A DNA stretch of 64,000 nt from positions 6,606-70,605 of the forward strand of contig JBDLTF010000003.1 of assembly GCA_039799225.1 (NCBI GenBank), in the 5' to 3' direction. Position numbers and translations under genes: made by a program. The notes below the pieces were generated by a model. That model was not told where the DNA came from. It was given only the letters and a program-made list of their open reading frames with translations, and ran no database searches. Positions 1-64,000 of this stretch are shown piece by piece. Every line of letters starts with the position of its first letter. Positions within the stretch are counted from its first letter, which is position 1. This DNA is from Candidatus Parcubacteria bacterium. Its GTDB lineage: Bacteria > Patescibacteriota > Minisyncoccia > Phycocordibacterales > PALSA-1337.

Positions 1-241
1 ACTGCTGCAGCCATAGCCTTGAGCGCGGCATTCTTGGCTCCATTTATATGGACGGTTCCCTTGAGAGTTTTCTTGCCCGCGAGGCCTTTGATGCGAAATG
101 AGGGTGTTGATTTCTGTGCGAGCGATGTCATGGCGGTATTCTACTGGGTTTGGCATGATTTAACAAATTAAATACGACACATCGTCGCACTATCCGTCAA
201 TCCACCACAAACCCTATAAATACGGTATAAATAAGATACCC

Positions 242-2194
242 ATGAACATCATCACCGTCATTCCCCTCGTACGTGCCAAAGGAGTTGACGAACTCTCGTA
301 CTTCACGGCCTCCACTGTTCCTGTTGGTGCCATCGTCACGGTACCGGTGCGCTCCAAGAATGTCGCTGCACTCGTTGCTGCCACTCGCACCGCATTCGAT
401 ATCAAGGCCGAAATCAAATCCGCTCCGTATGCACTCAAGAAGCTTGATCGAGTCCGAGCCACGGTCTTCTTCCCACCTGCATTCGTACATGCCTGCAAGA
501 AGCTCGCTGACTACTATGCAACGAGCATGGGTTCGATTATCGATGCACTCATATCGGATACTTTGCTCGAAAATGCAAACAAGATCACTGCACCTGCGCG
601 CGAGAAGAAAGCTGGTGCCCAAGGGACCCCTGATGAGACCTATGCTATTCAAGGCGACGATGAAGATCGTATCGGCTCATGGCGCAGTCTCATCAGACAA
701 GAGTTCGCTCGGAAGAGATCAGTCGTCATCTATGTACCTACTATTGAAGATGCCAAGAATGTGACCTCCACGCTGACCAAAGGAATTGAAGGATATATTT
801 TCGCTTTGCACGGCAAGCTCGCAAAGAAACAACTCATTGAAACTTGGGAGAGTATTGCTACTACTGCGCACTCAGTAGTTATCGTGGCAACGGGATCATT
901 CGCAGTCCTCCCGCGTGAAGATATAGACACCGTCATTATCGAACGAGAGAACGGTCGTGGCTGGATAGGTGCCAAACATCCCTATATGGACATGCGTCAC
1001 GCGCTTGAAACTATTGCACGCGCCAGCGGACAGACTGTCTATCGCGCGGATAGCCTCCTCCGTACTGAGACTCTGCATCGTGCAGACAACCATGAGATTG
1101 CACAGGGGTCACCATTCAAGTGGAGATCTGTATCGCTCGCTACTGATGTACTCATAGACATGAAGCGTGAATCCACACCATCTCCATACAATCGAATACA
1201 GCAATCTGAACCTACTGAATCACCTGTGACAGAGCCTGCAAAATTTAGAGTTCTTTCTTCAGAGCTTGATGAACTCATTCGTTACAACCAGAGCGAGAGT
1301 TCACATCTCTTCATCCTTACTATCCGTCGAGGAACCTCACCCATCACTGTCTGTAGTGACTGTGATGCCGTCGTCTCTTGCAGGAATTGTTCGGGACCAG
1401 TCGTACTCCATACTGCGACTGGATCAGGCAAGAACTTCTTCATGTGTCACCGATGCGGCGAACGTAGGAGTGCAGCCGAGACTTGTACGTTTTGTGGAGG
1501 ATGGAGACTTGCCCCGCTCGGCATCGGTATCGATAAGGTATATGAAGATATCAAAGAAAGGTTCCCTTCAATAGATGTATTCAAGATAGACGCAGATAGC
1601 ACCAAGACTGACTCTCAGATCGCAACCACTATGGAAAATTTCCGAGCCAAGCCAGGAAGCATTCTTCTCGGTACTGAGATGGCACTTGTGTATCTCACCG
1701 AAAAAATAGATCATATCGCTGTCGCCTCACTCGACTCACTCTTCGCACTGCCTGATTTCCGTATACACGAGAAGATTATGCACGCACTCATCCGTCTCCG
1801 CGGCTTGGCAAGCAGGTCATTCCTCGTACAAACACGCAAGGCTGATGAAAAAGTATTTGAATACGGACTCAAAGGAAACTTAAGTGACTTCTACCGCTCG
1901 ACACTTGATGATCGTAAACAATTTTCATATCCACCGTATTCAACGCTCATCAAGATCACCATCGAAGGTAAAAAGGATAAGATCGCAGCACAGATGGGTG
2001 AAGTCCAGCGCCTGCTCGAACCACGTGAGATAGATGTCTTCCCCGCATTCACCGCCACTGTGCGCGGCAACTCAATCATTCATGGACTCTTGAAACTTCC
2101 TCAAGGAGGATGGCCGAACACTGACTTACTCTCGAAGTTGAGACAGCTGCCACCTGACGTGAAGGTGAAGATTGATCCTGAGAGTTTGTTGTAA
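242..2194 (+). CDS. priA: Primosomal protein N' (PriA)-like. It has the N-terminal 3'-DNA-binding-like region and a zinc-binding cysteine-rich region, but the helicase ATPase motifs are degenerate.
   Basis: Four CxxC pairs (CSDCDAVVSCRNCSGP...CHRCGERRSAAETCTFCGG) typical of the PriA Cys-rich region. The helicase-like block VVIYVPTIEDAK...LHGKLAKKQ...IVATGSFAVLP...IIERENGRGW resembles PriA motifs Ia-III, but Walker A GxGKT is absent and DExH reads ERENG. Confidence 0.6.
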   Translation: MNIITVIPLVRAKGVDELSYFTASTVPVGAIVTVPVRSKNVAALVAATRTAFDIKAEIKSAPYALKKLDRVRATVFFPPAFVHACKKLADYYATSMGSIIDALISDTLLENANKITAPAREKKAGAQGTPDETYAIQGDDEDRIGSWRSLIRQEFARKRSVVIYVPTIEDAKNVTSTLTKGIEGYIFALHGKLAKKQLIETWESIATTAHSVVIVATGSFAVLPREDIDTVIIERENGRGWIGAKHPYMDMRHALETIARASGQTVYRADSLLRTETLHRADNHEIAQGSPFKWRSVSLATDVLIDMKRESTPSPYNRIQQSEPTESPVTEPAKFRVLSSELDELIRYNQSESSHLFILTIRRGTSPITVCSDCDAVVSCRNCSGPVVLHTATGSGKNFFMCHRCGERRSAAETCTFCGGWRLAPLGIGIDKVYEDIKERFPSIDVFKIDADSTKTDSQIATTMENFRAKPGSILLGTEMALVYLTEKIDHIAVASLDSLFALPDFRIHEKIMHALIRLRGLASRSFLVQTRKADEKVFEYGLKGNLSDFYRSTLDDRKQFSYPPYSTLIKITIEGKKDKIAAQMGEVQRLLEPREIDVFPAFTATVRGNSIIHGLLKLPQGGWPNTDLLSKLRQLPPDVKVKIDPESLL

Positions 2195-2256
2195 GGGTTA
2201 TTCACAATTCCCCATTTGTATTTTGTAATTTCGCTCTTTTTTGCTATAGTCTCACC

Positions 2257-2790
2257 ATGATTCGGGACATACTCCAACGCGAACACCCCACCCTCCGCGG
2301 CACTGCGCAAGACGTGCCTCTTTCTGATATAGGAACAGAGAAAATCAACAGCATCATTGCCGACATGGTCGTCACTATGGCTGAACAGAAGGACGGTGTC
2401 GCCATCGCTGCTCCGCAAATTAATGTCCCTCTTCGTATCTTCGTGGTAGCCGGTGACCTCCTCAAGCAGGCTGACAAAGACTACACTGGTCCTGGAGGTC
2501 CACTTGTCTTCATCAATCCTACAATCCTGAAGCTCTCTCGCGAAAAAAAGGAGATGGAAGAAGGTTGTCTCTCAGTCCGTTGGTTGTACGGCAAAGTGAA
2601 GCGATCCATCAAGGCAACTATCCGCGCATACAATGAGAAGGGTGAAAAGATCGAGCGTGGTGCATCTGGTCTCCTCGCGCAGATATTCCAGCATGAGACA
2701 GATCATCTCAATGGTGTACTCTTCATCGACAACGCCAATGAAGTCTGGGAGATGAGTGACGAGGAAATCAAGGAGCTTCAGAAGAAATAA
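2257..2790 (+). CDS. def: Peptide deformylase
   Basis: All three PDF motifs are present: GVAIAAPQI (motif 1), EGCLSV (motif 2) and HETDHLNG (motif 3). Confidence 0.93.
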   Translation: MIRDILQREHPTLRGTAQDVPLSDIGTEKINSIIADMVVTMAEQKDGVAIAAPQINVPLRIFVVAGDLLKQADKDYTGPGGPLVFINPTILKLSREKKEMEEGCLSVRWLYGKVKRSIKATIRAYNEKGEKIERGASGLLAQIFQHETDHLNGVLFIDNANEVWEMSDEEIKELQKK

Positions 2791-2804
2791 GCCAGACCAT
2801 ACAT

Positions 2805-3650
2805 ATGAATTTCATCTTTTTCGGTTCATCACAATTCTCTATCTACGTGCTCGATGAGCTCACGAAGCTCGGCTTCACTCCGAGCGCAATCGTCACAACT
2901 CCTGACAAGCCTCAAGGACGCAAACTCATCATGACACCAAACGTGGTGAAGACCTGGGCCATAGAACATGGAATACAGGTATATGATCCTGCGAAGATTG
3001 ATACCTCTTTCATAGAAACATTGAGGGGTAAATCTGCGGATGTATTCATCGTTGCTTCATATGGGAAAATCCTTCCGAAAGATCTCATTGAGCTTCCTCC
3101 ACGCAAGACGCTCAATATTCACCCATCTCTCCTACCTCAGTATCGTGGTGCTTCCCCTTTGCAAGCAGCAATCCTGAATGATACAAAAAATACCGGCGTC
3201 TCTATTATGAGAATAGATGAGGAAATGGATCATGGTCCCATTATTGCGCAAAAAGAAATAGCTGTGAATGAGTGGCCGGACTATGAAGCGTTCGAGGAAA
3301 TGATGGCTCGTGAAGGTTCGAAAATTCTCGCTGAAATACTTCCAGACTGGGTTGCAGGAAAGATACAAGAAAAGGAACAAGATCATTCATCAGCTACCTA
3401 TACCAAAAAGAGTAAGAAAGAAGATGGTCTCATCGATCTATCTGCTGATCCATATGTGAACTTACGCAAGATTCAGGCATATCACCAGTGGCCACAAGCA
3501 TATTTCTTTATCCAGAAGGATGGAAAGGATATGCGCGTGAAAATAACCGCTGCCTCATTCTCCGGAGGCAAGCTCACCATAGAAAAAGTCATCCCTGAAG
3601 GGAAAAATGAGATGAGTTACTCTGATTTCCAGAGCGGATTCCAGAAATAG
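2805..3650 (+). CDS. fmt: Methionyl-tRNA formyltransferase
   Basis: N-terminal formyltransferase fold (IFFGSSQFS...VVTTPDKPQGRK) and NIHPSLLPQYRGASPL (SLLP motif). It sits immediately downstream of def, the classic def-fmt pair. Confidence 0.92.
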   Translation: MNFIFFGSSQFSIYVLDELTKLGFTPSAIVTTPDKPQGRKLIMTPNVVKTWAIEHGIQVYDPAKIDTSFIETLRGKSADVFIVASYGKILPKDLIELPPRKTLNIHPSLLPQYRGASPLQAAILNDTKNTGVSIMRIDEEMDHGPIIAQKEIAVNEWPDYEAFEEMMAREGSKILAEILPDWVAGKIQEKEQDHSSATYTKKSKKEDGLIDLSADPYVNLRKIQAYHQWPQAYFFIQKDGKDMRVKITAASFSGGKLTIEKVIPEGKNEMSYSDFQSGFQK

Positions 3651-3849
3651 AGAGGGTCTACTAATCCTGCAACTCCTGTTGAGTGCCGTAAGCTGCACTT
3701 ACCTTGTCGACACTCTGATTGACGTAGTACACGATTGTCCAGAGACACCATGAAGCGAGGAAAATACCCACAAGCGTGGAATTTATCGGCTGGCGTGCTG
3801 ACCTCGTACTGAAGAACGATGATGAATTCATGTGATGTAGTCGCTTATT

Positions 3850-4218
3850 TTATTTCCACGGCCAGAGACCCTTCATCATATTCTTGACTGCTGCACCTCC
3901 CCTGCGGATGCGTGATGTATTCTTCTCACGGCTTGATTTCAATTCGCGGAGCACTCCGTCGCGCATCTCGTCGATAGCAATATAGAGGTCTTCTTTCTCG
4001 CAAGATTTGTAGAGATTGAGACCTGCTCCGACAATGTGAATTTCAGCCTTGAAAATGTCTCCTTTGTTGTGGTGCGCAGTGGTGCGAGCGAGCTCGATGT
4101 CACATTGTACGGAAGTGTCGTCACCAATAAGCATTCCGACCTTCTCAAGCCTCTTCGAGACATATTCGGAAATCGCGTCAGTGAGCGAGATATTGGTAGT
4201 CTTGATATTTGTATTCAT
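3850..4218 (-). CDS. hpf: Ribosome hibernation promoting factor / ribosome-associated inhibitor (short HPF/RaiA form)
   Basis: The 122-aa protein matches the HPF/YfiA fold pattern (N-terminal MN.NI.G.N..LTDA..EYV.KRLEK, then ...KAEI.I...G....). Confidence 0.8.
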   Translation of the reverse strand: MNTNIKTTNISLTDAISEYVSKRLEKVGMLIGDDTSVQCDIELARTTAHHNKGDIFKAEIHIVGAGLNLYKSCEKEDLYIAIDEMRDGVLRELKSSREKNTSRIRRGGAAVKNMMKGLWPWK

Positions 4219-4347
4219 GGGATATTTCGTTAATCTTGTAATTCTGTCAGCTACCTATACGTCCTTATTATATCAGCTCTGCACGCCAAGGGAAACGGGG
4301 GTTTTGATTTCGAGTGGCTCATGTGGTACATTATCCCCACACCACAT

Positions 4348-4423
4348 TCCGCGGTAGCTCAGCCGGTAGAGCGCCTCGCTGTTAACGAGGATGTCCCAGG
4401 TTCGATCCCTGGCCGCGGAGCCA
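4348..4423 (+). tRNA. tRNA-Asn (anticodon GTT), CCA encoded
   Basis: Hand-folded cloverleaf. Acceptor TCCGCGG/CCGCGGA, D-arm GCTC-AGCCGGTA-GAGC, anticodon stem CCTCG/CGAGG with loop CTGTTAA, T-arm CCAGG-TTCGATC-CCTGG, then discriminator G and CCA. Confidence 0.85.
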
Positions 4424-4426
4424 ACG

Positions 4427-4455
4427 AAAAAAGTCGCATAACATGCGGCTTTTTT
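4427..4455 (+). terminator. Rho-independent terminator after tRNA-Asn
   Basis: Hairpin aagtcgcat-aac-atgcggctt followed by TTTTTT. Confidence 0.6.
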
Positions 4456-4629
4456 CATTGGCGAAGCGAGTAGAGCGCCTGCGCGCTTTACGAGTCAGGG
4501 AGCGAAAAGGCTGAGCATGTCGCACGCAGCGAAGCGAGTACGACGCGAAGCCTATACCGGTCCCGTAGGGAAAGATCCCTGTCTCGCGTAACACCTTGCC
4601 CCACTTACCCCATCTGATACAATTATTAT

Positions 4630-5058
4630 ATGACAACAATAAACCCTTGGATCAACTTTAACGGCAACGCCGAAGAAGCACTCACCTTTTACAAATCAGT
4701 ACTTGGTGGAGAGTTTACGAAGATTATACGTTTCAAAGATCTCGCAAGTGCAGACTTTCAGGTATCAGACGCAGAGGCAGATAAAATCATGTATATCTCA
4801 CTCTCAATTGGTAAGAACAACGTATTGGTAGCAAATGATGTTCCTTCATTTATGGGCAAAGTGAGTGAAAATGAAAATCGAAGTAAGATTTCAGTCAGTG
4901 CAGAGAGCAAAGAGGAAGCAGAGACTATATTGAATGGTCTCTCAGTAGGGGGACAGGTAGAAATGCCATTCGGCGAGAGTGCATGGGGTACTTATTTCAC
5001 TATGTTTAGGGATAAATATGGCATTGAATGGACGATAGAATATTCAGCTGTTAAATAA
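4630..5058 (+). CDS. VOC-superfamily protein, PhnB-like (3-demethylubiquinone-9 3-methyltransferase-like domain family)
   Basis: The N-terminus MTTINPWINFNGNAEEALTFYKSVLGG is the typical opening of PhnB-like glyoxalase-fold proteins. Confidence 0.6.
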   Translation: MTTINPWINFNGNAEEALTFYKSVLGGEFTKIIRFKDLASADFQVSDAEADKIMYISLSIGKNNVLVANDVPSFMGKVSENENRSKISVSAESKEEAETILNGLSVGGQVEMPFGESAWGTYFTMFRDKYGIEWTIEYSAVK

Positions 5059-5063
5059 TATAT

Positions 5064-5282
5064 ATGAGCAAAACATTTACCTGTAAAGAGCTTGGTGGAA
5101 TATGCGAGGAGAATTTCTCCGGCACTACTCTCATGGAAATAGTGCAGAAAGGAATGCAGCACATGCAGTCTGATGAAGCACATATGAAAAAGATTGGTGA
5201 TCTATCAAATACTACTGGCGAGACGAAAGAACAATGGTTTGAACGAATGCAGAAAGAGTTTGACACTAAAGCCGAGAATTAA
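5064..5282 (+). CDS. DUF1059-like small protein
   Basis: 72 aa starting MSKTFTCKELGGICEE, the signature opening of DUF1059 proteins. Confidence 0.5.
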   Translation: MSKTFTCKELGGICEENFSGTTLMEIVQKGMQHMQSDEAHMKKIGDLSNTTGETKEQWFERMQKEFDTKAEN

Positions 5283-5285
5283 ACT

Positions 5286-5543
5286 ATGGCTGTTCCAAAG
5301 AAAAAGGCAGAGGTCATTCGTGGCTTTACCATCAAGTACCATGCAAATGGCAAGACAGTGTGGTCAAAAGGAAAAATAAAAGGTGGAAAGCCGAATGGAT
5401 ACTGGGAATGGTATCGATTGAATGGAACACTCAAACGTTCTGGTAACTTTAAAAATGGAGAGGTTGTAGGCGAATGGATCACTTACGATTCCAAGGGAAA
5501 GGTCTACAAAGTCACGAAAAAGAAAACTGTTGGTTTAAAGTAG
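5286..5543 (+). CDS. Small lysine-rich protein with MORN-variant-like repeats (YwqK-like)
   Basis: Repeated G.K.G.W..Y..NG.L...G..KNGE..GEW units. It is tightly packed between its neighbours with 3-5 nt gaps. Confidence 0.4.
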   Translation: MAVPKKKAEVIRGFTIKYHANGKTVWSKGKIKGGKPNGYWEWYRLNGTLKRSGNFKNGEVVGEWITYDSKGKVYKVTKKKTVGLK

Positions 5544-5547
5544 CATT

Positions 5548-5880
5548 ATGGCAACAAAACAATCTACTATTGATTACCTATTGGATCAGATGTCCGCGGC
5601 TGGCAATATCTCTGCACGCAAGATGTTTGGTGAATATGCTCTGTATTGTGATGGGAAGGTGGTAGCTCTTGTATGTGACGATACCCTCTATGTGAAAATT
5701 ACTGAGCAAGGAAAAGTATTCGTTGACTCTTCATACAAAGAAGGCTGTGCGTACAAGGGAGCAAAACCTTCAATAATGATTGATGAAGAAAAAATCGAGG
5801 ATAGAGAATGGATTACTGAACTTATCCGTATAACCGCTGAAAGTTTACCTCTCCCAAAGCCGAAGAAAAGAAAGAAGTAA
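5548..5880 (+). CDS. TfoX N-terminal domain protein
   Basis: ARKMFGEYALYCDGKVVALVCDDTLYVK matches the TfoX_N core (MFGe.alyv.Gk.fa.v.d..Ly.K). Confidence 0.55.
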   Translation: MATKQSTIDYLLDQMSAAGNISARKMFGEYALYCDGKVVALVCDDTLYVKITEQGKVFVDSSYKEGCAYKGAKPSIMIDEEKIEDREWITELIRITAESLPLPKPKKRKK

Positions 5881-5894
5881 TTTGACCCTACCTC

Positions 5895-6395
5895 CTAGTT
5901 AGACTTTGTATCCACCACATTCTGCAAAATCTGTTCAAACATTGCGGATGCGGCAATAACCACGACTGAACCAAAAGTAATAAGGACACCCATGAAGATT
6001 CCACCCGCAGCATCATCGTTGCCGTGGTTCAACATGATGAAGATTTCTTCTACTAGAACAAAACCAATGATAGTTAGTGCGCAATACTTTATTGTTCGCA
6101 GAGCTTTTACCGCCATTTGAGAGAATACCTTATCCTGCCTGACATATCCCAAGACCTTGAACGCCTGATACACCGCTATGAAAAAAGGAATGGAACCAGC
6201 ATAGACAAGCACCAAGAAAGGATCCTTGAAATAAATCTCAAAGAGCGTGGCATTTATATTCCTGCCCTCAAGCTGAGGTTCCCAAAGCAAAAGAACGAGA
6301 GCTCCAATACCAATGAGTACCGTAACTATTTGAAGAAATATTGTTGAGCTTTTTTTCATAAGTGATTTTGGTGAATTATATTTACAGGTTCCCAC
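5895..6395 (-). CDS. DUF2975-like multi-pass membrane protein
   Basis: Four predicted TM helices in a DUF2975-like arrangement. No other motif recognised. Confidence 0.4.
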   Translation of the reverse strand: MGTCKYNSPKSLMKKSSTIFLQIVTVLIGIGALVLLLWEPQLEGRNINATLFEIYFKDPFLVLVYAGSIPFFIAVYQAFKVLGYVRQDKVFSQMAVKALRTIKYCALTIIGFVLVEEIFIMLNHGNDDAAGGIFMGVLITFGSVVVIAASAMFEQILQNVVDTKSN

Positions 6396-8390
6396 TTACT
6401 GCGTATCGGTCGGAGAACTCGTCTTTTGCAACATCTTCTCACGAGTAACCATTCCGAAATATCCATCTGCAGGCACTATATTATTATCTCTTTGGAATGC
6501 TGAAACTGCTGTGTGGGTTAATGGTCCGAAATAGCCTGTAATAGAATCATTCTGCAAGTAACCAAGCTGGACAAGTGCAATCTGGAGAACCTTCACATTC
6601 TCGCCACGTGAACCAAGCTTCATATCTGATCGAGTTTGGTTTGTCTCAGCTATGTTCTGGACAAGTGTCATTTTCTGGGAAGCGGCGCGTACATCTGCAT
6701 CAACCTTCCCTGTTGCGGGGATATTATTCGCTTTCTGGAAACGGATGAGTGCAGCTTCGGTAAGAGGTCCAAAATAGCCCGTCACAAGTCCTTCGGGATA
6801 AATCTCTGGATCTGTTGCGAGTAATTTCTGTAGATATTCCACAATGACTCCTCTCGATCCTTTTCCGAAATCGTTTGTACTGAGGATACTCACCTTCCCT
6901 GCGCCAATACGAGTGACTGAGTAGGTCTTCTTGTCTTCAATTGGGGTCACCGAGAGTCGGACGGGTTCTACTGATACACCAACTTGTTCAGATGCGAATA
7001 TCGAGTAGTAATATGTCTTGTTGTTGGTAAGATTGTTGTCGCTAAATATCCTGCCTGAACCATCGTATATGAGTTCACCATCTTCAAGGGTAGACGGGTA
7101 TTTGGTTTCGCTTCGGACAATTTTCGCTTTTGAGAGATTTTTGTCAGTAGAGTTGGGATTCCACGTTAATATAATCGAGTGGTCGAGCCCATACGCGGTC
7201 ACATTTTCGACCTTTCTAGAGGATCCTGTGCTTGAATTTGTATTCAAAGACGATGTTTCTCTATGACCTATTTGATTATTACTTTGATCTAATTTCTTAT
7301 CCTCATTTGGCTTCGAGGTTGGAGGAATCTCCTCGACTACGGGAGGCTTCGTCGAAGGACCACCTCCACCTGCATTATCTTCTAGAGTTTCGAATAGGAA
7401 ATCATCTGACGTCACAAGGATTCCATTCGCATCGCGCGAGCGTACACGCGCATGATATGCAGTATTTGGAGCAAGACTATGAATTGAAATATCGTGCGCT
7501 GTGACGAACGCCCCTACGAGTGACGTCGTCTCTCCATATCCTATATCGGCACCATATTCGACCTGACTATCGGCTGGAATAGTGGTATTCCATGATATGT
7601 GCACTGACGTCTTGCTCTCATCATACACAGTTATCGCAGAAATCACGGGACCAACAACAGGAGGTATGGTTGAGGATCCACTCTCAGTACTCGTCACAAA
7701 AGAAACATCTACAGGCTTGCTCACATTATCTGAGTCATCGCTTGAATGGATACGTACATAATATGTCGTCCCCGAAGAAAGTCCTGAGAGTTTGACTGAG
7801 TGCTGAGCGTCGAGAGTTTCGGTCGGGATAGTCTTCGATCCATGTTCCTTGGTTATTCCGTATTCCACATATCCAGTCGCAGCCTCGTCTGTCAGCCATA
7901 CAACAGTAGCTGATGTATCAGAAATATCAGAGACAGCAGCATCAGATATCACTGGAGCTATTTGATCATGTGACACTTCGAGCTGAGTAGTGAACGATTG
8001 ATCGCACATCTCTGCTCTATTATGAGATTCATCCCACGATTCTACGCAGAAACTATATGCGATACCTCCCTCAAGACCAGTAATGTTGATTGAGTGCATC
8101 TCAGTCATTTTTTCATCATCCACGCGCTGATTTTTCTTCGGAGCTACTCCATAACGAACAATTGAACTGCTCGGCTCATCAGTCTCCCACGATATTACTG
8201 CGGTGTTCGCTGAACTAGCATCCACTGATATGTTCGATATTTCTGGCGGAGTTTTATCTATTTTAGAGAGATTTACTGTAGGCGATACTCCAGAATCTGA
8301 CACATCTTGCGAATACACAGATGCTGAACTTACAAAAAACCCGAGACTGATTAAACCAAGAATAATCAATGGTTTTGAAAAATATTTCAT
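6396..8390 (-). CDS. Secreted surface protein with fibronectin-III/PAP-N-like repeats and two C-terminal peptidoglycan-binding (PG_binding_1) domains
   Basis: N-terminal signal peptide, then three repeats of the form ...W.TDE...VEYG. A Gly/Pro/Ser-rich linker leads to two PG_binding_1 domains (LQKLLATDPEIYPEGLVTGYFGPLTEAALIRFQ and VKVLQIALVQLGYLQNDSITGYFGPLTHTAVSAFQ). Confidence 0.7.
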   Translation of the reverse strand: MKYFSKPLIILGLISLGFFVSSASVYSQDVSDSGVSPTVNLSKIDKTPPEISNISVDASSANTAVISWETDEPSSSIVRYGVAPKKNQRVDDEKMTEMHSINITGLEGGIAYSFCVESWDESHNRAEMCDQSFTTQLEVSHDQIAPVISDAAVSDISDTSATVVWLTDEAATGYVEYGITKEHGSKTIPTETLDAQHSVKLSGLSSGTTYYVRIHSSDDSDNVSKPVDVSFVTSTESGSSTIPPVVGPVISAITVYDESKTSVHISWNTTIPADSQVEYGADIGYGETTSLVGAFVTAHDISIHSLAPNTAYHARVRSRDANGILVTSDDFLFETLEDNAGGGGPSTKPPVVEEIPPTSKPNEDKKLDQSNNQIGHRETSSLNTNSSTGSSRKVENVTAYGLDHSIILTWNPNSTDKNLSKAKIVRSETKYPSTLEDGELIYDGSGRIFSDNNLTNNKTYYYSIFASEQVGVSVEPVRLSVTPIEDKKTYSVTRIGAGKVSILSTNDFGKGSRGVIVEYLQKLLATDPEIYPEGLVTGYFGPLTEAALIRFQKANNIPATGKVDADVRAASQKMTLVQNIAETNQTRSDMKLGSRGENVKVLQIALVQLGYLQNDSITGYFGPLTHTAVSAFQRDNNIVPADGYFGMVTREKMLQKTSSPTDTQ

Positions 8391-8519
8391 GGGTAAATAG
8401 CTAGTTTATTACACAATATATTATACCACAGGCTCTATATGGTTCCTCGGTGAGGTTATACTCCAACGAAACAGCGGACCATTGAGGTCCGCTGTTTCTA
8501 ATTCAGTAGTGACGATTGC

Positions 8520-8888
8520 CTACCCATTCTCGCGAGTGAGGAGCGCCATCCACCCCTTGGATGTGAACACTTCACTGATGCGAGCCCTCGTCATCGGACC
8601 ATAGTATCCCGTAGATGGGACGCCGATCGATGCTTGATAACGAGAGAGTGCTGACTGGGTCAGTGAACCGAAGTAGCCGAATGGGACTCCTATCGGAACC
8701 TGAAGATACCCCTGCTCAGAGAGCAGTCCTTGGAGATCGGTGACATCAGTACCTCTAGATCCGACAGACAAATCTCTGCCGGAAAGTGTACTTATGGCCG
8801 AAGCAGATGCCATGTGCGCGGTGGCGAGAATACCAGCTATGAGGAAGCCCGCCAGAATCAGACTCTTTCTATGATTGATATAGTTCAT
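8520..8888 (-). CDS. Small membrane-anchored peptidoglycan-binding domain protein
   Basis: TM/signal segment followed by a PG_binding_1 motif (GSRGTDVTDLQGLLSEQGYLQ...FGYFGSLTQSALSRYQ...TGYYGPMT). The start is assigned to the internal Met preceding the hydrophobic segment. Confidence 0.6.
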   Translation of the reverse strand: MNYINHRKSLILAGFLIAGILATAHMASASAISTLSGRDLSVGSRGTDVTDLQGLLSEQGYLQVPIGVPFGYFGSLTQSALSRYQASIGVPSTGYYGPMTRARISEVFTSKGWMALLTRENG

Positions 8889-9017
8889 AAGAATAGAATG
8901 ATTAGGTGATAATTCTCCCAGCGCGCGGAGTCGACGAGATTCCGCCGGAGGAAGCGGCTCAGATGAGCCTCTACCTAGTTCCGACGAATACACAGGCTAT
9001 TTCTTACCGTCAAAGAA

Positions 9018-9167
9018 CTAGACTATCTTTTCTCCTTTAATGAGTCGTATCAGGACCATAATGATCGCGATGACGAAAAGTATATGGATAAAGCCGCCAA
9101 TGGTATACGATGTAGCCACACCAAGAAGCCACAGTGCTATGAGAATTATTGCGATTATACTCAACAT
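9018..9167 (-). CDS. lmo0937-family small membrane protein (49 aa)
   Basis: Hand translation of the minus strand gives MLSIIAIILIALWLLGVATSYTIGGFIHILFVIAILMVLIRLIKGEKIV. The W-LLG...Y..GGFIH.L.V.A motif is diagnostic of this widespread family. The ORF is below the 60-aa cutoff of the supplied track. Confidence 0.7.
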   Translation of the reverse strand: MLSIIAIILIALWLLGVATSYTIGGFIHILFVIAIIMVLIRLIKGEKIV

Positions 9168-9199
9168 AATGGATATAGTATTAGATGAACACTGCTAAT

Positions 9200-9553
9200 T
9201 TAATTCCATCCAAGAAGAGTGAGCCAATTGTGCGATACGAAATCTGCGTGCATAGCAACTTTGGTAAGAGGACCATAGTATCCTACTGTAGGAGTAACAT
9301 TAAGCTTTGCCTGATATGAAGCAACTGCACTCTTGGTCAAACTACCATAGTAACCGAATGGAATTCCTGCAGGAACATTGAGATAACCCATCTCAGAGAG
9401 CAGTCCCTGAAGAACGACTACTCCTTGTCCAGTTGATCCGACCGTCAAATTCTGATCTACGATGATATTTGGATATTCTGACGCCTGAACCTGTGATGTT
9501 GCAGCGATAATAACGACTGCGACTGCGACTGCGAAAATGCTGATTTTATTCAT
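9200..9553 (-). CDS. Small secreted peptidoglycan-binding domain protein (paralog of 8520..8888)
   Basis: Signal peptide followed by GSTGQGVVVLQGLLSEMGYLNVPAGIPFGYYGSLTKSAVASYQ, which has the same architecture and near-identical motifs as the neighbouring gene. Confidence 0.65.
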   Translation of the reverse strand: MNKISIFAVAVAVVIIAATSQVQASEYPNIIVDQNLTVGSTGQGVVVLQGLLSEMGYLNVPAGIPFGYYGSLTKSAVASYQAKLNVTPTVGYYGPLTKVAMHADFVSHNWLTLLGWN

Positions 9554-9935
9554 GGTATTTTTTTACTACTTAATTTTAAGAAGTAAAAGATATGTGTGTT
9601 CACATGTATGAACACTCAAAGACGCGAATTCTTGAGGCTTTCCACCGCGGCATGGTTATGAGGTTTCCGCGGACGACGAGGAATGAACGAATCTAACAAG
9701 CTACCCTTACAATATAGATTTACGACTCTCTTAGTATACTCCTTAATCTTGACAAAAGTCAATAGAAATTGTTTTATAACACACATTACTGATACTACCT
9801 ATTAAATATACTCTCAGTTATCCCGCCGGGGGATTGCAACCCGCAATGTGTTATTGCGGAGCAGTAGTCGCATGACTGCTCCGCTCGCAAGCTCGCCGGG
9901 TTATACACAGTTTTTGTAAAAAATTTACTCTAATA

Positions 9936-10310
9936 TTGCGTTATAATCATGGCAAGACCATGCAACCCCCGAAGCCATATCGCGAAATGCGACCATGGGG
10001 GGAGTTTACCGAGTTTACCAAGAACACTCCTTCTACGGTCAAAATGCTTACAGTGAACGCTGGCGAAGCGTTCAGTCTGCAAACGCATTCCAAGCGCGAT
10101 GAATATTGGCGAGTCATATCCGGCGCAGGAATGATAACCGTCGGAACTCAGACCTTCCCTGTCATGGCAGGAGAAGGCCATTTCATACCTCGTGGAACAG
10201 CTCACCGCATAGAAGCAGCGAGTGAGCCTGTTGTAGTGCTTGAAATTTCCTTCGGTGAGTTCGACGAGGGTGATATCTCGCGCATCGAGGACAAGTACGG
10301 TAGAAAATAA
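9936..10310 (+). CDS. Cupin-domain protein, mannose-6-phosphate isomerase type II-like (C-terminal cupin of ManC/PMI). The true start may be an internal Met.
   Basis: WGEF...KMLTVNAGEAFSLQTHSKRDEYWRVISG...HRIEA is the PMI type II cupin signature. Confidence 0.65.
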   Translation: MRYNHGKTMQPPKPYREMRPWGEFTEFTKNTPSTVKMLTVNAGEAFSLQTHSKRDEYWRVISGAGMITVGTQTFPVMAGEGHFIPRGTAHRIEAASEPVVVLEISFGEFDEGDISRIEDKYGRK

Positions 10311-11435
10311 ATGATCCTTTCCACAATACCAACTACAGCGTTACTGCTCATCGGAGCGGCTATCATACTTATAGCTGTCGCCGCTGTTTTTGCTCTGATT
10401 GAACATCTCCGCGCGCAAAGGAAACCAGTTGAAGAACGAGTCTCTCATGAAATCAATCGTCATCATGCGAATCCTGTCATCTCTCCACGTCCTCACCAGG
10501 AATGGGAAGCCAATGGAACACTCAATCCCGCTGCAATAGAAGATGACGAAGGTCGTGTGCACCTCCTGTACCGATCGATAGGCGATGATGGTCTTTCACA
10601 TATTGGTCACGCATCGAGCTCTGATGGACTTTGTTTCGACAAACGTTCCTCCTTCCCTGTGTACCAGCCTGGATTTGAAGAGAAGAGACCTGATTACAAG
10701 AATGATATCAAGGCATATGACCCTGGAATTTATACATCCGGAGGCGGCTGGGGTGGTCACGAGGATCCACGAGCAGTCAAAATAGGTTCACGCGTGTACA
10801 TGACCTATACCGCATTCCAAGGATGGGATTCTGTGCGTATCGGACTCACCTCTATTGCCGTGGCGGATCTCAAGAAGGAACGCTGGAATTGGAAAAAACC
10901 CAAACTCATTTCCGCCGCCGGCCAAGTCAACAAAAACTGGCTTATCTTCCCTGAGAAAATTAATGGTAAATTCGCCATACTCCACAGCATCGTTCCTGAT
11001 GTCGCCATAGACTACGTCGATGATCTCGATGCTATGTTCCCTCCTATCAAGAGCAAGCGTCTCGCCGGACCTCAGCCTGGCAGGAAAAATTTCTGGGACA
11101 AGAGTGTGCGTGGTGCTGGGCCTCCACCAGTGAAGACTGACATTGGTTGGCTTCTTCTCTATCATGCACAAGATGACCATCGATACCGTCTCGGCGCGAT
11201 GATTCTCGACAAGAATGATCCGACCAAAATCCTCTATCGATCTCCTGAGCCGATACTATCTCCTGATATGTGTTACGAGAACGACGGCAAACCGGGAGTG
11301 GTCTATGCATCTGGCGCCGTAGTGAAAAATGGAGAGCTCATAGTGTATTACGGAGGCGGAGACAAACATGTATGCGTCGCGCAGACGAGTTTGGAATCAT
11401 TATTAAGCTGGCTGATGAGATACGGGAAAGTATAA
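10311..11435 (+). CDS. Glycoside hydrolase family 130 (mannoside phosphorylase-like, former DUF377), N-terminally membrane anchored
   Basis: N-terminal TM helix, then the GH130 pattern NPAAI..D.GRVHLLYRSIG ... HEDPRAVKIGSRVYMTYTAF ... GPPPVKTDIGWLLLYH. Confidence 0.75.
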   Translation: MILSTIPTTALLLIGAAIILIAVAAVFALIEHLRAQRKPVEERVSHEINRHHANPVISPRPHQEWEANGTLNPAAIEDDEGRVHLLYRSIGDDGLSHIGHASSSDGLCFDKRSSFPVYQPGFEEKRPDYKNDIKAYDPGIYTSGGGWGGHEDPRAVKIGSRVYMTYTAFQGWDSVRIGLTSIAVADLKKERWNWKKPKLISAAGQVNKNWLIFPEKINGKFAILHSIVPDVAIDYVDDLDAMFPPIKSKRLAGPQPGRKNFWDKSVRGAGPPPVKTDIGWLLLYHAQDDHRYRLGAMILDKNDPTKILYRSPEPILSPDMCYENDGKPGVVYASGAVVKNGELIVYYGGGDKHVCVAQTSLESLLSWLMRYGKV

Positions 11436-11445
11436 TTACAAAACA

Positions 11446-13326
11446 ATGTTTACTCTCACTCGCTCAGAACACAACCCGATACTCTCACCTCTCAAAGAAC
11501 ATCCTTGGGAAGCAGCTGCGGCATTCAACGGCTCTCCTGTCATACAAGGTCAGAAGACTACACTCGTATATCGAGCCATGTCAGAACCTGAACTTCTCAA
11601 GGATCCTCATATCCGCATGTCTATTATTGCGCGTGCTGATTCTGTTGACGGCTTCCATTATGAAAATCGCCAAGCACTCATTTTGCCTGACACTGAATTT
11701 GACCGATTTGGCTGTGAAGATCCCCGCGTAACCAAGCTCGGCAAAACTTACTACATCTTCTACACTGCACTCGGCGGATATCCTTTCGGTGCAGATAACA
11801 TCAAGGTTGCCGTCGCACTGAGCGATGATCTCAAGACCATCAAGGAGAAGCACCTTGTTACTCCTTTCAATGCCAAAGCCATGGCTCTCTTTCCGGAAAA
11901 GATTGGCAAGAAAATGGCGGCACTCGTCACCGTGAACACTGATCGCAAACCATCAGATATCTGTTATGCAGAATTCGATACTCCAGAAGATATGTGGTCA
12001 CCTTCATATTGGGAAGAATGGTGGAAGAATCTCGACGCGCATAAGGTGAGCATTCGCCGTTTACCGACTGACCATCTCGAGCTCGGCGCAGTACCAGTAA
12101 AAACTGATAAGGGCTGGTTGGTTGTGTACTCACACATCCAGAGATACGGGCAGAGCGACCAAGCCTTCGGTATCGAGGTCGTCTTGCTCGATCTCAAGAA
12201 TCCTCGCAAAGTCATTGGTCGTACCAAAGGACCTTTTATGATTCCTGACTCATACTATGAGCATACGGGCATGGTTCCTCATGTTATTTTTCCTTCTGGC
12301 GCACTCATCCGTGATGAACACCTCGAGATTCACTATGGTGCCGCTGACACTTATTGTGCAATTGCAACCATTCCGCTCGACAACCTACTCTCAAGCATCA
12401 TGGATGACCACTCTGTCGGCATGAAGCGATTCAAGGGCAATCCAATCATCACTCCACGCCCTGGTATGCTCTGGGAAGAGAAAGGAACACTCAATCCCGC
12501 CGCTATAGACCTCGGTGATAAGACTCACATCCTTTATCGCGCATATTCAGCTGATAACATCTCAACCATTGGCCTTGCAACATCGAGCGACGGATTCTCT
12601 ATCGATGAACGTCTCGACAAACCGATTTACAAACCACGCGTCCCCTTCGAATCACGCGGATGTGAAGACCAGCGCATCATGCAGATTGGCGACAAGCTCT
12701 ATATGACCTACACAGCCTACGATGGTGGTGTCCCTCGCGTCGCTGTGACTTCAATTTCTGCCAAGGATTTCCTTGCACGTAAATGGAGTGCATGGACACT
12801 TCCTAATATCATTACGCCGATGGAAGTTGATAACAAAGATGCAGCGATTCTGCCAGAACCAGTCAAAGGGAAATACATGGTCTTCCATCGCGTGCACGAG
12901 AGTATCTGTGCAGACTTCGTCTCATCACTCGATTTCTCCAAAGAAAAAGTCACCCGCTGTATCGAAATCATCGCTCCACGCAAAGGTATGTGGGATGGTG
13001 GCAAGGTCGGTATCGCCGCACCACCTATCAAGACTCCTGAGGGCTGGCTTCTCCTCTATCACGGCGTATCATGGAGCACGACCTATCGCGTCGGTGCAGT
13101 CCTCCTCGATCTCGATGATCCGACCATCATCCGTGCACGCACAGCAATTCCCCTTTTCGAACCTGAAGAAGAATACGAGCGCAAAGGCTATGTCCCAAAT
13201 GTCGTCTTCCCGTGTGGTGCAGTCGTCCGTGGAGGCACCCTCTATATGTACTATGGTGGCGCAGACAGTGTCGTCGGTGTCGCGTCAATCAAGATGACGA
13301 AGCTCATGAAGATGCTCGAAATATAA
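11446..13326 (+). CDS. Tandem-duplicated GH130 family protein (two mannoside-phosphorylase-like domains)
   Basis: Two repeats of the GH130 core: the first has FGCEDPRVTKLGKTYYIFYTAL, the second has LNPAAIDLGDKTHILYRAY...GCEDQRIMQIGDKLYMTYTAY...GWLLLYHGV. Confidence 0.75.
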   Translation: MFTLTRSEHNPILSPLKEHPWEAAAAFNGSPVIQGQKTTLVYRAMSEPELLKDPHIRMSIIARADSVDGFHYENRQALILPDTEFDRFGCEDPRVTKLGKTYYIFYTALGGYPFGADNIKVAVALSDDLKTIKEKHLVTPFNAKAMALFPEKIGKKMAALVTVNTDRKPSDICYAEFDTPEDMWSPSYWEEWWKNLDAHKVSIRRLPTDHLELGAVPVKTDKGWLVVYSHIQRYGQSDQAFGIEVVLLDLKNPRKVIGRTKGPFMIPDSYYEHTGMVPHVIFPSGALIRDEHLEIHYGAADTYCAIATIPLDNLLSSIMDDHSVGMKRFKGNPIITPRPGMLWEEKGTLNPAAIDLGDKTHILYRAYSADNISTIGLATSSDGFSIDERLDKPIYKPRVPFESRGCEDQRIMQIGDKLYMTYTAYDGGVPRVAVTSISAKDFLARKWSAWTLPNIITPMEVDNKDAAILPEPVKGKYMVFHRVHESICADFVSSLDFSKEKVTRCIEIIAPRKGMWDGGKVGIAAPPIKTPEGWLLLYHGVSWSTTYRVGAVLLDLDDPTIIRARTAIPLFEPEEEYERKGYVPNVVFPCGAVVRGGTLYMYYGGADSVVGVASIKMTKLMKMLEI

Positions 13327-13330
13327 ATCA

Positions 13331-14086
13331 ATGACCGCCTACTCAAAACAGCTCATCATCTTCGATCTCGACGGGACACTCGCCCCGAGCAAATCTTCGA
13401 TAGATCCTGAGATGGCGGAACTTCTCACCAAGCTCATAGCGCGCAAGAAGGTTGCTGTCATGTCTGGCGGTGGATATCCACAGTTCGAAACTCAACTCTT
13501 GCGTGCTCTACCTCACAGCTTTGAAAATTTCGGCAACCTCTATGTGATGCCTACTTCAGGAACACGACTCTTCACTTGGAAAGGATCATGGGTCTCGCAG
13601 TACGCGGAACACCTCTCTCTCCGAGAAAAAGAGAAGATCATGACTTCTCTCAATACAGCCCTCAAACAAGCGAAGTATGAAAAGCCTGCGAAGATATATG
13701 GTGATCTCATCGAAGACCGCGGCTCGCAAATAACCTTCTCAGCACTCGGACAGAATGCTCCGCTCGAAGCGAAACAAAGCTGGGATCCTACACGAACCAA
13801 GCGTGACGCAATCGTGAATTTCCTTCTTACGAAAATCCCTGAATTCGACATCCGACTCGGCGGAACAACCTCAATCGATATTACCAAGCGTGGCGTCAAC
13901 AAAGGATACGGCATACGCAAACTCGAGGAGTATCTGAAGATACCCCTCGAGAGCATGACATTCGTCGGTGACGCACTCTATCGCGGTGGCAATGATTACC
14001 CTGCGAAAGCGACTGGAATCGACTGTATACAGGTATCTGGTCCCGAAGAGACCAAGAAGCTTATTGCGAGCTGGCTCGTCGATTAA
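13331..14086 (+). CDS. HAD-IIB family hydrolase, phosphomannomutase-like (HAD-type PMM / sugar-phosphatase)
   Basis: HAD motif I IIFDLDGTL and motif IV-like FVGDALYRGGNDY. The length and layout match eukaryotic-type PMM/HAD-IIB. Confidence 0.6.
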   Translation: MTAYSKQLIIFDLDGTLAPSKSSIDPEMAELLTKLIARKKVAVMSGGGYPQFETQLLRALPHSFENFGNLYVMPTSGTRLFTWKGSWVSQYAEHLSLREKEKIMTSLNTALKQAKYEKPAKIYGDLIEDRGSQITFSALGQNAPLEAKQSWDPTRTKRDAIVNFLLTKIPEFDIRLGGTTSIDITKRGVNKGYGIRKLEEYLKIPLESMTFVGDALYRGGNDYPAKATGIDCIQVSGPEETKKLIASWLVD

Positions 14087-14091
14087 CCAAC

Positions 14092-15054
14092 CTAGAGAGC
14101 TGCGTCCAAGGCTGTCTCTATAACGCGGATCAACGTCCGCGTATCATTTTCTCTATCCTTAGACCCGAGAACCACGAACGCAACATTTCTACCTGACATA
14201 TTCAAGATCGTCACCATAGTCTCACCAGCTTCAGGTGTTCTACCTGTCTTCCCTCCTACGAAGCGTGGATCATTCACGAATGGGTGTGTACTTTCTATGA
14301 GATGGTATCCATGACCCGTGGTTGTCGCCATTTCAATCTTCGGATTACGCGTGATAGCGAGAATGTCAGGACGATAGTTCATAAGGTATCCAGCTAGCGC
14401 GAATATGTCATATGCTGTGGCAGCATTGCGCGGACTGACTCCTGAAGGATCCGCAAAGAATGATCCTGGCATACCTATCTCCCATGAATAACCTTTCATT
14501 TGTTCGAGGAAGTCAGGACGATCTCCAATTGAGGCTGATATAGCTTCAGCTGCAACATTTGATGAGCTTAAGAGGAGCGGGTATAAGATCTCATCGCGTG
14601 TATAGTGTTCATCCTGTTGAAGATTGCTCTTGTCTGAAGGAGCCTTGAGTGCGTCTCCGGTGATTTCTATAAGTGTAGTTGAGGAGATGACATCTGTAGC
14701 CACGAATGCAGTAACGAGCTTGGACATTGATGCCACTGGCATAACCTTTTTGCTGTTATATTCGAGATACACATCACCATTCGCAGTATCTCCGATAATA
14801 TAGCTCGCAGCACTTACACCAATAATCTTCTTTTCTGCAGTAGGACTAGCTTCAGAGGCGGGCTTCGAGTTCTTTTTTTCTTCTTCAATGAACGCTGGAT
14901 CAATCTCGAGATGAGCTGGTCGAGTCGCGAATGAAAGCGGTATGCTCGACAAGAACGAATCCTGATTGAGCTTTACCAGCGTAGATATACTGACTGCAGA
15001 GATGCAGGCAACCATAATGACGACGAGTGTTCGGTCGGAAACCATTGTCACCAT
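14092..15054 (-). CDS. dacA: D-alanyl-D-alanine carboxypeptidase (peptidase S11, PBP5-like)
   Basis: The three active-site motifs are present: SMSK (SxxK), SSSN (SxN) and KTGRT (KTG). Confidence 0.85.
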   Translation of the reverse strand: MVTMVSDRTLVVIMVACISAVSISTLVKLNQDSFLSSIPLSFATRPAHLEIDPAFIEEEKKNSKPASEASPTAEKKIIGVSAASYIIGDTANGDVYLEYNSKKVMPVASMSKLVTAFVATDVISSTTLIEITGDALKAPSDKSNLQQDEHYTRDEILYPLLLSSSNVAAEAISASIGDRPDFLEQMKGYSWEIGMPGSFFADPSGVSPRNAATAYDIFALAGYLMNYRPDILAITRNPKIEMATTTGHGYHLIESTHPFVNDPRFVGGKTGRTPEAGETMVTILNMSGRNVAFVVLGSKDRENDTRTLIRVIETALDAAL

Positions 15055-15070
15055 TCTATCCTACCTTCGC

Positions 15071-15568
15071 TTACCTTGTCACTGAAATACTGGGGGTTAG
15101 TTCGCCTACCGAGCTCACAATGATACGACCATCAGAATCTCGGTTGACCATATATCCGGTGTCATAGTCGCCCGCGTCGTTGAAATATGTCCCATCAGCG
15201 GATGGATCGAATGGAAGCGATGATATATAGTCCGGCACAAGACATGCGGCGAGGTTGCCTGGATCACCTGGTGTTGTAGAGCTACGCATAACCGTTGGTG
15301 CCTCAACAAGCTCGAGAGGTGTCCCTAGGCACACGAGACGACCTTTGTGCTCGGACATATTCTGATGGATAGCATTGAGGATTGCATTCACGTTGCTCGT
15401 CCTCTGTAAATCACGAGCAAGCTTGAATTGGCGCGCAGGATTCACCGCCACAAGCACGATGGTGGCGAGTATCGCGATGATACCGATAACCACGAGCACT
15501 TCGATAAGAGTAAATCCTCGACCATTCCCCTTCTTCCTATCACACATACACTGTACTTTTGTATTCAT
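15071..15568 (-). CDS. Type IV pilin / pseudopilin-like protein (prepilin-type N-terminal methylation domain)
   Basis: GFTLIEVLVVIGIIAILATIVLVAV follows a short basic leader, the canonical prepilin cleavage/methylation site. Confidence 0.8.
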   Translation of the reverse strand: MNTKVQCMCDRKKGNGRGFTLIEVLVVIGIIAILATIVLVAVNPARQFKLARDLQRTSNVNAILNAIHQNMSEHKGRLVCLGTPLELVEAPTVMRSSTTPGDPGNLAACLVPDYISSLPFDPSADGTYFNDAGDYDTGYMVNRDSDGRIIVSSVGELTPSISVTR

Positions 15569-15679
15569 ATGTTATTGCTTAATAATTAATAATCGAACCA
15601 AACAATCGTATCAATCTGATATGAAGAAATTATGATGAACTGATAGAGAAACTATGATGAGACAGTCATTCACTAAGGA

Positions 15680-15797
15680 AACCCTGCAAGAGGGCGGCAT
15701 GTATTCTGTGGTGGCGATGCACAGTTTCTAAGTTATATAGAGATTCTGTTCACTTTGCGTTGCCACCACAGAATACATGCCGCCCTCTTGCAGGGTT
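15680..15797. repeat. Large near-perfect inverted repeat (about 36-bp arms, about 46-nt spacer) in the pilin/dnaB divergent intergenic region
   Basis: aaccctgcaagagggcggcatgtattctgtggtggc ... gccaccacagaatacatgccgccctcttgcagggtt, read directly from the sequence. Confidence 0.9.
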
Positions 15798-15863
15798 TCT
15801 CCCCATGTTTTCCCCTTTTGGCATTTTGTCGCTCATTTTTGGTGCCATGATACAATTCATGCC

Positions 15864-17249
15864 ATGAACACAGCGTCCCCATACTTCAAGGCAAAAGACC
15901 TCAAAATACCACCTCAGAATATTGAGGCGGAAAAAGCCCTACTCGGATCACTCATGATTCGCGGTGAAGCTATGCATGACATCGTCGATATTGTTGGTGA
16001 AGCCTCTTTCTATTCCAACCAGCACAAGAATATCTGGGCTGCTATTTTCGAGCTCCACAGCAAGACTATCCCTGTCGACCTCCTTTCACTCTCGGCACGC
16101 CTCAAAGACAAAGGACTCCTCGAGCAATCAGGTGGCATGACGTACCTGACCGAGCTCATCAATGCTGTTCCCTCATCAACCAATGCCGAGCACTATGGCG
16201 AGATCGTCCAGAAGAAGCACATCATGCGCGAGCTCCTCCGTGCAGCAGAACATATCACTGGCCTCGGATATGACGAGGAGGGTGAATTGCACGATATTCT
16301 TGAAAAGGCTGAGAAGGCACTCTATGCCGTTACCAACAAGACCGGCTCACACAAGTTCGTAGCGCTCAAGGATACACTCCATGAAGCTTGGGAACGTATT
16401 GACCGCCTTCATAGCACCAAGGATGAGCTCCGTGGCGTCCCGACTGGATTCGTAGAGATCGATAACAAGCTCGCCGGATTCCAGAAGTCCGACCTTATCA
16501 TTCTCGCTGCCCGTCCTTCCATGGGTAAGACCTCTCTCGCGCTCGATATCGCCCGCAAGTCAGCAGTCAAACACAAAGTCCCTGTTGCTATCTTCTCGCT
16601 TGAAATGAGCTCCCAGCAGCTCGTGGACCGTATGCTCGCCGCAGAGTCACAGGTTGATTCATGGAAGATTCGTACTGGTCACTTCGAGAAGCTCTCTGCT
16701 CAGCAGGACTTCAAAGCCATCAACGAAGCTATGGGTCGTCTTTCCGAGGCTCCTATCTACATCGATGACCAGCCAGGCAACAACATCCTCAAGATGCGTG
16801 CCACTGCTCGTCGTTTGAAGAATGAAAAGGGTCTTGGTTTGATCATCGTCGACTACCTCCAGCTGATGGTGCCTACTCAGGCCAAGGGTTCAGACAACCT
16901 CGTTCAGCAGGTCACCGAAATCTCACGCTCCCTCAAGAACCTCGCTCGTGAGCTCGAAGTGCCCGTCCTTGCCCTCTCACAGCTCTCCCGTGCGGTCGAA
17001 CAGCGTGGTGGTAAGCCTCGTCTCTCTGACCTCCGTGACTCAGGTTCTATCGAGCAGGATGCAGATGTGGTTATGTTTATTCACCGTGAATCAGACCAGG
17101 ATCAGGGTGGTCGTAAACAAGAGGCCGAGATCCTCATTGAGAAGCATCGTAACGGTCCTACTGGTATCGCCAAACTCTTCTTCGACGGCAAGAAGACAAC
17201 ATTCATGTCTATGGAAAAGGCCGACTTCGGTGGATTCGAACAGATGTAA
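15864..17249 (+). CDS. dnaB: Replicative DNA helicase DnaB (start set to the Met after the inverted repeat)
   Basis: DnaB N-domain (NIEAEKALLGSLM), Walker A ARPSMGKTSLAL, Walker B IIVDYLQLM and the RecA-like C-domain motifs. Confidence 0.92.
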   Translation: MNTASPYFKAKDLKIPPQNIEAEKALLGSLMIRGEAMHDIVDIVGEASFYSNQHKNIWAAIFELHSKTIPVDLLSLSARLKDKGLLEQSGGMTYLTELINAVPSSTNAEHYGEIVQKKHIMRELLRAAEHITGLGYDEEGELHDILEKAEKALYAVTNKTGSHKFVALKDTLHEAWERIDRLHSTKDELRGVPTGFVEIDNKLAGFQKSDLIILAARPSMGKTSLALDIARKSAVKHKVPVAIFSLEMSSQQLVDRMLAAESQVDSWKIRTGHFEKLSAQQDFKAINEAMGRLSEAPIYIDDQPGNNILKMRATARRLKNEKGLGLIIVDYLQLMVPTQAKGSDNLVQQVTEISRSLKNLARELEVPVLALSQLSRAVEQRGGKPRLSDLRDSGSIEQDADVVMFIHRESDQDQGGRKQEAEILIEKHRNGPTGIAKLFFDGKKTTFMSMEKADFGGFEQM

Positions 17250-17252
17250 CCT

Positions 17253-17864
17253 ATGGACTCACTTCATCGCCTCGAAGAACTCTTCGCGAAATTCCCTGGC
17301 ATCGGCCCACGCCAAGCCAAGCGTTTCGTCTATTACCTGCTCAACAAGTCCCCTTCCTATATCCGCGAGTTCACTCAGCTCATCGAAGAGGTCAGGAAAT
17401 CAACCAGTGAATGTGCTCAGTGCCATCGTATATTTTTCGGGAAGGATGCTGTCGGACATACTTGTACTATTTGTTCAGACAAGAATCGTGATGGCTCAAC
17501 ACTCATGGTCGTAGCGCGTGACTCAGATTTTGAGACTATCGAGAAAAGTAGTGCATATCGTGGTTTGTATTTCATTCTTGGAGGAACTATTCCCGTTCTC
17601 GACAAGGAGCCTGACAAGAGGATTCGTCTCCAAGGCTTGCTTGAACATGTCTCAAGCTTCAAATCTATAAAGGAGATCATCCTCTCGTTGAATGCGACTC
17701 CTGAAGGTGAACATACTGCGACCATTGTGAAGGAAGCTCTTGGAAAGGTCTTGAAGGATTCATCGGTCAAAATCTCTCTTCTTGGGCGTGGCCTCTCAAC
17801 AGGTGCAGAACTTGAGTATGTAGATGGAGATACTATCAGGAACGCTCTGCAAAATAGGCATTGA
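17253..17864 (+). CDS. recR: Recombination protein RecR
   Basis: HhH motif FPGIGPRQAKR, C4 zinc finger CAQCHRIF...CTICSD and a Toprim domain (LMVVARDSDFE). Confidence 0.9.
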   Translation: MDSLHRLEELFAKFPGIGPRQAKRFVYYLLNKSPSYIREFTQLIEEVRKSTSECAQCHRIFFGKDAVGHTCTICSDKNRDGSTLMVVARDSDFETIEKSSAYRGLYFILGGTIPVLDKEPDKRIRLQGLLEHVSSFKSIKEIILSLNATPEGEHTATIVKEALGKVLKDSSVKISLLGRGLSTGAELEYVDGDTIRNALQNRH

Positions 17865-18430
17865 TGTATTAGGGTATTTCTGGTACTGTTCTTATCGAAA
17901 AACGAAGAAAGGCTCTTTATGATTATCTATGGCTGTATTGCGGTCATTGTTTGGTTTTGCTGGTACAGAACCTGCAGATGTTGTGGAAGTCTACAAACTT
18001 CCGTCACTACAAAAGAATCACTTGCCCACGAGGCTGATGATTCTCGGTGGCACCATCTCGGCATGTGCTTCACCGTGCGGACACGAACGAGGTCATGTTC
18101 GTGTTGTGGAGAAATCTCCCAAAAATCACGTGTACGCTTCACTACTCAACGTGAACTCACCAAGCGTATCTTCGAAATGATCAAGAAAATGGAAGCATAA
18201 ACCACTTTGTCTGCCGTATGTCAGAACTGACGCAGGAGACTATGAGGACGCTTTGCCGGCGCCCAATCAGTCGGGTGGCCGAAACCACTCGAAGTGCTTC
18301 GACGCTTCACCGCTCTATGTGTATGGGAGAATATGGAGAAGAGGCTCCTGTCTCGATGGATTCGCTTCGCCGAAACCATGCGCGTGCGCACATATATAAA
18401 AAGCTAACTGCGATACGGCAGACTTCTTTC

Positions 18431-18490
18431 AAAACCACCTTCACCGGTGGTTTCTTCATATAAAAAACCACCCTTTGGAGGTGGTCTGAA
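18431..18490. terminator. Two tandem hairpins with flanking T/A runs; minus-strand terminator for the 18508..18789 gene, possibly bidirectional
   Basis: accacc-ttcacc-ggtggt and ccaccc-tttgg-aggtgg stems. On the minus strand each is followed by a T-run. Confidence 0.5.
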
Positions 18491-18507
18491 CCTAACAAAT
18501 CTTTGAC

Positions 18508-18789
18508 TTACTTTTGGGCCGGAATCGGCAATGCCTGCAACTCGTCGGCGAGGACTTTTTTCAAATGCTCGACGATTTCAAGACTGTTCTGACTTGAATC
18601 ATTCACAACTACAACTTCCCTCAAATGACAGGCGGCCAATGTGGTCCAGTCGTGCAAATTACCACGAATCCATTTATAAACCTCCTGAGGATCATCACGC
18701 AGACACGTGAGCAGAAGATTGCGATTATCCCCCTTATGCATTTCGAGAATCTGATCAGAAATGAACTCAACAACTCGCGTAGGCAACAT
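18508..18789 (-). CDS. Hypothetical 93-aa protein with weak, order-permuted barstar-like resemblance
   Basis: The ORF is well delimited between rplU and a terminator. The segments GDNRNLLLTCL and VVVVNDSS...EHLKKVLADELQALP loosely resemble barstar segments, but in swapped order. Confidence 0.3.
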   Translation of the reverse strand: MLPTRVVEFISDQILEMHKGDNRNLLLTCLRDDPQEVYKWIRGNLHDWTTLAACHLREVVVVNDSSQNSLEIVEHLKKVLADELQALPIPAQK

Positions 18790-18896
18790 ATGAAACCTTT
18801 CTCGTTACTTTGTTTACAGCTGACAACAAACTACATTTAAATTGATTAAATGTCAAACATACTTCATGCAACAAAAAATCGCCTTCCCGGCGATTT

Positions 18897-19214
18897 TTAC
18901 TTAACTGCGTCTATCTTAACTTTGAAGAAAGGCTGGCGATGACCGTTTTTCTTATAGTAACGGCTCTTCTGCTTGTAGTGAACGACCGTAATCTTAGGAG
19001 CGCGACCGATCTCAGTGATAGTACCCTTGACCTCAGCCTTTGAGATGTAAGGAGTACCGATAGTAGTGTCTTTGCCGTCATCGACGAGGAGAACCTTGTC
19101 GAATACAACCTTGTCACCCTCCTTGTGGGTGTCGGAAAGCTTCTCAATGGTGATGACATCACCCTTTGAAACGGTAAACTGCTTGCCTCCTGTTGTTATA
19201 ACGGCGAAATCCAT
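18897..19214 (-). CDS. rplU: 50S ribosomal protein L21
   Basis: MDFAVITTGGKQFTVSKGDVI...KVLLV matches the bL21 signature. Confidence 0.9.
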   Translation of the reverse strand: MDFAVITTGGKQFTVSKGDVITIEKLSDTHKEGDKVVFDKVLLVDDGKDTTIGTPYISKAEVKGTITEIGRAPKITVVHYKQKSRYYKKNGHRQPFFKVKIDAVK

Positions 19215-19275
19215 ATGTGGGACTATTCTACATGATTATAGAAAAAATGCAAATTCCTCGAGGTCGGACCCCAAA

Positions 19276-20370
19276 TTACGCCTCTTCCCCCTCTGGCTTC
19301 TCAAGCATAGCCACCTCTATACCCGGTGTTTCGCCCGTAATGCGGAGAACATCCTTGTCTACCTTCTTGAGCTCCTTACCAGAATTGTTGTAGTGGTTCA
19401 CCACCGTCGAAAGTGAGGTTCCGAGCTTAGCATGGTACTCCTCATACTTCTTGAGATGGGTGCCAAGCTGACCCACATGCTTCACGATATCCTTGGCCGT
19501 CTCCTCGATAACCATTGCCTTCAAGCCCTGAAGAACAGTCTGCAAATATGCCAAGAATGAGGTTGGTGATACGATAATGACCTTATACTTACTAGCCGCA
19601 CGCTGGATCAGATTGTCAGTTTCCTCGAGTGAGGCACCGATCTTATTCACGAGAAGATCATAGTAGATAGCCTCGTGTGGAATGAACATGAAGGCGAAAT
19701 CCATGGTTCCCTCAGCAGGACGAATATACTTCGAAGTCTCCTGAATACGAATTTTGAGATCGCCAACAAAGGCCTTCTCAAGCTTCTCCTTCTCAGTAGG
19801 ATTCTTCTCTTCAACGAGCTTATTGTAGTTCTCAAGCGAGAACTTCGAGTCGATCGGAATAACCTTGTCCTTCACGAAGACAGCCGCGTCGACGATTTCC
19901 CCATTCTTGAACGCATACTGCATCTGATACTGCCCTGGCGCGAGCACATTCTTGAGGAGAGTTTCGAGATAGTATTCACCGAGAATTCCGCGATGTTTTG
20001 GATTTTTGAGAATATCCTGAAGATTCTGGAGCTGATCGGCAAATGACACCACCTGCTTGTTGGTCTCGTCGAGCTTAGTCAGACCCTGTGTCACTTCCCT
20101 AATCAGTTTCGAAGACTCTGAGAGCTGAGAACGCATCGATTCCTGCATATTCTTGGAGGATTCATTGATCTTGAAGTCGACAGTCTTGGTCAGGTCCCCC
20201 ACTTTACGGTCCACGGTGCGCGACATCTCATTGATTTGCTGGAGGATGAGCTTGAGGCCAGTATCATCCTTGGGAGCCTCAGGAGCGGCTTTCTTGCGCA
20301 AAAAAAGGACGCCAAGAACGATGTTGGCGAGAATGGCGATAATTACGAGGACAACGAGAAGAGTGGTCAT
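19276..20370 (-). CDS. rmuC: DNA recombination protein RmuC
   Basis: N-terminal TM helix, long coiled-coil, then the C-terminal RmuC core (YIRPAEGTMDFAFMFIPHEAIYYDLL). Confidence 0.75.
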   Translation of the reverse strand: MTTLLVVLVIIAILANIVLGVLFLRKKAAPEAPKDDTGLKLILQQINEMSRTVDRKVGDLTKTVDFKINESSKNMQESMRSQLSESSKLIREVTQGLTKLDETNKQVVSFADQLQNLQDILKNPKHRGILGEYYLETLLKNVLAPGQYQMQYAFKNGEIVDAAVFVKDKVIPIDSKFSLENYNKLVEEKNPTEKEKLEKAFVGDLKIRIQETSKYIRPAEGTMDFAFMFIPHEAIYYDLLVNKIGASLEETDNLIQRAASKYKVIIVSPTSFLAYLQTVLQGLKAMVIEETAKDIVKHVGQLGTHLKKYEEYHAKLGTSLSTVVNHYNNSGKELKKVDKDVLRITGETPGIEVAMLEKPEGEEA

Positions 20371-20529
20371 GGAACAAGTTTACAGGGAAATACATTGTAT
20401 GCAAAGAGGAGACGTAATTCATTAACTTCGATTTTTCAATGACAGGGGTCCTTGTGGTACATAGCTAGGTACTAGAAACTGCTTCAAAAATATGGTACTT
20501 TTACTGCGCCTATAACTAAATGGTCTGTT

Positions 20530-21330
20530 ATGCAAAAGGAAGAATACTATCTTTATTTCGATGACTCAGGAATACGTTTTCCTGATAAGCAACAAATGGT
20601 CCGCAGCGACGGAATGGATCATTTTTCTTTGGGCGGAATTCTTATCAAGAAATCTGATCGTAGTATAGTTATTGAAAAGTATAAAGAGCTTCGGAAAAAG
20701 TGGAGAATCACTTACCCTCTAAGATCTTCAGATATGCGTGGGAAACGTGGAAATTTTGTTTGGCTTTCTGACAAAACTGTACACGACGAATTTTTCAAGG
20801 ATTTGAATGAATTTTTGTGTACAATCCCAGTAATTGGATTTGCCGCAGTCGTAGATCGTGGAGGATATAACAAACGTTACAAAGAAAAATACAAGGACAA
20901 ACGATGGTGGATGTGCAAAACGGCCTTTAATGTGTTAATTGAGCGTACAGTCAAACATGTAATACATAAAAATGGTCTCCTTCACATTCGCTTTGAAGAG
21001 GGTGGGAAGAAAGAGGACAGAGCTATAGTAGAATATTTGAAGGATTTGAAAAAGACAGGAATGCCCTTTGACGCTTCTACATCTTCAAAATATTCTCCCG
21101 TAGAGGCTAAAGATTTTCGTGCTGTTGTGTTAGGAGATCCACGCCGCCAAATGAAAAAATCACCGCTCATTCAAATTGCAGACCTCTATTTATATCCAAT
21201 GATAAAAGGTGGTTATGATAAAGAATACCCACCATACAAGATGCTTATGAAAGAAAATAAGCTTATCGACACCCATCTTTCCAACGAAACTATCACCACT
21301 TGCGGTATTAAGTACAGTTGTTTTGAGTAG
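20530..21330 (+). CDS. DUF3800 family protein (predicted RNase H-like fold), in an AT-rich, Lys-rich gene
   Basis: The N-terminal YLYFDDSG motif (DUF3800 YxDESG-type) and overall length/pattern. Codon usage is visibly AT-shifted relative to the neighbours. Confidence 0.5.
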   Translation: MQKEEYYLYFDDSGIRFPDKQQMVRSDGMDHFSLGGILIKKSDRSIVIEKYKELRKKWRITYPLRSSDMRGKRGNFVWLSDKTVHDEFFKDLNEFLCTIPVIGFAAVVDRGGYNKRYKEKYKDKRWWMCKTAFNVLIERTVKHVIHKNGLLHIRFEEGGKKEDRAIVEYLKDLKKTGMPFDASTSSKYSPVEAKDFRAVVLGDPRRQMKKSPLIQIADLYLYPMIKGGYDKEYPPYKMLMKENKLIDTHLSNETITTCGIKYSCFE

Positions 21331-21337
21331 ATGTAGC

Positions 21338-21366
21338 AAAATACCCAGATAAATCTGGGTATTTTA
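21338..21366 (+). terminator. Rho-independent terminator after the DUF3800 gene
   Basis: atacccaga-taaa-tctgggtat followed by TTTTA. A second hairpin (ggtccgcaatgcggacc) follows. Confidence 0.5.
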
Positions 21367-21574
21367 CCGGTCCGCAATGCGGACCCCGGGGCTTGATGCC
21401 CATAGGTATAATATAACACATTATTCTGCATGTTACAAAAGGTGTGAATAAGTCTAAAATACGTAGATTTAGCACAACTAAATCTACTTAAACTTCCTTC
21501 TCAAGAGCAGTACATCCTATTAAAAAATATCTATTACGCCATTGCCATCCTTTGTCCTTTCTAGTATCATTCTC

Positions 21575-21770
21575 TATACAGAAGTCGTCACAGCTACCAC
21601 CTGTGATCGGGAATTCCCCGAGTCCACGGACCCAATCTGAAGAATGAGTGCCCGCACCCGCGGGAAACTCGGTGGAACCGCGAGGAACAGTGTTCTCCGC
21701 CCGAGTATATGCGTGAATTTTTCATGCGTATACTCGGGCGTATTTTATTTATTGAGCATTATCACTATCA
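21575..21770 (+). promoter_or_regulatory. T-box riboswitch leader of thrS (T-box sequence plus intrinsic terminator/antiterminator)
   Basis: GGTGGAACCGCGAG matches the T-box consensus GGUGGNACCGCG. Immediately downstream is a strong terminator hairpin cgcccgagtatatgcg...cgcatatactcgggcg followed by TATTTTATTT, whose 5' half can pair with the T-box (antiterminator). ACC (Thr codon) triplets occur in the upstream stem region. Confidence 0.55.
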
Positions 21771-21775
21771 TCACT

Positions 21776-23524
21776 ATGAACCCAGAACATCTCCCCCATC
21801 TCCGCCACACCCTCGCTCACTTGCTCGCCGCAGCAGTACTCGAGATCTATCCTGACGCCAAGCCGACTATCGGTCCCGCTATCGACAACGGTTTCTATTA
21901 CGATTTCGAATTCAAAACCCCTATTGCAGAAGCTGACCTCAAGGATATCGAGAAGAAGATGCGCAAGCTCCTCCCTTCGTGGAAATCTGTCGAGCACAAA
22001 GAAGTTTCCAAGGAAGATGCCGTGAAGCATTTCTCTGAAAATCATTTCAAAGTCGAACTTATCGATGAGATTCACAACAAGGGTGAGAAGATTACTTTCT
22101 ACACTATGGGTAAGTTCACCGACCTCTGCCGTGGTGGACACCTCGAGAGCCCTTCCAAGGAAATTGCTGACAACTCATTCAAGCTCTCCAAGATTGCTGG
22201 CGCATACTGGCGCGGCAATGAGGCCAATGCTCAGCTCACCCGTATCTACGGTCTCGCCTTTGCGACTGCCGAAGAACTCAACGGCTACCTCGAGATGATG
22301 AAGGAGGCTGAGAAGCGCGATCACCGCAAACTCGGCAAGGAAATGGATATCTTCGAATTCGATGATGATGTAGGTCCTGGTCTCGCACTCTGGCTCCCCA
22401 ACGGCGCAGCGATGATTGAGGAACTCGAGAAGCTCGCCAAGGAGACGGAATTCCACGGCAACTATGTCCGCGTGCGCACTCCGCACCTCGCCAAGGAAAG
22501 CATGTACAAGAAGAGCGGTCACCTGCCGTACTATGAGGAATCCATGTACCCTCCGATGGAATACGAGGGTGGTAAGTACTACCTCAAGGCCATGAATTGT
22601 CCGCACCACCACAAGGTGTTTGCCGCTCGTCCCAAGAGCTATCGTGATCTTCCCCTTCGTCTCGCTGAATACGGCACCTGTTATCGTCATGAGAAATCAG
22701 GTGAACTCTTCGGTCTTATGCGCGTACGTGCCCTCCAGATGAACGATGCGCATATCTACTGTACTGAGGAACAGTTTGCCGATGAATTCCGCGCAGTGAA
22801 CGACATGTACCTCAAATACTTCAAGATTTTTGGCGTCGAGAAATATGTCATGCGCTTCTCAACTCATGATCCCAAGAGGCTTGGCGAGAAATTCGTCGAT
22901 GAATCAGCGCTCTGGACGAAGACTGAGGACATGGTCCGCAAAGTCCTTATAGATTCCAAGATTCCCTACATCGAAGTTCCCAACGAAGCCGCCTTCTATG
23001 GTCCCAAAATCGATGTGCAGGTCTGGTCAGCTATCGGTCGTGAATTCACCCTCGCGACCAACCAAGTCGACTTTGCTGTGCCAGGTCGCTTCGGTCTTAC
23101 TTACACTGCCCAAGACGGTTCCTTCAAGACACCGCTCTGTATCCACCGCGCACCGCTCGGCACTCATGAGCGCTTCATTGGCTTCCTCATTGAACACTTT
23201 GGCGGCAACTTCCCTCTCTGGCTCGCGCCGGTGCAAGTGAAGGTAATTCCTGTACTTGAAACTCATTTCGCAGAAGCACAAAAGGTTCACGATGCTCTCC
23301 GCGCACTCATGATTCGTTCAGAGATCGATCTCTCGAATGACGGATTCGGCAAGAAGATCAGGAATGCCAAGAATGAGCGCGTACCGTACACCATTATTCT
23401 CGGAGACAAAGATATTGCCGCTGGAAAGATTACGCTTGAAAGCAGAGACAAGGGACAGATTGGTCAGGTTTCAGTAGAGGAGGTATTGAAAAAGTTTACA
23501 GAGGAGATCAAGGAGAGGAAGTAA
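21776..23524 (+). CDS. thrS: Threonyl-tRNA synthetase (start set after the leader)
   Basis: Class II aaRS motifs, including NCPHHHKVF (zinc site), HRAPLGTHERFIGFLIEHFGG (motif 3) and the C-terminal anticodon-binding domain. Confidence 0.93.
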   Translation: MNPEHLPHLRHTLAHLLAAAVLEIYPDAKPTIGPAIDNGFYYDFEFKTPIAEADLKDIEKKMRKLLPSWKSVEHKEVSKEDAVKHFSENHFKVELIDEIHNKGEKITFYTMGKFTDLCRGGHLESPSKEIADNSFKLSKIAGAYWRGNEANAQLTRIYGLAFATAEELNGYLEMMKEAEKRDHRKLGKEMDIFEFDDDVGPGLALWLPNGAAMIEELEKLAKETEFHGNYVRVRTPHLAKESMYKKSGHLPYYEESMYPPMEYEGGKYYLKAMNCPHHHKVFAARPKSYRDLPLRLAEYGTCYRHEKSGELFGLMRVRALQMNDAHIYCTEEQFADEFRAVNDMYLKYFKIFGVEKYVMRFSTHDPKRLGEKFVDESALWTKTEDMVRKVLIDSKIPYIEVPNEAAFYGPKIDVQVWSAIGREFTLATNQVDFAVPGRFGLTYTAQDGSFKTPLCIHRAPLGTHERFIGFLIEHFGGNFPLWLAPVQVKVIPVLETHFAEAQKVHDALRALMIRSEIDLSNDGFGKKIRNAKNERVPYTIILGDKDIAAGKITLESRDKGQIGQVSVEEVLKKFTEEIKERK

Positions 23525-23546
23525 AAACGATTCAACAGATATGAAG

Positions 23547-23579
23547 AAGCCCCCGTTCTATTGAACGAGGGCTTTTTTT
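23547..23579. terminator. Rho-independent terminator after thrS (hairpin flanked by A- and T-runs, possibly bidirectional)
   Basis: gcccccgttc-tatt-gaacgagggc followed by TTTTTTT. Confidence 0.6.
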
Positions 23580-23586
23580 GGTGTGC

Positions 23587-23793
23587 TTAGATCACCACAC
23601 CAGTCTGAGCATCCACGAGCCGGTGACGCGGGATGACCGGAATCGCATCCGTCAACCGATCAAAGTTGACGGCGATCGTCATCTTCGGAGGCTGACCGGC
23701 GAGCTGCGCGAACCAATTCCGAGCATTGCGTGCCGGACCCCTGACCGTAACGGTTGTGGCCGGCTTATCGAGCATTCCAATGTTTGGTTTCAT
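23587..23793 (-). CDS. Hypothetical small protein (68 aa)
   Basis: ORF only. No recognisable motif. Confidence 0.25.
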   Translation of the reverse strand: MKPNIGMLDKPATTVTVRGPARNARNWFAQLAGQPPKMTIAVNFDRLTDAIPVIPRHRLVDAQTGVVI

Positions 23794-24231
23794 CTGTAGT
23801 ACCTTTCCTTAACTATGTTGTTCCATGCTCTATTCCAGATGAGCGATCTGCGTGACATCCCAAACGGGCGATTTTGAGGCATTCACGATACCGGTACAAC
23901 CCGTAATGACTACCGAAATTTTCAGTAGAGGCGGACTCTGCGAATATCAAATTCACGGATGATTCCCGCCCTGGCTCGTACCCATTTTTCTTTACTCTTC
24001 GCATACGCGATGAGATGGATAGCGATGCATGCCAGACTGCTGTGAAGCATGAGGCCTGCCAATACTAGTTCGATTTTCTTCATAAAAGATCCTTCAGTTT
24101 TCAAAGATTCGGGTGTTGTGTGTATTCAACCCGCGATACGACTCCCTGTAACCAGTTCATCGTATCTATTCATAGTATACCATATTATATACCTATTTGT
24201 CAAGATACCCTGTATAGCCCTTACATATACC

Positions 24232-24258
24232 AAAAACCCCCTATTTCAGGGGGTTTTT
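24232..24258. terminator. Bidirectional rho-independent terminator
   Basis: aaaaaccccct-atttc-agggggttttt. Confidence 0.6.
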
Positions 24259-24306
24259 GTAACATTTCTTATTTGGAGTCGCACCCGTCTTACCTAACCC
24301 TATCGC

Positions 24307-25695
24307 TTATATCTTAGGCCTGTTGAAGAGGAGATAGACGACGGTTCCGAAGAGAACGAGGATGATGAGGATCGCTACCCAACCCCATGGAACGTTCTTG
24401 AGGGAGAAGAGAGCTGCTGCAGAGAGACCATTATCGGAATCCTTAGAATCATCTACTGTCGGAGCTGGGGTTGTATTCCCTGCACCGCGGACGGTGATAC
24501 TTGTGCTACATGCACGAGTCTCAGAGCGGCCATCGGCTGACTTGATTGTGATGATCGCAGTCTTGTTTCCAGAAGTACCATAGTACTTGATGACTGAGCC
24601 GGTGTTACCAGTGAGGTCATCGGTTCCGCTCCAAGTATAAGTATATGGAGCTATGCCACCAGTGACTTCAGTAATCCAGGTCGCAGGCTGATTGATCGAG
24701 ACTGTGCGAGGATCTGAATAACATGCGATATCGAGACCGCTGTTGTTATTGTTTACTGGGTAAACTGGATATCCAGAAGAGTAGCCACCAACATTCACGC
24801 TGTTGTTACAGCTCTGAGTGATAGTCTGACCATTTGACCAGACAGTGATAGAAGCGTACTTGATACCAGCATTGTTGTATGAGCGAGAGACTGAGCGTGA
24901 TGATCCAGAGAGGCCATCAGTTCCGTTCCAGCTATAGTTGTATGATCCATTTCCACCTGAGATAGATGAATTCCAACGAACTGTACGTCCGGTGTTTACT
25001 GAACTTGAATCAGCAGAACATGAGACTGAGAGCGGATAGTTGTAGTTGTAATCGTTGTCGTAATCGTACGGATAATCATTGTTGTTGTATCCGTTGTCGC
25101 GAACGCGGAGAGTACCGTCACAGTTGCGAGATACAGTCTGATTGCCTGACCTTACGGTGACAGTCGCACTCTTGTATCCTTCGTTGCTGTAACGCTTCGA
25201 GATAGCCTGACCGGTACCTGAGAGTCCGTCAGTTCCGCTCCATGAGAAATAGTATGAACCATTACCTCCGTATGCCTGAGCCTGCCATGTAGCACGGTCG
25301 CCCTCATCTATATTGAGAGGCATTGGATAACAAGAAGCCTGAAGAGCACCCTGATTGTTATCGTAGTAATTATAATCGTAATCGTAGTTGTAGACCGGAG
25401 TCTGGTTGTATGCGACGGGAGCACCAACGACAGCGCCTGGGCTATTTATGTTGCTGTTGACGTTGTTGCTGTTCGTATAGGTGTTGGTATTGGTGACGGT
25501 CTGAGGATCGTCATTGCCAAAGTCGAGACCAGGAAGCTGAGCATCGCCACTGATCACACAGAGAGGATCGAGGAATCCGAGAGCCTTGATACATGCATGA
25601 GCCTGAGTCGGAGCAATTGAGATTGCGCCAAACACGAGCACGAATGACATGCTTGCAAGAGCGATGTATTTGGTTGTGGAATTGATGATATTCAT
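24307..25695 (-). CDS. Cell-surface repeat protein: signal peptide, Asn/Tyr-rich low-complexity segments, three repeated domains and a C-terminal TM anchor
   Basis: Signal peptide ...APTQAHA. Three repeats share GG(N/I)G.Y.(Y/F).W.GTDGL.G....(S/I).(K/R).Y. C-terminal WGWVAILIILVLFGTVVYLLF followed by a short tail. Confidence 0.55.
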   Translation of the reverse strand: MNIINSTTKYIALASMSFVLVFGAISIAPTQAHACIKALGFLDPLCVISGDAQLPGLDFGNDDPQTVTNTNTYTNSNNVNSNINSPGAVVGAPVAYNQTPVYNYDYDYNYYDNNQGALQASCYPMPLNIDEGDRATWQAQAYGGNGSYYFSWSGTDGLSGTGQAISKRYSNEGYKSATVTVRSGNQTVSRNCDGTLRVRDNGYNNNDYPYDYDNDYNYNYPLSVSCSADSSSVNTGRTVRWNSSISGGNGSYNYSWNGTDGLSGSSRSVSRSYNNAGIKYASITVWSNGQTITQSCNNSVNVGGYSSGYPVYPVNNNNSGLDIACYSDPRTVSINQPATWITEVTGGIAPYTYTWSGTDDLTGNTGSVIKYYGTSGNKTAIITIKSADGRSETRACSTSITVRGAGNTTPAPTVDDSKDSDNGLSAAALFSLKNVPWGWVAILIILVLFGTVVYLLFNRPKI

Positions 25696-25869
25696 AATGG
25701 TTTCAGCATATCCCTACCCCGCGGCCTTGTAAAGCCGCAAAATTGGGCTATGGTCTCTTAAAATAATAACTCCGCTACTATATACTATAAATAGGAAAAA
25801 GTCAAGTAGTCTCCTCTAACATACCCAGAAACCCCTGGAAATAGGGCCTATTTATGCTACAATAGCCCC

Positions 25870-27186
25870 ATGTCAAAAGACCAGAAAAAGCTATCTACTG
25901 ACTCCTATAAGGGAGTTCGCGACTTCTTCCCTGCCGATATGGCCGTCGAGAAGCGTATTTTCGATATCTGGAGGAATACCGTCGAGAAGTATGGATACGA
26001 GGAATACGGTGCATCTGTGCTCGAACCCGCTGAGCTCTACCAAGCCAAGTCTGGCGAAGAGATCGTCAGTCAGCAGACCTACACCTTCACTGATCGTGGA
26101 GATCGTCAGGTCACCCTCCGTCCTGAGATGACTCCTTCTCTTGCGCGCATGGTCGCAGCTAAGAAGCGTGAACTTCCTTTCCCACTCCGCTGGTATTCGA
26201 TTCCGAACCTTTTCCGTTATGAACAACCTCAGCGTGGACGCGTGCGTGAACATTGGCAGCTCAACGTCGACCTCTTCGGCGTTGATTCTATAGCTGCAGA
26301 AATCGAGACCATCAATATGGCCTCAGATATCATGAGAGCCTATGGTCTCAAGGATTCTGATTTCGAAATCCGCATCAACAACCGTAAGCTCATGAACTAT
26401 GTGACGCGGGATGTATTCGGCTTGGACGAAACAGCGGCACAGACGATTGCCAAGCTCATCGATAAGAAAGACAAAGTTTCTGTCGAGGCATTTTCGCTTG
26501 GTGTGCAAGAAGTATTCTCAGCTCAAAACAAATCCGACAAGGTTCAAGCATTCCTCACACTCCTCAACAGCAAAAACTTCGAGGACTTCACCACCAACCT
26601 CCCTCAAACCACGGAAGAACATGTTGGCCTCAAGGAAATTCGTGACGTTATCGCTGGTCTTGAGCGCCTCGGTGTCACCAATGCTCGCTTCGATCAGACA
26701 CTCATGCGCGGTTTCGACTATTATACTGGTGTCGTCTTCGAAATATACGATCTCAATCCCGCAAATCGTCGCTCAGTATTCGGTGGTGGCCGCTACGACG
26801 ACCTCCTTTCACTCTTCGGTAATGACAAAGTATCAGCTGTCGGCTTCGGTGCAGGTGATGTGATCGCTCGTGACCTCATGGAAACCTATGGCACACTTCC
26901 CAAGAATGAATCTCCTGCTGATGTCGCTCTCATCGTCGTCGGTGAACAAAATACTCCATATGCGCTCGAAGTAGCACAGTCATTGCGCAGCAAAAATATC
27001 CGCGTCGCTATCGATCTCTCCAACAAGAAAGTAGGTGACCAGATCAAGAATGCCGACAAGCGCGGTATTCCTTCTATTATTGCTATCGGTGACGAAGAAG
27101 TGAAGACTGGCATACTCAAAATGAAAAACCTCGCGACTGGCGAGGAGATTTCAGGAACAGAGGCTGAGATTGCCCCAAAACTCTAG
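25870..27186 (+). CDS. hisS: Histidyl-tRNA synthetase
   Basis: HisRS motifs RWYSIPNLFRYEQPQRGRVREHWQLNVDLFG (motif 2 region) and GGGRYDDL, plus the C-terminal anticodon-binding domain. Confidence 0.92.
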   Translation: MSKDQKKLSTDSYKGVRDFFPADMAVEKRIFDIWRNTVEKYGYEEYGASVLEPAELYQAKSGEEIVSQQTYTFTDRGDRQVTLRPEMTPSLARMVAAKKRELPFPLRWYSIPNLFRYEQPQRGRVREHWQLNVDLFGVDSIAAEIETINMASDIMRAYGLKDSDFEIRINNRKLMNYVTRDVFGLDETAAQTIAKLIDKKDKVSVEAFSLGVQEVFSAQNKSDKVQAFLTLLNSKNFEDFTTNLPQTTEEHVGLKEIRDVIAGLERLGVTNARFDQTLMRGFDYYTGVVFEIYDLNPANRRSVFGGGRYDDLLSLFGNDKVSAVGFGAGDVIARDLMETYGTLPKNESPADVALIVVGEQNTPYALEVAQSLRSKNIRVAIDLSNKKVGDQIKNADKRGIPSIIAIGDEEVKTGILKMKNLATGEEISGTEAEIAPKL

Positions 27187-27193
27187 TAGCGAC

Positions 27194-28786
27194 CTACCTC
27201 ATCGCAGGCATCACGATCGTGAATGTCGAGCCAGCACCCTCACCCTTGGATGAGATTTCAATCTTGCCACCATGCCTACGTGCGATAGATTGCGCAAGAT
27301 AGAGACCAACACCAAACCCTTCGGTATCCACCTTCTTCGCACCACGAGTACGATAGAACTTAGAGAAGATACGAGAGGTATCATCTCGTGAGATACCTAT
27401 TCCGCTATCCTCAACCGCGATACGCGCCTTGCCCTTGGCTGTGAATATATGGACCGATACCTTCCCTCCATCCGGTGTATATGCTGCGGCATTCTCGAGC
27501 AAGGTCTGCATGACAAATTGCATGCGCTTCTTATCAACACTCACCATAACACCATCTGCTGCGCAGGTATGTGAGAAGAGAATTTGCTTGGCATCAAACA
27601 AGTGCTGTGCTGCAGCCAAAGGCCCTTTTACGAATGCACAGAGGTCGGCTTGTTCGAATGAATACTGACTACTTCCCCTCTCCGAGTCAGTAAGTTCAAC
27701 AAGCGCACCAGTAAGATCAATGAGTTTATTTCCAGACTCATGAAGTGTCGAGAGCATGGTCTTTTTGTCCACATCCTGCTCATCCGCAATCATCTCTTCG
27801 AGCATCCATTTGCTATGCGTGAGTGGTGTACGGAACTTGTGAGCGACAATAGTGATGAACTCATATTTAAGAAGTTCGTTCTCACGAAGCTTGTTCCAGA
27901 AGAATACCCCGATAACAACGCCGATAATAGAAGATCCCAGTGGAACAGCCCACATCGGAAACCCTTTGATCTGGGTCTGCAACACATACGTAAGCGTATT
28001 GGAGAAGCTTATGAAGCTCACGAGTACCGAAAGAGTAAGGCCATATACGAATGCTCTTTGGATGAATAGTCTCACATCAAATAACTGATACTTGAGCACT
28101 GCATAGGCGATGATTATAGGAAATATCCCGAAGAATCCAGCCCACATCGGATCGAACTGAATGTCATACACCAACAAGAGTGCAGTCTCTCCAACAACGA
28201 ACGCATAGGATATTGCTATAAGAACATAGAGATACCTATTTCTATCGACGGGATCCTTAGCTTGACGATATGCAATAAGGAGACCGGTGAAGTAATAAAT
28301 GCCGACGAGAATGAACCAGAGTCGAGTAATCCATTGATATTCTCCAGCGACATAATAAAACGGGAGGTACATCTTGGGAACCGACGCGAGGAGATACGTC
28401 TCAGGGAACATAATATGGAACAAGAACAATATGATTCCTGTTACATACACGATTGTAAGTCCAATCCTCTGCTTCTTGATTTGACCAGTCAACGCAAGGA
28501 ACCAATGCGTCATGAATATGTCGATTGGAATAACCGCAAGATTGAACATGAATATCTTACGGGAAGCTTCCGCATCAACAGCAATAACTCCGAACACATG
28601 AGATATCTGGAAAATCGCTACCGAGAAACAGGTCAATGCAAATGTGATAATGCGAGCATCAAGGTTCTTGCGACGCAAGAAAATTACCACGAGGGGGAGA
28701 ATAATGTTCAAAGCTCCGCCGAGGAGAAATAACGCATTGTGGGTGAACAAATGGTAGTCCATTGATATTTGCTCTAAGTATAGCAA
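27194..28786 (-). CDS. Sensor histidine kinase with an N-terminal multi-pass (about 7TM) membrane domain, HisKA and HATPase_c
   Basis: H-box HKFRTPLTHSK, N/G-box (ENAAAYTPDGG, VEDSGIGI, GFGVGLYLAQSIARRHGG), and N-terminal 6-7 hydrophobic helices. Confidence 0.8.
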   Translation of the reverse strand: MLYLEQISMDYHLFTHNALFLLGGALNIILPLVVIFLRRKNLDARIITFALTCFSVAIFQISHVFGVIAVDAEASRKIFMFNLAVIPIDIFMTHWFLALTGQIKKQRIGLTIVYVTGIILFLFHIMFPETYLLASVPKMYLPFYYVAGEYQWITRLWFILVGIYYFTGLLIAYRQAKDPVDRNRYLYVLIAISYAFVVGETALLLVYDIQFDPMWAGFFGIFPIIIAYAVLKYQLFDVRLFIQRAFVYGLTLSVLVSFISFSNTLTYVLQTQIKGFPMWAVPLGSSIIGVVIGVFFWNKLRENELLKYEFITIVAHKFRTPLTHSKWMLEEMIADEQDVDKKTMLSTLHESGNKLIDLTGALVELTDSERGSSQYSFEQADLCAFVKGPLAAAQHLFDAKQILFSHTCAADGVMVSVDKKRMQFVMQTLLENAAAYTPDGGKVSVHIFTAKGKARIAVEDSGIGISRDDTSRIFSKFYRTRGAKKVDTEGFGVGLYLAQSIARRHGGKIEISSKGEGAGSTFTIVMPAMR

Positions 28787-28847
28787 AGAAGTCCACCAAT
28801 CTTATTCACATTTGCCTGAGTCCTCGCCCTCCCGTACAATACCCCCT

Positions 28848-29423
28848 ATGCGCGTTATAACTTTCGACATCGAAACAAAGAATCTCTTCCAAGATGTAGG
28901 CACAAACGACCCAGCCGACCTCGATATATCCGTCATATGTATCCACGACTCGCTCGATAACGAGTTTAGAAGCTTCCTCGAAGCTGATTTCAGCAAGCTC
29001 TGGCCTATCCTTGAACAGGCCGATGCATTCGTCACCTGGAATGGGGATCACTTCGACATACCTCTCCTCAACAAGTATTACCCTGGTGACCTCACCAAGA
29101 TAAAAAGTATCGATCTCATGAAAGAGGTTCAGCTCGTGCTCGGCAGACGTCTCAAGCTCGACACTGTAGGTGAAGCAACTCTTGGCAGGAATAAGTCCGG
29201 ACATGGTCTCGATGCTATCGAGTGGTGGAAAAATGGAGAAATCGACAAAATCATCAAGTACTGTATCGAAGATGTTCGTCTCACCCGTGACCTCTACGAC
29301 TATGCGATGGCTAACAAGCATCTCAAGTACAAAGAGCTCGGAGGACTCAAGCAGGTGAAGCTCGATACTTCGACATGGGAAGAGCGCCAAGAGAGTGCGA
29401 TGACGTTCACGCTACCATTCTAA
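28848..29423 (+). CDS. DEDD-family 3'-5' exonuclease (RNase H-like fold; PolB-exo/YprB-like)
   Basis: Exo I FDIET, Exo II WNGDHFDIP and Exo III YCIEDV motifs. Confidence 0.6.
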   Translation: MRVITFDIETKNLFQDVGTNDPADLDISVICIHDSLDNEFRSFLEADFSKLWPILEQADAFVTWNGDHFDIPLLNKYYPGDLTKIKSIDLMKEVQLVLGRRLKLDTVGEATLGRNKSGHGLDAIEWWKNGEIDKIIKYCIEDVRLTRDLYDYAMANKHLKYKELGGLKQVKLDTSTWEERQESAMTFTLPF

Positions 29424-29498
29424 ATTCGCAGAAGTGCGATTAGTTATCGCCTCATTCTTATATTATAATTAATCGTACTTAATCCTAACCTATTCACT

Positions 29499-30233
29499 AT
29501 GGACCCAAAACCACATCCTGCACTCACCCTCCCTGCCGCAATAATTGTTGCAGGAGCGCTCATAGCGATATCTATAATCTGGGTGAAGAAGCCAGTAAGT
29601 GTACCTGCGACAACATCGGGTCAACCGACAATTGCTGAGATCTCAATGGCTCCAATAACTTCTGCAGATCATATTCTTGGAAACCCTGAGGCACAAATCA
29701 CGATTGTCGAATATTCCGACCCTTCATGTCCATATTGTAAGATGTTCCATCCGACAATGAAGAAAGTCATCGACGAGTATGGCCCGACAGGAAAGGTTGC
29801 ATGGGTGTATCGCTCATTCCCTCTCGACAAGGCTGATTCACAAGGACGAATCCTCCATCCCAACGCTGGTACGCAGGCACAAGCCCAGGAATGTGCAGCG
29901 GCTCTTGGTGGCAATAATGCATTCTGGAAATACACTGATCGTCTCTATGAGGTTGTCCAATCAGACCAAGGTATAACTCTCGAGAACTCAGAGCTTCCTG
30001 TCATCGCAAAATATGCCGGCCTCGACACAATCAACTTCAATGAATGTCTTTCGAGCGGTCGTTTCAAAGACAAAGTTGAGAAGAGCTATCTCGATGGCAT
30101 AAATGCAGGAGTTTCAGGAACACCGTATTCAGTCATCATTACTCCATCAGGTTCGAAGATTCCTCTCGTTGGTGCGCAGTCATATGCGACACTCAAGCAG
30201 ACTATCGAAGCATTGCTGACTGACAGTAAGTAG
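29499..30233 (+). CDS. DsbA-family thiol:disulfide oxidoreductase, membrane anchored
   Basis: N-terminal TM helix. Thioredoxin-fold CPYC active site in DPSCPYCKMFHP. Confidence 0.75.
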   Translation: MDPKPHPALTLPAAIIVAGALIAISIIWVKKPVSVPATTSGQPTIAEISMAPITSADHILGNPEAQITIVEYSDPSCPYCKMFHPTMKKVIDEYGPTGKVAWVYRSFPLDKADSQGRILHPNAGTQAQAQECAAALGGNNAFWKYTDRLYEVVQSDQGITLENSELPVIAKYAGLDTINFNECLSSGRFKDKVEKSYLDGINAGVSGTPYSVIITPSGSKIPLVGAQSYATLKQTIEALLTDSK

Positions 30234-30253
30234 TTTTCAGAGTTTAGATGAGT

Positions 30254-30282
30254 AAAAAAGCCTTCATATGAAGGCTTTTTTA
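30254..30282. terminator. Bidirectional rho-independent terminator between convergent genes
   Basis: aaaaaagccttca-tatg-aaggctttttt. Confidence 0.65.
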
Positions 30283-33270
30283 TATCCCCGCAAGACCACA
30301 CCACTCACACTCCTCGTCATCACATTTCTTACCAGTGACTTCCCCACTCCATACAGAATCAATGAGGGACTGAATTTCTTTTTTGACACGCTCAACATCT
30401 TCATCAGTTATCGGAAGAGTCACCGTCGGACATCTTCCTTTGTCATCTGGAGATACGAACACGAGCGCGGGTGTAATCCTCTTGGTGCGCCATTTGATCT
30501 CATCAGCAAGAAGCATCTTATAGAATATAAGCTGGCGGAAGTATCCTCCATCCGAGCTCTTGGTCTCTCCCTTTATCGCATTCACCGACATAGCCTGCTT
30601 GGTCTTGTAGTCGAACACAGAGACTTCATCCTGACGATCAAGTATCGCATCGAGCTTACCGTGAAGAGGAATACTCACCGCTTCCCCCGCAAATGTCCCC
30701 GTGAATATAGTTTTGACCCAATGCTCGGCATATATGGCATCCTTCTCACCTTTGAGCATGAAGTGACTTTCGAGAGCTTCAGCAACGGCAGGAGCATCTG
30801 TGAGCAGCTCTTTCTTCACTGCCTCCTTCTCTGAAAATGGCAGAAATGATGTCTTGAAATATTCAGTGAGTGAGCTTTCAAGAATTTCTTGAATACGATG
30901 TACACGCGCACGACCATCAGCGATGGTAAATACATCTGATCTCCACACGGTTGAAATTGCTTCATGCATCGCGGTTCCTCTATCTGCGGAAACAGATGGT
31001 GCCTGCGGAACTTTGAGAATGCTCTGATACAAAAAGGTATTTGGACATTTCAAGAAATGGTTGAGTGCCGTAACAGAAAGTCCCTTCTCAAGAAGAACTC
31101 TCTTGGCAATATCGACCGCCTGCTGGTCACGAGCAGAACGAGGTGCGCTCGCAGCGGATTGATCTAATGACGCACTCGAGAGCACTGTAGCCGCATCGAC
31201 TCTCTGAGCAGAGCTCTGGACGATATGTGTCTCATTGAGCTCAGCTATGAATCGCAATGGTGTCAGACGCTTACCATCAGACTCTTCGAGTGCTGTGAGA
31301 ACGGTAGCCTTCTCACGGGCGCGCGTAAGGGCCACATAGAAGAGGCGGCGCACATCGCGAACATCGTTTCGACTGAATTCCTTCACAGGCAAAACAAATG
31401 AAGATCCGCGAGGTTTACCGATCCACGCCTCATCAGTTGCATACGGAATGAACACATAGTCGAACTCAAGACCCTTGCTTCCGTGCGCAGTCAACGCTTG
31501 GAACCGTGCTTCGGGTGCACCAACATTAACTTCAACCATTCGAGATTCAGCTGAAATACGATACGCCAGTAGGGATTCCATCAATTTCAATGGTTCACCA
31601 ATTTTCCCGTCACGAATAATAGATTCTGCCTTCGATACTATGCCACGCCAAACACTTATATAGACTGGGTCTCGCATCAATATTCCTGTATAGCCAGATT
31701 TTTCGGCAACATGCACAATAAATCCAAGTGGTGAATCGTTGAGCATCTGTCTTTGTATATGCAAAAGACCCGGTAATTTTGTTTCAAATAATTCTTTGTC
31801 AGCCTGACCACTTTTGACGAGTCTAACTAGTTCGCCCGCCTCTCCAAATGAAATGTTCCACATACCTGCAACAATAGTTCGGGCAAGTGCATCTATCCTA
31901 CTTGGATCGACAAGATACTGAATAAGGTCAAAATAGAGAGACCCGACTGGGTGATTGAATATATCTATACTTCGCTTAGAAGAAATCTTAACGGCATTCG
32001 ACTCACATAGACGTATGACGCGATCGAGATCCCTATTCCTGCGGACAATGATGGCAACTGTCGCGTAGGGATGATTAGTAGAAATGCTTTTCAAATCAGA
32101 AATCATGCGCATCTCGGCAGCGGCAACATTCTCGCCAGTGACCACCTCAACATTCTTGTCTGCTTTCACCGCCTTCCCCCTACCACTCTTGAGCTCTACG
32201 CGTAAATCTTTGTGCTCATCCTCGCCATAGTTATTCTCAATCATACCGAAGCTCGCATCAAGAATTCCCTGATGTGAACGATAGTTGGTATCGAGTGAGA
32301 TAAGCTTCATGGCCGGCCACTTCTTGCGGGCGAATAAGAAGTTCTCGACGGATGCGCCTTGGAATCGATAAATAGCCTGTTTCTCATCACCCACCATGAA
32401 GATGTTCGGCGTCTCGAAAAATTCCGCAATGAGTGCCACGATGAAATTCTGAGCATCATTGGTATCCTGATGCTCATCGACCAATATATAGAGGAATCTT
32501 TCTTGAATAAGTCTCAACAGAAGCTGATCATCTCTCAGTGCGACAAGAAGCTCAATAATGAGGTCACTAAAGTCGAGCTTCTTCGCTTCCCTTTTCTTCT
32601 CTTCGTAAAGTTCATAAGCGGATGCGAACAAGCGAGTACGTTCGCATTTCGCAATTTGTTCCTTAGCATCTGCTTTGAGTTGCCCCTTGGTCGCTCCACG
32701 CGTAGAGATAGATTCCGGGTCATCTTGAATGCTCTTTATTTCACGATCGATATGCTGACGAACCATCTCGGGCGTCAGAGCTTGTCTCTTCGATTCTTCG
32801 ATAGACTTGATAATGCCTGCAACATAGTGGTCAGGCTTACTCACTGGTCGTATATCGCTGAATGTTTCTCCAGAAATGATATCTCTGATGAGGGTCTCCT
32901 GCTCGATATCAGTCATAACTTTCATCTCATGAATCTGTAGGAAATGGTCTGGATACTCGGCGATCATCGCTGCCGCAAAACTGTGGAAGGTATGGATCTG
33001 GACATCATGCGCGCGAGCTCCGATAACTCCCTGCAATTTTGCACGCATCGCTTTGACGCCTGCGTCGGTGTAAGTGATTGCAAGAATACCGTTGGCGGGA
33101 GTATCTGTCTTGCGGAGAATATTTGCGATACGAAGTGTGAGGATGGTTGTCTTACCCGTCCCTGGTCCAGCGATGACCATAACCGGACCTTCGATAGTAT
33201 CGACAGCTTGCTTCTGAGCAGTGTTGAGCTTGGCGTAGAATGTGTCGAATGCTGTGGTAGACATAGTCAC
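30280..33270 (-). CDS. UvrD/PcrA-type superfamily 1 helicase fused to a C-terminal PD-(D/E)XK (RecB/Cas4-like) nuclease domain with a Cys cluster
   Basis: Walker A AGPGTGKTT, motif II VDEHQDTN and the UvrD C-terminal motifs (VALTRAREK). The C-terminal about 250 aa has nuclease-like DYK/EVSVFDYKTKQ residues and four Cys (C...CDDEECEWCG). Confidence 0.75.
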   Translation of the reverse strand: MTMSTTAFDTFYAKLNTAQKQAVDTIEGPVMVIAGPGTGKTTILTLRIANILRKTDTPANGILAITYTDAGVKAMRAKLQGVIGARAHDVQIHTFHSFAAAMIAEYPDHFLQIHEMKVMTDIEQETLIRDIISGETFSDIRPVSKPDHYVAGIIKSIEESKRQALTPEMVRQHIDREIKSIQDDPESISTRGATKGQLKADAKEQIAKCERTRLFASAYELYEEKKREAKKLDFSDLIIELLVALRDDQLLLRLIQERFLYILVDEHQDTNDAQNFIVALIAEFFETPNIFMVGDEKQAIYRFQGASVENFLFARKKWPAMKLISLDTNYRSHQGILDASFGMIENNYGEDEHKDLRVELKSGRGKAVKADKNVEVVTGENVAAAEMRMISDLKSISTNHPYATVAIIVRRNRDLDRVIRLCESNAVKISSKRSIDIFNHPVGSLYFDLIQYLVDPSRIDALARTIVAGMWNISFGEAGELVRLVKSGQADKELFETKLPGLLHIQRQMLNDSPLGFIVHVAEKSGYTGILMRDPVYISVWRGIVSKAESIIRDGKIGEPLKLMESLLAYRISAESRMVEVNVGAPEARFQALTAHGSKGLEFDYVFIPYATDEAWIGKPRGSSFVLPVKEFSRNDVRDVRRLFYVALTRAREKATVLTALEESDGKRLTPLRFIAELNETHIVQSSAQRVDAATVLSSASLDQSAASAPRSARDQQAVDIAKRVLLEKGLSVTALNHFLKCPNTFLYQSILKVPQAPSVSADRGTAMHEAISTVWRSDVFTIADGRARVHRIQEILESSLTEYFKTSFLPFSEKEAVKKELLTDAPAVAEALESHFMLKGEKDAIYAEHWVKTIFTGTFAGEAVSIPLHGKLDAILDRQDEVSVFDYKTKQAMSVNAIKGETKSSDGGYFRQLIFYKMLLADEIKWRTKRITPALVFVSPDDKGRCPTVTLPITDEDVERVKKEIQSLIDSVWSGEVTGKKCDDEECEWCGLAGI

Positions 33271-33315
33271 CCTATGCTATCATTTTGACTAGAATACAAC
33301 CACCGGAGGTACCTC

Positions 33316-33603
33316 ATGTTGAAAATGCTGAAAGCAAATATCGGAGCGATGATTTTCATCGTGCTGTTATTGTTTTGGATTGTCATGATTGCATATGTCA
33401 TGATAATGGATCGCATACTTATCAAGTCTTCTACACCCGTTGTTGCCCTATTTATAATCGCATCTGTCGTAGGATTAGGATTATTCATCATACTCATGTT
33501 CGAATTGGCAGCTCATGGGTGGCGAAAACTCATCAAATTACCAGTTCACAACTGGTGGCAAGCGAATGAAAAACGTCGCCGCCAACGAAAAGGATTGGAC
33601 TAA
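33316..33603 (+). CDS. Hypothetical small membrane protein (2-3 TM)
   Basis: Hydrophobic helices followed by a basic C-tail. A terminator follows the gene. Confidence 0.35.
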   Translation: MLKMLKANIGAMIFIVLLLFWIVMIAYVMIMDRILIKSSTPVVALFIIASVVGLGLFIILMFELAAHGWRKLIKLPVHNWWQANEKRRRQRKGLD

Positions 33604-33627
33604 CACCCATTATCCATTTAGACATCA

Positions 33628-33690
33628 AGCTCCCTTCGGGGGGCTTTTCATATAATAAAAAAGCGCACATCTCAACAAAGAGATGTGCGC
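33628..33690. terminator. Two convergent rho-independent terminators
   Basis: gctccc-ttcg-ggggc+TTTTC for the plus-strand gene. aaaaaagcgcacatctc-aacaaa-gagatgtgcgc, which gives a T-run on the minus strand, for the 33734..35311 gene. Confidence 0.6.
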
Positions 33691-33733
33691 ACTGAATTGT
33701 AGAAACCTTCTACTTATCGAATTCAAACTACTG

Positions 33734-35311
33734 TTACGGCTTGAGAGCTGACCGGAAGAACTGCTTTTCCTTCAACAGATCAGCCTGGGGAACCTGGTAC
33801 TTGAGGATGCCCGTCGTGTTCATGTTACTCGCGATGGGTATCCAGGCTTCAGCAGGCGGAATGTTCGTTATCGCATGCAACTCCTGTTCGAATCCAGGCT
33901 GAGCCGTCAACATGATCGTCATGATTTTCAACGTAGGAGGTAGGAACGGTACCGACGCATCAGTGTCACCCACATCGGTCCATGTTGAGGAGTACGCAGG
34001 ACCGCCGAAGTTGTAGGTCTCAATGAACACCGTCGACAGATAACTGGCGTAGGCAGGATTTTCCATATCTACCTGCGTGTAAACCAACTGCTTGTCGATG
34101 TAGTAATACACCGCGCCATTGTCATACGAGATACGGAGATCATGCCACCCAGGTGTAACTGGTGCCGGCAAGAGAACCCAACCAATCGTATCGTTCCAAA
34201 CCTCCCATACCACATTGGTAGTAGCAGGAGTCGGGTCGGGACGGTTATTCGTATCGCCGCCGAAGATGCCTATGATGAAGTAATCCGCAGTAGGTTCACT
34301 CAAACCAGTTCGCGCCCACAAGTCTGTCCGAACGGGAACCGCTGTTCCATTCGCAACATTCGCGGAGACGTACACTGATCCATAAGCCGCCCAGTGGTTG
34401 TTCGTAGTAACATTCGCAGGGATTTGAAACCCTTTGGTGTTGTAGAACGCACTAGATTCATCGAAGCTCGACGGATCGACAGTGAACTGTAGTGCTCTGC
34501 GACCATCCACCTCGACGATGTCGACTGAGTCGGGCGCCGAACGATCGATGAGCATCTCACTTGACCACGAGGCCGTGTAGGCTGTGCCGCCGAAGTTGTA
34601 AGCTTCAATGAACACTGTGCTGAGCTGATTGATAGCTTCAGGCGTTGCGGCATTGTTTGTATCAGTCGAAACCAGTATGTCATTCAGATAGTAGTCAACG
34701 AGACCACCGTGTTTGGCGACTTTGATCTCATTCCATCCTCCTGTAATAGGTGTAGACAGATAGAGCCATTCGCCGACATACCCATCCCAGACTTCCCAAG
34801 TCACGGTGACTGTGGAAGGAGTAGGGTTGGCGCGGTTGTTCGTATCACCAGCGAAGACGCCGATAATGTAGTAGTTCGCAGTTTCTTCGTTTCCTACTGG
34901 ACCAGTACGAGCCCACAGATCTGATCTGAAGGGCGCCGTCGGATTATTGGTCAGTTCGGAAGGAATGTAGAGCGATGCTTCCACGACCCAGTCACCATTA
35001 GTACTCACACCAGGCGATTTGCTGTATCCCTGTGTGTTGTAAAACGGGTATTGATAGGCCGCCGGACGGTTGTCCAAACTTTCCGCAGGGTCGATCCCGA
35101 TCTGCAACGCCAACCGTCCCGCAACCGGGCTGAGGCCGAATGAATGAGGCTGGTAACGATCCACGTTCCAGTTGTTGGTCGAGGGTGTAAGCACCCAGCT
35201 ATTCGTCGTAGGCGTGAACAAGTTGTTCGTCGCCGCGTCCGAGTGAAGGGCCATAAGGCCAATGCCAGCCACGATGAGGCTAGCGGTTCGAGTCAGTATT
35301 GATTTTTTCAT
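33734..35311 (-). CDS. Secreted protein with an internal duplication of an about 200-aa domain of unknown function
   Basis: Signal peptide MKKSILTRTASLIVAGIGLMALHSDA. Two repeats share ...DLWARTG...Y(Y/F)IIG(V/I)F(A/G)GDTNNR.(N/D)PTP...V.WEVW....G. Confidence 0.55.
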   Translation of the reverse strand: MKKSILTRTASLIVAGIGLMALHSDAATNNLFTPTTNSWVLTPSTNNWNVDRYQPHSFGLSPVAGRLALQIGIDPAESLDNRPAAYQYPFYNTQGYSKSPGVSTNGDWVVEASLYIPSELTNNPTAPFRSDLWARTGPVGNEETANYYIIGVFAGDTNNRANPTPSTVTVTWEVWDGYVGEWLYLSTPITGGWNEIKVAKHGGLVDYYLNDILVSTDTNNAATPEAINQLSTVFIEAYNFGGTAYTASWSSEMLIDRSAPDSVDIVEVDGRRALQFTVDPSSFDESSAFYNTKGFQIPANVTTNNHWAAYGSVYVSANVANGTAVPVRTDLWARTGLSEPTADYFIIGIFGGDTNNRPDPTPATTNVVWEVWNDTIGWVLLPAPVTPGWHDLRISYDNGAVYYYIDKQLVYTQVDMENPAYASYLSTVFIETYNFGGPAYSSTWTDVGDTDASVPFLPPTLKIMTIMLTAQPGFEQELHAITNIPPAEAWIPIASNMNTTGILKYQVPQADLLKEKQFFRSALKP

Positions 35312-35521
35312 GTTCAGTCTATCTTCCTTCTCTATCTTTTTGGTTCGTTGTTCATGTAACCTCTGCCAAGCAGAAATCACGTCCTTTAGGACTCTAACAC
35401 ACTATTTTGATTTAATCAAATCCTCAGTTAAATCTCTTCATATTTCACAAAATATGGAAATAAAAAAGAAGCAAACCGCGAGGGCTTGCTTCTTGTGTTC
35501 TAACAAAGGACTATAAACCAA

Positions 35522-36235
35522 TCACTTCCGGCGGCGGATACGCTGCACGAATGCAAGCGAACTGATACCGAGAAGAGCGAGCGACGATGGCTCGGGGACA
35601 GACACGACCATATCCACTTGAGCGATACGGTACCCGTTAGGACCGGCGCCAGGGAGTGTAGCAAAGAGTGTGTACAGATAATTACCGCTGAGATTCGGAT
35701 CGGCTCCGGTGAACACCGGGTTCTGCGAATTCTGGGCGATGTTCAAAATAGGAGCATACACTGAAGATAGTCCTTCGACACCCATTCCATTAGCCGTAGC
35801 ATTGTCGCCATACGAATTGTCCGCATACGCGGTCAAGAGGTTAATTGTCGGCGGTGACCACGAGGGTCCGCTCGCTGAGAGATAGAAGTCGAACATGTTC
35901 AACTTCTGCACGCCGAAACTTTGAGGATCGACGTTAATCGAGAACTCATAGTTGAACTTGTTACGGACAGGACCAGGGTAGCTGCCCGTCGAGAACAGGA
36001 ATGTCCCCGCGCCGTTATTGGGCGTTGCGCCGGTAAGGCGATCCTTGGCACGAAGGCCGAGTTGTAGGTTGTATGCCGTATCGGTCCAGGTAGTCCAACC
36101 CGTGTTGGGATTTCCTGACCCCAAGATGGCGGTGACGTTCTGGTTGAAGTCGAGGCTTGTTACGGCGAATGAACGGATAGGAACCGCGGCGGCAAGCGTC
36201 GCGATGACAATAAGGGACACGAGTGTTTTCTTCAT
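35522..36235 (-). CDS. PEP-CTERM sorting-domain protein (putative exosortase substrate)
   Basis: N-terminal signal peptide (MKKTLVSLIVIATLAAAVPIRSFA). The C-terminus VSVPEPSSLALLGISSLAFVQRIRRRK is the canonical PEP motif plus TM helix plus Arg-rich tail. Confidence 0.7.
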   Translation of the reverse strand: MKKTLVSLIVIATLAAAVPIRSFAVTSLDFNQNVTAILGSGNPNTGWTTWTDTAYNLQLGLRAKDRLTGATPNNGAGTFLFSTGSYPGPVRNKFNYEFSINVDPQSFGVQKLNMFDFYLSASGPSWSPPTINLLTAYADNSYGDNATANGMGVEGLSSVYAPILNIAQNSQNPVFTGADPNLSGNYLYTLFATLPGAGPNGYRIAQVDMVVSVPEPSSLALLGISSLAFVQRIRRRK

Positions 36236-36384
36236 AGGTACTATCGGGTTCTGTCTGTTTTGGTTTTCAAGTGTACAGCCGACATGGCTATACATCACTA
36301 TATTCAGGTTTATATATACCACAAAATATACAAAAAAGCAAGTATTCCTACTTGCTGGTTTGATATGGCTCAACAGAGCTGTAT

Positions 36385-37605
36385 TTAGTAGTTCTTGAGC
36401 TGATTGATCTTCTCGTGTTGACGAATCTTCTCATGAGCCTTGGCTTCAATCTGACGGATACGTTCGCGGGTAACACCGAACTCCTTACCTACTTCCTCGA
36501 GAGTATGAGTGATACCATCGTTGAGACCATGGCGCATCTCGAGAATCTTGCGCTCCTTCTCAGAAAGGTCGCCGAGAATCATGTTGACCTGATCACGGAG
36601 GATACGGCGTGAGGACTCTTGTTCAGGAGAAAGAATCTTGTCGTCAGGAATGAAGTCCTGAAGAGTAGACTTGTCTTCCCCATCATCACCGACAGGACTC
36701 TCGAGCGAGACAACGTCCTGCTCAATCTTCTCAATCTGATAGATCTTGTCGACATCCATACCCATCTCGGTAGCGATCTCGTCGGGAAGAGGTTCACGAC
36801 CGAGGTCATGTGAGAGACGGCGGACGACCTGCTTGTACTTGGCAATAGTTTCCACCATGTGCACGGGAACGCGGATAGTACGGGACTGGTCAGCGAGTGC
36901 GCGAGTGATAGCCTGACGAATCCACCAGGTCGCATAGGTCGAGAATTTGTATCCCTTGGTCCAGTCGAACTTATCGACGGCGCGGAAGAGACCGAGGTTT
37001 CCTTCCTGGATGAGGTCGAGCAAGGTCAGGTCTGGTGAACGACCGACATATTTCTTGGCAATAGACACCACGAGACGGAGGTTTGCCTTAGCAAGGAGGT
37101 TCTTAGCCTCTTCATCGCCATTCTGGATGCGGCGTGCGAGATCCTTCTCATCAGACGCAGTGATGAGTGGATACTGACCGATCTCCTTGAGATACATCTG
37201 GATCGAGTCGTATGCGGAATCAGATCCGGTACGTGAATAGTGCGTAGCGGCTTTCTTGGGATTGAGCTCTTCTATTTCGAGAAGACCTCCTCCTTCGAGA
37301 ACGTCGACATTGGCAGCGGTGAACTTGCTATAAAGCTCATCGAGGAAGATGATATCGTTTTCGATCTGTGGGAACTCTTTGAGAATCTCGTCATAGGTGA
37401 CGAAACCGCGATCACGGCCCTTATTAATGAGTTTGGTTGCACGTACTTCGAAATCCTTGGCTTTGTCGGCCCTGCTGAGCTTCTTGGGTGCAGGCTTTTT
37501 GACAGGCTTTGAACCCTTCGACGCCTTCGGCACCAGCTTCTTTTTGGGAGCTGGGCGCTTCGTGGACGAATGCTTCTTAGAAGCCTTCTTCTTTGTTGTA
37601 CTCAT
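36385..37605 (-). CDS. rpoD: RNA polymerase sigma factor RpoD (sigma-70)
   Basis: Region 2 ([24 protein letters not shown]), and regions 3 and 4 ([35 protein letters not shown]). Confidence 0.93.
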
Positions 37606-37702
37606 GAAAAGATGGGAGATAGTTAAGTAACCCGATGATTATAAAGTATTATGCCGTAATGCGCAAGGTTTGAGCCAATTCTAGGAAAACATGCTTAACG
37701 AC

Positions 37703-39463
37703 TTAACTCTTCCTCCTTTTGGCAATCTCTCCTTTCCTCATCGATAACACCTGACACTTCTGAGCGAGTTCGGCGACACGCGCACCATCACCCGCCTTCT
37801 CAGCAGCCTTGAGCTCATTCATGGATAGGATAAGTTCTTCTGCAACCATATCTTCCTCGAAATTAAACAGAAGCTCTTTCATATGATTCTTCCAATCCGC
37901 AGCATCATTTCCATAGAATGCTTCGGCCTCGAATGCGAGATCTCCGAGAAGTGGTTCGATCCTGGCCAAACGCACCTCATATGAGGCATCCGCCATTTTC
38001 TTGATTTGAATGCGATACTTCTCTGCTTCAGCCGCCTCTTTCTTCTCAATCAATGCAAGCAGTCCGAAGAGACGGCGCTCAACAAGGTCGATACGGCTAG
38101 ACGTAGGTATCGTATCTGGTTTTGGATGTTGAGTCTGCTTTGGATTTGTATCAATAGGCTTGATAGTTTTTGCGAACGCCCTCAAATCATCCCACACAGC
38201 TTGTTCGGATACATTTGTCTTGTCTGAAATCATCTTCACATAGAGTGCCTTATCCATCTCACTATCCATACGTGCGAGATACGGGAAGATGCGATCCTTC
38301 ACCGAGCGACCCATTTTGTGTGGATCAGAAACATCCTTGAGGACATTGTTCAATTCATACTCGATCACATGCTTAGCGTTGCGCAATATATCCTTCCAAC
38401 CTTCAGGATTCGCGAGAACAATATCTGCCGGATCCTTCCCTCCTTCTATATCAGCTATCTTCACTGCCATACCGAGTGCGAGTGCTGTCGTCGCCACTGC
38501 GCGCATTGCCGCCACTCTTCCCGCCTTGTCGGAATCGAATGCGAGAATCACATTTGGAGACAGCCTGCGCACAAGATTGAGATTGCTTACTGCACCTGGT
38601 GTGTTTGCGGAGTCAGCAGTGAGCGCTGTGCCTGATGATGCGACGGTATTCTTGATACCTGCTTGATGTGACATGACGAGGTCCATCTGTCCTTCCACGA
38701 GAATGGAATAATTCATACGGCGTATATCTCCTTTGGCTTTGTCGAGACCATACAAAATTTGAGACTTATCAAAAAGAGGACTGTCAGGACTGTTCAGATA
38801 TTTCGCAGCTTTACCATCATCGAGCTTGGGATGAATACGACCCGTGAATCCGATGACGCGACCACTGGTATCGTTGATCGGGAACATGATGCGTCCACGG
38901 AAACGGTCATAGAACTTCCCTGCGTCATTCTTCTTCCCGAGACCAGCCTTCTCGATGAGAGCATCGGGAAATTTCTTGCCACGAAGATGGTCAATGAGAT
39001 TTTGCCATCCCTCAGGCGCCCAGCCGAGGCGGAATTCTGCGCGAGTCGGGTCAGTGATACCACGCTTCTTCACATATTCGAGTGCTTCTTTTGATTTTGA
39101 CAGCTCACTCTCGAAATAATCCGTCGCAACCTCCATAATCTGGAAGAGTCTGTCTCTCTCACCATCTGCCTTCGCGTCGAATGTCAGCTGGACACCTGCC
39201 CTCTCTGCAAGCACTTTGAGTGCACCGCGGAAATCGAGTCCTTCGAATTGTTCAACGAATGTGAAGATGTCGCCCTTAGCACCGCACCCGAAACAATAGT
39301 ATCCGCCACGGTCCGGGGATACGAAAAAGGAAGCGCTCTTCTCATTATGGAAAGGGCACTTTGCTTTGTACGAGGCACCAGACTTCTCGAGCTTCACATA
39401 TTGCCCGATAACTTCATTGACCGGTAGGCGCTCTTTGATCTGTTCGACGGCGGTTCGGTTCAT
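37703..39463 (-). CDS. dnaG: DNA primase DnaG
   Basis: Zinc ribbon CPFHNEKSASFFV...CFGCG, a Toprim domain (ILVEGQMD, DSDKAGR) and the dnaG-rpoD gene order. Confidence 0.92.
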   Translation of the reverse strand: MNRTAVEQIKERLPVNEVIGQYVKLEKSGASYKAKCPFHNEKSASFFVSPDRGGYYCFGCGAKGDIFTFVEQFEGLDFRGALKVLAERAGVQLTFDAKADGERDRLFQIMEVATDYFESELSKSKEALEYVKKRGITDPTRAEFRLGWAPEGWQNLIDHLRGKKFPDALIEKAGLGKKNDAGKFYDRFRGRIMFPINDTSGRVIGFTGRIHPKLDDGKAAKYLNSPDSPLFDKSQILYGLDKAKGDIRRMNYSILVEGQMDLVMSHQAGIKNTVASSGTALTADSANTPGAVSNLNLVRRLSPNVILAFDSDKAGRVAAMRAVATTALALGMAVKIADIEGGKDPADIVLANPEGWKDILRNAKHVIEYELNNVLKDVSDPHKMGRSVKDRIFPYLARMDSEMDKALYVKMISDKTNVSEQAVWDDLRAFAKTIKPIDTNPKQTQHPKPDTIPTSSRIDLVERRLFGLLALIEKKEAAEAEKYRIQIKKMADASYEVRLARIEPLLGDLAFEAEAFYGNDAADWKNHMKELLFNFEEDMVAEELILSMNELKAAEKAGDGARVAELAQKCQVLSMRKGEIAKRRKS

Positions 39464-39540
39464 GTGTGCCTATAGTATAGGGTATAACGAAACGCGAAGT
39501 AAGACTTGACCTTACTCCGCGTTCGTATTGCTCGCTGTTG

Positions 39541-39613
39541 TGCCAAGGACCAGGATCGAACTGGTGACCCTTCCCTCTTCAGGGGAATGCTCTACCAACT
39601 GAGCTACCTTGGC
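39541..39613 (-). tRNA. tRNA-Phe (anticodon GAA), CCA not encoded
   Basis: The reverse complement folds as acceptor GCCAAGG/CCTTGGC, D-arm GCTC-AGTTGGTA-GAGC, anticodon stem TTCCC/GGGAA with loop CTGAAGA, and T-arm ACCAG-TTCGATC-CTGGT. Confidence 0.85.
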
Positions 39614-39629
39614 ATTATTGTGACGAAAC

Positions 39630-39926
39630 CTATTGCAAAAGATCCTTGAGCGATCCAGCGGCTGTCTGCGCCGCATCGATGTTGCCCTGGAGACCCATCA
39701 AGCCACCTTGTACCTGCTCATACGCACCGAGCATAGTCTCCATGTATGGCTGTATGAAATAGAACGCGCCGAAGCTGATGACAATTATGACTACCCAATA
39801 CACTATCCTGAACGCCAACGAGAACCGAGTCGCGCGGCGAATAGATCTAAGTATTTCGTTGTTCTCTTCTGTGAGCTTATGGGTCCGCTCGAGAAGAGAG
39901 CGCTCTTCAGGTGTCATGGAAAACAC
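39630..39926 (-). CDS. Hypothetical small membrane protein
   Basis: Single TM helix (FRIVYWVVIIVISFGAFYF). It sits between two tRNA genes. The strand assignment is tentative. Confidence 0.3.
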   Translation of the reverse strand: MFSMTPEERSLLERTHKLTEENNEILRSIRRATRFSLAFRIVYWVVIIVISFGAFYFIQPYMETMLGAYEQVQGGLMGLQGNIDAAQTAAGSLKDLLQ

Positions 39927-39990
39927 TCTACCAGAAAATTAACTTTATCGCAAAAGTAGTGTAGAGTGTTGAGCGTTACTTCACATATCC

Positions 39991-40062
39991 GCCCTTGTAG
40001 TTCAATGGATAGAACAGTTCCGTCCTAAGGAATAGATGTAGGTTCGATTCCTACCAAGGGCA
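39991..40062 (+). tRNA. tRNA-Arg (anticodon CCT), CCA not encoded
   Basis: Acceptor GCCCTTG/CAAGGGC, D-arm GTTC-AATGGATA-GAAC, anticodon stem GTTCC/GGAAT with loop GTCCTAA, and T-arm GTAGG-TTCGATT-CCTAC. Confidence 0.75.
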
Positions 40063-40246
40063 CACATGAGCGAAGCGAATTTGTGACCGAAGAGCAGGTG
40101 CCTGCGCACCTGCGTGTAGGAATCGAAAAGGTTGAGCATATTTTCAAGGAGCTTTGCTCCGAGAAAATGCGAAACCTATACCGTTCCTGTAAGGAAAGAT
40201 TCCTCAATGAGCACATTGACCTACTGGGTACCGAGGGCACCAGACG

Positions 40247-41233
40247 CTACTCCCCATCCTCATCCGTTCCTACTGTCGCACCTCCACTCTTCTCAAATTC
40301 CTTGAGCGCTTCAGTGATCGGCTCGAACTTCCCTGCCATAATGCCGGGAATATTGTGCCATGACTGCTTGATACGGTGATCAGTCACACGATCTTGTGGG
40401 AAATTGTAGGTACGAATCTTCTCAGAGCGTGAACCAGTACCGATCTGACCCTTGCGGTTAGCAGCAAATTTCTGTGACTCCTGCTCTTCTTTGAGAGCTT
40501 CAAGCTTGGCGGTGAGAATCTGGAGAGCAAGCTCACGGTTGGCACCCTGACTGCGTTCTGCGGTCGAGCGCACGTCGATACCTGTCGGCTTATGAATGAG
40601 ACGCACAGCAGACTCAACTTTGTTGACGTTCTGTCCTCCCTTTCCGCCCGCACGCGAAAATTCCATATCGAGATCTGCAGGATTGATGACGAACTTGGAC
40701 TTCTTGCGGATAGGCATGATAGCCACGGTCACTGTCGAGGTGTGCACGCGTCCCATCTTCTCAGTTTCAGGCACACGCTGAACACGATGAACACCCGTTT
40801 CCCAACGGAGTGCGTCATATGCATCCTTGCCCCTGATTTCGACTGAAACTTCTTTGTATCCACCGAGGTCATTCTTGGATTCGTCAACCATCTTGGTCGA
40901 CCAACCTTTTATTTCAGCATACCTCTTATACATATCGACGAGTTCAGCGGCAAAAAGCGCAGCTTCATCACCACCCGCACCTGCGCGGACTTCAAGAATC
41001 ATTTCCTTCGGCTTCTCTTCTTCGACTTCATCAGCAGCGAGAATAGCGTCCATTTCTTTCTTCATAGAATCCTTCTGTTCGACGATAGATGCGAGCTCGT
41101 GTTCGGCCATCTCCTTCATTGTCGGATCAGCTTCGATCATGCCACGAACTTCAGCTTCATCTTTGAGCAATTTTTCATACAGTCCCGCCATAAATGCGGT
41201 CTTTGGATTTGATTTGTACTGCTCGGTATTCAT
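40247..41233 (-). CDS. prfA: Peptide chain release factor 1
   Basis: GGQ motif ([17 protein letters not shown]) and the RF1-type PxT tripeptide (RVPETE) rather than the RF2 SPF. Confidence 0.8.
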
Positions 41234-41311
41234 GGGATAAGTATATGGTATCGCCGGTAAACTACAAAACGAGACGCTTTCACGTCTCGCTTTATAAATG
41301 CGGTCAGATAT

Positions 41312-41566
41312 CTATTTCTTTGACTTCGCGAGGCGATTCTTGAATTTCTCGACGCGTCCTGCAGTGTCGATAGTCTTCTCCTGGTTCGTGTAGAACGGAT
41401 GGGAAGCGCTTGAGATTTCGACATAGTGCACTGGGTACTCCTTACCGTCGGTCCACTTTGCGGTCTCCTTGGTAGCGATAGTAGAAGGTATCAAAAACTT
41501 AACACCGCTGGAGTTGTCGGCGAAGATTACTGAACGATAGTTCTCTGGATGGATTTCCTTTTTCAT
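41312..41566 (-). CDS. rpmE: 50S ribosomal protein L31 type B (no zinc ribbon)
   Basis: [29 protein letters not shown]...[10 protein letters not shown] is the bL31 signature, without a CxxC pair. Confidence 0.85.
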
Positions 41567-41641
41567 GCGGACAAATATAACATGAAGGCCTAAGAAGAGC
41601 AAGCGGCGTATAAAAAAGCACCCCGTGGGGTGCCGTGAAAA

Positions 41642-42340
41642 TTAGGTGACTGTTCGTGTTGAGGGGAATCCGCACCCACAAGGTGTCTCATGACAACCGA
41701 AGCACCCTGAGCCGAAATGAATCTCAAACTGCTCTGCCATGTCGATTCCCTGCATACAGGTCGCCGTGCCACAAATATGAGCAGCGACATCACAGGACTC
41801 ATCAATCGCATCCTTGAGGAATTGAATCTGATTCGTTCCGGTGAAGTTATCAACTGCTTCAGTCAGTTCGCAGACTTCCTGAAGAAGATGTACAGCTTCA
41901 CCCTGAAGGGTATTGTTCGGATATATCGCCGCAAACATATCTTGAAAACCTTTCAATGAAGAAGGCTTCGTCAAGATAACAGCTGTCGGCGGTGTGAAGA
42001 GAGGAATCTCTTGACCACATCGGCAGGGTCCCTGTTTGCAGTGAAAACAATTTCCCGGAAAACGCTTCCAAAGCTCGTCTTCCAGAAGAAAACCGAGTCC
42101 ATTAGCTGTCGCCAATAGCCACGAAAAGGCCATCGTTAAATGGTACTCGACTGAACCAACCTTCTCCTTTGTAGCCGCTTTTTGCACACGCCCCGTGTAG
42201 CGGGTAATGCGAGCGACTCTGCGGAGATTACCGAAGGACCGATGATTTGTCGGACCGTAGATATTTTCGTTGAGGCCCTGTAATGAAACAAGGCTTAGAT
42301 TTCTGATAGCAGACGGGTTTGAAACGAATACACCATTCAT
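41642..42340 (-). CDS. MazG-like tandem-repeat protein with two unusual C(F)xC-x3-PCxC cysteine knuckles; putative nucleotide pyrophosphohydrolase
   Basis: Two half-repeats each end in CFHCKQGPCRCG or CFGCHETPCGCG. E.CEL.EA...and...AIDES.D helices resemble the MazG EExxE/D metal motifs. Confidence 0.35.
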   Translation of the reverse strand: MNGVFVSNPSAIRNLSLVSLQGLNENIYGPTNHRSFGNLRRVARITRYTGRVQKAATKEKVGSVEYHLTMAFSWLLATANGLGFLLEDELWKRFPGNCFHCKQGPCRCGQEIPLFTPPTAVILTKPSSLKGFQDMFAAIYPNNTLQGEAVHLLQEVCELTEAVDNFTGTNQIQFLKDAIDESCDVAAHICGTATCMQGIDMAEQFEIHFGSGCFGCHETPCGCGFPSTRTVT

Positions 42341-42361
42341 GTAATTATCCTTTCTCGTTGT

Positions 42362-43621
42362 GTGAATGTTCTTTTGTTTCAAACTACGTCTGCCGAACAG
42401 CTTTGTCAACATCACTACACCAGTGAGCATTCTGCTATAATACACTCCATCATGAGTTCCCCCGTCTCCCGTTCGCATATGATCTACACGATCGCCGTGA
42501 TCGGATTTATATACACTCTCCACATCGTCTTGCCGATGTATTCGAACTCGAGCTTCCTCTCACTCTTCGCAGATGAACGCACCGTCGGATTCATCTACAT
42601 GATTGGAGCTGTGGTATCCATTCTCGCCTATCTAATTTCTCCGTACATCATCCGCCGCTTCGGCAACTATGCGACCTCCATTGGTCTCATCTGTATCCAG
42701 ATCGGACTCTTCTGGGGCATCATCTCAGCTGATTCTGCTGGAGCAATTGCGACCTTCTTCATCCTCCAAGCGGCAATCGTATCTCTAATTGGATTGTCTC
42801 TCGACATATTCTTGGAAGCATACACAGATGGACATCATGTAGGCACTATCCGTGGTCTCTACACGACCGTACTCAATGCCTCATGGCTCATCGGCCCACT
42901 TCTCGGCGGCATGCTCATCAACGGTACGGAGAACTATCGCGACACCTATGTCGCAGCGCTGGCCATGCTCTTCCCGCTCCTCTACCTCATTCATCGCAAT
43001 TTCCCGAGGTTCAAGGATCCCAACTATATGCACTTGTCGCCATGGCAACTGGTGAAGCATATTTCTTCCAATAGAAATTGGGTTAAACTTTTCACTGCCA
43101 ACATTGTCCTCCAAACATTCTACGCATGGATGGTCATATACAGTCCTATTTATCTCCACAGCACTGTCGGATTTACCTGGGAAGAGATCGGCATCATCTT
43201 CACCATCATGCTCGTACCATTCCCACTCATCCAGTATGAGCTCGGTAAGCTTGCAGACAAAAAATATGGCGAGAAAGAAATCATGGCTATCGGATTTTTC
43301 GTCATAGGAGTCTCTACTGTCGCACTCTCACTTATAACTTCCTCGAATGTGTTCGTCTGGGCATTCGCACTCTTCATGACTCGTATGGGCGCTGCCGCTG
43401 TCGAGATCATGATGGAAATTTATTTCTTCAAGACTGTCCCTGCTCGCGACACAGCGACCCTTGGCATGTTCCGCATCACTCGTCCGATCTCAAACTTCAT
43501 CGCTCCACTCATCACTGGTGCCGCTCTTATCTTCACTACACATGGCAACCTCTTCGCTATAATCGGTGTCATCACACTTATCGGTCTCTATCCGGCGCTG
43601 ACAATCAAAGATACGAAGTAA
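42362..43621 (+). CDS. MFS-type transporter (about 12 TM). The true start may be the internal Met near 42452.
   Basis: Twelve hydrophobic segments with a central loop, in an MFS-like arrangement. Confidence 0.65.
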   Translation: MNVLLFQTTSAEQLCQHHYTSEHSAIIHSIMSSPVSRSHMIYTIAVIGFIYTLHIVLPMYSNSSFLSLFADERTVGFIYMIGAVVSILAYLISPYIIRRFGNYATSIGLICIQIGLFWGIISADSAGAIATFFILQAAIVSLIGLSLDIFLEAYTDGHHVGTIRGLYTTVLNASWLIGPLLGGMLINGTENYRDTYVAALAMLFPLLYLIHRNFPRFKDPNYMHLSPWQLVKHISSNRNWVKLFTANIVLQTFYAWMVIYSPIYLHSTVGFTWEEIGIIFTIMLVPFPLIQYELGKLADKKYGEKEIMAIGFFVIGVSTVALSLITSSNVFVWAFALFMTRMGAAAVEIMMEIYFFKTVPARDTATLGMFRITRPISNFIAPLITGAALIFTTHGNLFAIIGVITLIGLYPALTIKDTK

Positions 43622-43625
43622 GACG

Positions 43626-43651
43626 AAAAATCCCGCAGCTGCGGGATTTTT
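43626..43651. terminator. Bidirectional rho-independent terminator
   Basis: aaaaatcccgcag-ctgcgggattttt. Confidence 0.65.
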
Positions 43652-43653
43652 AA

Positions 43654-44430
43654 TTATATCTTCGTTGCCTCCATACAGAGGAACATCGGTATCTCCTTCC
43701 TCATACGATCCTCTTCTGGACCGCGTGGGCCATTCTGACTCTTCTTGTGTGAGATCCACTCTTCGAGACGTGTGACTGCGAGGCCGTTTTTATTCAAATG
43801 CTTGAAAAATACCTGGAGAGGTCTGTGGAATGAGACAGTGAATTTCTTTTTTCGAGCGTCGCGCTCCCCTGGTGTCATATCTATTTCTATCTTCGCGTCA
43901 GACATATAGGCATCAAGACGGCGATACTGCATTGCAGACTCCTCGTCCCAACCCCAGTCAGATCTCTGTGGTATGCGGAATGATGGATGATTGACGACGA
44001 AGATGAGTCGTCCACCTGGCTTGAGTACGCGAGATGCTTCCGCAAATGTTCCTTGGAGGTTCTCGATATTTTGCAGAGCGAGAATGATAGTCACTGCGTC
44101 CATGGATCCATTGCCCATGAATGAAAGGTTGTCTGCAGGCGCCACATAATATTCAACATTTGAAGCTGCGGGGTGTGCCTTGGCCTTCTCGACCAATTCT
44201 GATGAGATGTCACTAGCCACGACATCTGCGCCATTCTGCGCAAATGCACGCGAAAAATATCCTTGTCCGCAAGCGACATCAAGGATAGCCATACCTGCCC
44301 TCGGTTCGACGATGCGAATGAGGTTGGGCATGAGGACATTCTTCTGGTATGAGTCAGGATTCTGCTCAAGCATATCGTCGTACCATTCGGCGACGCCGCC
44401 CCAAGAAGTCGTGGTGGGTTTCTTATTCAT
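43654..44430 (-). CDS. Class I SAM-dependent methyltransferase
   Basis: Motif I ILDVACGQGYFS, post-I ASDIS and motif II-like RVLKPGGRLIFVV. Confidence 0.8.
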   Translation of the reverse strand: MNKKPTTTSWGGVAEWYDDMLEQNPDSYQKNVLMPNLIRIVEPRAGMAILDVACGQGYFSRAFAQNGADVVASDISSELVEKAKAHPAASNVEYYVAPADNLSFMGNGSMDAVTIILALQNIENLQGTFAEASRVLKPGGRLIFVVNHPSFRIPQRSDWGWDEESAMQYRRLDAYMSDAKIEIDMTPGERDARKKKFTVSFHRPLQVFFKHLNKNGLAVTRLEEWISHKKSQNGPRGPEEDRMRKEIPMFLCMEATKI

Positions 44431-44521
44431 GGCTCAACAGTAGCATATTGTAAGAATATTGACAAGTGAGCTTTAATTATGCTATAATAGTATCTGAATC
44501 ACTTCACACAACCACCGAACA

Positions 44522-44839
44522 TTGAAAGGAGTCATCATGGCAATCTACAAATATATTTACTGGCGTCCAGACATTCAAGCAAAAAATCCTGGAAAACGGT
44601 TTGCAAACGTTCACCTACTTCAAGGATACACCAATGAAACCATCGCCCATTTCCAGAAAATGGCCGAGGAACTGAGGCTAACATTTCCTGAAGCGACGGA
44701 TGATAATGTCCGTTGCGGTAAGGTTCATAAGTCCCCGTATGTACTAGGATTCTCAATCATTGCATACGATGCGGAGATCCTTGAAGGTGACTACCCTGGA
44801 TGGATTTCCTGTCAAAAACCTGGCGACTATTTTTGGTAA
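44522..44839 (+). CDS. Hypothetical protein (105 aa)
   Basis: ORF followed by the terminator hairpin ccgctagacag-gcaat-ctgtctagcgg+TTTCTTC. No motif recognised. Confidence 0.35.
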   Translation: MKGVIMAIYKYIYWRPDIQAKNPGKRFANVHLLQGYTNETIAHFQKMAEELRLTFPEATDDNVRCGKVHKSPYVLGFSIIAYDAEILEGDYPGWISCQKPGDYFW

Positions 44840-44920
44840 TACACCCTCACCGCTAGACAGGCAATCTGTCTAGCGGTTTCTTCTTGCCCAAAATCCCTCC
44901 CTATGTTATATTATCGACCT

Positions 44921-45169
44921 ATGATAAATGCAGAAGTAACACGCAACCCAAACGAGAACGCCCTTGGCGTGATTCGCCGTTTTACCCGCAAAGTGCAGGG
45001 TTCTGGCATCATCCAGCGCAAGCGCGGCCTCCGTTTCGCTACGCGTACCCAGTCTCCGTATAAGGTCAAAGTTAAGACCTTGAAAGGCATCAAGCGCCGC
45101 GCAGATATGGCAGAGCTCATCAAACTCGGCAAGGCCCCGGTCAAGCCAGAGCGCGGAGCTCGCAAATAA
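44921..45169 (+). CDS. rpsU: 30S ribosomal protein S21
   Basis: ALGVIRRFTRKVQGSGIIQRKRGLRFATRTQSPYKVK parallels the bS21 pattern ALRRFKRKVQKAGIL.E.RRR.FYEKPS.KRK. Confidence 0.7.
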   Translation: MINAEVTRNPNENALGVIRRFTRKVQGSGIIQRKRGLRFATRTQSPYKVKVKTLKGIKRRADMAELIKLGKAPVKPERGARK

Positions 45170-45550
45170 GTGCCTCTTTTCACTCTCATCAACGAGACGA
45201 AATCCAAAATCCCCTCGATCCCCTTCGAGGGGATTAAAGATGCCTGCTTGGGAAAGTCTTACAAGCTCAATCTCATTTTCACCACCTCCGAGCGCATCAA
45301 ACAGCTCAATACTATCTATCGCGACAAGGAACAGGCCACTGATATCCTGAGCTTCCCTATTTCAGAGACTGAAGGCGAAATATACATCTCCGAAAAGGAG
45401 TCTCGTGCAGAAGCCAAGAAATTTGACCGCGAATATGTGAACTTTATCGGGTTCCTTTTCATCCACGGTTGTACCCATTTGAAAGGCCATGACCATGGGG
45501 CTATAATGGAAGGTATAGAGATCGAAGTTCGCAAGAAATTCGGCATCTAG
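45170..45550 (+). CDS. ybeY: rRNA maturation endoribonuclease YbeY
   Basis: The conserved zinc-binding motif IHGCTHLKGHDHG matches H..LHL.G.DH. Confidence 0.8.
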   Translation: MPLFTLINETKSKIPSIPFEGIKDACLGKSYKLNLIFTTSERIKQLNTIYRDKEQATDILSFPISETEGEIYISEKESRAEAKKFDREYVNFIGFLFIHGCTHLKGHDHGAIMEGIEIEVRKKFGI

Positions 45551-45561
45551 CTCCACTCTAC

Positions 45562-46743
45562 ATGGCTCGAAATATAATTACCGGTATCGATATCGGCAGC
45601 TACTACGTAAAAGTGGTTATTGCCAATGCAAAAGAGCGCACCGAGCGCGGCTTTCCTAAGATCGTGGGCGTCGGCGTCGCTGAATCTCGCGGTCTTCGCC
45701 ATGGCTATGTCACCAATGTCCGCGACGTCGCCGAGAGCATCAAGAAGGCAGTGAAGATTGCCGAGGAAAAATCTGGCATCAGTATCAAGAAAGCATTCAT
45801 TGGCGTCGGAGGTATCGGTCTCGGATCGACTGCGGTCACGAGCACCATCATCACATCACGCGCAGACGCAGAAATTACTGAGATCGATCTCAAAAATCTC
45901 CAGGAACAATGTGAGAAAGATATTCCTCAAGCCGCTCGTGCCAACCGCCGCATCATTTACGATATTCCTCTTCAGTACAAAATAGACAACTTCCCTTCGC
46001 TCGGCGCACCGCTCGGCATGACTGCAAATAAAATCGAGCAGAAGACTCTTTTTATTACCTGTCTCGAACATCACGTCGCTGATCTCATCGCCGCAGTCAA
46101 TGAAGCTGGCATCGCCGTCGAAGACGTCATGGCTGCGCCTATCGCGGCTGGATTCGTCACACTTTCCAAGACTCAGAAGATAGCTGGATGTGTCCTCGCC
46201 AACATCGGTGCAGAGACGGTTTCTATCGCGGTATTCGAAAACAATATTCCTACATCTCTCGAAGTATTCCCTCTTGGATCTACAGACATCACCAACGACA
46301 TCGCGCTTGGTTTGAAAGTTCCTCTCGAAGAAGCTGAACAGATAAAAATCGGTGCTATCACCGGTTCTTCATACCCTCGCAAGAAACTCGAGGAAATTAT
46401 CAGTGCACGTCTCTCCGATATTTTCGAATTGATCGAAGCACATCTCAAAAAGATTGGCAGGAATGGTCTGCTCCCTGCAGGAGTGATCATCACTGGTGGA
46501 GGATCCGCATTGAATTCGATCGACGATCTCGCCAAGATGGCACTCAAGCTCCCTGCACGCATTGGTTCTATCGGAACACTCGATGGTAAGTCGTCATTCA
46601 AGGACAATCCGCTCGCGGTCGCCTATGGTCTCTGTATCTGGGGTATTCACGCCGAAGAGACTCCAGAGATAGATACGACCAAGGAATTTTTCGTACATCT
46701 CAGCAAGCGCGTGAAGAGGTGGTTCAAGCAGTTGATGCCATAG
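45562..46743 (+). CDS. ftsA: Cell division protein FtsA
   Basis: Actin-like ATPase N-terminus ITGIDIGSYYVKVVIA, the GGG motif (IITGGGSAL) and the ftsA-ftsZ gene order. Confidence 0.9.
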   Translation: MARNIITGIDIGSYYVKVVIANAKERTERGFPKIVGVGVAESRGLRHGYVTNVRDVAESIKKAVKIAEEKSGISIKKAFIGVGGIGLGSTAVTSTIITSRADAEITEIDLKNLQEQCEKDIPQAARANRRIIYDIPLQYKIDNFPSLGAPLGMTANKIEQKTLFITCLEHHVADLIAAVNEAGIAVEDVMAAPIAAGFVTLSKTQKIAGCVLANIGAETVSIAVFENNIPTSLEVFPLGSTDITNDIALGLKVPLEEAEQIKIGAITGSSYPRKKLEEIISARLSDIFELIEAHLKKIGRNGLLPAGVIITGGGSALNSIDDLAKMALKLPARIGSIGTLDGKSSFKDNPLAVAYGLCIWGIHAEETPEIDTTKEFFVHLSKRVKRWFKQLMP

Positions 46744-46906
46744 TCCGCACACCACAACCAAAATCCACAATACCGTCAACTTGCGCCCTTTTTCAGGCTT
46801 GGTATCATAGTACCGTTACCTGGACATTCGCAGTAAAATAATTTTTCAAGTGGCTCACGGCCACTTTTCATTTTTTTATAGCGATGAGGTACACTACTCT
46901 ACACAC

Positions 46907-48112
46907 ATGCCCAACATAACTCCTGACATCGAAGCATTCGCACGCATCAAGGTTCTTGGCGTAGGCGGATCAGGCGGCAACGCAGTCAATCACATGATCA
47001 CCTCCAAAGTTCGTGGAGTTGATTTCATCGCAATCAACACAGACTCACAGGATCTCCATCGCTCGATGACCAAGAAGCGTGTGCACATCGGCAAGAACAT
47101 CACTCGCGGACTCGGTACTGGTATGAATCCTGATCTCGGCAAGCGCGCAGTCGAAGAGACTCGCGATGAGATTCAAGAAGTAGTGAAGGGTGCAGATATG
47201 GTCTTCGTCACCTGCGGACTCGGTGGCGGTACTGGTTCTGGTGCATCACCAATGGTCGCTCGTGTCGCCAAGGAGCTCGGCTGTCTCACTGTCGCCGTCG
47301 TTACCAAGCCATTCTTCTTCGAAGGACGCCAGCGCTCACGTATCGCAGAAACTGCACTCGAGGATCTCCGCAAAGAAGTCGACGCTATCATCGTCATCCC
47401 CAACGACCGCCTCCTTTCTGCTATTCACAAAGAGACCAGCGTGAAGAATGCCTTCGCTATGTGTGATGAAATTTTGCGCCAAGCAGTCGAAGGTATTTCA
47501 GACCTCATCACCACTCCCGGACTCATCAACATCGACTTCGCAGATATCCGCACGGTCATGGAGAATGCTGGCTCAGCACTCATGGGTATCGGTTCTGCTT
47601 CAGGCGAGAATCGTGCTATTGAAGCTGCTAAGGCCGCTATCAACTCACCACTCCTCGATGTTTCTATCACTGGCTCCAAGGGTGTACTCTTCTCTATCGC
47701 TGGTGGTGAAGATCTCACCATGTTCGAAATCCAGGATGCTGCAAAGGTCATCACCGAGTCTATCGATCCAGAAGCTAAGATTATCTTCGGTACCGTCCGC
47801 GACGACAAGCTCAAGAAGAATGAGATCAAGATTACTGTTATCGCCACAGGCTTCCCTGAGTCCAACACTCCTCAGTCTCGCCCTGCTGGTACTCCATTGT
47901 CCGCTGAGCCAACCATTGCATCTATCATGAAGAGTGTCGTTGATCGCCCTGAGAAGATAGAAACTCCTGCAAAGCCTGAACGTGGACGCATCTTCAACTC
48001 TATGTCTGACATCCGCCGCGATGCTCCTGCTGAGAAAAAGGAGGAAAAGAAAGATGACGATGATGATTGGGGTGCAATACCTGCCTTCCTCAGAAGGTCG
48101 AGACTCAAGTAA
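46907..48112 (+). CDS. ftsZ: Cell division protein FtsZ
   Basis: Tubulin signature GGGTGSGASPMVA, N-terminal GVGGSGGNAVNHM and the T7 loop NIDFADIRT. Confidence 0.93.
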   Translation: MPNITPDIEAFARIKVLGVGGSGGNAVNHMITSKVRGVDFIAINTDSQDLHRSMTKKRVHIGKNITRGLGTGMNPDLGKRAVEETRDEIQEVVKGADMVFVTCGLGGGTGSGASPMVARVAKELGCLTVAVVTKPFFFEGRQRSRIAETALEDLRKEVDAIIVIPNDRLLSAIHKETSVKNAFAMCDEILRQAVEGISDLITTPGLINIDFADIRTVMENAGSALMGIGSASGENRAIEAAKAAINSPLLDVSITGSKGVLFSIAGGEDLTMFEIQDAAKVITESIDPEAKIIFGTVRDDKLKKNEIKITVIATGFPESNTPQSRPAGTPLSAEPTIASIMKSVVDRPEKIETPAKPERGRIFNSMSDIRRDAPAEKKEEKKDDDDDWGAIPAFLRRSRLK

Positions 48113-48121
48113 GGTTTCAAT

Positions 48122-48153
48122 AAAAAAAATCCCGCGACCAACGCGGGATTTGT
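48122..48153. terminator. Bidirectional rho-independent terminator between ftsZ and the convergent gene
   Basis: aaaaaaaatcccgcg-accaa-cgcgggatttgtg. Confidence 0.65.
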
Positions 48154-48158
48154 GTGAT

Positions 48159-48497
48159 TCACGGAGCGTGAATACCCTGCTCTCCTGGAAAAAATTGCTC
48201 AGGAGTAGCGCTAGGTAGTTTGTGCACATCGTCTATCATTCCAGGTAGGACAAAGTTGAAATTTTCACCCTCCTTTCTTTCGAAGAGACGCTGTTGCTTG
48301 AACTGCTCAAGAGACACATATGATCCCTCGAGAACCTCTTTCTTCAAGTCATCCGGAAGAGGACGTTCTGGATGAGTCTTGAGTTGTTCTTGGATTCTAA
48401 ACAACAGGTCGTTTGGTACAGCAATGAAGCAGTGATGATGAAGCGTCCCTTCATGCATCGTTCCACCACACACCGGACATTCCATAATACAGGCCAT
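48159..48497 (-). CDS. Hypothetical zinc-ribbon-containing protein
   Basis: CPVCGG...H..C motif near the N-terminus. Otherwise unknown. Confidence 0.35.
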   Translation of the reverse strand: MACIMECPVCGGTMHEGTLHHHCFIAVPNDLLFRIQEQLKTHPERPLPDDLKKEVLEGSYVSLEQFKQQRLFERKEGENFNFVLPGMIDDVHKLPSATPEQFFPGEQGIHAP

Positions 48498-48576
48498 AAA
48501 GATCCTTTCTTTATTAGATTTATACCACGGAGGAAAATATGCCACAACATCCTTTTTCTGATATAATGGCGCAACT

Positions 48577-49500
48577 ATGATTTACGACCTCGCCATCATC
48601 GGAGGCGGACCTGCAGGAGCTGCAGCCGCCGTCTACGCCGCTAGGAAGCGCCTCAAGACTGTGTTCGTCACCAAGGATTGGCTCGGTCAGAGCAATGTCT
48701 CCGAAAAGATCGAGAACTGGGTCGGTACCGTCGCCATCTCTGGCTTCGACCTCTGTGAAAGTCTCAAGAAGCACGCCAAGGCATATGCCGATGGTGTCAT
48801 CGATTTCAAAGAGAACCAGTACGCTACCAAAGTCATCAAGAATGATTCTGGAACATTCACCGTAACCAGCGACAAAGGTTCATATGAAGCGAAAACTATC
48901 CTTATCGCCTCTGGTAGCCGCCGACGCAAGCTCGAAGTTCCTGGTGCAGATACCTATGAACACAAAGGTCTTACCTACTGTGCATCATGTGATGGACCAC
49001 TCTACGCAGACCAAGATGTCGCCGTTATCGGTGGTGGTAATGCAGGCTTCGAGAGCGCCGCTCAGCTCCTCGCATACTGCAAGAGCGTCACTCTCCTCGC
49101 GCGCAGTGATTACAAAGCAGACCCTGGCACTGTCGAGAAGGTTCTCAGCAATCCAAAAATGAAGGGTATCCAGTTCGCCATCCCCAAGGAAATCAAAGGA
49201 GACAAGTTCGTCACTTCACTCGTCTATACTGACACCACATCAGGCACTGATATCGAAATTCCTGTCACTGGCATATTCTCAGAGATTGGTTCACTCCCGA
49301 ACACTGATTACGCCGCAGGTCTCGTCTCTATGGATAAGTTCAACCATGTCATCACCGACGCACGCACTCAGCGCACATCTGTCGATGGTATCTGGGCTGC
49401 TGGAGATTGTACCGATGGTCTCTACCATCAGAACAACATTGCCGCCGGCGACGCCGTCAAAGCGATCGAGGATATCTATGTTTGGTTGCACGCGAAGTAG
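48577..49500 (+). CDS. trxB: Thioredoxin-disulfide reductase
   Basis: FAD-binding AIIGGGPAGAAAA, redox-active CASCDG and NADPH-binding VIGGGNAGFE. Confidence 0.9.
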   Translation: MIYDLAIIGGGPAGAAAAVYAARKRLKTVFVTKDWLGQSNVSEKIENWVGTVAISGFDLCESLKKHAKAYADGVIDFKENQYATKVIKNDSGTFTVTSDKGSYEAKTILIASGSRRRKLEVPGADTYEHKGLTYCASCDGPLYADQDVAVIGGGNAGFESAAQLLAYCKSVTLLARSDYKADPGTVEKVLSNPKMKGIQFAIPKEIKGDKFVTSLVYTDTTSGTDIEIPVTGIFSEIGSLPNTDYAAGLVSMDKFNHVITDARTQRTSVDGIWAAGDCTDGLYHQNNIAAGDAVKAIEDIYVWLHAK

Positions 49501-49501
49501 G

Positions 49502-50014
49502 TCACTTTTCGCATACTCCCCACAATCCTCTCTGTTCCCTTTTCGTCTCTTGTTCTATATTCCTGAATTCTTTCTGGAATAGGTAGGGTTTTCCGAAAGT
49601 ATATTCACGTGCAAAACCATTCTTGAGTAGATACTCATTCCAGAATGTTCCGTCCTCGAGATATACGTATGCGAGATATCGATCATACTTATCTCGCTCT
49701 TCCCTGTTCGGATTCAATTTCAAGCGCACTGCATGTCCGACCAACATCCTCTTGGTCTCATCTGATGCTTTCTGTCCGTAACACTGCGCCGGTTTGCGCG
49801 GATCGACCGTCTCTGGCGTGTCGATGCCGAGCATGCGGACAGTGATGATATGTTTCTCGATATTTACCTTGAATGTATCTCCGTCCATAACGGATACGAC
49901 CTGATAGAGCTCGTTCTCATTAATAGTTATAACTGACGCGGCATACGCATAGTACCCAGCCACGCACAACACACCCGTAACGACCGAAATCGCCACGATT
50001 TTCTGATATTTCAT
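49502..50014 (-). CDS. Thermonuclease (staphylococcal nuclease homolog), membrane anchored
   Basis: SNase core VMDGDTFKV...RMLGIDTPE...RYLAYVY...G.A, preceded by an N-terminal TM helix. Confidence 0.75.
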   Translation of the reverse strand: MKYQKIVAISVVTGVLCVAGYYAYAASVITINENELYQVVSVMDGDTFKVNIEKHIITVRMLGIDTPETVDPRKPAQCYGQKASDETKRMLVGHAVRLKLNPNREERDKYDRYLAYVYLEDGTFWNEYLLKNGFAREYTFGKPYLFQKEFRNIEQETKREQRGLWGVCEK

Positions 50015-50239
50015 TGTAGGTTCTTACCGGTGACGCGATGGAGCAGGTATCTTCCCTTGGGGAGAAGTATACCAGAAAAAAATACTAGATGCGGGGTGTC
50101 TCGGGTTTGAACCTTTTGGTTCATTGCACCACAAGGCTTTTCGGACACTTTTTATGATATCACATCGACGCGTCTCGAGCAGACCAAAAAGTGACAAAAG
50201 TGACACAGAACAAGGAAAAAGATTACATGTGACTGTAAC

Positions 50240-50485
50240 TTAATGAGGCAATACCTTCATTAAAACGTCGCTCATAAATCCCATGACCTTCTCTACATAA
50301 AGGTAATTAACAATTTTAGTATAGACAGGAAAGAAATCATAGCGAAAAATAATAGAACCTATCAACACTATAAGAATAGCAACAAAAAGCAACTTAGAAG
50401 GTTTAAATACAAACCGAATTAGTTCCTCGAGTATAGGATTTTGATGATAGTCATTTTTTCTTCTTTTTCTCATGCGGCTTGTCAA
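50240..50485 (-). CDS. Hypothetical small membrane protein (last gene of the TIR cassette)
   Basis: 81 aa with one or two TM helices (LLFVAILIVLIGSIIF). AT-rich. Confidence 0.35.
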   Translation of the reverse strand: MTSRMRKRRKNDYHQNPILEELIRFVFKPSKLLFVAILIVLIGSIIFRYDFFPVYTKIVNYLYVEKVMGFMSDVLMKVLPH

Positions 50486-50494
50486 TAATGTAAC

Positions 50495-51202
50495 TTAGAA
50501 TGTGATATTGTTTTCCACTATCATCCTCCTAAGCTTCCGAAAACCTTCCCAAGCTTTCATATTGCAGTCTTTAATTTTATGAGACCCACAAAAACACTTG
50601 CTTCCGCCATCTACTCTCTCGCCTCTGAATAATACTCTTTCTACTCGTTCCCATGCATGTTTCGCCTTTTTTAATTTACGGATGCAAGCTTTAGCATGTT
50701 CTACTGCCTGTTGAGAATCATAAAATGAATGGAAGGCTCCCGCAGCGCCATGAAGATACTCATCCCATGGCCACGCTTCATGTTCATCATAAAACCGCTG
50801 TCCGTAAAGAAATGGAGTAACTAATTCTTCAATGAACATAGGCAAAGAATAGTTTTTTCTGTTCAAAAAGTCGATTTCTTCCGTTGGTCCACAGAGACAG
50901 GCCTTGCCGACAGGATCTGTATAGAAGTGTCTATCTACATTTGAATTGATTTTTTCATCGAGCACCTTAAGTTTCGGAAGAAAATTCTTATCGGTAGATA
51001 GAGTAATGACGACGCCATATGAACCTGACAAAATAACTCCAGAAGCCGTTTGATCGCGAAGGGTGAGAGGTGTGAAGGTGTTGTTTGCTTCGTCATATGC
51101 ACCAGAGAATATAAACTCTCCCAAAATCTCCGTTTCATCATCGTTAAACTTTAACGTCGGATGATGTATGATCAACCATTCTTTATCGGCCTCGGTTACC
51201 AT
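50495..51202 (-). CDS. Hypothetical protein with two C(L/F)CG motifs immediately downstream of the TIR gene; candidate effector of unknown fold
   Basis: No recognisable SIR2, Macro, SLOG or nuclease motif. Contains GKACLCGPTEE and GSKCFCGSHKIKDC. Its start overlaps the end of the TIR gene by about 20 nt, suggesting translational coupling. Confidence 0.4.
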   Translation of the reverse strand: MVTEADKEWLIIHHPTLKFNDDETEILGEFIFSGAYDEANNTFTPLTLRDQTASGVILSGSYGVVITLSTDKNFLPKLKVLDEKINSNVDRHFYTDPVGKACLCGPTEEIDFLNRKNYSLPMFIEELVTPFLYGQRFYDEHEAWPWDEYLHGAAGAFHSFYDSQQAVEHAKACIRKLKKAKHAWERVERVLFRGERVDGGSKCFCGSHKIKDCNMKAWEGFRKLRRMIVENNITF

Positions 51203-51797
51203 GATTGTTATCACCCCATGGACGTGTAGGTGTAAAAGAGCTTCCTGTCGCATAAGTTGCCACCGCAACTGATCCAGTAGACATATGAGTGCTTGCTTTC
51301 AGTTTCGTCTCTCCTTTGTGATCTGTTCGTGTTTGGAAAGCATCTTCTCCCCACTGTCCAAGATTTTTGATGCCGTTATCCATCACCCAGTCATAGACTT
51401 TACAGATTGAGGAGAGAGGAGTTCCATCAGCAAGAATGATTTTGTCGAATGGATTTTGTCCTGCAACGTCAGTTTTACTATCGAGATTTTTTACATTGTG
51501 AATTTGGACTCCAACCAATCCATTCCCACGCTCCCAACTCTGACGAATCTCGTAGCGTACCCAGTCGCGCTCAGAGGTTTCTGCGCCGATGAGAACGACG
51601 GTAACAGATGTAGATTTAAGCTGATCGTTAATCCATCGCTTGATTGCATCTGGCCCTTGTTGTTCGATCTTTTCCCATTCTACGGAATCTATGACGCCGT
51701 ACTCGTCTTGATCGGCGATGGCGTGGCTATTACGTACCTGAGCCGCTCGTTGCGAATCTCGTTCGTAATGAAAACTGTAAAATGTTTTTCGTGCCAT
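51183..51797 (-). CDS. thsB: ThsB-like TIR domain protein (DUF1863/TIR-like, Thoeris ThsB family)
   Basis: The N-terminus MARKTFYSFHYERDSQRAAQVRN, TSVTVVLIGAETSERDWVRYEIRQSWERGNGLVGVQIH and NPFDKI align block by block with Bacillus ThsB from memory (MAKRVFFSFHY...VRN; TSVTCVLIGSKTFERRWVRYEI.KS.ERGN...GVHI; NPF). Confidence 0.7.
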   Translation of the reverse strand: MARKTFYSFHYERDSQRAAQVRNSHAIADQDEYGVIDSVEWEKIEQQGPDAIKRWINDQLKSTSVTVVLIGAETSERDWVRYEIRQSWERGNGLVGVQIHNVKNLDSKTDVAGQNPFDKIILADGTPLSSICKVYDWVMDNGIKNLGQWGEDAFQTRTDHKGETKLKASTHMSTGSVAVATYATGSSFTPTRPWGDNNHGNRGR

Positions 51798-51800
51798 ATT

Positions 51801-52193
51801 TTATAGAATTAAAATAATGATAATGTGAATCAGAGCCAAGCCTCCGTAAAAAAGGGTTGCTGTTGTCGAGAAAGCACAACAACCGACTACTCCCAACTTT
51901 TCAAATGATTTTATGTCCATTGAAAAATCTATCTGTTCCGTTGTCTTTTTGCGGACCTCGTCGTACAATTCCCGGAACGCTTTTTCTTTTGAGAGATAAT
52001 AGGCATCCAGGAGCCAGAAGAAGAGAAGCACGCCGAGGGAAGTGAAGATGTATGTGCAGTCAATTTCTTTAAAACTGAGCAACACGAGAGCGCCTATCAC
52101 CGTTACAGTCCATCCCTTCAGCAGAAAGGAGTTACTCGCCATACGGTTGATTGCCTGCTGAACAAAATCCAAATGTTTTAGTTTTGCTTCCAT
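51801..52193 (-). CDS. Small membrane protein (3 predicted TM helices), 4 nt upstream of the TIR gene
   Basis: Three hydrophobic segments (TVTVIGALVLLSF, LGVLLFFWLLDAYYL, ALIHIIIILIL). No known domain. Confidence 0.4.
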   Translation of the reverse strand: MEAKLKHLDFVQQAINRMASNSFLLKGWTVTVIGALVLLSFKEIDCTYIFTSLGVLLFFWLLDAYYLSKEKAFRELYDEVRKKTTEQIDFSMDIKSFEKLGVVGCCAFSTTATLFYGGLALIHIIIILIL

Positions 52194-52199
52194 ATGTTT

Positions 52200-52433
52200 T
52201 TAATGAATACGGTCTTTAGGTGGACAGTCGTCATTTCCGAAACTGTCCTTGTCCTTTATCTGACCCTGTCGGTTATGATAAACTGCTTCTGTTTCATTGT
52301 TCTTCGCAAGCTTGTGCGTCTTATCCTCTGAAGCCGCTTGAGTACGGTGAACAGATACGGGTTTTTCCATTCCTTCCTTTTTTACTGCCCAATCACTTCC
52401 CCAAGGAACACTGTGAAAATTTTTCTTTGCCAT
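52200..52433 (-). CDS. DUF2188 family small protein
   Basis: MAKKNFHSVPWGSDWAVKKEGMEKPVSVHRTQAASEDKTHKLAKNNETEAVYHNRQGQIKDKDSFGNDDCPP matches the DUF2188 consensus (hVVP..dGWAVK.EGa.r.s..h.Tk.eA...g..LAkn...El.iH..dG.I...dSYG.DP.PP). Confidence 0.65.
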   Translation of the reverse strand: MAKKNFHSVPWGSDWAVKKEGMEKPVSVHRTQAASEDKTHKLAKNNETEAVYHNRQGQIKDKDSFGNDDCPPKDRIH

Positions 52434-52577
52434 TTTTTTAAAAAATATGTTAATAAATTTAATAACTTCGCCTTTCCTCTTCTTCCTATGATTTTAATTC
52501 CACTCAATCTATTTGAGTGCTTCGCTCTAGGGGTGTGAGAGATCAACTTGATTACATCTTATCACGACACAATACTT

Positions 52578-52614
52578 TTGAACACTTGCATATGCATGTC
52601 TTACATGTTATATT
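52578..52614 (+). promoter_or_regulatory. Putative sigma-70 promoter of the lexA-like gene with an overlapping 10-bp perfect palindrome (candidate operator)
   Basis: TTGCAT(-35)-17 nt-TATATT(-10) ends 9 nt before the ATG. The palindrome TGCATATGCA (52587..52596) overlaps the -35 hexamer. Confidence 0.4.
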
Positions 52615-52623
52615 ACTAATGAC

Positions 52624-53292
52624 ATGGAAAAAGAAACCCTGACACCGAAGCAGCAGGAATTATATTCTTATCTGAAAGAATATAATGAGAAACATAATGA
52701 TTCACCGACCCTTAAGGAAATGGCTGCATCCATTGGAGCGAACTCGTTGAATAGTGTTGTTCAATATCTTAAAATCCTTGAGAAGAAGAATTATATTTTG
52801 AGGACAAAACATGCACGAAGAAATATTGAACTACGCAAGATGATCTCGTCTGGTCTAATGGAATGGCCAGTTAGTATTCCAGTCATCTCCTCCGTTGGCT
52901 GTGATAATCTAAGTGTCGTCGCGTACGAAGAATATGATGAGTTTATTGATGTTGATAGAAAACTTGTTGAAAATAAAGGTGACGTTGTTGCTGTACGAGC
53001 TGTAGGCAATAGCATGAATGATGCTGACATTCACGACGGTGATTATGTCCTTATTGAGCTAACAGATAATGCAAAAAATGGAGATAGAGTGGCTGCGATT
53101 ATTGGTGATATGGTTACAGTGAAAAAACTAGAGAAAAGAGAAGGTTTGGTAATTTTACGCCCTGAATCAAAGGATCCAAAATACAGGCCAATTATTTTAA
53201 ATGAAGACTTTAAGATCGCTGGAAAAGTAATTTGTGCAATTCCAGGAACAAGTATGGACATCACGGAGGTAGTTCCCATAAGACCACAATAA
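52624..53292 (+). CDS. lexA: LexA-type repressor (winged-HTH plus S24 self-cleaving peptidase)
   Basis: N-terminal LexA DNA-binding pattern (LTPKQQELYSYLKEY...SPTLKEMAASIG.NSLNSVVQYLKILEKKNYI). The S24 catalytic Ser/Lys dyad context is GNSMNDADIHDGDYVLIE...GDMVTVKKL. Confidence 0.8.
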   Translation: MEKETLTPKQQELYSYLKEYNEKHNDSPTLKEMAASIGANSLNSVVQYLKILEKKNYILRTKHARRNIELRKMISSGLMEWPVSIPVISSVGCDNLSVVAYEEYDEFIDVDRKLVENKGDVVAVRAVGNSMNDADIHDGDYVLIELTDNAKNGDRVAAIIGDMVTVKKLEKREGLVILRPESKDPKYRPIILNEDFKIAGKVICAIPGTSMDITEVVPIRPQ

Positions 53293-53296
53293 ATAC

Positions 53297-53662
53297 ATGG
53301 CAAAGAAAAAATTATTTTTGACAGATTTGACGCTTCATTCCAAGGAACATCGTGCTACGCCTAATTTGGAAAAGGCCGAACAAAGAAAGGAAAACGGGTA
53401 TTCTTCTCCGCGTCTATATTCTCCCCAGCTCAACAAGGATGACTTTAAAATATATCCTGATGGAAAGTTTGAAATTATCATAAAGTTGCCTCCCGATATC
53501 CAAAAGGGCTTAGATAGCGGAGAAATCGAAATTGTGATACCAAAAGACGGTCTGCTCGTCTATGCAGGCAAAGATATGATAGAGAAGGCGAAACAGCTTG
53601 AAGAAAAGAAGAGGCGAGAAATTATCCACAGGGGCCGTAGACAAGTTTGGCGTAAAGAGTAG
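53297..53662 (+). CDS. Hypothetical protein (121 aa), co-directional with lexA
   Basis: ORF with a 4-nt spacing from the lexA stop. Lys/Glu-rich. No motif recognised. Confidence 0.35.
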   Translation: MAKKKLFLTDLTLHSKEHRATPNLEKAEQRKENGYSSPRLYSPQLNKDDFKIYPDGKFEIIIKLPPDIQKGLDSGEIEIVIPKDGLLVYAGKDMIEKAKQLEEKKRREIIHRGRRQVWRKE

Positions 53663-53816
53663 AATGTAATTACAATTGAATATTACTGGTGGTGTACCGC
53701 ACTCTGTGCTATGCCCACTTCGTAGGAAAGTCTAAAAGAATCACTCGTTGGTTTTTTAAGTCTTCTTCGCGAAGTGGGCTTTCTCGTTTATTTATTAGTA
53801 ATTATCACTTAATAAT

Positions 53817-55097
53817 ATGAAAAATATAAATTTAGTCTGGCACTCCGAGCGTCGCCAAGTAAGTACACTCAAAGCGTGGGATCGAAATCCTCGCAAGATC
53901 ACAGCGCACAAGTTCAATCAGCTCATCAGGCGCATCAAAAGCCGCGGCTTCCACGATGTCATTAAAATCGATACCGACGGCACTATCCTTTCAGGTAATC
54001 AGCGCAAAAAAGCCTTGATCAAGCTCGACATCAAGGAAGTGAATGTCCTTGTTCCTAACCGCAAGCTCACGGATGAGGAACGCGATCGCATCGGCATTGA
54101 GAGTAACACCAACGACGGCGAATGGGATTACGAGGGTTTGAAGTCCTTTGATCTCGACACACTTACCGACGTCGGCTTTGACACAAACAGCCTTTCTGAA
54201 ATGTGGAGCGAAAACCTCACGGCGGATGATGACGACTTCGATCTTAATGAGGAAATCAAGAAAATAACCGAGCCAAAAACCAAGCTCGGAGATCTCATCG
54301 TCATGGGCAATCATAAGCTGATCTGCGGAGATTCAACCAAACCCGAAGTCCTTAAAAAACTTTTCGGTGATGATCGTGCTTCGATGATATACAGCGACCC
54401 TGTCTTCAACATCAACTACTCATATAAATCAGGATTGGGCAGCAAGAAGAATTATGGTGCAACCGTTAATGACACTCGCACCGACACGGAATACCATGGC
54501 TTCCTGAAAAAGAGCATGGTATGCGCCTTGTCGGTCACGAAACCTGATGCTCATATCTTTTATTGGTCCGACCAATGCTACATATGGCTCATACAGACCC
54601 TGTACCGTGAGCTTAGTATCGAGAACAAACGTGTATGTCTGTGGATCAAGAACGGCTTTAGTCCTACGCCTGCCATAGCGTTCAATAAGTGCTTTGAACC
54701 CTGTATCTACGGAATCCTTGGTCAACCTTATCTCAATGACGGCATCCAAAATCTCAACGAGGTATCTAACGGCAATCTAACTACAGGCAACGACATGCTC
54801 AATCAGATTTCCGACATCTGGGCAGTGAAGCGATTGTCAGCAAAGGACTACGAACACGCCACAAGCAAGCCTCCAAAACTCCATGAAAAAGCGATTCGTC
54901 GCTGTACTCGCCCAGGTGACATTATCTTGGACAGCTTTTCGGGATCGGCAAGTACCATGATTGCGGCCGAGCAGTTGAAGCGTAGGGTTTATGCAGTCGA
55001 GCTTGAACCCCGCTTCTGCGATCTTGCGATCAAAAGGTACGAGAAGCTCACAGGCAAAAAAGCAAAGATAATCCACAACTACCATGAAGAAAAATAA
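53817..55097 (+). CDS. ParB-like nuclease domain fused to a DNA (N6-adenine/N4-cytosine) methyltransferase, phage-type
   Basis: N-terminal ParB/Srx-like block (LKAWDRNPRKI...GFHDVIKIDTDGTILSGNQRKKA). The C-terminal beta-class amino-MTase has motif IV SDPVF before motif I DSFSGSASTMIAA. Confidence 0.7.
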   Translation: MKNINLVWHSERRQVSTLKAWDRNPRKITAHKFNQLIRRIKSRGFHDVIKIDTDGTILSGNQRKKALIKLDIKEVNVLVPNRKLTDEERDRIGIESNTNDGEWDYEGLKSFDLDTLTDVGFDTNSLSEMWSENLTADDDDFDLNEEIKKITEPKTKLGDLIVMGNHKLICGDSTKPEVLKKLFGDDRASMIYSDPVFNINYSYKSGLGSKKNYGATVNDTRTDTEYHGFLKKSMVCALSVTKPDAHIFYWSDQCYIWLIQTLYRELSIENKRVCLWIKNGFSPTPAIAFNKCFEPCIYGILGQPYLNDGIQNLNEVSNGNLTTGNDMLNQISDIWAVKRLSAKDYEHATSKPPKLHEKAIRRCTRPGDIILDSFSGSASTMIAAEQLKRRVYAVELEPRFCDLAIKRYEKLTGKKAKIIHNYHEEK

Positions 55098-55503
55098 AGT
55101 CAAAGATAATTTCCTCGCAGAGTTAAGAAAGATACCAATCGTACAGGTTGCCTGTGAACGCATCGGGATTTCAAGGAATAGTGTCTATCGTTGGAAAAAT
55201 ACCGATGAGGCATTTTCTGATGAAATGGACAGAGCACTCGCAGAGGGAGAGGCATTGGTGAATGACCTCACTGAAAACCAGCTTCTCACCCTCATCAAGG
55301 AAAAGGAGTGGTCAGCCATATCGTTCTGGCTTCGTCATCGTAATCCGAAGTTTAGGGAGCGTGTTGAAATCACGACGAAGATGGAAAGTGACGGCAAGCT
55401 AACAGCTGAGCAAGAATCAATCGTGCGGGAAGCACTACGTCTTTCTGCAGTCACACCTATTCAAATTATTACTGATAAAAAACAAGACAATGAACCAAAA
55501 TAA
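55084..55503 (+). CDS. Phage terminase small subunit (HTH)
   Basis: HTH VACERIGISRNSVYRWKN. It overlaps both the preceding MTase and the following terminase large subunit, the typical terS-terL arrangement. Confidence 0.6.
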   Translation: MKKNKVKDNFLAELRKIPIVQVACERIGISRNSVYRWKNTDEAFSDEMDRALAEGEALVNDLTENQLLTLIKEKEWSAISFWLRHRNPKFRERVEITTKMESDGKLTAEQESIVREALRLSAVTPIQIITDKKQDNEPK

Positions 55504-56986
55504 AGAGATAGCGCAAGAGCTGGTCGAAGCCATGATCAAGGATCAGAAGGTCCGCATAGCGATCACTAAGAAAAGTCATTGGTACTTTTTCCATTTCTAT
55601 TTTGCAAAGTATGTCAAACATGCAACAGCAGAGTTCCAAAGAGAAATTATCCGCCTCACAGAGAACGAGGATATCAAAAATTTCTTCATTGTTGCATTTA
55701 GAGGGTCGGGAAAATCTACCATAATTACGACTTCGTATGTTCTCTGGGCGATTCTTGGAGAGCAGCAGAAAAAATTTATCCTCATTCTAGGTCAGACAAG
55801 AAATCAGACAAAACAATACATGATGAACATCAAGCGAGAGCTTGAAACGAATGATATTCTTAAAAGAGATCTCGGTCCGTTTCAGGAAGAAAGCGATGAG
55901 TGGGGTGCAACCTCTATCGTGTTCTCACAACATAATGCACGAATAACTGTAGCATCAACAGAACAAGGTATTCGCGGGCTGCGACATAATGAGCATCGCC
56001 CCGACCTCATTATTGGGGATGATATCGAAGACCTCAACTCGACAAAAACAAGGGAGAGTCGACAAAAAACTTTTGAGTGGCTCACGGGAGAAGTAATTCC
56101 TGCTGGAGACCAGAATACCCGCCTGATCCTCATCGGAAACCTTCTTCATGAAGACTCTCTCCTTATGAAAATCAGGGAGAAGCTTGAGAAAAAAGAAATG
56201 AAAGGGGTGTTTAAATTCATACCCCTACTTGATTCCGAGGATAAAAGCATGTGGCCAGGGAAATACCCAACCCTTGAATCAATTGAAGAAGAAAAGCAAA
56301 GGACAGGAAGCGAACAATCGTGGCAAAGAGAATACCTCCTCAGGATTATTCCAACTGAGGCGCAAGTGATTCATAAGGAATGGATCCAATACTACGATGT
56401 GTTACCACCGCGAGGTGCTGAAAACTACGAATATACATGGGCAGGAATTGATCTTGCAATATCAGAAAAAACTACAGCAGACTATACCGCGATTGTCGGA
56501 GCGCAAGTGCATGGCAGACGTAAAAAAAGAAAAATATATATTCTTCCTAATCCCATTAATCAGAGGATGCTCTTTCCAGACATTGTTCGGTTGTGCAAAG
56601 ACTATATCAAAAATGTGCTTCATAACGGCAAGCTTGTAATTGAGAGCGTTGCTTTTCAAGCCTCCCTAGCGCAGTTGCTTCATAGCGAAGGTCATTATGT
56701 GGAGGGGGTGCCTGTTCATGGAGACAAGCGATCGAGGCTTGCTATGACCTCATCACTTATACAAAATGGCTTCATACTATTTCCAAAACAAGGAGCGGAA
56801 CAGCTCATTCAGCAGCTTGTCGGATTCGGAGTTGAAAAACATGATGACCTAGTCGATGCTTTTACTCTACTTATTCACAAGCTTATGGAAGAAGATAACC
56901 AACCAAGACCGAATATCGGATGGTTCGATACGCGAACAGGCAGATTTGAGTGGGCGATCAAGTACGATGACGACGAAATCGTGTAG
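55490..56986 (+). CDS. Phage terminase large subunit (ATPase plus nuclease)
   Basis: Walker A FRGSGKST, Walker B-like LIIGDDIED and a C-terminal RNase H-like nuclease region (GIDLAISEKTTADYTAI...VESVAFQ...DDLVDAF). Confidence 0.75.
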   Translation: MNQNKEIAQELVEAMIKDQKVRIAITKKSHWYFFHFYFAKYVKHATAEFQREIIRLTENEDIKNFFIVAFRGSGKSTIITTSYVLWAILGEQQKKFILILGQTRNQTKQYMMNIKRELETNDILKRDLGPFQEESDEWGATSIVFSQHNARITVASTEQGIRGLRHNEHRPDLIIGDDIEDLNSTKTRESRQKTFEWLTGEVIPAGDQNTRLILIGNLLHEDSLLMKIREKLEKKEMKGVFKFIPLLDSEDKSMWPGKYPTLESIEEEKQRTGSEQSWQREYLLRIIPTEAQVIHKEWIQYYDVLPPRGAENYEYTWAGIDLAISEKTTADYTAIVGAQVHGRRKKRKIYILPNPINQRMLFPDIVRLCKDYIKNVLHNGKLVIESVAFQASLAQLLHSEGHYVEGVPVHGDKRSRLAMTSSLIQNGFILFPKQGAEQLIQQLVGFGVEKHDDLVDAFTLLIHKLMEEDNQPRPNIGWFDTRTGRFEWAIKYDDDEIV

Positions 56987-56993
56987 TCAATTC

Positions 56994-57665
56994 CTATTGA
57001 AAAGTGACACTCAAATCAGATACCTTATTTTCTCCTTTTGTTGATCTAAGTATCTGAATAACTGTTGACCAGATATAAGGATTCGCAACTGGAAATTGAA
57101 GGCTTTTTGTGCGCGTCTCAGATGTGATCTCAATAGTATTGAGATAAGTTTCTACTGTCATTATCTTATCTAACAGAATACTTCTATTCTCCTTAGTACC
57201 CAAGTACATGATTCTCTTGTTTGTGATTATAAGCTGTCCAGTATCAATATCCCTCCATTCTTGATGGCTCTCTGATCTGCTTGAACTTCTACCAATAACA
57301 ACTCCCTTGGCCAGACGCACCCCTCCGAAGCCACCTACGGTCTGCCGTACTGCACGTGTTTCCTGCAATTTGGTATTTTCAGATAAAAAAGCTTGTTCAT
57401 TTGCATCAAGCAAAGCATTAGTTTGAATTATCGGTAGCTTACCGTCTTTCTTTATCTTATCAACAAAACTATTTGCTTGGGTGGCTATAAGTTCCTTTCT
57501 CTTGATCTTGGTGTTTTTGATATTCCAGCGAATCAGTATGATGATGGCGATAAAAATACCGAGGTATTTACTTATTGCGAAGAATACAAATATCGATGCG
57601 ACGATTCCCCAAAAACAAGGTTCTTTGATTAGATCACTGACGAAGGTGGATTTAGTGTTTTTCAT
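56994..57665 (-). CDS. Hypothetical membrane-anchored protein (2 TM plus soluble domain; possible bacterial PH-like domain)
   Basis: Two N-terminal TM helices. No catalytic motif recognised. Confidence 0.35.
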   Translation of the reverse strand: MKNTKSTFVSDLIKEPCFWGIVASIFVFFAISKYLGIFIAIIILIRWNIKNTKIKRKELIATQANSFVDKIKKDGKLPIIQTNALLDANEQAFLSENTKLQETRAVRQTVGGFGGVRLAKGVVIGRSSSRSESHQEWRDIDTGQLIITNKRIMYLGTKENRSILLDKIMTVETYLNTIEITSETRTKSLQFPVANPYIWSTVIQILRSTKGENKVSDLSVTFQ

Positions 57666-57680
57666 TTGGCATGCTCTATA

Positions 57681-58523
57681 CTAAAAACTTATCGCCTCAT
57701 GGTAATTGTTTCGACTATCAATCTCGTGTTCCGAAGTCAGGAGACTCGGTAGATCCCTAGAATAAAAGCTAGACCAATTAATCTTGCTAAAGAGCGGTCG
57801 GGCAATTGAATAGACAATTGCAACATCATCCTTCTGGTTGCCGTATTTATCTTTTACTGGTAGATATGACCAAAGAATGATGTCACCAAAATCTTCAGAT
57901 AGAGGAAATACTGCCCTAAAGACTTTTGCGGCATCATCGTGCATAGATCCCTTCAAAAGATTCGTCGTGAGGTTTTCATCTGAATTAACCTTTATGAACA
58001 AGCCAGAAACTGAATCTGTAGATTTATATCCAGATTCGGTGAGTTCGACTGGCTTATATTTGCTTATCTCAATGCTTATTACGCGAGGCTTATCAGTATT
58101 CGTTGTGGCCTTAAGACTATTTTCGATTGCACCTTTTATTTTTTCTTCAAGTGTCTGTGGTTGAGGTGGTACGACTGGAGCAACCTGTTCTGGTACTGGT
58201 TGGGCTACCACAGGCTGACTAGATACTGGTGTTGCTACAACTTCATCTGATTTGAGATTAAAACCAGCAACAGCTAATAATACTAACACCAATAAAATTT
58301 TAACATTTCTACTCAAATTAACCTTAAGTTGCGAACTTATCTTGCTCATTATCGGAGGAATCAAGATAGCGGAGGCAAGTAAGAAAACAAGCCCCGAAAT
58401 TGGGCTTGAGAAAATATTTACCAAACCCGTAAGAGCAAAAATAATACCGAGAAACCACCCAATAATATATCCGATGGTTATATTTTTCGTCTTGCCATCA
58501 GAAGACGGATTTATGTTGTTCAT
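57681..58523 (-). CDS. Hypothetical membrane protein with a Pro/Val/Gln-rich linker
   Basis: Three N-terminal TM helices and a PVVAQPVPEQVAPVVPPQPQ linker. Confidence 0.35.
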   Translation of the reverse strand: MNNINPSSDGKTKNITIGYIIGWFLGIIFALTGLVNIFSSPISGLVFLLASAILIPPIMSKISSQLKVNLSRNVKILLVLVLLAVAGFNLKSDEVVATPVSSQPVVAQPVPEQVAPVVPPQPQTLEEKIKGAIENSLKATTNTDKPRVISIEISKYKPVELTESGYKSTDSVSGLFIKVNSDENLTTNLLKGSMHDDAAKVFRAVFPLSEDFGDIILWSYLPVKDKYGNQKDDVAIVYSIARPLFSKINWSSFYSRDLPSLLTSEHEIDSRNNYHEAISF

Positions 58524-58909
58524 TTTATTACTTGATAGGTCTTAATAAATCCAAGGCGGGTAACAGAAATCCCGCCGCGGGTAGAGACCGAAGTCTCTCA
58601 TACCAGTTTCCCGATATGGCCTATCAAGCGACCCCACGACGGGGTTTCTGAACTTGATAGGACTTCTTTCACCATGCCCTGTAAGGGGTTTAGGCTACTT
58701 CTCATATTCAGTTGTATCTACATAATACAAGCAAATCTTGTATCAGTCCACATTCTATCGCATATCAATTCTTTTGCTAAGATAGGTTGCCAACAAGTCA
58801 TTCTATACGCTCACTGATGTTAAATTTTGTTGAAAATTCGACTTGCCCATGCTAATGTAATTTCGGACAGCAATAAACCAAAACAAACGAAAGAAATTGA
58901 AAGGTTGAC

Positions 58910-60136
58910 ATGAAAATCAAAAATTATCTGCAGTTACTGACAGTTGCATTAATGGGTCTGCTTTCTATTCAGAATAGCAGCGCGGTCGAAGAACAATTCA
59001 CGATCTATGATCTGGATTCTACTCAGGACAAATGGTACGGAACGGTTTACAACAAGGATGGCAAGAATAACGACATTTTGAGGGTCGGCGGTTGGGGTGA
59101 TGCTTATCACACCCTAATCAAGCTACCATCCTATGTGACGGTACCTCCGCGAATATTCATTACCCGTGCTCGGCTTTACCTCTATTCGTACGGTTCGACA
59201 AAGCCTACACCGATGAGAAAGTATTTCGTCCTCAATAATTGGACCGAAACCTCAACAACGGATCATAACAGTCTTAGTCTTGCTACGGTAAATGGTGTCA
59301 ACAACGAGTTACTAGCACCACCTGAGAATGGTGAGTACGTGATTGATATCACCGGAGAATTCAGTCTTTGGATTTCCGGCGACTACGGGAACCATGGGAT
59401 ACGGCTTAGTCCTCTGGACACCAATAATAAATTCAATCACTTCCTTTCCTCGGAAAATACGCGCGGATTTGGCAAGCCAAGAATAGTCGTTGACTATGAA
59501 AGGCTTCCCGACTTCAAACTACCACTTCCTGGAAATAAAAGGTGGAGACTGCACGTCGAGGCTGGGGGTAAGGAATTTGATCACCAAACGCATATTGATC
59601 CTTTCCATACTGGCAAAACTTATTATTCACTGGACTTCGGTCCGCAGTGGGCGCCTTTAGTTGGTGGGACACTAACGACAGCTACTGATGTTCCTATCTA
59701 TGCGGCAGCAGGTGGAAAAGTTGTCGATGTGGCATTGAATGCGAATAATCCGAATGGATGGTTTGTGAAGATCGACCACGACGGCGATGGCAAGCTAACG
59801 ACCGGCTTTCAGACGGTCTATATCCACCTGAAGAACCAACCACTTGTCAGCAAAAATAGCTTTGTTAGGCAGGGTGACAAATTGGGAATCATGGGAACAA
59901 CAGGTGTAGATTCAAATGGCGATCCCACATCTACAGGTATTCATCTCCATATGACGTTCTATTACAAGAACGATGGAGGTCTTGATATCATGAATTATGA
60001 TTCTCCTTATCTTAATACTCTTCGAATGGAGGGTACGTCTATCAAGAACTTCAAACTCGGAACGACTTGGAATTCTGGCAGCAGCCTCTGGACTCCGATA
60101 GTTGTCTCTCCTTCTTCCAATAACACTGGAATGTAA
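58910..60136 (+). CDS. Secreted M23-family metallopeptidase (LytM-like)
   Basis: Signal peptide, then the HxxxD...HxH zinc motifs (KIDHDGDG ... TGIHLHM) in M23 spacing. Confidence 0.7.
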   Translation: MKIKNYLQLLTVALMGLLSIQNSSAVEEQFTIYDLDSTQDKWYGTVYNKDGKNNDILRVGGWGDAYHTLIKLPSYVTVPPRIFITRARLYLYSYGSTKPTPMRKYFVLNNWTETSTTDHNSLSLATVNGVNNELLAPPENGEYVIDITGEFSLWISGDYGNHGIRLSPLDTNNKFNHFLSSENTRGFGKPRIVVDYERLPDFKLPLPGNKRWRLHVEAGGKEFDHQTHIDPFHTGKTYYSLDFGPQWAPLVGGTLTTATDVPIYAAAGGKVVDVALNANNPNGWFVKIDHDGDGKLTTGFQTVYIHLKNQPLVSKNSFVRQGDKLGIMGTTGVDSNGDPTSTGIHLHMTFYYKNDGGLDIMNYDSPYLNTLRMEGTSIKNFKLGTTWNSGSSLWTPIVVSPSSNNTGM

Positions 60137-60192
60137 CAAAAAAAATTAGGCAGTTATTTCAGCAGGCACTTTCGGGTGCCTGTTTTTTTTAT

Positions 60193-61527
60193 TTACAATC
60201 CGTAATCACACTGAACTTTTAAATCTTTAGGATTGCCGGGTATTATTTTCCCTTCTAGAAATGAATGGTTAGCATCCTTGCCATACCCATTAATCAAAGC
60301 CTCGAATGTTTTAGGGTCAGCGCCCTCAACTTTAGCTGTCTTGTAATAAACAGCAACGGTGTCTTTAGAATATCTTCCGAGAGAACAACCTTCGTACGGC
60401 TGATCAGCGAGTATGATCAATTCTTTTGGATTTGCGCCTCGAACTAACTCTCCCTCAAAATACACTTTTGATACATCGAAAGCATATTGTTCGTAATATC
60501 TAGATTTATAGACATCAAAACTTGCAACATCAGCACCAGATACCAATTTACCCTTATAATAAACATTTCTGTCATCTTTAGCATAGAACCTGCCTGGATT
60601 AAAAGATACATCTCCATAAATCGAATACTTTGTTTCCATCAACTTAAAAGCATTCAAGTTTGCTTGTGGAATTAGCATTGAATCATAGTAGACTTTGTCA
60701 CTTCCTTTCACATAGAGTGAAAAAGGTAAAACGACTGGTGAGGTAATAGATAACCCTAAGAAAGAATCTCCTGAAAGACTGTATATTTTCTGGTCATCAA
60801 TAAAGGTTGTAATGCCAGGCTGTATATCATTAATCAAACGTAATTTTGCAGGATCAGTAATTGTAGTTACAAGCTTTCCTTTTTCATAAGGGAAAGTGCT
60901 CACATATACTTGGCTGTCATTACTCAATACAAGAAAATTATTAATATGTATCTCCTTTATATTTTTTTGATCCAAGTCATCGATTTTTCTTATGTTTTGA
61001 TTTTTATCGATTAGAAAAACATTATTACCACTACTGAACACAGCATAATCTGGAGTTTTTCTGAAGTCCTTGAAGGAATTCAGTTTTACAAAACTATGGC
61101 AATCACCTGCATCTCCGCCAAGGAAGGGTCGATTCTTTACTGTGAGTGAGAATATATAGTCAGAATTAGTCATTACCTCTGCTCCAGATGCGAGTTCGTT
61201 AGGGTTTATTGTAAGTATTAGATGACCATCCTTATCAAGACGATTAACCGTATTTCCTTCTTTAACCATTTTAATATATCTCGAGATATTTCCCTGATCA
61301 CCCTCAAGAACCGTAAGTGCTGAACAGGTGATGGTTTCAGAAGAACTTTTGATTACGTCATACGTAGAATACTTTCCAAAGAGAGTATAGGCTTCTTCCT
61401 TTTCTTCGTTAGGAGTAACTTCTTCCCCCATTTGCCCTTGATTCTTAATGGAAACACCCTTAAACACATAGGTTCCGATCAATAAAAGGGCTACTAGCGA
61501 CAATAGAATGAAAATTTTTTTAAGCAT
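60193..61527 (-). CDS. Secreted DKNYY-family repeat protein
   Basis: Signal peptide. C-terminal repeats of the DKNYY type (DDRNVYYKGKLVSGADVASF, KDTVAVYYKTAKVEGADPKTFE, GKDANHSFLEGKIIPGNPKDL). Confidence 0.6.
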   Translation of the reverse strand: MLKKIFILLSLVALLLIGTYVFKGVSIKNQGQMGEEVTPNEEKEEAYTLFGKYSTYDVIKSSSETITCSALTVLEGDQGNISRYIKMVKEGNTVNRLDKDGHLILTINPNELASGAEVMTNSDYIFSLTVKNRPFLGGDAGDCHSFVKLNSFKDFRKTPDYAVFSSGNNVFLIDKNQNIRKIDDLDQKNIKEIHINNFLVLSNDSQVYVSTFPYEKGKLVTTITDPAKLRLINDIQPGITTFIDDQKIYSLSGDSFLGLSITSPVVLPFSLYVKGSDKVYYDSMLIPQANLNAFKLMETKYSIYGDVSFNPGRFYAKDDRNVYYKGKLVSGADVASFDVYKSRYYEQYAFDVSKVYFEGELVRGANPKELIILADQPYEGCSLGRYSKDTVAVYYKTAKVEGADPKTFEALINGYGKDANHSFLEGKIIPGNPKDLKVQCDYGL

Positions 61528-61636
61528 ATGTGGATAATATCAGAATTGCGGGCTCCTGTTAAGCTTTACAGGAAATAGCTTTATGCTATTGTCTAAAAGG
61601 AAGTTCAACAAAAACCAATGAAAAATCATAAAGAAA

Positions 61637-63022
61637 ATGAAAAGAATACTGCTCACGGTTGTCCTATCTGCACTCTGTCAGTTCACATCCTTCTCAATCG
61701 GCCTCAATCTGCTTTATCCTACTGGTGGTGAAATACTGCCGGTTAATGGAAGGCATCCGATTGTCTGGACCAACTCATCAAACCTATTCGTTCAAATCTA
61801 TGTTGATTGGTATGACACCAACGATGTAGATCTTGTTACAAACAACGTTATCTATGCTGGCGTGCTTCCTGAAGGAACCAATACCTTCATTTTGCATGAG
61901 CCATCACGGTGGCCGACTGAATACAAATACAAGATTCGTCTCGACGGCGATACCAACGCAATCGTCTCGACGAGCGGCTTCGTCTTCATGACGAGTAACG
62001 CAACCTTCACAGCTACAATCACCAATCAGAGTCAGTGGCTGCCAAATCAGACGAGGTACGTGAATGTGTCGTGGGTTGGTTTCCAGAGCAATGACACCTA
62101 CGCACTAGTTCTTGAAAGTCCTGTGCTGGGTAAGGAGGGGTATGGATTCCTCGTAACTAACATTGCGATGGGGGCGGAGAGTGGAACCCAAACATTTGCG
62201 ATTCCGTATCCTTATGTAAACACTCCTGCTTATCCACCGTTCTCGTACGATGTCGCTGACGGCAGGCACCTATTCACCGTCTTCAATAAAAGGTGCGACA
62301 TCGTCACTACGTTTGGATCAATTGATATGGTGACTGCTGGACTCCGCATGTACTTGGGACCTGGCATTAAGAATTACATCTTACGAGGTGACACAGCAGA
62401 ATGCAGTACAGTTTATCTCGATGCAATTCTTGCGACCAACGATGTGAGTATTTCAAGTATTGGCGTCATCTTCACGAGCTACTCAAGCAATTGGATTTCG
62501 ATGAGGTCAGTTCTCAAGGACGGGTCAACACCTCTTTCGACCAACATCTTGGGCTTTGTGCCTTCGACTAACAGCCAGTATCATACGCAGGTTGCGTTTC
62601 CTGTAAACCTGACAGTTCCCATGGGTACGATTAAGGAACTTGGCCTTGAGTGTGAGGTTCTTTACGATTCAGGCCTCGGCGACTTCGTCTGGAATACAGG
62701 TGAGATCTCGACCAACCTCTTCGGAAGCGTCAGCGCGACCTATATTGGCGGTGCTACGATTAGTACCAAGGTTATTACATCATCGAGTGATTATGTAAAC
62801 ATTCTACAAGTCATCACTCCGAGATTCATTAGTTCTGGATCCGGAAGTAATTCGGTGGTCTTCGGAGTCTTCTGCAAGCCTTCGACGACCTACGACGTCG
62901 AGACGTCAACGAATCTCGTGAATTGGAGTACACTTTTCAGTACCAATAGTGTTGGGGACATGATGCAAATATCTATCCCTATCACGAACGGTAATCATTT
63001 CTTCAGATTGAAGCAGAACTAA
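61637..63022 (+). CDS. Secreted hypothetical protein (461 aa)
   Basis: Signal peptide and a beta-rich, Thr/Ser/Asn-rich sequence. A strong terminator (gctctgttgtc-ccttgcgg-atgacagagc+TTTTTTT) lies at 63042..63078. Confidence 0.4.
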   Translation: MKRILLTVVLSALCQFTSFSIGLNLLYPTGGEILPVNGRHPIVWTNSSNLFVQIYVDWYDTNDVDLVTNNVIYAGVLPEGTNTFILHEPSRWPTEYKYKIRLDGDTNAIVSTSGFVFMTSNATFTATITNQSQWLPNQTRYVNVSWVGFQSNDTYALVLESPVLGKEGYGFLVTNIAMGAESGTQTFAIPYPYVNTPAYPPFSYDVADGRHLFTVFNKRCDIVTTFGSIDMVTAGLRMYLGPGIKNYILRGDTAECSTVYLDAILATNDVSISSIGVIFTSYSSNWISMRSVLKDGSTPLSTNILGFVPSTNSQYHTQVAFPVNLTVPMGTIKELGLECEVLYDSGLGDFVWNTGEISTNLFGSVSATYIGGATISTKVITSSSDYVNILQVITPRFISSGSGSNSVVFGVFCKPSTTYDVETSTNLVNWSTLFSTNSVGDMMQISIPITNGNHFFRLKQN

Positions 63023-63220
63023 CTTCTCTGATCGGTTTCAGGCTCTGTTGTCCCTTGCGGATGACAGAGCTCTTTTTTTGTTACAAATTTCAATACGACC
63101 ACATAATAGATATGTAGTTCTGCATAGCTATGCACCACCAGTGGTTCTGTCATTAATTAATACATGCAAACACAAATGAATGCCCGAGTTGGTACCCCTG
63201 CCATACTAGCCCCAGTCAAA

Positions 63221-64000
63221 ATGAAGTACTGCATATATGCCAGAAAAAGTACCGAATCAGAAGAACGACAAATTCTTTCTATTGATTCGCAGGTCAAGGA
63301 AATGCTACAGCTTGCTGAACGAGAAAATATTGAAATCATAGATATCAGACGAGAATCCCATTCAGCTAAAGATTCAGGTCAACGACCGGTATTTAAGGAA
63401 TTACTTGAAGATATACGTCGAGGCAGATTCAATGGAATACTGACATGGGCACCAGATCGTCTTAGTCGTAATGCTGGTGACCTTGGCTCATTGGTAGACC
63501 TTATGGATCAAAAGCTACTTCTTGAGATTCGTACGTACGGTCAGCATTTCAAGAACTCGCCGAATGAAAAATTTCTACTCATGATCCTTTGCAGCCAAGC
63601 AAAGCTCGAGAATGATAACAAGGGTATCAATGTTAAACGTGGACAAAGGACAAGATGTGAGATGGGATTGAGACCAGGAGTAGCTCCTACTGGTTACCTG
63701 AATGAAAAGCGAAGCGATCGTAAATGTCATGCCAGCATAGACCCCGCACGAGCACCAGTTATTAAGAAAATGTTTGAAAAAGTTGCATATGAGAAATATA
63801 GTGGAAAGAAGATTTATATGTGGCTCAAGTTTGAGCTGAATTTTAGAACTGCTAATGGAAAGAAGCATTTAAGTCTCGGTAATATCTTCCGTATCCTGTA
63901 CAATCCTTTCTATTACGGCACATTTGAGTATCCAAAAGAAAGTGGTAATTGGTATCAAGGCAAACATGAACCAATAATCACCAAAGAATTATTTGATCAG
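63221..64000 (+). CDS. Large serine recombinase (resolvase/invertase catalytic domain plus recombinase domain), truncated by the window end
   Basis: Hand translation from the ATG at 63221 gives MKYCIYARKSTESEERQILSIDSQ (catalytic Ser motif) ... WAPDRLSRN ... the recombinase domain (GYLNEKRSDRK...YNPFYYGTFEY). There is no stop codon before the window end. Confidence 0.75.
   Translation, partial: MKYCIYARKSTESEERQILSIDSQVKEMLQLAERENIEIIDIRRESHSAKDSGQRPVFKELLEDIRRGRFNGILTWAPDRLSRNAGDLGSLVDLMDQKLLLEIRTYGQHFKNSPNEKFLLMILCSQAKLENDNKGINVKRGQRTRCEMGLRPGVAPTGYLNEKRSDRKCHASIDPARAPVIKKMFEKVAYEKYSGKKIYMWLKFELNFRTANGKKHLSLGNIFRILYNPFYYGTFEYPKESGNWYQGKHEPIITKELFDQ

What the first reader, a model, noticed from the sequence alone, without database searches (positions are those of the whole stretch)
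50015..64000. Prophage-like island lacking structural genes: repressor, ParB-MTase, terS/terL, lysis-like peptidase and an edge serine recombinase
After trxB and the SNase gene, the content switches to phage-type genes: a LexA/CI-type repressor, a ParB-domain DNA methyltransferase, an overlapping terminase small/large pair, and a large serine recombinase starting at 63221. I see no portal, capsid or tail genes after terL, only membrane proteins, an M23 peptidase, a DKNYY protein and a secreted protein. This pattern fits a degraded prophage, a phage satellite (PICI-like elements keep terS and a repressor), or an island whose structural module lies beyond the window. The TIR cassette is at its left edge, a typical place for anti-phage cargo.
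Basis: partly seen in the sequence, partly recalled or inferred. Interest (0 to 1): 0.6.

Follow-up and report, generated by a model that had tools for sequence, protein, structure and literature searches.

The report
Terminase-carrying mobile island without virion genes
This stretch is one copy of a widespread, apparently undescribed family of small mobile islands in Patescibacteria (CPR bacteria) that sit beside tRNA genes, carry anti-phage defence genes and keep intact phage DNA-packaging enzymes but no virus-particle genes, so it looks like a parasite of phages rather than a dead phage.

Summary
The observed gene content is real: a LexA-type repressor, ParB-methyltransferase, overlapping terS/terL, membrane and secreted proteins, and a large serine recombinase, in a low-GC block (0.41 against 0.47). 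No virion genes are present.

It is not a decaying prophage. The same colinear backbone recurs in about 150 loci from Patescibacteria genomes and metagenomes, and none has a recurrent portal, capsid or tail gene. The backbone runs: a 160-nt left-end element, an optional LexA, a small ORF, a structured leader hairpin, ParB-MTase, terS, TerL, then Rec1.

The core genes are under strong purifying selection (dN/dS 0.03–0.09), and the TerL catalytic residues are invariant. A clean terS-only variant also exists.

In relatives the islands end at the 3′ end of a minus-strand tRNA gene (39 of 39 loci where a downstream tRNA is visible). Left and right core repeats (CGTCTCG[A/T]GC) co-vary within each locus, and the left flanks are different housekeeping genes, so the element moves.

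Three variable slots hold mainly defence systems. In the window these are a TIR/PDC-M50 cassette and an E2-like gene.

The best reading is a helper-phage-dependent, satellite-like integrative island, a new variant of that kind. Helper dependence is inferred, not shown. The window's own right end lies beyond the available sequence: a second recombinase unit follows Rec1.

The parts
49502..50014 (-). SNase-family nuclease. It lies between trxB and the element's left terminus, so it is just outside the element as delimited here. SNase-fusion genes are cargo in related islands.
   Evidence: Pfam SNase 1e-24. PADLOC SNc+LTD 1e-33. GC 0.458, intermediate. SNase family found in L009, L011, L013, L023, L041 and L052.
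50091..50250 (.). 'L150' conserved left-terminal element. Sub-features: tRNA-3'-like piece (50091-50113), about 50 nt of variable sequence, att-like core CGACGCGTCTCGAGC (50166-50180), direct repeats AAAGTGACA x2 (50188-50206), and a short palindrome (50222-50239).
   Evidence: Found in about 18 related loci in the same orientation, always at the outer left of the island and abutting different host genes. The core recurs next to the right-hand tRNA and co-varies with the left copy within each locus. No stable RNA fold. Coordinates.
50240..50485 (-). Small membrane-protein ORF (77-81 aa) of unknown function, in left cargo slot 1.
   Evidence: gene called on the Logan contig. No family match.
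50495..51202 (-). E2-like (ubiquitin-conjugating-like) defence-associated protein, in cargo slot 1.
   Evidence: PADLOC E2 models, best 1.6e-29. 235-aa gene call on the Logan contig. A homologue sits in the same slot in L009 and L134.
51183..51797 (-). TIR-domain protein (ThsB-like; PDC-M50B), in cargo slot 1.
   Evidence: Pfam ThsB_TIR 3e-26. PADLOC ThsB 2.6e-60 and PDC-M50B 3.9e-59.
51801..52193 (-). Membrane protein PDC-M50A, the partner of the TIR protein.
   Evidence: PADLOC PDC-M50A 2.3e-44. Family also in L009, L056, L067 and L131.
52200..52433 (-). DUF2188 protein (PADLOC candidate PDC-S16).
   Evidence: Pfam DUF2188 4e-14. PADLOC PDC-S16 2.8e-24. Also found next to LexA in L153 and L157.
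52624..53292 (+). LexA-type autocleavable repressor, the first gene of the rightward operon. The palindrome TGCATATGCA lies about 30 nt upstream, at 52587.
   Evidence: Pfam LexA_DNA_bind and Peptidase_S24. TIGR00498 131 bits against a cutoff of 110.95. LexA is adjacent to the module in more than 25 loci. Only 30% identical to the LexA of L002, whose TerL is 96% identical. Palindrome.
53297..53662 (+). Small protein 'u121' of unknown function. This slot is occupied by different non-homologous genes in relatives (F8/F12, F23, F36, F57).
   Evidence: No Pfam, PHROG, PADLOC or NCBIfam match. The family recurs upstream of ParB-MTase.
53699..53795 (+). Conserved structured leader or terminator: a long hairpin (main stem 53713-53779) followed by a U-rich tract, immediately upstream of the packaging operon.
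   Evidence: RNAalifold finds 29 pairs, 14 with compensatory changes. 91.9% of cells are paired against 38-50% when slid, and 0 of 500 shuffles reach the observed values. G-U pairs favour RNA on the + strand. No Rfam match.
53817..55097 (+). ParB-N-domain / N6-N4 DNA methyltransferase fusion.
   Evidence: Pfam N6_N4_Mtase 2e-23. phrog_498 1.3e-82 plus ParB-like PHROGs. dN/dS 0.067 against L002.
55084..55503 (+). Small terminase subunit (terS-like), overlapping both neighbours.
   Evidence: PHROG terS families, best 2.6e-10. dN/dS 0.091. It is retained in the TerL-less variants.
55490..56986 (+). Large terminase subunit (ATPase and nuclease), intact.
   Evidence: phrog_38 2.5e-81. TIGR01630 52 bits against a cutoff of 41.65. 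Walker A/B and nuclease acidic residues are invariant in 21 sequences. dN/dS 0.031. Best GenBank phage match is 28% identity at most.
56994..57665 (-). Membrane protein TM223 (unknown function), in cargo slot 2.
   Evidence: No family match. Conserved in L002 and L010. dN/dS 0.063.
57681..58523 (-). Membrane protein TM280. This position holds Ltp-domain or DUF4352-type surface proteins in relatives.
   Evidence: phrog_8263 5e-12. The L003 counterpart has Lipoprotein_Ltp 7e-25. dN/dS 0.116.
58583..58696 (-). LOOT RNA (Rfam RF03000), directly 5' of the TM280 gene.
   Evidence: 74.5 bits against a gathering score of 46.4, E 8.5e-13. Found in the same position and strand in L002, L003, L007, L020, L024, L031, L040 and L041.
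58783..63091 (.). Exchangeable cargo block (slot 2): secreted M23 peptidase (58910-60136, +), DKNYY protein (60193-61527, -), and a secreted 461-aa protein (61637-63022, +).
   Evidence: Pfam M23 and DKNYY. W/L002 nucleotide homology stops at 58782 and resumes at 62986. In L002 the block is inverted and only 47-49% identical, while the flanks are 93-97% identical.
63092..63142 (.). Conserved site upstream of Rec1, containing the palindrome TGCATAGCTATGCA (63121-63134). It is a candidate Rec1 operator or recombination site.
   Evidence: Duplicated in L002 beside a remnant of a Rec1 gene, exactly at the W/L002 breakpoint. Also present in L003 and L080.
63164..64000 (+). Large serine recombinase Rec1, cut by the window end. 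The full gene is 438 aa and ends at window-equivalent 64480.
   Evidence: Pfam Resolvase and Recombinase. Zn_ribbon_recom on the full protein. 59-97% identical orthologues lie downstream of TerL in 38 TerL-anchored loci. More than 8000 database relatives, of which the top 120 are at least 72% identical. dN/dS 0.032.

Best explanation
Window ~50091 to beyond 64000 is an integrated copy of a large family of Patescibacteria-specific, tRNA-site integrative islands. It is most likely a helper-phage-dependent, satellite-like element.

Shown:
- A conserved colinear backbone: left-terminal L150 element, optional LexA-type repressor, small variable ORF, structured leader hairpin, ParB-methyltransferase, TerS, TerL (absent in a clean terS-only variant), and the large serine recombinase Rec1.
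- Three variable cargo slots, filled mostly with anti-phage defence and cell-surface genes.
- No virion genes.

Inferred mechanism:
1. Rec1 integrates and excises the island at a CGTCTCG(A/T)GC core beside the 3' end of a tRNA gene.
2. The autocleavable LexA-type repressor keeps the island silent until DNA damage or phage infection.
3. Transcription must then pass the leader terminator to express the MTase, TerS and TerL.
4. TerS, with the island's own TerL or with the helper's TerL in terS-only variants, packages island DNA into procapsids supplied by an infecting phage.
5. The methyltransferase protects the DNA in the next host.
6. The cargo pays for the island's upkeep by defending the cell.

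In this window the element is followed by a second recombinase unit, so the tRNA-side boundary lies a few kb beyond the available sequence.

The confidence given (0.55) is for the whole statement, including helper dependence. The family-level anatomical description alone deserves about 0.9.
For: - Gene identities.
- Compositional break.
- The same architecture without any recurrent structural family occurs in 27 GTDB genomes, 41 IMG/VR contigs and 80 Rec1-anchored metagenome contigs.
- Of 34 Rec1-anchored loci with at least 6 kb upstream, 19 have MTase and TerL, and 9 have MTase and terS without TerL. The TerL-less loci carry no TerL remnant.
- Purifying selection: dN/dS is 0.031 for TerL, 0.032 for Rec1, 0.067 for the MTase and 0.091 for terS.
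- TerL catalytic residues are invariant.
- Mobility: L150 abuts different housekeeping genes in different loci (trxB, RNR, ArsP, GST, PilB, PGI, LigA). L021 and L022 carry the same cargo behind different host genes.
- Ends: the first tRNA downstream is on the minus strand in 30 of 30 Rec1-anchored loci and in 9 of 9 TerL-anchored loci.
- Core repeats at L150 and next to the tRNA co-vary within each locus. L016 has the exact 14-mer twice. Locus-specific variants are shared between the two ends in L032, L009, L005 and L018.
- Tandem accretion and cassette exchange at Rec1-linked sites.
- Cargo consists of defence systems.
- The repressor slot has been swapped between near-identical elements.
- The structured leader is supported by covariation.
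Against: - No helper phage is known.
- TerL has no close relative in any bona fide phage. The best GenBank match is 28% identity at most, and every IMG/VR relative has the same island architecture. So compatibility with a foreign portal is unexplained.
- No replication module was recognised, unlike in PICI, P4 or PLE.
- No circular or excised form was found among the contigs.
- Between W and L032 the element genes have diverged about as much as the neighbouring ftsZ and trxB genes. This fits long residence at one locus and is also compatible with a domesticated function.
- The att core is short. A relaxed scan (up to 3 mismatches) is not enriched overall, with 62 hits against about 75 expected, so the att assignment rests on position, exact matches and left-right covariation.
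- The window's own right end could not be retrieved.
Confidence: 0.55

Rival explanations
1. Domesticated or host-beneficial platform. The island is essentially a resident defence island at tRNA hotspots. Its conserved MTase/TerS/TerL module serves the cell, for example by sabotaging the packaging of infecting phages, or by GTA-like or lateral-transduction-like packaging of adjacent DNA into capsids encoded elsewhere. It does not serve the island's own helper-dependent spread.
For: Element genes diverge at about the same rate as the flanking ftsZ and trxB genes at the shared trxB locus. Purifying selection is strong. Cargo is dominated by defence systems. There is no replication module and no related phage TerL. 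One population shows the identical context in 24 contigs.
Against: The island sits behind different housekeeping genes in different genomes, with att-like repeats and a dedicated integrase. Multiple copies and tandem copies occur per contig (L057/L061 and L070). Decayed copies exist, namely the L028 TerL fragment and the L002 Rec1 remnant. Repressor-slot swapping is typical of mobile immunity regions.
Confidence: 0.25
2. Integrative island mobilised by some non-phage route, such as natural transformation (common in Patescibacteria) or an unknown mechanism. On this reading the terminase module is a conserved but accessory phage-derived operon.
For: No helper is known and no capsid genes are present. 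Four of 34 Rec1-anchored islands lack the whole packaging module yet keep Rec1 and the tRNA-side layout.
Against: The packaging module is the most conserved part of the backbone apart from Rec1. It is kept in two clean architectures under strong purifying selection. That is hard to explain without a packaging-related role.
Confidence: 0.1
3. Degraded prophage: the remains of a once complete temperate phage that has lost its structural module.
For: Phage-type genes are present without virion genes. GC is low. One relative, L028, does carry only a 42-aa TerL fragment.
Against: dN/dS is 0.03-0.09 and catalytic residues are invariant. The identical gene-poor architecture occurs in about 150 loci across Patescibacteria classes, with none retaining a structural module. 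Some elements are as small as about 5.5 kb, with TerL directly followed by Rec1.
Confidence: 0.04
4. Complete prophage whose structural genes lie beyond the window end.
For: The window ends inside the recombinase, so the right part is unseen in the window itself.
Against: The Logan contig extends 1.9 kb further and shows a 63-aa ORF and a second, convergent serine recombinase. The closest relative (TerL 96%, Rec1 97%) continues with a ParB-like gene and tRNA-Ser, followed by unrelated genes. In 30 Rec1-anchored relatives, defence cargo and a tRNA follow Rec1.
Confidence: 0.03

Closest known systems
Phage-inducible chromosomal islands (PICIs, including SaPIs)
   Same: Small size (5-20 kb here). 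Site-specific integration. A repressor at the head of a rightward operon. Its own terS. No virion or lysis genes. Defence-system cargo in hotspots. The terS-only variant of this family is architecturally the closest match.
   Different: The integrase is a large serine recombinase, not a tyrosine recombinase. No primase/replicase-ori module was recognised. Most members also encode a full TerL and a ParB-methyltransferase. The repressor is a LexA-type autocleavable protein. The host phylum is Patescibacteria. Helper induction is untested.
Capsid-forming PICIs (cf-PICIs)
   Same: A satellite that encodes both TerS and TerL, and so controls its own DNA translocation.
   Different: cf-PICIs also encode portal, major capsid protein, protease and head-tail connectors. 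None of these is present here or in any relative.
PLE of Vibrio cholerae
   Same: A phage satellite that uses a large serine recombinase for integration and excision, and that protects its host from phage.
   Different: PLE has its own replication initiator and no terminase genes. It integrates into a repeat element, not beside tRNA genes. It is restricted to V. cholerae and phage ICP1.
SCC-type elements (SCCmec and neighbours) with Ccr serine recombinases
   Same: Rec1's best curated match is CcrB, far below cutoff (106 against 900 bits). Both integrate at the 3' end of a conserved host gene. Both show tandem accretion of units with their own recombinases, and defence cargo travelling alongside.
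   Different: The target is a tRNA flank, not rlmH. There is a single Rec1, not a CcrAB pair. SCC elements have no terminase, MTase or LexA backbone.
Gene transfer agents / defective packaging prophages
   Same: Phage-derived packaging genes kept under purifying selection in a chromosome, possibly for long periods.
   Different: GTAs keep a head-tail structural cluster next to the terminase. This element has none, and it has an integrase, att-like repeats and variable chromosomal positions.

Membership tests
Prophage (complete or degraded) | Virion structural genes (portal, major capsid, tail) contiguous with the terminase | tested here: not met
   PHROG and Pfam scans of all window ORFs from 52624 to 63022. 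No recurrent structural family in about 150 related loci. The large neighbours of TerL are RM, DISARM-like or helicase genes.
Prophage (degraded) | Remaining phage genes decaying: relaxed selection, frameshifts, lost catalytic residues | tested here: not met
   dN/dS 0.03-0.09. Walker A/B and nuclease residues invariant. Full-length ORFs throughout.
PICI | Tyrosine integrase at one end | tested here: not met
   The only recombinases are large serine recombinases.
PICI | Replication module (primase/helicase-type Rep plus ori) | tested here: not met
   No such domain in the window element. u121 and its slot-mates have no detectable domains. Remote homology was not excluded.
PICI | Master repressor controlling a rightward operon, and its own terS or another packaging-redirection gene | tested here: met
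   LexA-type repressor. terS.
PICI / phage satellite in general | Induction, packaging and transfer depend on a helper phage | not testable with these tools
   This needs culture work or VLP-fraction data. No helper candidate was identified.
cf-PICI | Own capsid, portal, protease and connector genes together with TerS and TerL | tested here: not met
   TerS and TerL are present. No capsid-module genes.
Site-specific integrative element | Integrase plus flanking att repeats at a defined chromosomal target | tested here: inconclusive
   Met in relatives: the core repeat occurs at L150 and beside a minus-strand tRNA and co-varies within each locus. For the window itself only the left end (50091-50250) is visible. 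The right end lies beyond the retrievable sequence.
Thoeris defence system (for the TIR cassette) | ThsB TIR protein together with a ThsA (SIR2/Macro-SLOG) effector | tested here: not met
   A ThsB-like TIR is present, but there is no ThsA. The pair matches PADLOC candidate PDC-M50A/B instead.
LOOT RNA (Rfam RF03000) | Score at or above the family gathering threshold against the covariance model | tested here: met
   74.5 bits against 46.4, full-length match at 58583-58696 (-).
SCC/Ccr recombinases | Score above the NCBIfam CcrB/CcrC equivalog cutoff | tested here: not met
   106 bits against a cutoff of 900.

The most novel reading that the evidence does not exclude
This is the first recognised phage-satellite family of the Candidate Phyla Radiation, and it forms a distinct class. 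The islands integrate at tRNA sites through a serine recombinase. They are LexA-controlled. They carry their own TerS, usually TerL, and a ParB-methyltransferase, but no capsid genes. They have two dedicated structured RNAs (the orphan LOOT RNA and a new leader hairpin). They act as the main vehicle for defence systems and DGR cassettes in these tiny genomes.
Probability: 0.4. Interest if true: 0.8.

Novelty: new variant of a known kind. Interest (0 to 1): 0.68.

Why it matters
Patescibacteria make up a large share of bacterial diversity, yet their mobile elements and phage biology are almost unknown.

A conserved, abundant island family that keeps working packaging enzymes without virion genes would have several consequences:
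- It gives a concrete handle on horizontal transfer and on the traffic of defence systems in these reduced genomes.
- It predicts the existence of helper phages and a way to find them.
- It supplies a large set of closely related serine integrases with candidate att sites next to tRNA genes.
- It gives a genomic context to the orphan LOOT RNA and adds a new covariation-supported leader RNA.
- It warns that viral catalogues such as IMG/VR list these islands as viruses on the strength of the terminase alone.

Tried and rejected
- **Source contig beyond 64000.** Exact look-ups with the 461-aa and DKNYY proteins returned only a 19.9-kb Logan contig that ends inside the second recombinase. The 100% identical Rec1 cluster (P0001, on a 79-kb JGI contig) was not on record for look-up. 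The metagenome scan with Rec1 did not return the source contig.
- **Circular forms.** No fetched contig has terminal direct repeats.
- **L150 as an RNA.** RNAalifold on both strands and single-sequence folds gave no consistent structure or significant z-scores. There was no Rfam or tRNA hit. I therefore treat it as a DNA site.
- **L150 repeat motif in IMG/VR.** Scanning with the exact motif gave only 5 stretches, 3 of them unrelated contigs. This was uninformative.
- **Relaxed scan for the att core.** At up to 3 mismatches it is not enriched over chance. Only exact or near-exact, positionally consistent, co-varying copies were used.
- **The 24-nt inverted repeat flanking LexA (52417-52440 and 53290-53313).** It is explained by two genes that both start with ATGGCAAAGAAAAA (M-A-K-K), not by a demonstrable inversion site.
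- **Literature.** Searches for CPR/Patescibacteria prophages, satellites and LOOT found no description of this architecture.
- **Thoeris.** This reading of the TIR gene was rejected for lack of ThsA.

Full report
**Observation.** The window belongs to a Patescibacteria (Paceibacteria/Parcubacteria-type) genome. The closest reference locus, with 96% TerL identity, is a 'Patescibacteria group bacterium' MAG, and all other relatives are CPR MAGs. After ftsA, ftsZ, trxB (48577-49500) and an SNase gene (49502-50014), GC drops from 0.474 to 0.414.

- A minus-strand block of DUF2188/PDC-S16, PDC-M50A (membrane), PDC-M50B (ThsB-like TIR) and an E2-like gene.
- A LexA-type repressor (52624-53292), which passes the curated LexA equivalog cutoff.
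- A 121-aa ORF with no family match.
- A ParB-N6/N4 methyltransferase (53817-55097).
- terS (55084-55503), overlapping terL (55490-56986).
- Two minus-strand membrane proteins.
- A secreted M23 peptidase, a DKNYY protein and a secreted 461-aa protein.
- A large serine recombinase, here called Rec1.

Nothing between 52624 and 63022 matches a portal, capsid or tail family.
- Rec1 most likely starts at 63164.
- Rec1 ends at window-equivalent 64480.
- Rec1 is followed by a 63-aa ORF and a second, convergent large serine recombinase.

**It is a family, not a wreck.** Using TerL as a probe, 27 GTDB species genomes and 41 IMG/VR contigs carry relatives at 42-96% identity. Clustering all ORFs of these loci shows one colinear backbone everywhere: an optional LexA (usually divergent), a small variable ORF, ParB-MTase (sometimes with a second methylase), terS, TerL, 0-6 variable genes, then Rec1 on the same strand. 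Rec1 orthologues downstream of TerL were found in 38 TerL-anchored loci. They are more conserved than TerL (59-79% against 52-61% identity to the window proteins). In several loci TerL is directly followed by Rec1, giving a core of about 5.5 kb.

No portal, capsid or tail family recurs anywhere. The large genes that sometimes follow TerL are defence or helicase genes:
- a PLD-SNF2 helicase with an Eco57I/MmeI-type methylase
- a type III restriction subunit
- an McrB-like ATPase
- PIF1 helicase
- DUF2779
- DGR reverse transcriptases

As an independent test I anchored on Rec1 in metagenome contigs, which gave 80 loci. Of 34 with at least 6 kb upstream, 19 have MTase and TerL, 9 have MTase and terS but no TerL, 1 has MTase only, 1 has TerL only, and 4 have neither. 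Across the whole Rec1-anchored set, 15 loci have the MTase but no TerL call. These have no TerL remnant by tblastn and a compact MTase-terS-(membrane protein)-Rec1 layout. There are therefore two stable architectures, terS+TerL and terS-only.

**The genes are functional.** Against the closest relative (L002), dN/dS is 0.031 for TerL, 0.032 for Rec1, 0.067 for the MTase and 0.091 for terS, with dS of 0.36-0.93. In an alignment of 21 TerLs, the Walker A lysine/serine/threonine, the Walker B acidic residues and the nuclease acidic residues are invariant. This rules out the degraded-prophage reading for the backbone.

TerL has no close relative among GenBank phages. The best match is 28% identity, to Mu-like phages. 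Every IMG/VR relative has the island architecture, so those 'viral' contigs were probably called viral because of the terminase.

**Ends and mobility.** A 160-nt non-coding element at 50091-50250, which I call L150, is conserved at 70-87% nucleotide identity in about 18 loci. It is always in the same orientation and always at the outer left of the minus-strand cargo block. Where there is no left cargo, it lies directly upstream of ParB-MTase.

The genes to its left differ from locus to locus: trxB, ribonucleotide reductase, an ArsP permease, GST, PilB, PGI and LigA. L021 and L022 carry the same cargo but abut PGI and LigA respectively. L150 therefore travels with the element and marks its left end.

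L150 contains several features:
- a tRNA-3'-like piece
- a core, CGACGCGTCTCGAGC
- two AAAGTGACA repeats
- a short palindrome

It shows no convincing RNA fold.

On the right side, the first tRNA downstream of Rec1 is on the minus strand in 30 of 30 Rec1-anchored loci (Ser 15, Gln 12, Trp 3). The same holds in all 9 TerL-anchored loci where a tRNA is visible. A ...TCTCG(A/T)GC... hairpin-core lies 10-35 nt beyond the tRNA's 3' end, and degenerate tRNA 3' fragments are sometimes nearby.

The left and right cores co-vary within each locus:
- L016 has the exact 14-mer at both ends.
- L018 differs by one base.
- L032 shares the deviant GACCCTTGTCGAG.
- L009 shares GCATCTCGAGC.
- L005 shares ACGCGACT.

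This is the signature of attL/attR of a tRNA-targeting integrative element. Caveats: the exact crossover is not determined, a relaxed motif scan is not enriched overall, and the assignment of Rec1 as the enzyme acting on these sites is an inference.

For the window itself, only the left end is visible. In the closest relative (L002/L079) the order is Rec1, orf63, a second recombinase, a ParB-like gene, a core-like TATCTCGAGC, then tRNA-Ser. The window most likely continues in the same way.

**Cargo slots and cassette exchange.** Variable genes sit in three places: between L150 and the repressor, between TerL and Rec1, and between Rec1 and the tRNA.

In the window, slot 1 holds the PDC-M50 TIR pair, an E2-like gene and DUF2188. 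The E2 and M50A genes recur in the same slot in L009. Slot 2 holds membrane and secreted proteins.

Between the window and L002, nucleotide homology (89-93%) stops at 58782 and resumes at 62986. The block in between (M23, DKNYY/other, the 461-aa protein) is inverted and only 47-49% identical at the protein level, while flanking proteins are 93-97% identical. At the breakpoint, L002 carries a second copy of the ~49-nt sequence found upstream of Rec1 (which contains TGCATAGCTATGCA), plus a remnant of a Rec1 C-terminus. This indicates tandem accretion and replacement of Rec1-linked units.

The repressor slot is also swapped. The window's LexA and L002's LexA both qualify as LexA, but they are only 30% identical to each other.

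**RNA elements.** Rfam finds a full-length LOOT RNA (RF03000, 74.5 bits against a gathering score of 46.4) at 58583-58696 on the minus strand, directly 5' of the 280-aa membrane-protein gene. The same RNA is in the same place in eight further loci. In one of them (L003) the downstream gene encodes Ltp-domain repeats. The Ltp domain is known from a phage superinfection-exclusion lipoprotein (my own knowledge). In the papers I could read, LOOT is described only as a metagenome-derived RNA.

Upstream of ParB-MTase there is a long hairpin (main stem 53713-53779) followed by a U-rich tract. Across nine loci it has 29 pairs, 14 of them with compensatory changes. 91.9% of cells are paired, against 38-50% in slid controls, and 0 of 500 shuffles reach the observed values. 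G-U pairs favour an RNA on the coding strand. It has no Rfam match. I read it as a terminator or attenuator that insulates the packaging operon from the repressor/u121 transcript.

**Mechanism (inferred).**
1. The island integrates beside a tRNA 3' end through Rec1.
2. A LexA-type autocleavable repressor holds it silent.
3. On DNA damage or phage infection, the rightward operon is derepressed and must read through the leader hairpin to express the MTase, TerS and TerL.
4. TerS selects island DNA. The island's own TerL, or the helper's TerL in terS-only variants, pumps it into procapsids made by a co-infecting phage.
5. The methyltransferase pre-methylates the DNA.
6. The cargo protects the host and so the island.

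Only the anatomy, conservation, selection and end structure are shown. Induction, packaging and helper dependence are not.

Points against this mechanism:
- No helper phage and no phage with a related TerL are known.
- No replication module was found.
- No circular forms were found.
- At the shared ftsZ-trxB locus, element genes in W and L032 are about as diverged as the host genes (FtsZ 61%, TrxB 51% against TerL 60%, Rec1 68%). This also fits a long-resident, possibly domesticated platform.

I give the family-level description high confidence (about 0.9) and the satellite mechanism moderate confidence (about 0.5-0.55).

**Comparison with known systems.** It works most like a PICI. It is small, integrated and repressor-controlled, has its own terS, lacks virion genes and carries defence cargo. 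It fails PICI membership on two points: the integrase is a serine rather than a tyrosine recombinase, and there is no replication module.

It shares TerS plus TerL with cf-PICIs but lacks their capsid module. It shares a large serine integrase with PLE but nothing else. Its tandem accretion at a recombinase-defined site resembles SCC elements, although Rec1 scores far below the Ccr cutoffs.

I found no description of this architecture in the searchable literature. That is absence of evidence within that library only.

**Verdict.** The finding is real, and it is more interesting than a remnant. It is one member of a large, conserved family of tRNA-site integrative islands in Patescibacteria that carry a terminase but no virion genes, and that ferry defence systems. 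It is best classed as a new variant of the phage-satellite / mobilisable-island kind.

Noticed in passing
window 58583-58696 (-); also L002 13094-13207, L003 2472-2602, L007 7414-7527, L020 20396-20514 and 12157-12283, L024 12021-12139, L031 6190-6308, L040 16354-16475, L041 6663-6784: The orphan, metagenome-derived LOOT RNA (RF03000) has a consistent genomic context. It lies antisense to TerL and directly 5' of a small membrane or surface-protein gene (TM280/F7 family, Ltp-domain in L003), inside these Patescibacteria islands. This suggests a cis-regulatory leader for that gene.
   Followed up: partly
window 53699-53795 (+): A covariation-supported long hairpin with a U-tract sits upstream of ParB-MTase and is conserved in at least 9 loci. 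It is not in Rfam. It is a candidate new cis-regulatory RNA (terminator or attenuator) of the packaging operon.
   Followed up: yes
L002 1431-3959; also L009, L016, L023, L032, L041, L107, L108: Diversity-generating retroelement cassettes are frequent cargo of these islands. They comprise an RT with the GNLTSQ motif, small Avd-like ORFs, and target genes. In L002 two C-termini show the Asn-rich template against varied-repeat pattern (ORFs 2560-3000 and 3270-3959).
   Followed up: partly
L044, L046, L049, L051, L052 (IMG/VR contigs): Two TerL-family ORFs of about 510-560 aa sit in tandem between terS/MTase and Rec1. This is an unusual terminase duplication of unknown meaning.
   Followed up: no
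window 52587-52596 and 63121-63134: The only two TGCAT-N(0-6)-ATGCA palindromes in the whole 64-kb window lie about 30 nt upstream of LexA and about 30 nt upstream of Rec1 (about 0.4 expected by chance). They may be a shared operator. However, the Rec1 palindrome is kept in L002, L003 and L080 although L002's LexA is non-orthologous.
   Followed up: partly
window 52417-52440 and 53290-53313: A 24-nt inverted repeat (88%) brackets the LexA gene. It arises because DUF2188 and u121 both start with ATGGCAAAGAAAAA. LexA is co-directional with the packaging operon here but divergent in most relatives, so an inversion between these arms is conceivable.
   Followed up: no
window-equivalent 64489-65880 (L001 12853-14244); L002 18838-21056: A second unit lies between Rec1 and the presumed tRNA boundary. 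It consists of a 63-aa ORF, a convergent large serine recombinase (only 58% identical between W and L002), and in L002 a ParB-like 285-aa gene. It may be a separate element stacked at the same att site.
   Followed up: partly
L008, L012, L013 (record titles): Three MAGs carrying the island are labelled 'uncultured Gammaproteobacteria'. Several others are labelled only 'bacterium'. This is probably mis-binning or mislabelling of Patescibacteria contigs, though transfer to or from the epibiont's host was not examined.
   Followed up: no
L028 10001-10126; L002 13297-13521: Decayed copies exist alongside intact ones. L028 has a 42-aa TerL C-terminal fragment next to an intact Rec1. L002 has an internally deleted Rec1 remnant.
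   Followed up: partly
window 4000-7000 and 19000-22000: Two further GC dips (0.42-0.43 against about 0.48) occur elsewhere in the window. The first begins right after tRNA-Asn at 4348-4423. They may be other islands and were not examined.
   Followed up: no
L032 3235-3324 and 18859-18931: In L032 the island is bracketed by two minus-strand tRNAs. tRNA-Ser lies immediately after trxB and just left of L150, and tRNA-Glu lies just right of Rec1. This hints that the left flank can also be a tRNA locus.
   Followed up: no

Follow-up and report, generated by a model that had tools for sequence, protein, structure and literature searches.

A probable type V-like Thoeris locus with an E2-only enzyme of the E2-CBASS kind in a Candidatus Parcubacteria genome

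The window analysed here, a 64,000-nucleotide stretch of contig JBDLTF010000003.1 from a Candidatus Parcubacteria metagenome-assembled genome, contained a minus-strand block of five tightly packed genes at positions 50240-52433, faced by an S24 LexA-type gene on the plus strand at 52624-53292. From the DUF2188 gene through the 130-aa gene, thsB and the 235-aa gene to the 81-aa gene, the intergenic distances were 6 nt, 3 nt, a 20-nt overlap and 9 nt, and the tight spacing reported in the first-pass annotation was thus borne out by the ORF coordinates. Homologous cassettes were found in other genomes. Past the repressor lie terS, terL and a ParB-methyltransferase gene, and the same island holds TIR cargo or CBASS cargo.

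The two outer genes of the block proved not to be tied to the TIR. The DUF2188 protein (52200-52433, minus strand, 77 aa) matched Pfam DUF2188 (4.3e-14) and PADLOC PDC-S16 (2.8e-24), as had been named from the sequence, while the 81-aa protein at the distal end (50240-50485, minus strand) was a membrane protein as described, with one hydrophobic segment (residues 22-55) and no family match among the Pfam, PADLOC, PHROG and NCBIfam profiles. Homologues of the latter were present in L005/L006 (1.8e-31), and L007, a CBASS version of the cassette, ended in one as well (2.9e-25). DUF2188 was also found between the S24 repressor and SAVED-CD-NTase genes in L008-10, and it occurred in 8 of 84 distinct E2 loci, with a LexA-like gene adjacent in 6 of those. 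Because both proteins also accompany CBASS versions, they are accessories of the island or the repressor and not of the TIR, the DUF2188 protein travelling with the S24 repressor; the description of one five-gene TIR cassette therefore does not hold.

The 204-aa protein (thsB, 51183-51797, minus strand) is a ThsB-type TIR, the predicted signal-generating enzyme, with matches to Pfam ThsB_TIR (PF08937; E 3.1e-26, score 92 bits, cut-off 21), PADLOC ThsB (2.6e-60) and PDC-M50B (3.9e-59). Its TIR domain comprised residues 1 to ~157, and the catalytic-motif glutamate was E83, within WVRYEI, the same string as in Bacillus cereus MSX-D12 ThsB (Table S1, Yirmiya et al. 2025). Profile searches of the neighbours (Pfam, PADLOC, PHROG, NCBIfam) gave no SIR2, Macro or SLOG match, and no canonical ThsA (SIR2-SLOG or TM-Macro) lies at the locus, in line with the first-pass annotation.

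The 130-aa protein (51801-52193, minus strand) had the three transmembrane segments previously noted (residues 22-41, 44-67 and 109-130), and its AF2 model (pLDDT 89) consisted of three long helices. It matched PADLOC PDC-M50A (2.3e-44) and PHROG 19896 (9e-31). Among 80 genome loci with homologues, a TIR of the window clade was adjacent in about 52 and TIRs of other clades in most of the remainder; a triad of this protein with TIR and E2 was found in 13 of the 80, across several phyla, and a SLOG-TM130 fusion exists (P0176). The Pfam DUF2270 threshold was not reached by the window protein, and DUF2270 matches to its relatives were sub-threshold only (19/33, best E 3.9e-4). Table S1 of a recent preprint lists "DUF2270 - Type V" as the Thoeris effector ThsF, and the signal of one validated type V system was 3'cADPR (Yirmiya et al. 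2025, bioRxiv 10.64898/2025.12.03.692087). Two links tie the 130-aa family to these entries: Table S1 gene 2709899069 has 94% identity to the TIR of L017, which has a homologue of the 130-aa protein upstream, and TIRs with 71% identity to the validated Bacillus sp. 1NLA3E type V ThsB directly adjoin such homologues. Sequence comparison thus places the 130-aa protein in the ThsF family, the type V Thoeris effector.

As in type V Thoeris (ThsB with ThsF "DUF2270", earlier the PADLOC candidate PDC-M50), a ThsB TIR gene here adjoins the gene of a small protein with three TM helices, the two PADLOC PDC-M50 models match strongly, and many Table S1 rows labelled "DUF2270 - Type V" fall in the same TIR clade. 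The locus differs in its gene order (effector, then TIR), in having an E2 as third gene and a C-terminal tail on ThsB, in an effector below Pfam's own DUF2270 threshold, and in its host, a Parcubacteria genome. The first-pass annotation had read the locus as a TIR module controlled by the SOS response or prophage induction, with a new effector that would be either the 130-aa TM protein or the 235-aa Cys-motif protein. Neighbours free of SIR2, Macro and SLOG and an adjacent, recurrent LexA-type repressor speak for that reading; nevertheless, the effector is not new, since PADLOC (PDC-M50A) and the type V entries in Table S1 already catalogue the 130-aa protein as a TIR partner, and since the other candidate is a UBC-fold E2 that accompanies TIR and CD-NTase enzymes alike in operons having effectors of their own. 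With these two identifications the new effector is largely refuted, and we regard that reading as very improbable.

The 235-aa protein (50495-51202, minus strand), taken earlier as a candidate effector of unknown fold, is an E2-only (Cap2-short-like) ubiquitin-conjugating-fold enzyme of the kind that regulates CBASS. Its length is counted from an ATG that lies within thsB, giving a 20-nt overlap with the 3' end of that gene, and the open frame reaches a TTG at 51268. H92, C102, C104 and H151 were invariant across 23 TIR- and CBASS-linked members, and a C-terminal extension carried a SEC-C-like motif (C203-x-C205...C213). An 88% identical relative stands in a TIR cassette of the same make-up, while relatives at 41-54% identity directly follow CD-NTase genes in SAVED-CD-NTase-E2 operons of syntenic islands. 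In all 73 distinct enzyme-E2 pairs (59 TIR, 14 CD-NTase) the E2 start lay within ~16 nt of the enzyme stop, and the operons carried their own effectors (SAVED, ThsF or SIR2-SLOG).

The known E2-only system is the E2-CBASS (type II short CBASS) of Serratia marcescens, CdnG/cGAS-E2 (Yan et al., bioRxiv 10.1101/2022.05.25.493364; Xiao et al. 2026, PMC12948482; PDB 8hsb), in which H87, C101 and H152 of SmE2 are required for tail cleavage, thioester formation and isopeptide reversal. Neither a sequence-level match to the solved SmE2 nor a significant Foldseek match was found for the window family, so H92, C102 and H151 are compared with these residues by position and invariance, with no superposition. 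The window E2 differs from the Serratia enzyme in its partner (a TIR, not a CD-NTase), in its length (235 aa with the Cys-motif extension, against 159 aa), in lacking sequence-level similarity and in its partner's tail (P-W/H-[C/S/G/A] plus 1-9 residues, against Y-G-E). Thoeris operons with ancillary Cap2 and Cap3 have been described bioinformatically (Yirmiya et al. 2025, Fig. 6F/S10A, bioRxiv 10.64898/2025.12.03.692087), and these likewise join a ubiquitin-like conjugation module to a Thoeris TIR with a C-terminal tail. Theirs, however, is an E1-E2 fusion (Cap2) with a JAB protease (Cap3), and the last residue of the tail is a conserved Gly, whereas the locus described here has an E2 alone, with neither an E1 adenylation domain nor JAB; an ATP-independent, protease-like activation as in E2-CBASS is therefore implied.

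The ThsB C-terminal tail (51186-51326, minus strand, residues 158-204) is a candidate E2 recognition and attachment element. It has 40-odd residues and ends in ATGSSFTPTRPW-G195-DNNHGNRGR, with FTPTRPW directly before G195. The same tail was found on the CD-NTases of the E2-CBASS relatives L007 and L008 (phmmer E 3e-6 to TIR residues 165-204), and the strict pattern P-[W/H]-small residue plus 1-9 residues was present in 70/73 enzyme-E2 pairs. When Q was also allowed before W/H, the motif occurred in 48/48 E2-linked TIRs and 0/37 E2-less TIRs among the fetched loci, counts that ignore kinship. This E2 with its matching TIR tail is the most interesting part of the locus, and the first-pass annotation had missed it.

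Since the closest diverged E2 relatives (41-54% identity) lie in CBASS operons of syntenic islands, a cargo swap did happen, and the E2 might be a leftover from a CBASS operon in which an unrelated TM-TIR pair took the place of the cyclase and SAVED genes, with no functional tie to the TIR. Against this, the TIR acquired the same tail as those CD-NTases, tail and E2 co-occur perfectly, the catalytic-type E2 residues are invariant, and TIR-E2 is the majority context of the E2 clade (59/73 distinct pairs) with varied effectors and phyla. A leftover is very improbable, the least credible of the explanations, and the E2 instead appears to act on the ThsB tail.

How it would do so can be compared with Serratia, where Gly or Ala at the attachment position works and Val or Leu does not (bioRxiv 10.1101/2022.05.25.493364; PMC12948482). 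The residue following Pro-Trp in the window family is C, S, G, A or T, which fits this rule. The junction is mostly Cys or Ser (C in 38/70, S in 20/70 and G in 5/70 tails) instead of Gly, and is followed by 7-9 residues instead of one, so the tail chemistry may differ. A non-Serratia reaction, such as a Cys/Ser N-to-S/O acyl shift in a self-activating tail or an E2 that attaches ThsB to cellular or phage proteins instead of to itself, would suit this junction, the long extension and the extra ~85-residue C-terminal part of the E2, which is absent from the 159-residue SmE2. Ten tails, including that of the window with G195, nevertheless have Gly or Ala at the junction; as these cannot be nucleophiles, a plain requirement for a small residue, like that of Serratia, is simpler, and a different chemistry seems unlikely.

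The 222-aa repressor (52624-53292, plus strand) is a genuine LexA-type S24 protein, as first described, with LexA_DNA_bind (winged-helix) and Peptidase_S24 domains and a score of 131 bits for the NCBIfam LexA equivalog TIGR00498 (cut-off 111). S130 (GNSM) and K167 (VTVKKL) were present, and the cleavage-site equivalent was V91-G92, Val-Gly instead of Ala-Gly. The 190-bp divergent region (52434-52623) contained the perfect 10-bp palindrome TGCATATGCA at 52587-52596, 28 nt upstream of the lexA-like ATG, an imperfect palindrome at 52449-52466 and an inverted repeat CACTCAA/TTGAGTG at ~52500-52519. The perfect palindrome reported earlier thus exists, but its standing as an operator gained no support: the window held 2 matches at ≤1 mismatch (2.2 expected), it was conserved in a single relative, a near-identical one with 94% identity over the entire intergenic region, and no conserved operator was found across diverged relatives. 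These elements are candidate operators only.

An S24 repressor was adjacent in 12/21 ThsF-ThsB-E2 loci and 7/10 CBASS-E2 loci with enough flank. It could merely repress a phage-like island, with the cargo placed at the island edge and outside its control, given the terminase and ParB-methylase genes that follow it, the exchangeable TIR or CBASS cargo and the non-significant palindrome. Yet the S24 gene lay on the same strand as the cassette in 15 loci (divergent in 4), with minimal gaps in L098 (LexA 575-1213, TM 1217-1609) and L008 (S24 5057-5707, DUF2188 5710-5949), and it was also found beside cassettes with no nearby terminase or methylase (L013, L018, L098). Soil versions lacking S24 carried instead an XRE-HTH and ImmA/IrrE-like protease pair, another DNA-damage-type regulator pair. 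A repressor serving the island alone is accordingly a minority possibility, though the strongest of the alternatives considered, and control of the cassette is preferred. CapH and CapP, in work attributed to Lau et al. in 2022, are reportedly damage-responsive repressors in the transcriptional control of CBASS. The locus resembles that arrangement in having a cleavable repressor encoded next to a signalling defence operon, as do its soil relatives with the XRE-HTH and ImmA/IrrE-like pair; it differs in encoding a one-chain repressor of the LexA-type S24 class with a Val-Gly cleavage site and candidate operators only.

The locus thus probably encodes an anti-phage Thoeris system resembling type V, to which an E2-only regulator of the E2-CBASS kind has been added. 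The LexA-type S24 repressor would hold the cassette low until self-cleavage on DNA damage or a phage cue relieves it. By homology, ThsB (E83) would then sense infection and turn NAD+ into a cyclic ADP-ribose-type signal, and in the preprint's model this signal would activate the 3-TM ThsF-like protein, which would oligomerise, breach the membrane and abort infection. If SmE2/CdnG biochemistry applies, the E2 would recognise the ThsB tail and remove the residues after G195, the small residue past Pro-Trp; the new ThsB C-terminus would be held as a thioester on C102, assisted by H92 and H151, and might be transferred to a lysine, priming or restraining ThsB. Most likely, the E2 clips the tail and joins itself covalently to ThsB, which would adjust how much cADPR-type signal is made to open the membrane effector.

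A Thoeris kind that combines a TIR enzyme with a small membrane effector is already described, as is Thoeris with Cap2/Cap3, whereas no description of E2-only Thoeris was found in the literature searched. An E2-like regulator so far known only from CBASS would here join a Thoeris TIR system.

The ORF map confirmed the arrangement proposed in the first-pass annotation, five minus-strand genes opposite a LexA-type gene. In gene order, the cassette encoded a DUF2188 protein of 77 aa (52200-52433), a ThsF-like protein of 130 aa with three transmembrane (TM) segments (51801-52193), a ThsB TIR protein of 204 aa (51183-51797), an E2 protein of 235 aa (50495-51202) and a single-TM protein of 81 aa (50240-50485), all on the minus strand, with successive gaps of 6, 3, -20 and 9 nt. 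A stretch of 190 bp separated the cassette from the opposing plus-strand gene, which encoded a LexA-type S24 repressor of 222 aa (52624-53292). The G+C content dropped at 50 kb from about 0.49 to 0.38-0.43. To the left of the cassette lie genes for FtsZ, thioredoxin reductase and a staphylococcal-type nuclease; on the right are those for a ParB-methyltransferase and for both terminase subunits, small and large. The 130-aa protein is also on record, in identical form, from a Candidatus Parcubacteria MAG.

The 204-aa protein matched PF08937 (ThsB_TIR/DUF1863) with 92.1 bits against a cut-off of 21.2 (E 3.1e-26) and the PADLOC ThsB model with 2.6e-60, and its earlier reading as a ThsB-type TIR was upheld by both matches; on its sequence, it is a ThsB-type TIR. 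The catalytic Glu of the W-x-x-x-E motif was intact (E83 within WVRYEI), and the same WVRYEI string occurs in the ThsB of B. cereus MSX-D12 in Table S1 of Yirmiya et al. 2025 (bioRxiv 10.64898/2025.12.03.692087). The TIR domain ended at about residue 157 and was followed by a tail of about 47 residues. Pfam, PADLOC and NCBIfam gave no match to SIR2, SLOG or Macro in any neighbouring protein, in line with the earlier observation that a canonical ThsA was absent from the neighbours. The predicted system is accordingly not one of canonical Thoeris types I and II, in which a SIR2-SLOG or TM-Macro ThsA lies beside ThsB.

The 130-aa protein matched PADLOC PDC-M50A (2.3e-44) and the adjoining TIR matched PDC-M50B (3.9e-59), so the pair is already a catalogued candidate system. 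Hydrophobic segments of the 130-aa protein spanned residues 22-41, 44-67 and 109-130, its AF2 model was made up of helices (pLDDT 89), and its gene lay 3 nt from thsB; as modelled, it is a small three-TM protein beside ThsB, the arrangement of type V Thoeris. Type V has been defined as ThsB with a three-TM 'DUF2270' effector, ThsF; two systems were verified, 3'cADPR was the signal in one, and one type V system gave no response to 3'cADPR (bioRxiv 10.64898/2025.12.03.692087). Gene 2709899069 ('DUF2270 - Type V') of Table S1 was 94% identical to the TIR of a relative's locus (L017) in which the neighbouring gene encodes a homologue of the window 130-aa protein. The TIRs directly before homologues of the 130-aa protein in three Bacillales genomes (L037, L044 and L054) were 71% identical to the validated ThsB of Bacillus sp. 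1NLA3E. By these matches, the 130-aa family is the partner of TIRs that the authors listed or validated as type V. With regard to PF10028 (DUF2270), nothing was found for the window protein at E<0.1, and no relative reached the gathering score; sub-threshold matches were obtained for 19 of 33 relatives (best E 3.9e-4) and for one of ten further relatives, none of these ten being at threshold. The type V link therefore rests on TIR identity and synteny, and the protein is named ThsF-like and not a member of Pfam DUF2270. Given this link and the PDC-M50A match, the suggestion that the effector of the cassette is new did not hold.

A word-indexed search returned 279 clusters for the 130-aa family, and a full profile search returned 5,473 clusters at 50% identity, of which the best 150 were inspected; at least 569 loci were present among species genomes. 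A TIR of the window's clade was directly adjacent in about 52 of the best 80 genome loci, and TIRs of other clades were found in most of the remaining ones. In one relative (P0176), a SLOG cluster2 sensor domain precedes the three-TM domain in the same chain, and this fusion supports a putative effector-module role for the ThsF-like domain. In another relative (P0167), the preceding domain was that of an 8xMP octameric membrane protein.

The 235-aa protein, initially described as being of unknown fold, was found to have the UBC (E2) fold. Seven PADLOC CBASS E2 or E1-E2 models were matched, the best being E2 PDLC00872 (1.2e-29), with six further E2 or E1-E2 models; the identification came from PADLOC only, and Pfam, NCBIfam and PHROGs gave nothing. 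Searches of solved structures with two E2-family profiles (A1 and A3) returned no E2, only weak matches to SecA zinc peptides (E 0.26). The C-terminal extension of the E2 family (window 50564-50596, residues 203-213) carries a C-x-C-x7-8-C-H motif that bears a weakly supported resemblance to the SecA zinc-binding SEC-C, and SEC-C PF02810 was matched in 4 of 23 E2 members; the window copy has C-N in place of C-H. Residues H92, C102, C104, H151, C203 and C205 were invariant in 23 TIR- and CBASS-linked E2s, and C213-H214 nearly so.

The E2 family was scarce in the word-indexed database (11 clusters). The E2 gene directly followed thsB with an overlap of 20 nt (16 nt is typical in relatives), and its partner in the window was the ThsB TIR, not a CD-NTase. 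No E1 or JAB gene was found in the window operon by ORF map, Pfam or PADLOC. Relatives of the E2 at 41-54% identity were encoded directly after, and overlapping, the CD-NTase gene in SAVED-CD-NTase-E2 operons. A CBASS version of the locus (L007, with an E2 54% identical to that of the window), with the order nuclease, terL, terS, methylase, LexA-type gene and cargo, was syntenic with the window, and SAVED and CD-NTase occupied the place of the window's ThsF and ThsB. A groundwater locus (L005) contained the same cassette as the window, with an E2 that was 88% identical. The possibility that the E2 is itself the effector was rejected, as E2s accompany TIR and CD-NTase operons that have effectors of their own.

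The two kinds of E2 partner were linked by their tails. With the window TIR as phmmer query, the CD-NTases of L007 and of further CBASS relatives (L008-10) were matched solely via residues 165-204 (E 3e-6). The tail sequences were …ATGSSFTPTRPWGDNNHGNRGR for the TIR and …ATGSSFTPARPWGGNDYDKRSR for the L007 cyclase. The window ThsB tail ends in ...RPW-G195-DNNHGNRGR, with a putative small attachment residue and removable residues after it, as expected for the partner of an E2-only CBASS-type E2. Genomes and metagenomes together yielded 73 distinct enzyme-E2 pairs; the enzyme was a TIR in 59 and a CD-NTase in 14. The tail ended in Pro-Trp/His, a small residue and then 1-9 more residues in 70 of the 73 pairs, and the junction residue among these 70 tails was C (38), S (20), G (5), A (5) or T (1). 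When the pattern was widened to accept Q ahead of W/H, the tail motif was present in 48 of 48 distinct E2-linked TIRs as against 0 of 37 E2-less TIRs, in a comparison not controlled for relatedness. The idea that the E2 is a decayed remnant was discarded, since the catalytic-type residues are invariant and tail and E2 co-occur.

The ThsF-ThsB-E2 triad was found in Patescibacteria, Acidobacteriota, Desulfobulbaceae, Lentisphaeria, Gemmatimonadaceae and Rhizomicrobium. In soil/peat metagenomes (L116, L133, L136 and L147), the tail and E2 occurred in operons of a type I-like kind that also encode another ThsB and a ThsA of SIR2 type. These operons adjoin genes for an XRE-HTH protein and an ImmA/IrrE-like metalloprotease (HEIAHIILGHE), which we take to be a CapH/CapP-like regulator pair. 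In a Zambryskibacteria locus (L015, 5386-6012), a stop splits the ThsB frame into 5386-5535 and 5539-6012 and the E2 is intact; the split marks either a ThsB pseudogene or a fault in the assembly.

In the E2-CBASS of Serratia marcescens, the E2 alone strips the residue or residues after the penultimate Gly of the cyclase, a fused MBP included; a thioester is formed on C101, with H87 needed, and gives way to an isopeptide on K159, the reversal of which is governed by H152, and at the attachment position a Gly-to-Ala change is tolerated, Val and Leu not (bioRxiv 10.1101/2022.05.25.493364; PMC12948482). The window's system resembles this one in its E2-only gene, in its invariant His, Cys and His (H92, C102 and H151, similar in position to H87, C101 and H152 of the Serratia enzyme, as compared by residue number and not by sequence alignment or superposition) and in the small G195 with nine removable residues. 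From these features, it is proposed by analogy that the window E2 would clip the ThsB tail and capture ThsB, which could either prime or restrain it. The prevalence of Cys and Ser at the junction, together with the longer E2, may reflect a modified chemistry.

Descriptions already exist of type V Thoeris, of E2-CBASS and of Thoeris that carries Cap2 and Cap3 (bioRxiv 10.64898/2025.12.03.692087; 10.1101/2022.05.25.493364; PMC12948482). The table of the Thoeris preprint holds at least one E2-only Thoeris system, on which the searched parts of the preprint make no comment (bioRxiv 10.64898/2025.12.03.692087), and no description of E2-only Thoeris was found in the searchable literature. We give about an even chance to the reading that E2-only ubiquitin-like regulators are an undescribed Thoeris accessory class, with TIR as the main client in this clade (59 of 73), with clients marked by a portable tail (…GF-x-P-R-x-P-W-[C/S/G/A] and about 8 residues) exchanged between CD-NTases and TIRs and present on type V and type I Thoeris, and with covalent ThsB capture that needs neither E1 nor ATP and is possibly Cys/Ser-adapted.

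A gene for DUF2188 (PADLOC PDC-S16) also separates the S24 repressor gene from the SAVED gene in L008-10, and 6 of 8 DUF2188 loci had an adjacent LexA-like gene. The preprint lists DUF2188 among putative effectors, in association with another TIR cluster (bioRxiv 10.64898/2025.12.03.692087). The 81-aa protein matched nothing in Pfam, NCBIfam or PHROGs, and a counterpart stands last in the CBASS version L007. The first-pass annotation had placed all the neighbours in one TIR module; recurrence beside TIR genes elsewhere was borne out for the ThsF-like and E2 proteins, but the DUF2188 and 81-aa proteins are, by their predicted homologues, not TIR-specific.

The 222-aa protein matched PF01726 (3.5e-10) and PF00717 (1.1e-22) and passed the LexA equivalog TIGR00498 (131.3 vs 110.95). 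The Ser-Lys dyad was kept (S130 in GNSM and K167 in VTVKKL), and the cleavage-site equivalent, placed by visual alignment with E. coli LexA, was V91-G92 and not A-G. Among loci with enough flank, a LexA-type gene adjoined 12 of 21 ThsF-ThsB-E2 loci and 7 of 10 CBASS-E2 loci; as these genes were mostly co-directional with the cassette, some with gaps of only a few bases, a regulatory tie between the two is plausible. The perfect palindrome reported in the repressor promoter does exist (10 bp, TGCATATGCA, intergenic at 52587-52596), but it was set aside as operator evidence because its frequency is that of chance and it is kept in near-identical relatives only. A DnaA-box-like sequence, TGTGGATAA(C), was seen upstream of LexA-like genes in L008, L020, L022, L027, L028, L032, L069, L081, L083 and L093, and is absent from the window's intergenic region.

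A compact island that encodes a LexA-type repressor, a ParB-N6/N4 methyltransferase and both terminase subunits, small and large, and carries Thoeris or CBASS as cargo, recurs in Patescibacteria-type genomes. It lies at 52624-56986 in the window and was also present in L007, L011, L017, L027, L075, L085, L109, L137, L146 and L161. The window terL shares about 27% identity with the terminases of Mu-like phages. The genes right of terL in the window include those for an M23 peptidase and a DKNYY protein but none for a portal or capsid protein, and no tRNA was found near the cassette; a full prophage was rejected on these grounds. Prophage-induction control of the cassette, which had been suggested before, is not established, given the lack of portal and capsid genes and the absence of the E2 family from IMG/VR viral contigs. 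A staphylococcal-nuclease-family gene flanks the island on differing sides (window 49502-50014, L007 574-1407 and L008 1880-2749) and may be an island member or a marker of a preferred insertion site. The gene that directly follows the LexA-type gene (53297-53662, 121 aa) had no family match and no detectable homologue in the 88%-related L005, where a different 136-aa gene is found instead.

Genomes of the candidate phylum Parcubacteria thus harbour systems of this type on small islands with terminase and methylase genes, next to a LexA-type repressor. If the proposal is true, the syntenic islands with TIR or CBASS cargo and the same E2 would form a natural pair for swap experiments, the tail would offer a rule by which E2 clients can be recognised from sequence, and tail and E2 together would give an experimental handle on how TIR enzymes stay silent or switch on. 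If ThsB is indeed processed and captured by the E2, control of the ubiquitin-like kind would not be peculiar to cGAS-like cyclases, and the E2 would be a plug-in regulator moved between unrelated immune signal enzymes by transfer of a short tail.

What the first reader, a model, noticed from the sequence alone, without database searches (positions are those of the whole stretch)
50495..51202. Unknown Cys-motif protein translationally coupled to the TIR gene: candidate novel Thoeris effector
Its start overlaps the stop of the TIR gene, the classic arrangement for sensor/effector pairs. It has two C(L/F)CG motifs (GKACLCGPTEE and GSKCFCGSHKIKDC) that could bind zinc, and a conserved-looking aromatic/acidic core (FYDEHEAWPWDEYLHGAAGAFHSFYD). 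None of the usual Thoeris, CBASS or Pycsar effector signatures are recognisable by eye (HxxH/SIR2 GAG, Macro GGGV, patatin GxSxG, HNH, or TM clusters).
Basis: inference. Interest (0 to 1): 0.65.

Follow-up and report, generated by a model that had tools for sequence, protein, structure and literature searches.

The report
E2-like regulator of a Thoeris TIR
The "unknown Cys-motif protein" is most likely not a toxin but a ubiquitin-E2-like enzyme, of the kind that controls the signalling enzyme in E2-type CBASS phage defence, here attached to a Thoeris-type TIR enzyme that carries the same C-terminal tail the E2 family always accompanies.

Summary
The ORF is real. It lies on the minus strand at 50495-51202 (235 aa), and its ATG overlaps the end of a ThsB-type TIR gene by 20 nt. 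It is not an orphan: PADLOC "E2" models of CBASS match it at 1e-29.

- **Active-site residues.** H92, C102 and H151 are invariant in 71 diverse relatives. They parallel H87/C101/H152 of the studied Serratia E2.
- **Cys motifs.** The first motif holds that catalytic Cys. The second is a SEC-C-like zinc knuckle.
- **Context of closest relatives.** They sit in the same prophage slot behind SAVED effector + CD-NTase, the E2-CBASS arrangement.
- **Wider pairing.** In 116 loci the upstream gene is a tail-bearing TIR (78) or a CD-NTase (at least 25). Nearly all partners end in a shared P-x-x-P-[W/H] tail, and tail similarity tracks E2 similarity.
- **The window's TIR.** It carries a CBASS-type tail (AYATGSSFTPxRPWG).
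- **Effectors vary.** Some loci have the 3-TM protein found here at 51801-52193, others a SIR2-STALD ThsA, never both.

Best reading: a prophage-borne Thoeris-like operon (DUF2188, TM effector, TIR, E2) in which the E2 covalently processes the TIR tail to control signalling. The effector idea is not supported. I found no paper describing E2-only Thoeris, so I rate it a new variant of a known kind.

The parts
50495..51202 (-). E2-like protein (235 aa), the finding. An N-terminal UBC/UEV-like core (about aa 1-165) is followed by a C-terminal helical extension with a SEC-C-like knuckle.
   Evidence: PADLOC E2 models: PDLC00872 at 1.2e-29 plus 6 others, including the E1-E2 model. Family alignments A1 and A2. 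AF2 models with pLDDT 84.8 and 79.5 show helix, 4-5-strand meander, Cys loop, helices. The top Foldseek PDB hits for the core are all TSG101 UEV domains, but weak (E 0.14-0.9).
50927..50929 (-). Codon of H92 (DRHF), the predicted catalytic His.
   Evidence: Invariant in 71 of 71 relatives. hhalign places it on the His of the human E2 HPN motif. It parallels H87 of Serratia E2.
50897..50899 (-). Codon of C102 (ACLCG), the predicted catalytic Cys.
   Evidence: Invariant in 71 of 71; C104 is present in only 56 of 71. hhalign places it on the catalytic Cys85 of UbcH5B. It parallels C101 of Serratia E2.
50750..50752 (-). Codon of H151 (WPWDEYLHG), the second invariant His.
   Evidence: Invariant in 71 of 71. 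It may correspond to H152 of Serratia E2. The structural equivalence was not verified.
50561..50596 (-). SEC-C-like Cys knuckle C203-x-C205-x7-C213-N214. The fourth ligand is His in 67 of 71 relatives but Asn here.
   Evidence: C203, C205, C213 and H214 are at least 90% conserved. Pfam SEC-C is hit by 13 of 71 relatives and E2-Crich by 1.
51183..51797 (-). ThsB-type TIR protein (204 aa): TIR domain aa 1 to about 157, low-complexity linker, C-terminal tail.
   Evidence: Pfam ThsB_TIR 3e-26. PADLOC ThsB1 2.6e-60 and PDC-M50B 3.9e-59, both matching aa 1-157 only. BcThsB structures 6LHY/9B7D match at 6.5e-26, and WVRYEI is conserved, so catalytic E85 of BcThsB corresponds to E83 here.
51213..51242 (-). 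Conserved tail motif SSFTPTRPWG (aa 186-195) of the TIR protein, followed by 9 variable residues. Predicted E2 recognition and processing site.
   Evidence: Nearly identical to the C-tails of CD-NTases in the closest E2-CBASS loci (L006 AYATGSSFTPARPWG). P..P[WH] is present in 72 of 76 upstream partners and in 112 of the 120 best TIR homologues.
51183..51202 (.). 20-nt overlap of the TIR stop and the E2 start (translational coupling). SD-like GGGGTGA at 51211-51217.
   Evidence: The same 20-nt overlap occurs in 48 of 76 metagenome loci. The W codon lies 7-13 nt upstream of the E2 start in 34 of 39 loci.
51801..52193 (-). 130-aa membrane protein with three hydrophobic segments (28-41, 47-62, 108-130). 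Predicted effector.
   Evidence: PADLOC PDC-M50A 2.3e-44. phrog_19896 9e-31. 279 homologues, none with a Pfam domain. Conserved motifs and TM segments. Sits upstream of the TIR gene in 13 GTDB and 16 metagenome loci and is never found together with ThsA.
52200..52433 (-). DUF2188 protein (77 aa), first gene of the tightly packed cluster. Role unknown.
   Evidence: Pfam DUF2188 4e-14. PADLOC PDC-S16 3e-24. Occupies the same slot in both the CBASS and the TIR versions of the locus.
50240..50473 (-). Small hydrophobic ORF (77 aa from its ATG), 21 nt downstream of the E2 stop. Probably prophage backbone; membership of the system is uncertain.
   Evidence: No family hit. Conserved after the E2 in L007 (66%) and about 700 nt after the E2 in CBASS locus L006 (57%).
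52624..53292 (+). LexA/S24-type repressor, transcribed divergently from the defence operon. Start of the prophage (ParB-methyltransferase, TerS and TerL follow).
   Evidence: Pfam Peptidase_S24 and LexA_DNA_bind. PHROG terminase and methyltransferase hits. The same repressor-adjacent slot is used in related loci.

Best explanation
Window 50495-52433 (minus strand) is a prophage-borne, Thoeris-like abortive-infection operon: DUF2188, a 3-TM effector, a ThsB-type TIR and an E2-like protein. The flagged protein is an E2-only, 'Cap2-short'-type ubiquitin-conjugating-enzyme homologue.

**Proposed mechanism, by analogy with E2-CBASS**
1. The E2 binds the C-terminal tail of the TIR protein (F-x-P-x-x-P-W motif).
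2. It attacks the tail with C102, assisted by H92 and H151. This clips off the last residues and forms a covalent TIR~E2 thioester without any E1 or ATP.
3. It may then pass the TIR on to an amine, giving self-ligation or TIR chains.
4. This sets the activity of the TIR, most likely by priming it or holding copies together.
5. On infection the TIR converts NAD+ into an ADPR-derived signal.
6. The signal activates the small membrane protein, which damages the membrane and aborts infection.

**Shown here**
- Membership of the CBASS-E2 sequence family.
- The invariant His/Cys/His set.
- The conserved gene order with overlapping start.
- The shared tail on TIR and CD-NTase partners, and its co-variation with the E2.
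- The repeated exchange of partner enzyme.
- The interchangeable effectors.

**Inferred**
- The covalent chemistry and the scissile bond.
- The direction of regulation.
- The identity of the TIR signal.
- The pore-forming role of the TM protein.
For: **1. E2 identity**
- PADLOC E2 models match at 1.2e-29 over aa 3-233, with six further E2 or E1-E2 models.
- Relatives hit Pfam E2-ntca, E2-Crich and SEC-C.
- H92, C102 and H151 are invariant in 71 diverse members. They mirror H87/C101/H152, shown by mutagenesis to drive tail cleavage and thioester formation in Serratia E2.
- hhalign puts H92 and C102 on the HPN His and catalytic Cys of human E2s.
- AF2 topology is UBC-like, and the top PDB neighbours of the core are UEV domains.

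**2. Context of the closest relatives**
- The closest relatives checked for context (P0002-P0004, P0008; 54-41% identity) and P0010 (36%) lie directly after a SMODS CD-NTase and a SAVED effector. This is E2-CBASS, in the same slot beside an S24 repressor.

**3. Tail grafting**
- The TIR tail ...TYATGSSFTPTRPWG... matches the CD-NTase tails of those loci: 13 of 15 positions with L006 and 11 of 15 with L009.
- A CD-NTase tail query even hits the TIR tail by tblastn at 8e-5.
- The TIR domain itself is closest (67-71%) to TIRs that carry a different tail subtype (NP..PWA), paired, where checked, with a sister E2 clade.

**4. Generality**
- GTDB loci: of 36, 21 have TIR upstream and at least 8 have CD-NTase.
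- Metagenome loci: of 80, 57 have TIR and 17 CD-NTase.
- P..P[WH] tails occur in 72 of 76 partners.
- TIR- and CD-NTase-linked E2s are intermixed on the E2 tree. For example, the L019 (CD-NTase) and L032 (TIR) E2s are 75% identical and their partners share the tail core PNTGFVPHSPHSDYA[N/D]GER.
- Tail similarity tracks E2 similarity: rho 0.33, with 3 of 2000 permutations reaching it.

**5. Effector elsewhere**
- TM protein or SIR2-STALD ThsA occur in TIR loci, never both, and SAVED proteins occur in CBASS loci.

**6. TIR competence**
- The TIR is homologous to BcThsB, and the WVRYEI segment holding its catalytic Glu is conserved (E85 there by my own count, E83 here).
Against: - No PDB sequence or profile hit was found, so homology to the studied Serratia E2 is indirect.
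- hhalign probability to human E2s is only 8.8%.
- The partner tails lack the conserved C-terminal Gly that defines canonical E2-CBASS and Cap2 substrates. The residue after P-W is C, S, G or A, occasionally R or N.
- The W codon and the next codon double as an SD-like sequence for the E2 gene. Part of that conservation may therefore be at the nucleotide level.
- No Lys is conserved in the E2 family, so the isopeptide step of Serratia E2 (K159) cannot be transferred.
- The window protein deviates at two conserved columns: H158 instead of Glu, and N214 instead of His in the knuckle.
- Nothing here shows anti-phage activity.
Confidence: 0.7

Rival explanations
1. One reading: the Cys-motif protein is the Thoeris effector. 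It would bind the TIR-made signal and kill or arrest the cell.
For: It is translationally coupled to the TIR gene. It has no annotated family in Pfam or NCBIfam. Thoeris effectors are very diverse: 29 putative types are reported.
Against: - It matches CBASS E2 models at 1e-29.
- The same family is found with CD-NTases, whose signals are chemically unrelated.
- It co-occurs with established effectors, SAVED proteins and SIR2-STALD ThsA.
- No ligand-binding domain (SLOG, Macro, SAVED, CARF) or toxic domain was detected.
- A separate TM protein, recognised as the partner of this TIR family (PDC-M50A/B), lies in the operon.
Confidence: 0.04
2. The E2-like protein is a true conjugase that attaches the TIR protein to other proteins (phage or host targets), as Cap2 does with CD-NTases. 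This differs from a self-contained E2~TIR adduct. The energy would come from cleavage of the tail peptide bond, in a sortase-like transpeptidation.
For: Cap2-type conjugation of CD-NTases to cellular targets is established, and Thoeris operons with Cap2+Cap3 exist. Serratia E2 builds poly-cGAS chains. No conserved acceptor Lys exists in this E2 family, which argues against a fixed intramolecular acceptor.
Against: There is no E1, JAB or Ubl gene in the operon. No target is identifiable from sequence. This reading overlaps largely with the best explanation and differs only in the acceptor.
Confidence: 0.18
3. The E2-like protein is a non-catalytic adaptor or chaperone. It binds the proline-rich tail to stabilise, localise (perhaps through the SEC-C-like knuckle) or inhibit the TIR, without covalent chemistry.
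For: UEV domains, which are inactive E2 folds that bind proline-rich PTAP peptides, are the nearest structural neighbours of the core model. The tail is proline-rich (F-x-P-x-x-P-W) and lacks the canonical Gly.
Against: The Cys and both His are invariant across 71 diverse members at 25% mean column identity, which is hard to explain without catalysis. The variable 0-11 residues after the motif look like a leaving peptide.
Confidence: 0.08

Closest known systems
E2-CBASS (type II 'short' CBASS): CD-NTase + effector + stand-alone E2. Studied in Serratia marcescens (Yan et al., bioRxiv 10.1101/2022.05.25.493364; Xiao et al., mLife 2026, PMC12948482).
   Same: - The protein falls in the same PADLOC E2 family, and its closest relatives are in SAVED + CD-NTase + E2 operons.
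- It is a stand-alone E2 with no E1 or JAB.
- The E2 gene directly follows the signal synthase.
- The synthase carries a C-terminal extension.
- Invariant His/Cys/His parallels H87/C101/H152.
   Different: - The partner here is a ThsB-type TIR, not a CD-NTase.
- The tail motif is P-x-x-P-[W/H] followed by a small residue, not a conserved Gly.
- The E2 is about 235 aa with a SEC-C-like knuckle, against the smaller (18 kD) Serratia E2.
- No conserved acceptor Lys.
- No detectable sequence match to the solved Serratia E2.
Thoeris operons with Cap2 (E1-E2) and Cap3 (JAB) ancillary genes (Yirmiya et al., bioRxiv 10.64898/2025.12.03.692087).
   Same: A Thoeris TIR protein carries a C-terminal tail and is paired with ubiquitin-like conjugation machinery borrowed from CBASS.
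   Different: Those systems have an E1-E2 fusion plus a JAB peptidase, and a Gly-containing tail. Here there is only a 235-aa E2, no E1 or JAB, and a PW tail. I did not find an E2-only arrangement described there.
PADLOC candidate system PDC-M50 (A = small TM protein, B = TIR).
   Same: The TM protein and the TIR domain of this operon match PDC-M50A and PDC-M50B at 2e-44 and 4e-59.
   Different: PDC-M50 is defined as a two-gene system, and its TIR model stops at about residue 160. The tail and the E2 are not part of it. No paper on PDC-M50 was found.
Type I Thoeris (ThsB TIR + ThsA SIR2-SLOG).
   Same: The TIR is homologous to BcThsB with the catalytic Glu segment conserved. Sister loci pair tail-TIR + E2 with a second ThsB and a SIR2-STALD ThsA (L034; 8 metagenome loci).
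   Different: In this window the effector is a 130-aa TM protein, not ThsA, and an E2 is added.
Eukaryotic UBC E2 enzymes and UEV domains.
   Same: Same topology: N-terminal helix, beta-meander, loop with His...Cys, then helices. hhalign aligns H92/C102 to the HPN His and catalytic Cys. UEV domains are the top structural neighbours.
   Different: All similarity scores are below significance. There is no ubiquitin or E1 in this system.

Membership tests
CBASS-type stand-alone E2 (E2-CBASS / 'Cap2-short') | Sequence membership in the curated E2 models of CBASS | tested here: met
   PADLOC PDLC00872 at 1.2e-29 over aa 3-233, plus six more E2 or E1-E2 models. Pfam E2-ntca is hit by 2 of 71 relatives. 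The window protein itself has no Pfam or NCBIfam hit.
CBASS-type stand-alone E2 (E2-CBASS / 'Cap2-short') | UBC/E2 fold | tested here: inconclusive
CBASS-type stand-alone E2 (E2-CBASS / 'Cap2-short') | Catalytic Cys with an upstream His and a second His (C101, H87, H152 in Serratia E2) | tested here: met
   C102, H92 and H151 are invariant in 71 of 71 relatives. The residue roles are taken from Yan et al.. Equivalence rests on position and pattern, not on a structural superposition.
CBASS-type stand-alone E2 (E2-CBASS / 'Cap2-short') | Encoded next to a CD-NTase | tested here: not met
   The upstream gene in the window is a ThsB-type TIR. CD-NTase partners are found only in related loci. The locus is therefore not a CBASS.
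CBASS-type stand-alone E2 (E2-CBASS / 'Cap2-short') | Partner has a C-terminal extension ending in a conserved Gly that is the acyl donor | tested here: inconclusive
   A conserved tail exists (P..P[WH] in 72 of 76 partners). The following residue is C 45, S 19, A 4, G 3, R 1, so it is not a conserved Gly. The window has G195 after PW and also G203 next to last.
CBASS-type stand-alone E2 (E2-CBASS / 'Cap2-short') | Forms a covalent thioester or isopeptide adduct with its partner and clips its C-terminus | not testable with these tools
   This needs biochemistry. No conserved acceptor Lys was seen in the family.
Thoeris | ThsB-type TIR protein with catalytic Glu | tested here: met
   Pfam ThsB_TIR 3e-26. 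BcThsB 6LHY/9B7D at 6.5e-26 with WVRYEI conserved, E83 here.
Thoeris | Adjacent effector gene that varies between systems | tested here: met
   The 3-TM protein (PDC-M50A 2e-44) lies immediately upstream. Sister loci use SIR2-STALD ThsA instead, and the two are mutually exclusive.
Thoeris | TIR makes an ADPR-derived signal on infection that activates the effector; anti-phage protection | not testable with these tools
   Requires phage challenge and LC-MS.
Thoeris with Cap2/Cap3 (Yirmiya et al. 2025) | E1-E2 fusion (Cap2) and JAB peptidase (Cap3) in the operon | tested here: not met
   The protein is 235 aa with no E1/ThiF region. No JAB hit was found among the operon genes.
   No such domains were found. 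The family co-occurs with SAVED, ThsA and TM effectors.
SEC-C-type zinc knuckle | C-x-C-x(7-8)-C-[H/C] ligand set | tested here: inconclusive
   The family has C203, C205, C213 and H214 at 94% or more, and 13 of 71 members hit Pfam SEC-C. The window protein has N214, and H208 might substitute. Metal binding was not testable.

The most novel reading that the evidence does not exclude
The roughly 30-residue 'P-x-x-P-W tail + E2' pair is a portable, enzyme-agnostic control cassette that evolution has plugged repeatedly onto unrelated immune signal synthases (TIR, CD-NTase, possibly others such as the tail-bearing 345-aa protein of L015). It would work by E1- and ATP-independent, ubiquitin-like transpeptidation that does not need the canonical C-terminal glycine. 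In this E2 clade TIR, not CD-NTase, is the main client, so 'E2-Thoeris' would be a widespread, so far undescribed branch of TIR immunity. It could, for example, activate the TIR by covalent TIR chain formation.
Probability: 0.35. Interest if true: 0.8.

Novelty: new variant of a known kind. Interest (0 to 1): 0.62.

Why it matters
**Transferability of the E2 control.** E2-only regulation has so far been studied only with CD-NTases. A natural series of loci has the same E2 lineage and the same tail on either a TIR or a CD-NTase, sometimes with E2s 75% identical. This would show that the control mechanism acts through the tail alone and is transferable. It gives a direct handle on how TIR signalling is licensed in bacteria.

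**A non-glycine tail.** The tail motif, and the absence of a conserved acceptor Lys, suggest a variant of ubiquitin-like chemistry. This bears on ideas about the origin of ubiquitin signalling.

**Annotation.** Current pipelines would call this locus a two-gene candidate (PDC-M50) plus an orphan E2, so the three-part system is being missed.

**Host range.** It also documents such systems on prophages of Parcubacteria (CPR bacteria), where defence biology is little explored.

Tried and rejected
- **Family scans of the window protein:** Pfam, NCBIfam and PHROGs gave nothing.
- **PDB sequence searches:** phmmer and profile searches gave only chance-level hits, and the solved Serratia E2 was not retrieved.
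- **Foldseek:** the full-length model against PDB and BFVD gave no significant match. The truncated core model gave only weak UEV hits.
- **hhalign:** single UbcH5B against A1 was meaningless. A2 against four human E2s gave a sensible alignment but low probability.
- **IMG/VR scan with the E2 alignment:** no relatives found. A2 was too diverse for pattern scanning.
- **Supplementary tables of Yirmiya et al.:** searching for this TIR sequence or for E2 terms was uninformative, and the files are truncated.
- **Literature searches:** PDC-M50, E2-CBASS + TIR, and Thoeris + E2 returned nothing relevant.
- **Promoter/terminator and tRNA scans around the operon:** nothing usable, and no tRNA lies near the prophage end.
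- **Zinc site at the first Cys motif (rejected):** only C102 is invariant, and it aligns with the E2 catalytic Cys.
- **PW conservation as purely an RBS effect (rejected):** the Pro codon third position varies freely, and the upstream F-x-P positions lie outside the SD window.
- **P0149 as a natural TIR-E2 fusion (not used):** it looks like a frameshifted or partial gene call.
Full report
**Observation.** The flagged ORF is real and lies on the minus strand. Its ATG is at 51202 and its stop at 50495-50497, giving 235 aa. Upstream on the same strand is a 204-aa TIR gene (51183-51797). The two reading frames overlap by 20 nt. They turn out to be the most conserved columns of a protein family. 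The word-indexed search found only 11 relatives. The exhaustive profile search found 1690 cluster representatives at E<=1e-3 and 114 at E<=1e-30.

**What the protein is.** Pfam, NCBIfam and PHROGs do not recognise the window protein. The PADLOC models named E2, built for type II CBASS, match it strongly: PDLC00872 at 1.2e-29 over aa 3-233, with six further E2 or E1-E2 models. Among 71 diverse relatives with 25% mean column identity, the invariant residues are G28, H92, C102, H151 and C203. C205, C213 and H214 are at least 90% conserved.

- Some relatives hit Pfam SEC-C (13 of 71), E2-ntca (2) and E2-Crich (1).
- A profile comparison with four human E2s has low probability (8.8%). It nevertheless aligns the N-terminal helix, the PPK loop, the HPN His with H92, and the catalytic Cys85 with C102.
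- AF2 models (pLDDT 84.8 for the full protein, 79.5 for the core) show helix, beta-meander, Cys loop, then helices.
- The top six PDB neighbours of the core are TSG101 UEV domains, below significance.

In the Serratia E2-CBASS system, C101 and H87 cleave the CD-NTase after its C-terminal Gly and form a thioester. H152 tunes the interconversion between thioester and isopeptide. The invariant H92/C102/H151 set matches that pattern. The first Cys motif is therefore the E2 active-site loop, and the second is a SEC-C-like knuckle. In the window protein the fourth ligand of that knuckle is Asn rather than His.

**Genomic context.** The operon is tightly packed, in this order:

| Gene | Coordinates (minus strand) | Assignment |
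|---|---|---|
| DUF2188 | 52200-52433 | PADLOC PDC-S16 |
| 130-aa three-TM protein | 51801-52193 | PADLOC PDC-M50A, 2e-44; phrog_19896 |
| TIR | 51183-51797 | ThsB1 / PDC-M50B, about 1e-60, matching aa 1-157 only |
| E2 | 50495-51202 | PADLOC E2 models |
| Small hydrophobic ORF | 50240-50473 | no family hit |

It is transcribed divergently from an S24/LexA-type repressor. A ParB-methyltransferase and the small and large terminase subunits follow, so the operon sits at the repressor end of a prophage. The TM protein is 100% identical to a protein of a Candidatus Parcubacteria MAG. The TIR is homologous to B. cereus ThsB (6LHY/9B7D, 6.5e-26), with the WVRYEI segment holding the catalytic Glu conserved.

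**Related loci.** The closest relatives whose context I checked (54-41% identity), and one at 36%, lie directly after a SMODS CD-NTase and overlap it by 17-20 nt or sit within about 10 nt of its stop. A SAVED effector precedes the CD-NTase, in the same repressor-adjacent slot and often with the same DUF2188 gene. These are E2-CBASS systems. Only the window and an 88%-identical groundwater contig have TM + TIR instead.

The TIR's C-terminal tail (...TYATGSSFTPTRPWGDNNHGNRGR) is homologous to the CD-NTase tails of those CBASS loci, for example L006 (...VAYATGSSFTPARPWGGNDYDKRSR). It matches 13 of 15 positions with L006 and 11 of 15 with L009. A CD-NTase tail query detects the TIR tail by tblastn. 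The TIR domain itself is closest (67-71%) to TIRs that carry a different tail subtype...I.NP..PWA.. In the two such loci I examined, those TIRs are followed by a sister E2 clade with a canonical CxCGSxxxFxxCH knuckle. The window locus therefore looks like a recombinant: a TIR catalytic domain joined to the tail + E2 module of an E2-CBASS.

**Generality.**

| Collection | Loci | TIR upstream | CD-NTase upstream |
|---|---|---|---|
| GTDB genomes | 36 | 21 | at least 8 |
| Metagenome contigs | 80 | 57 | 17 |

- The GTDB loci come from Patescibacteria, Saccharibacteria, Acidobacteriota, Gemmatimonadaceae and others.
- One metagenome locus was first mis-scored as CD-NTase because of the tail homology, and I corrected it.
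- Upstream partners of either type end in P-x-x-P-[W/H] in 72 of 76 cases. The overlap is 20 nt in 48 of 76.
- Of the 120 best TIR homologues, 112 carry such a tail.
- On an E2 tree, TIR- and CD-NTase-linked E2s are intermixed. The window clade is nested among CD-NTase-linked E2s. Conversely, L019 (CD-NTase) is nested among TIR-linked E2s. It is 75% identical to the E2 of L032, and the two partners share the tail core PNTGFVPHSPHSDYA[N/D]GER.
- Tail similarity follows E2 similarity: rho 0.33, reached by 3 of 2000 permutations. This holds in TIR-versus-CD-NTase pairs too.

**Effectors.** Effectors differ between loci. Metagenome TIR loci have the TM protein (16 loci) or a SIR2-STALD ThsA (8 loci), never both. 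L034 is a type I Thoeris (ThsB + ThsA) with a tail-TIR + E2 in front. The E2 is thus the constant companion of the tail, not of any effector or any particular signal chemistry.

**Mechanism.** The best-supported reading is that the protein is a stand-alone E2-like regulator acting on the TIR tail as in E2-CBASS.

1. It recognises the F-x-P-x-x-P-W segment.
2. C102, with H92 and H151, attacks the tail, releases the trailing 0-11 residues and forms a TIR~E2 thioester.
3. It may then transfer the TIR to an amine.

TIR enzymes generally need self-association for activity (my own knowledge, not tested here). Covalent tethering or chain formation, analogous to the reported poly-cGASylation, is therefore an attractive way to prime signalling. 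The TIR product would then activate the small TM protein. The covalent steps, the direction of regulation, the signal and the pore function are all inferred.

**Caveats.**
- The tail lacks the conserved Gly of canonical systems. After P-W come C, S, G or A, and rarely R or N.
- TGG plus the next codon (TGY or GGY) forms an SD-like GGTG or GGGG at a fixed distance from the E2 start. Part of that preference may be an RBS constraint. The free third position of the Pro codon and the conserved F-x-P upstream argue for protein-level selection.
- No Lys is conserved in the E2 family.

**Comparison with what is known.** E2-CBASS is described. A December 2025 preprint notes Thoeris operons with Cap2 (E1-E2) + Cap3 whose TIRs carry a Gly tail, and others with Cap9-11. 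I found no description of an E2-only Thoeris, of the PW tail, or of PDC-M50 in the searchable library. That library is incomplete, so prior description elsewhere cannot be excluded. PADLOC would split this locus into the two-gene candidate PDC-M50 and an orphan E2.

**Verdict.**
- The effector interpretation is not supported, although the functional link to the TIR is.
- I rate the finding a new variant of a known kind.
- Interest is moderate to high. It extends E2-only control from CD-NTases to TIRs, and it offers natural tail and enzyme swaps that make the mechanism directly testable.

Noticed in passing
window 51211-51219 (minus); related loci L001-L052: The Trp codon of the partner's tail plus the next codon (TGG TGY or TGG GGY) lies 7-13 nt upstream of the E2 start in 34 of 39 loci and reads as an SD-like GGTG or GGGG. 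The residue after P-W may therefore be shaped by dual coding: protein tail and ribosome-binding site.
   Followed up: partly
window 52200-52433 (minus): A DUF2188 gene (PADLOC PDC-S16, phrog_3220) sits between the S24 repressor and the effector gene in both the CBASS and the TIR versions of this prophage slot. In L077, L079 and L080 it lies upstream of the TIR with no TM-protein homologue detected between them. A 2025 preprint lists DUF2188 as a putative Thoeris effector. Its role here is unknown.
   Followed up: partly
window 50240-50473 (minus): A small hydrophobic ORF (77 aa) 21 nt downstream of the E2 has no family hit. It is conserved after the E2 in L007 (66%) and about 700 nt after the E2 in the CBASS locus L006 (57%). 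It is unclear whether it belongs to the prophage backbone or is a fifth component.
   Followed up: partly
window 50561-50596 (minus); L006, L007: The window E2 and its two closest relatives have lost the His of the CxC...CH knuckle (Asn or Asp instead) but share a His at position 208 that most other members lack. This may be a compensating ligand.
   Followed up: no
L015:3962-4999: A 345-aa protein upstream of an E2 relative ends in the same tail (PFSPKSPWCSL) but is neither a TIR nor a recognisable CD-NTase. Its only hit is a weak metallo-beta-lactamase match (E 0.0015, below the Pfam cut-off). It may be a third kind of client enzyme.
   Followed up: no
L050-L052 (contigs carrying P0116): One island holds two TIR units. 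The first is HTH + M78 peptidase + TM protein (PDC-M50A-like) + a tail-less ThsB, with no E2. The second, divergent unit is a tail-TIR + sister E2, followed by a 369-aa protein and a Tle1-like phospholipase. This suggests that E2-containing and E2-free versions coexist.
   Followed up: no
window 52624-56986 (plus): A prophage module lies directly beside the operon: S24 repressor, ParB-N6/N4 methyltransferase fusion, small and large terminase. Host cell-division genes (ftsA, ftsZ), trxB and a secreted SNase-like nuclease lie on the other side. No tRNA or integrase was seen at this end.
   Followed up: partly
window 51801-52193 (minus): The TM protein is 100% identical to 'hypothetical protein RLY66_331' of a Candidatus Parcubacteria MAG (contig 79,113 nt), so the window very likely comes from a CPR bacterium. 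The TM family (279 homologues, no Pfam domain) has the strongly conserved motifs KHLxFIQxxIxRMxxNSFLLKGW and FWxLDxYxLxxER.
   Followed up: partly
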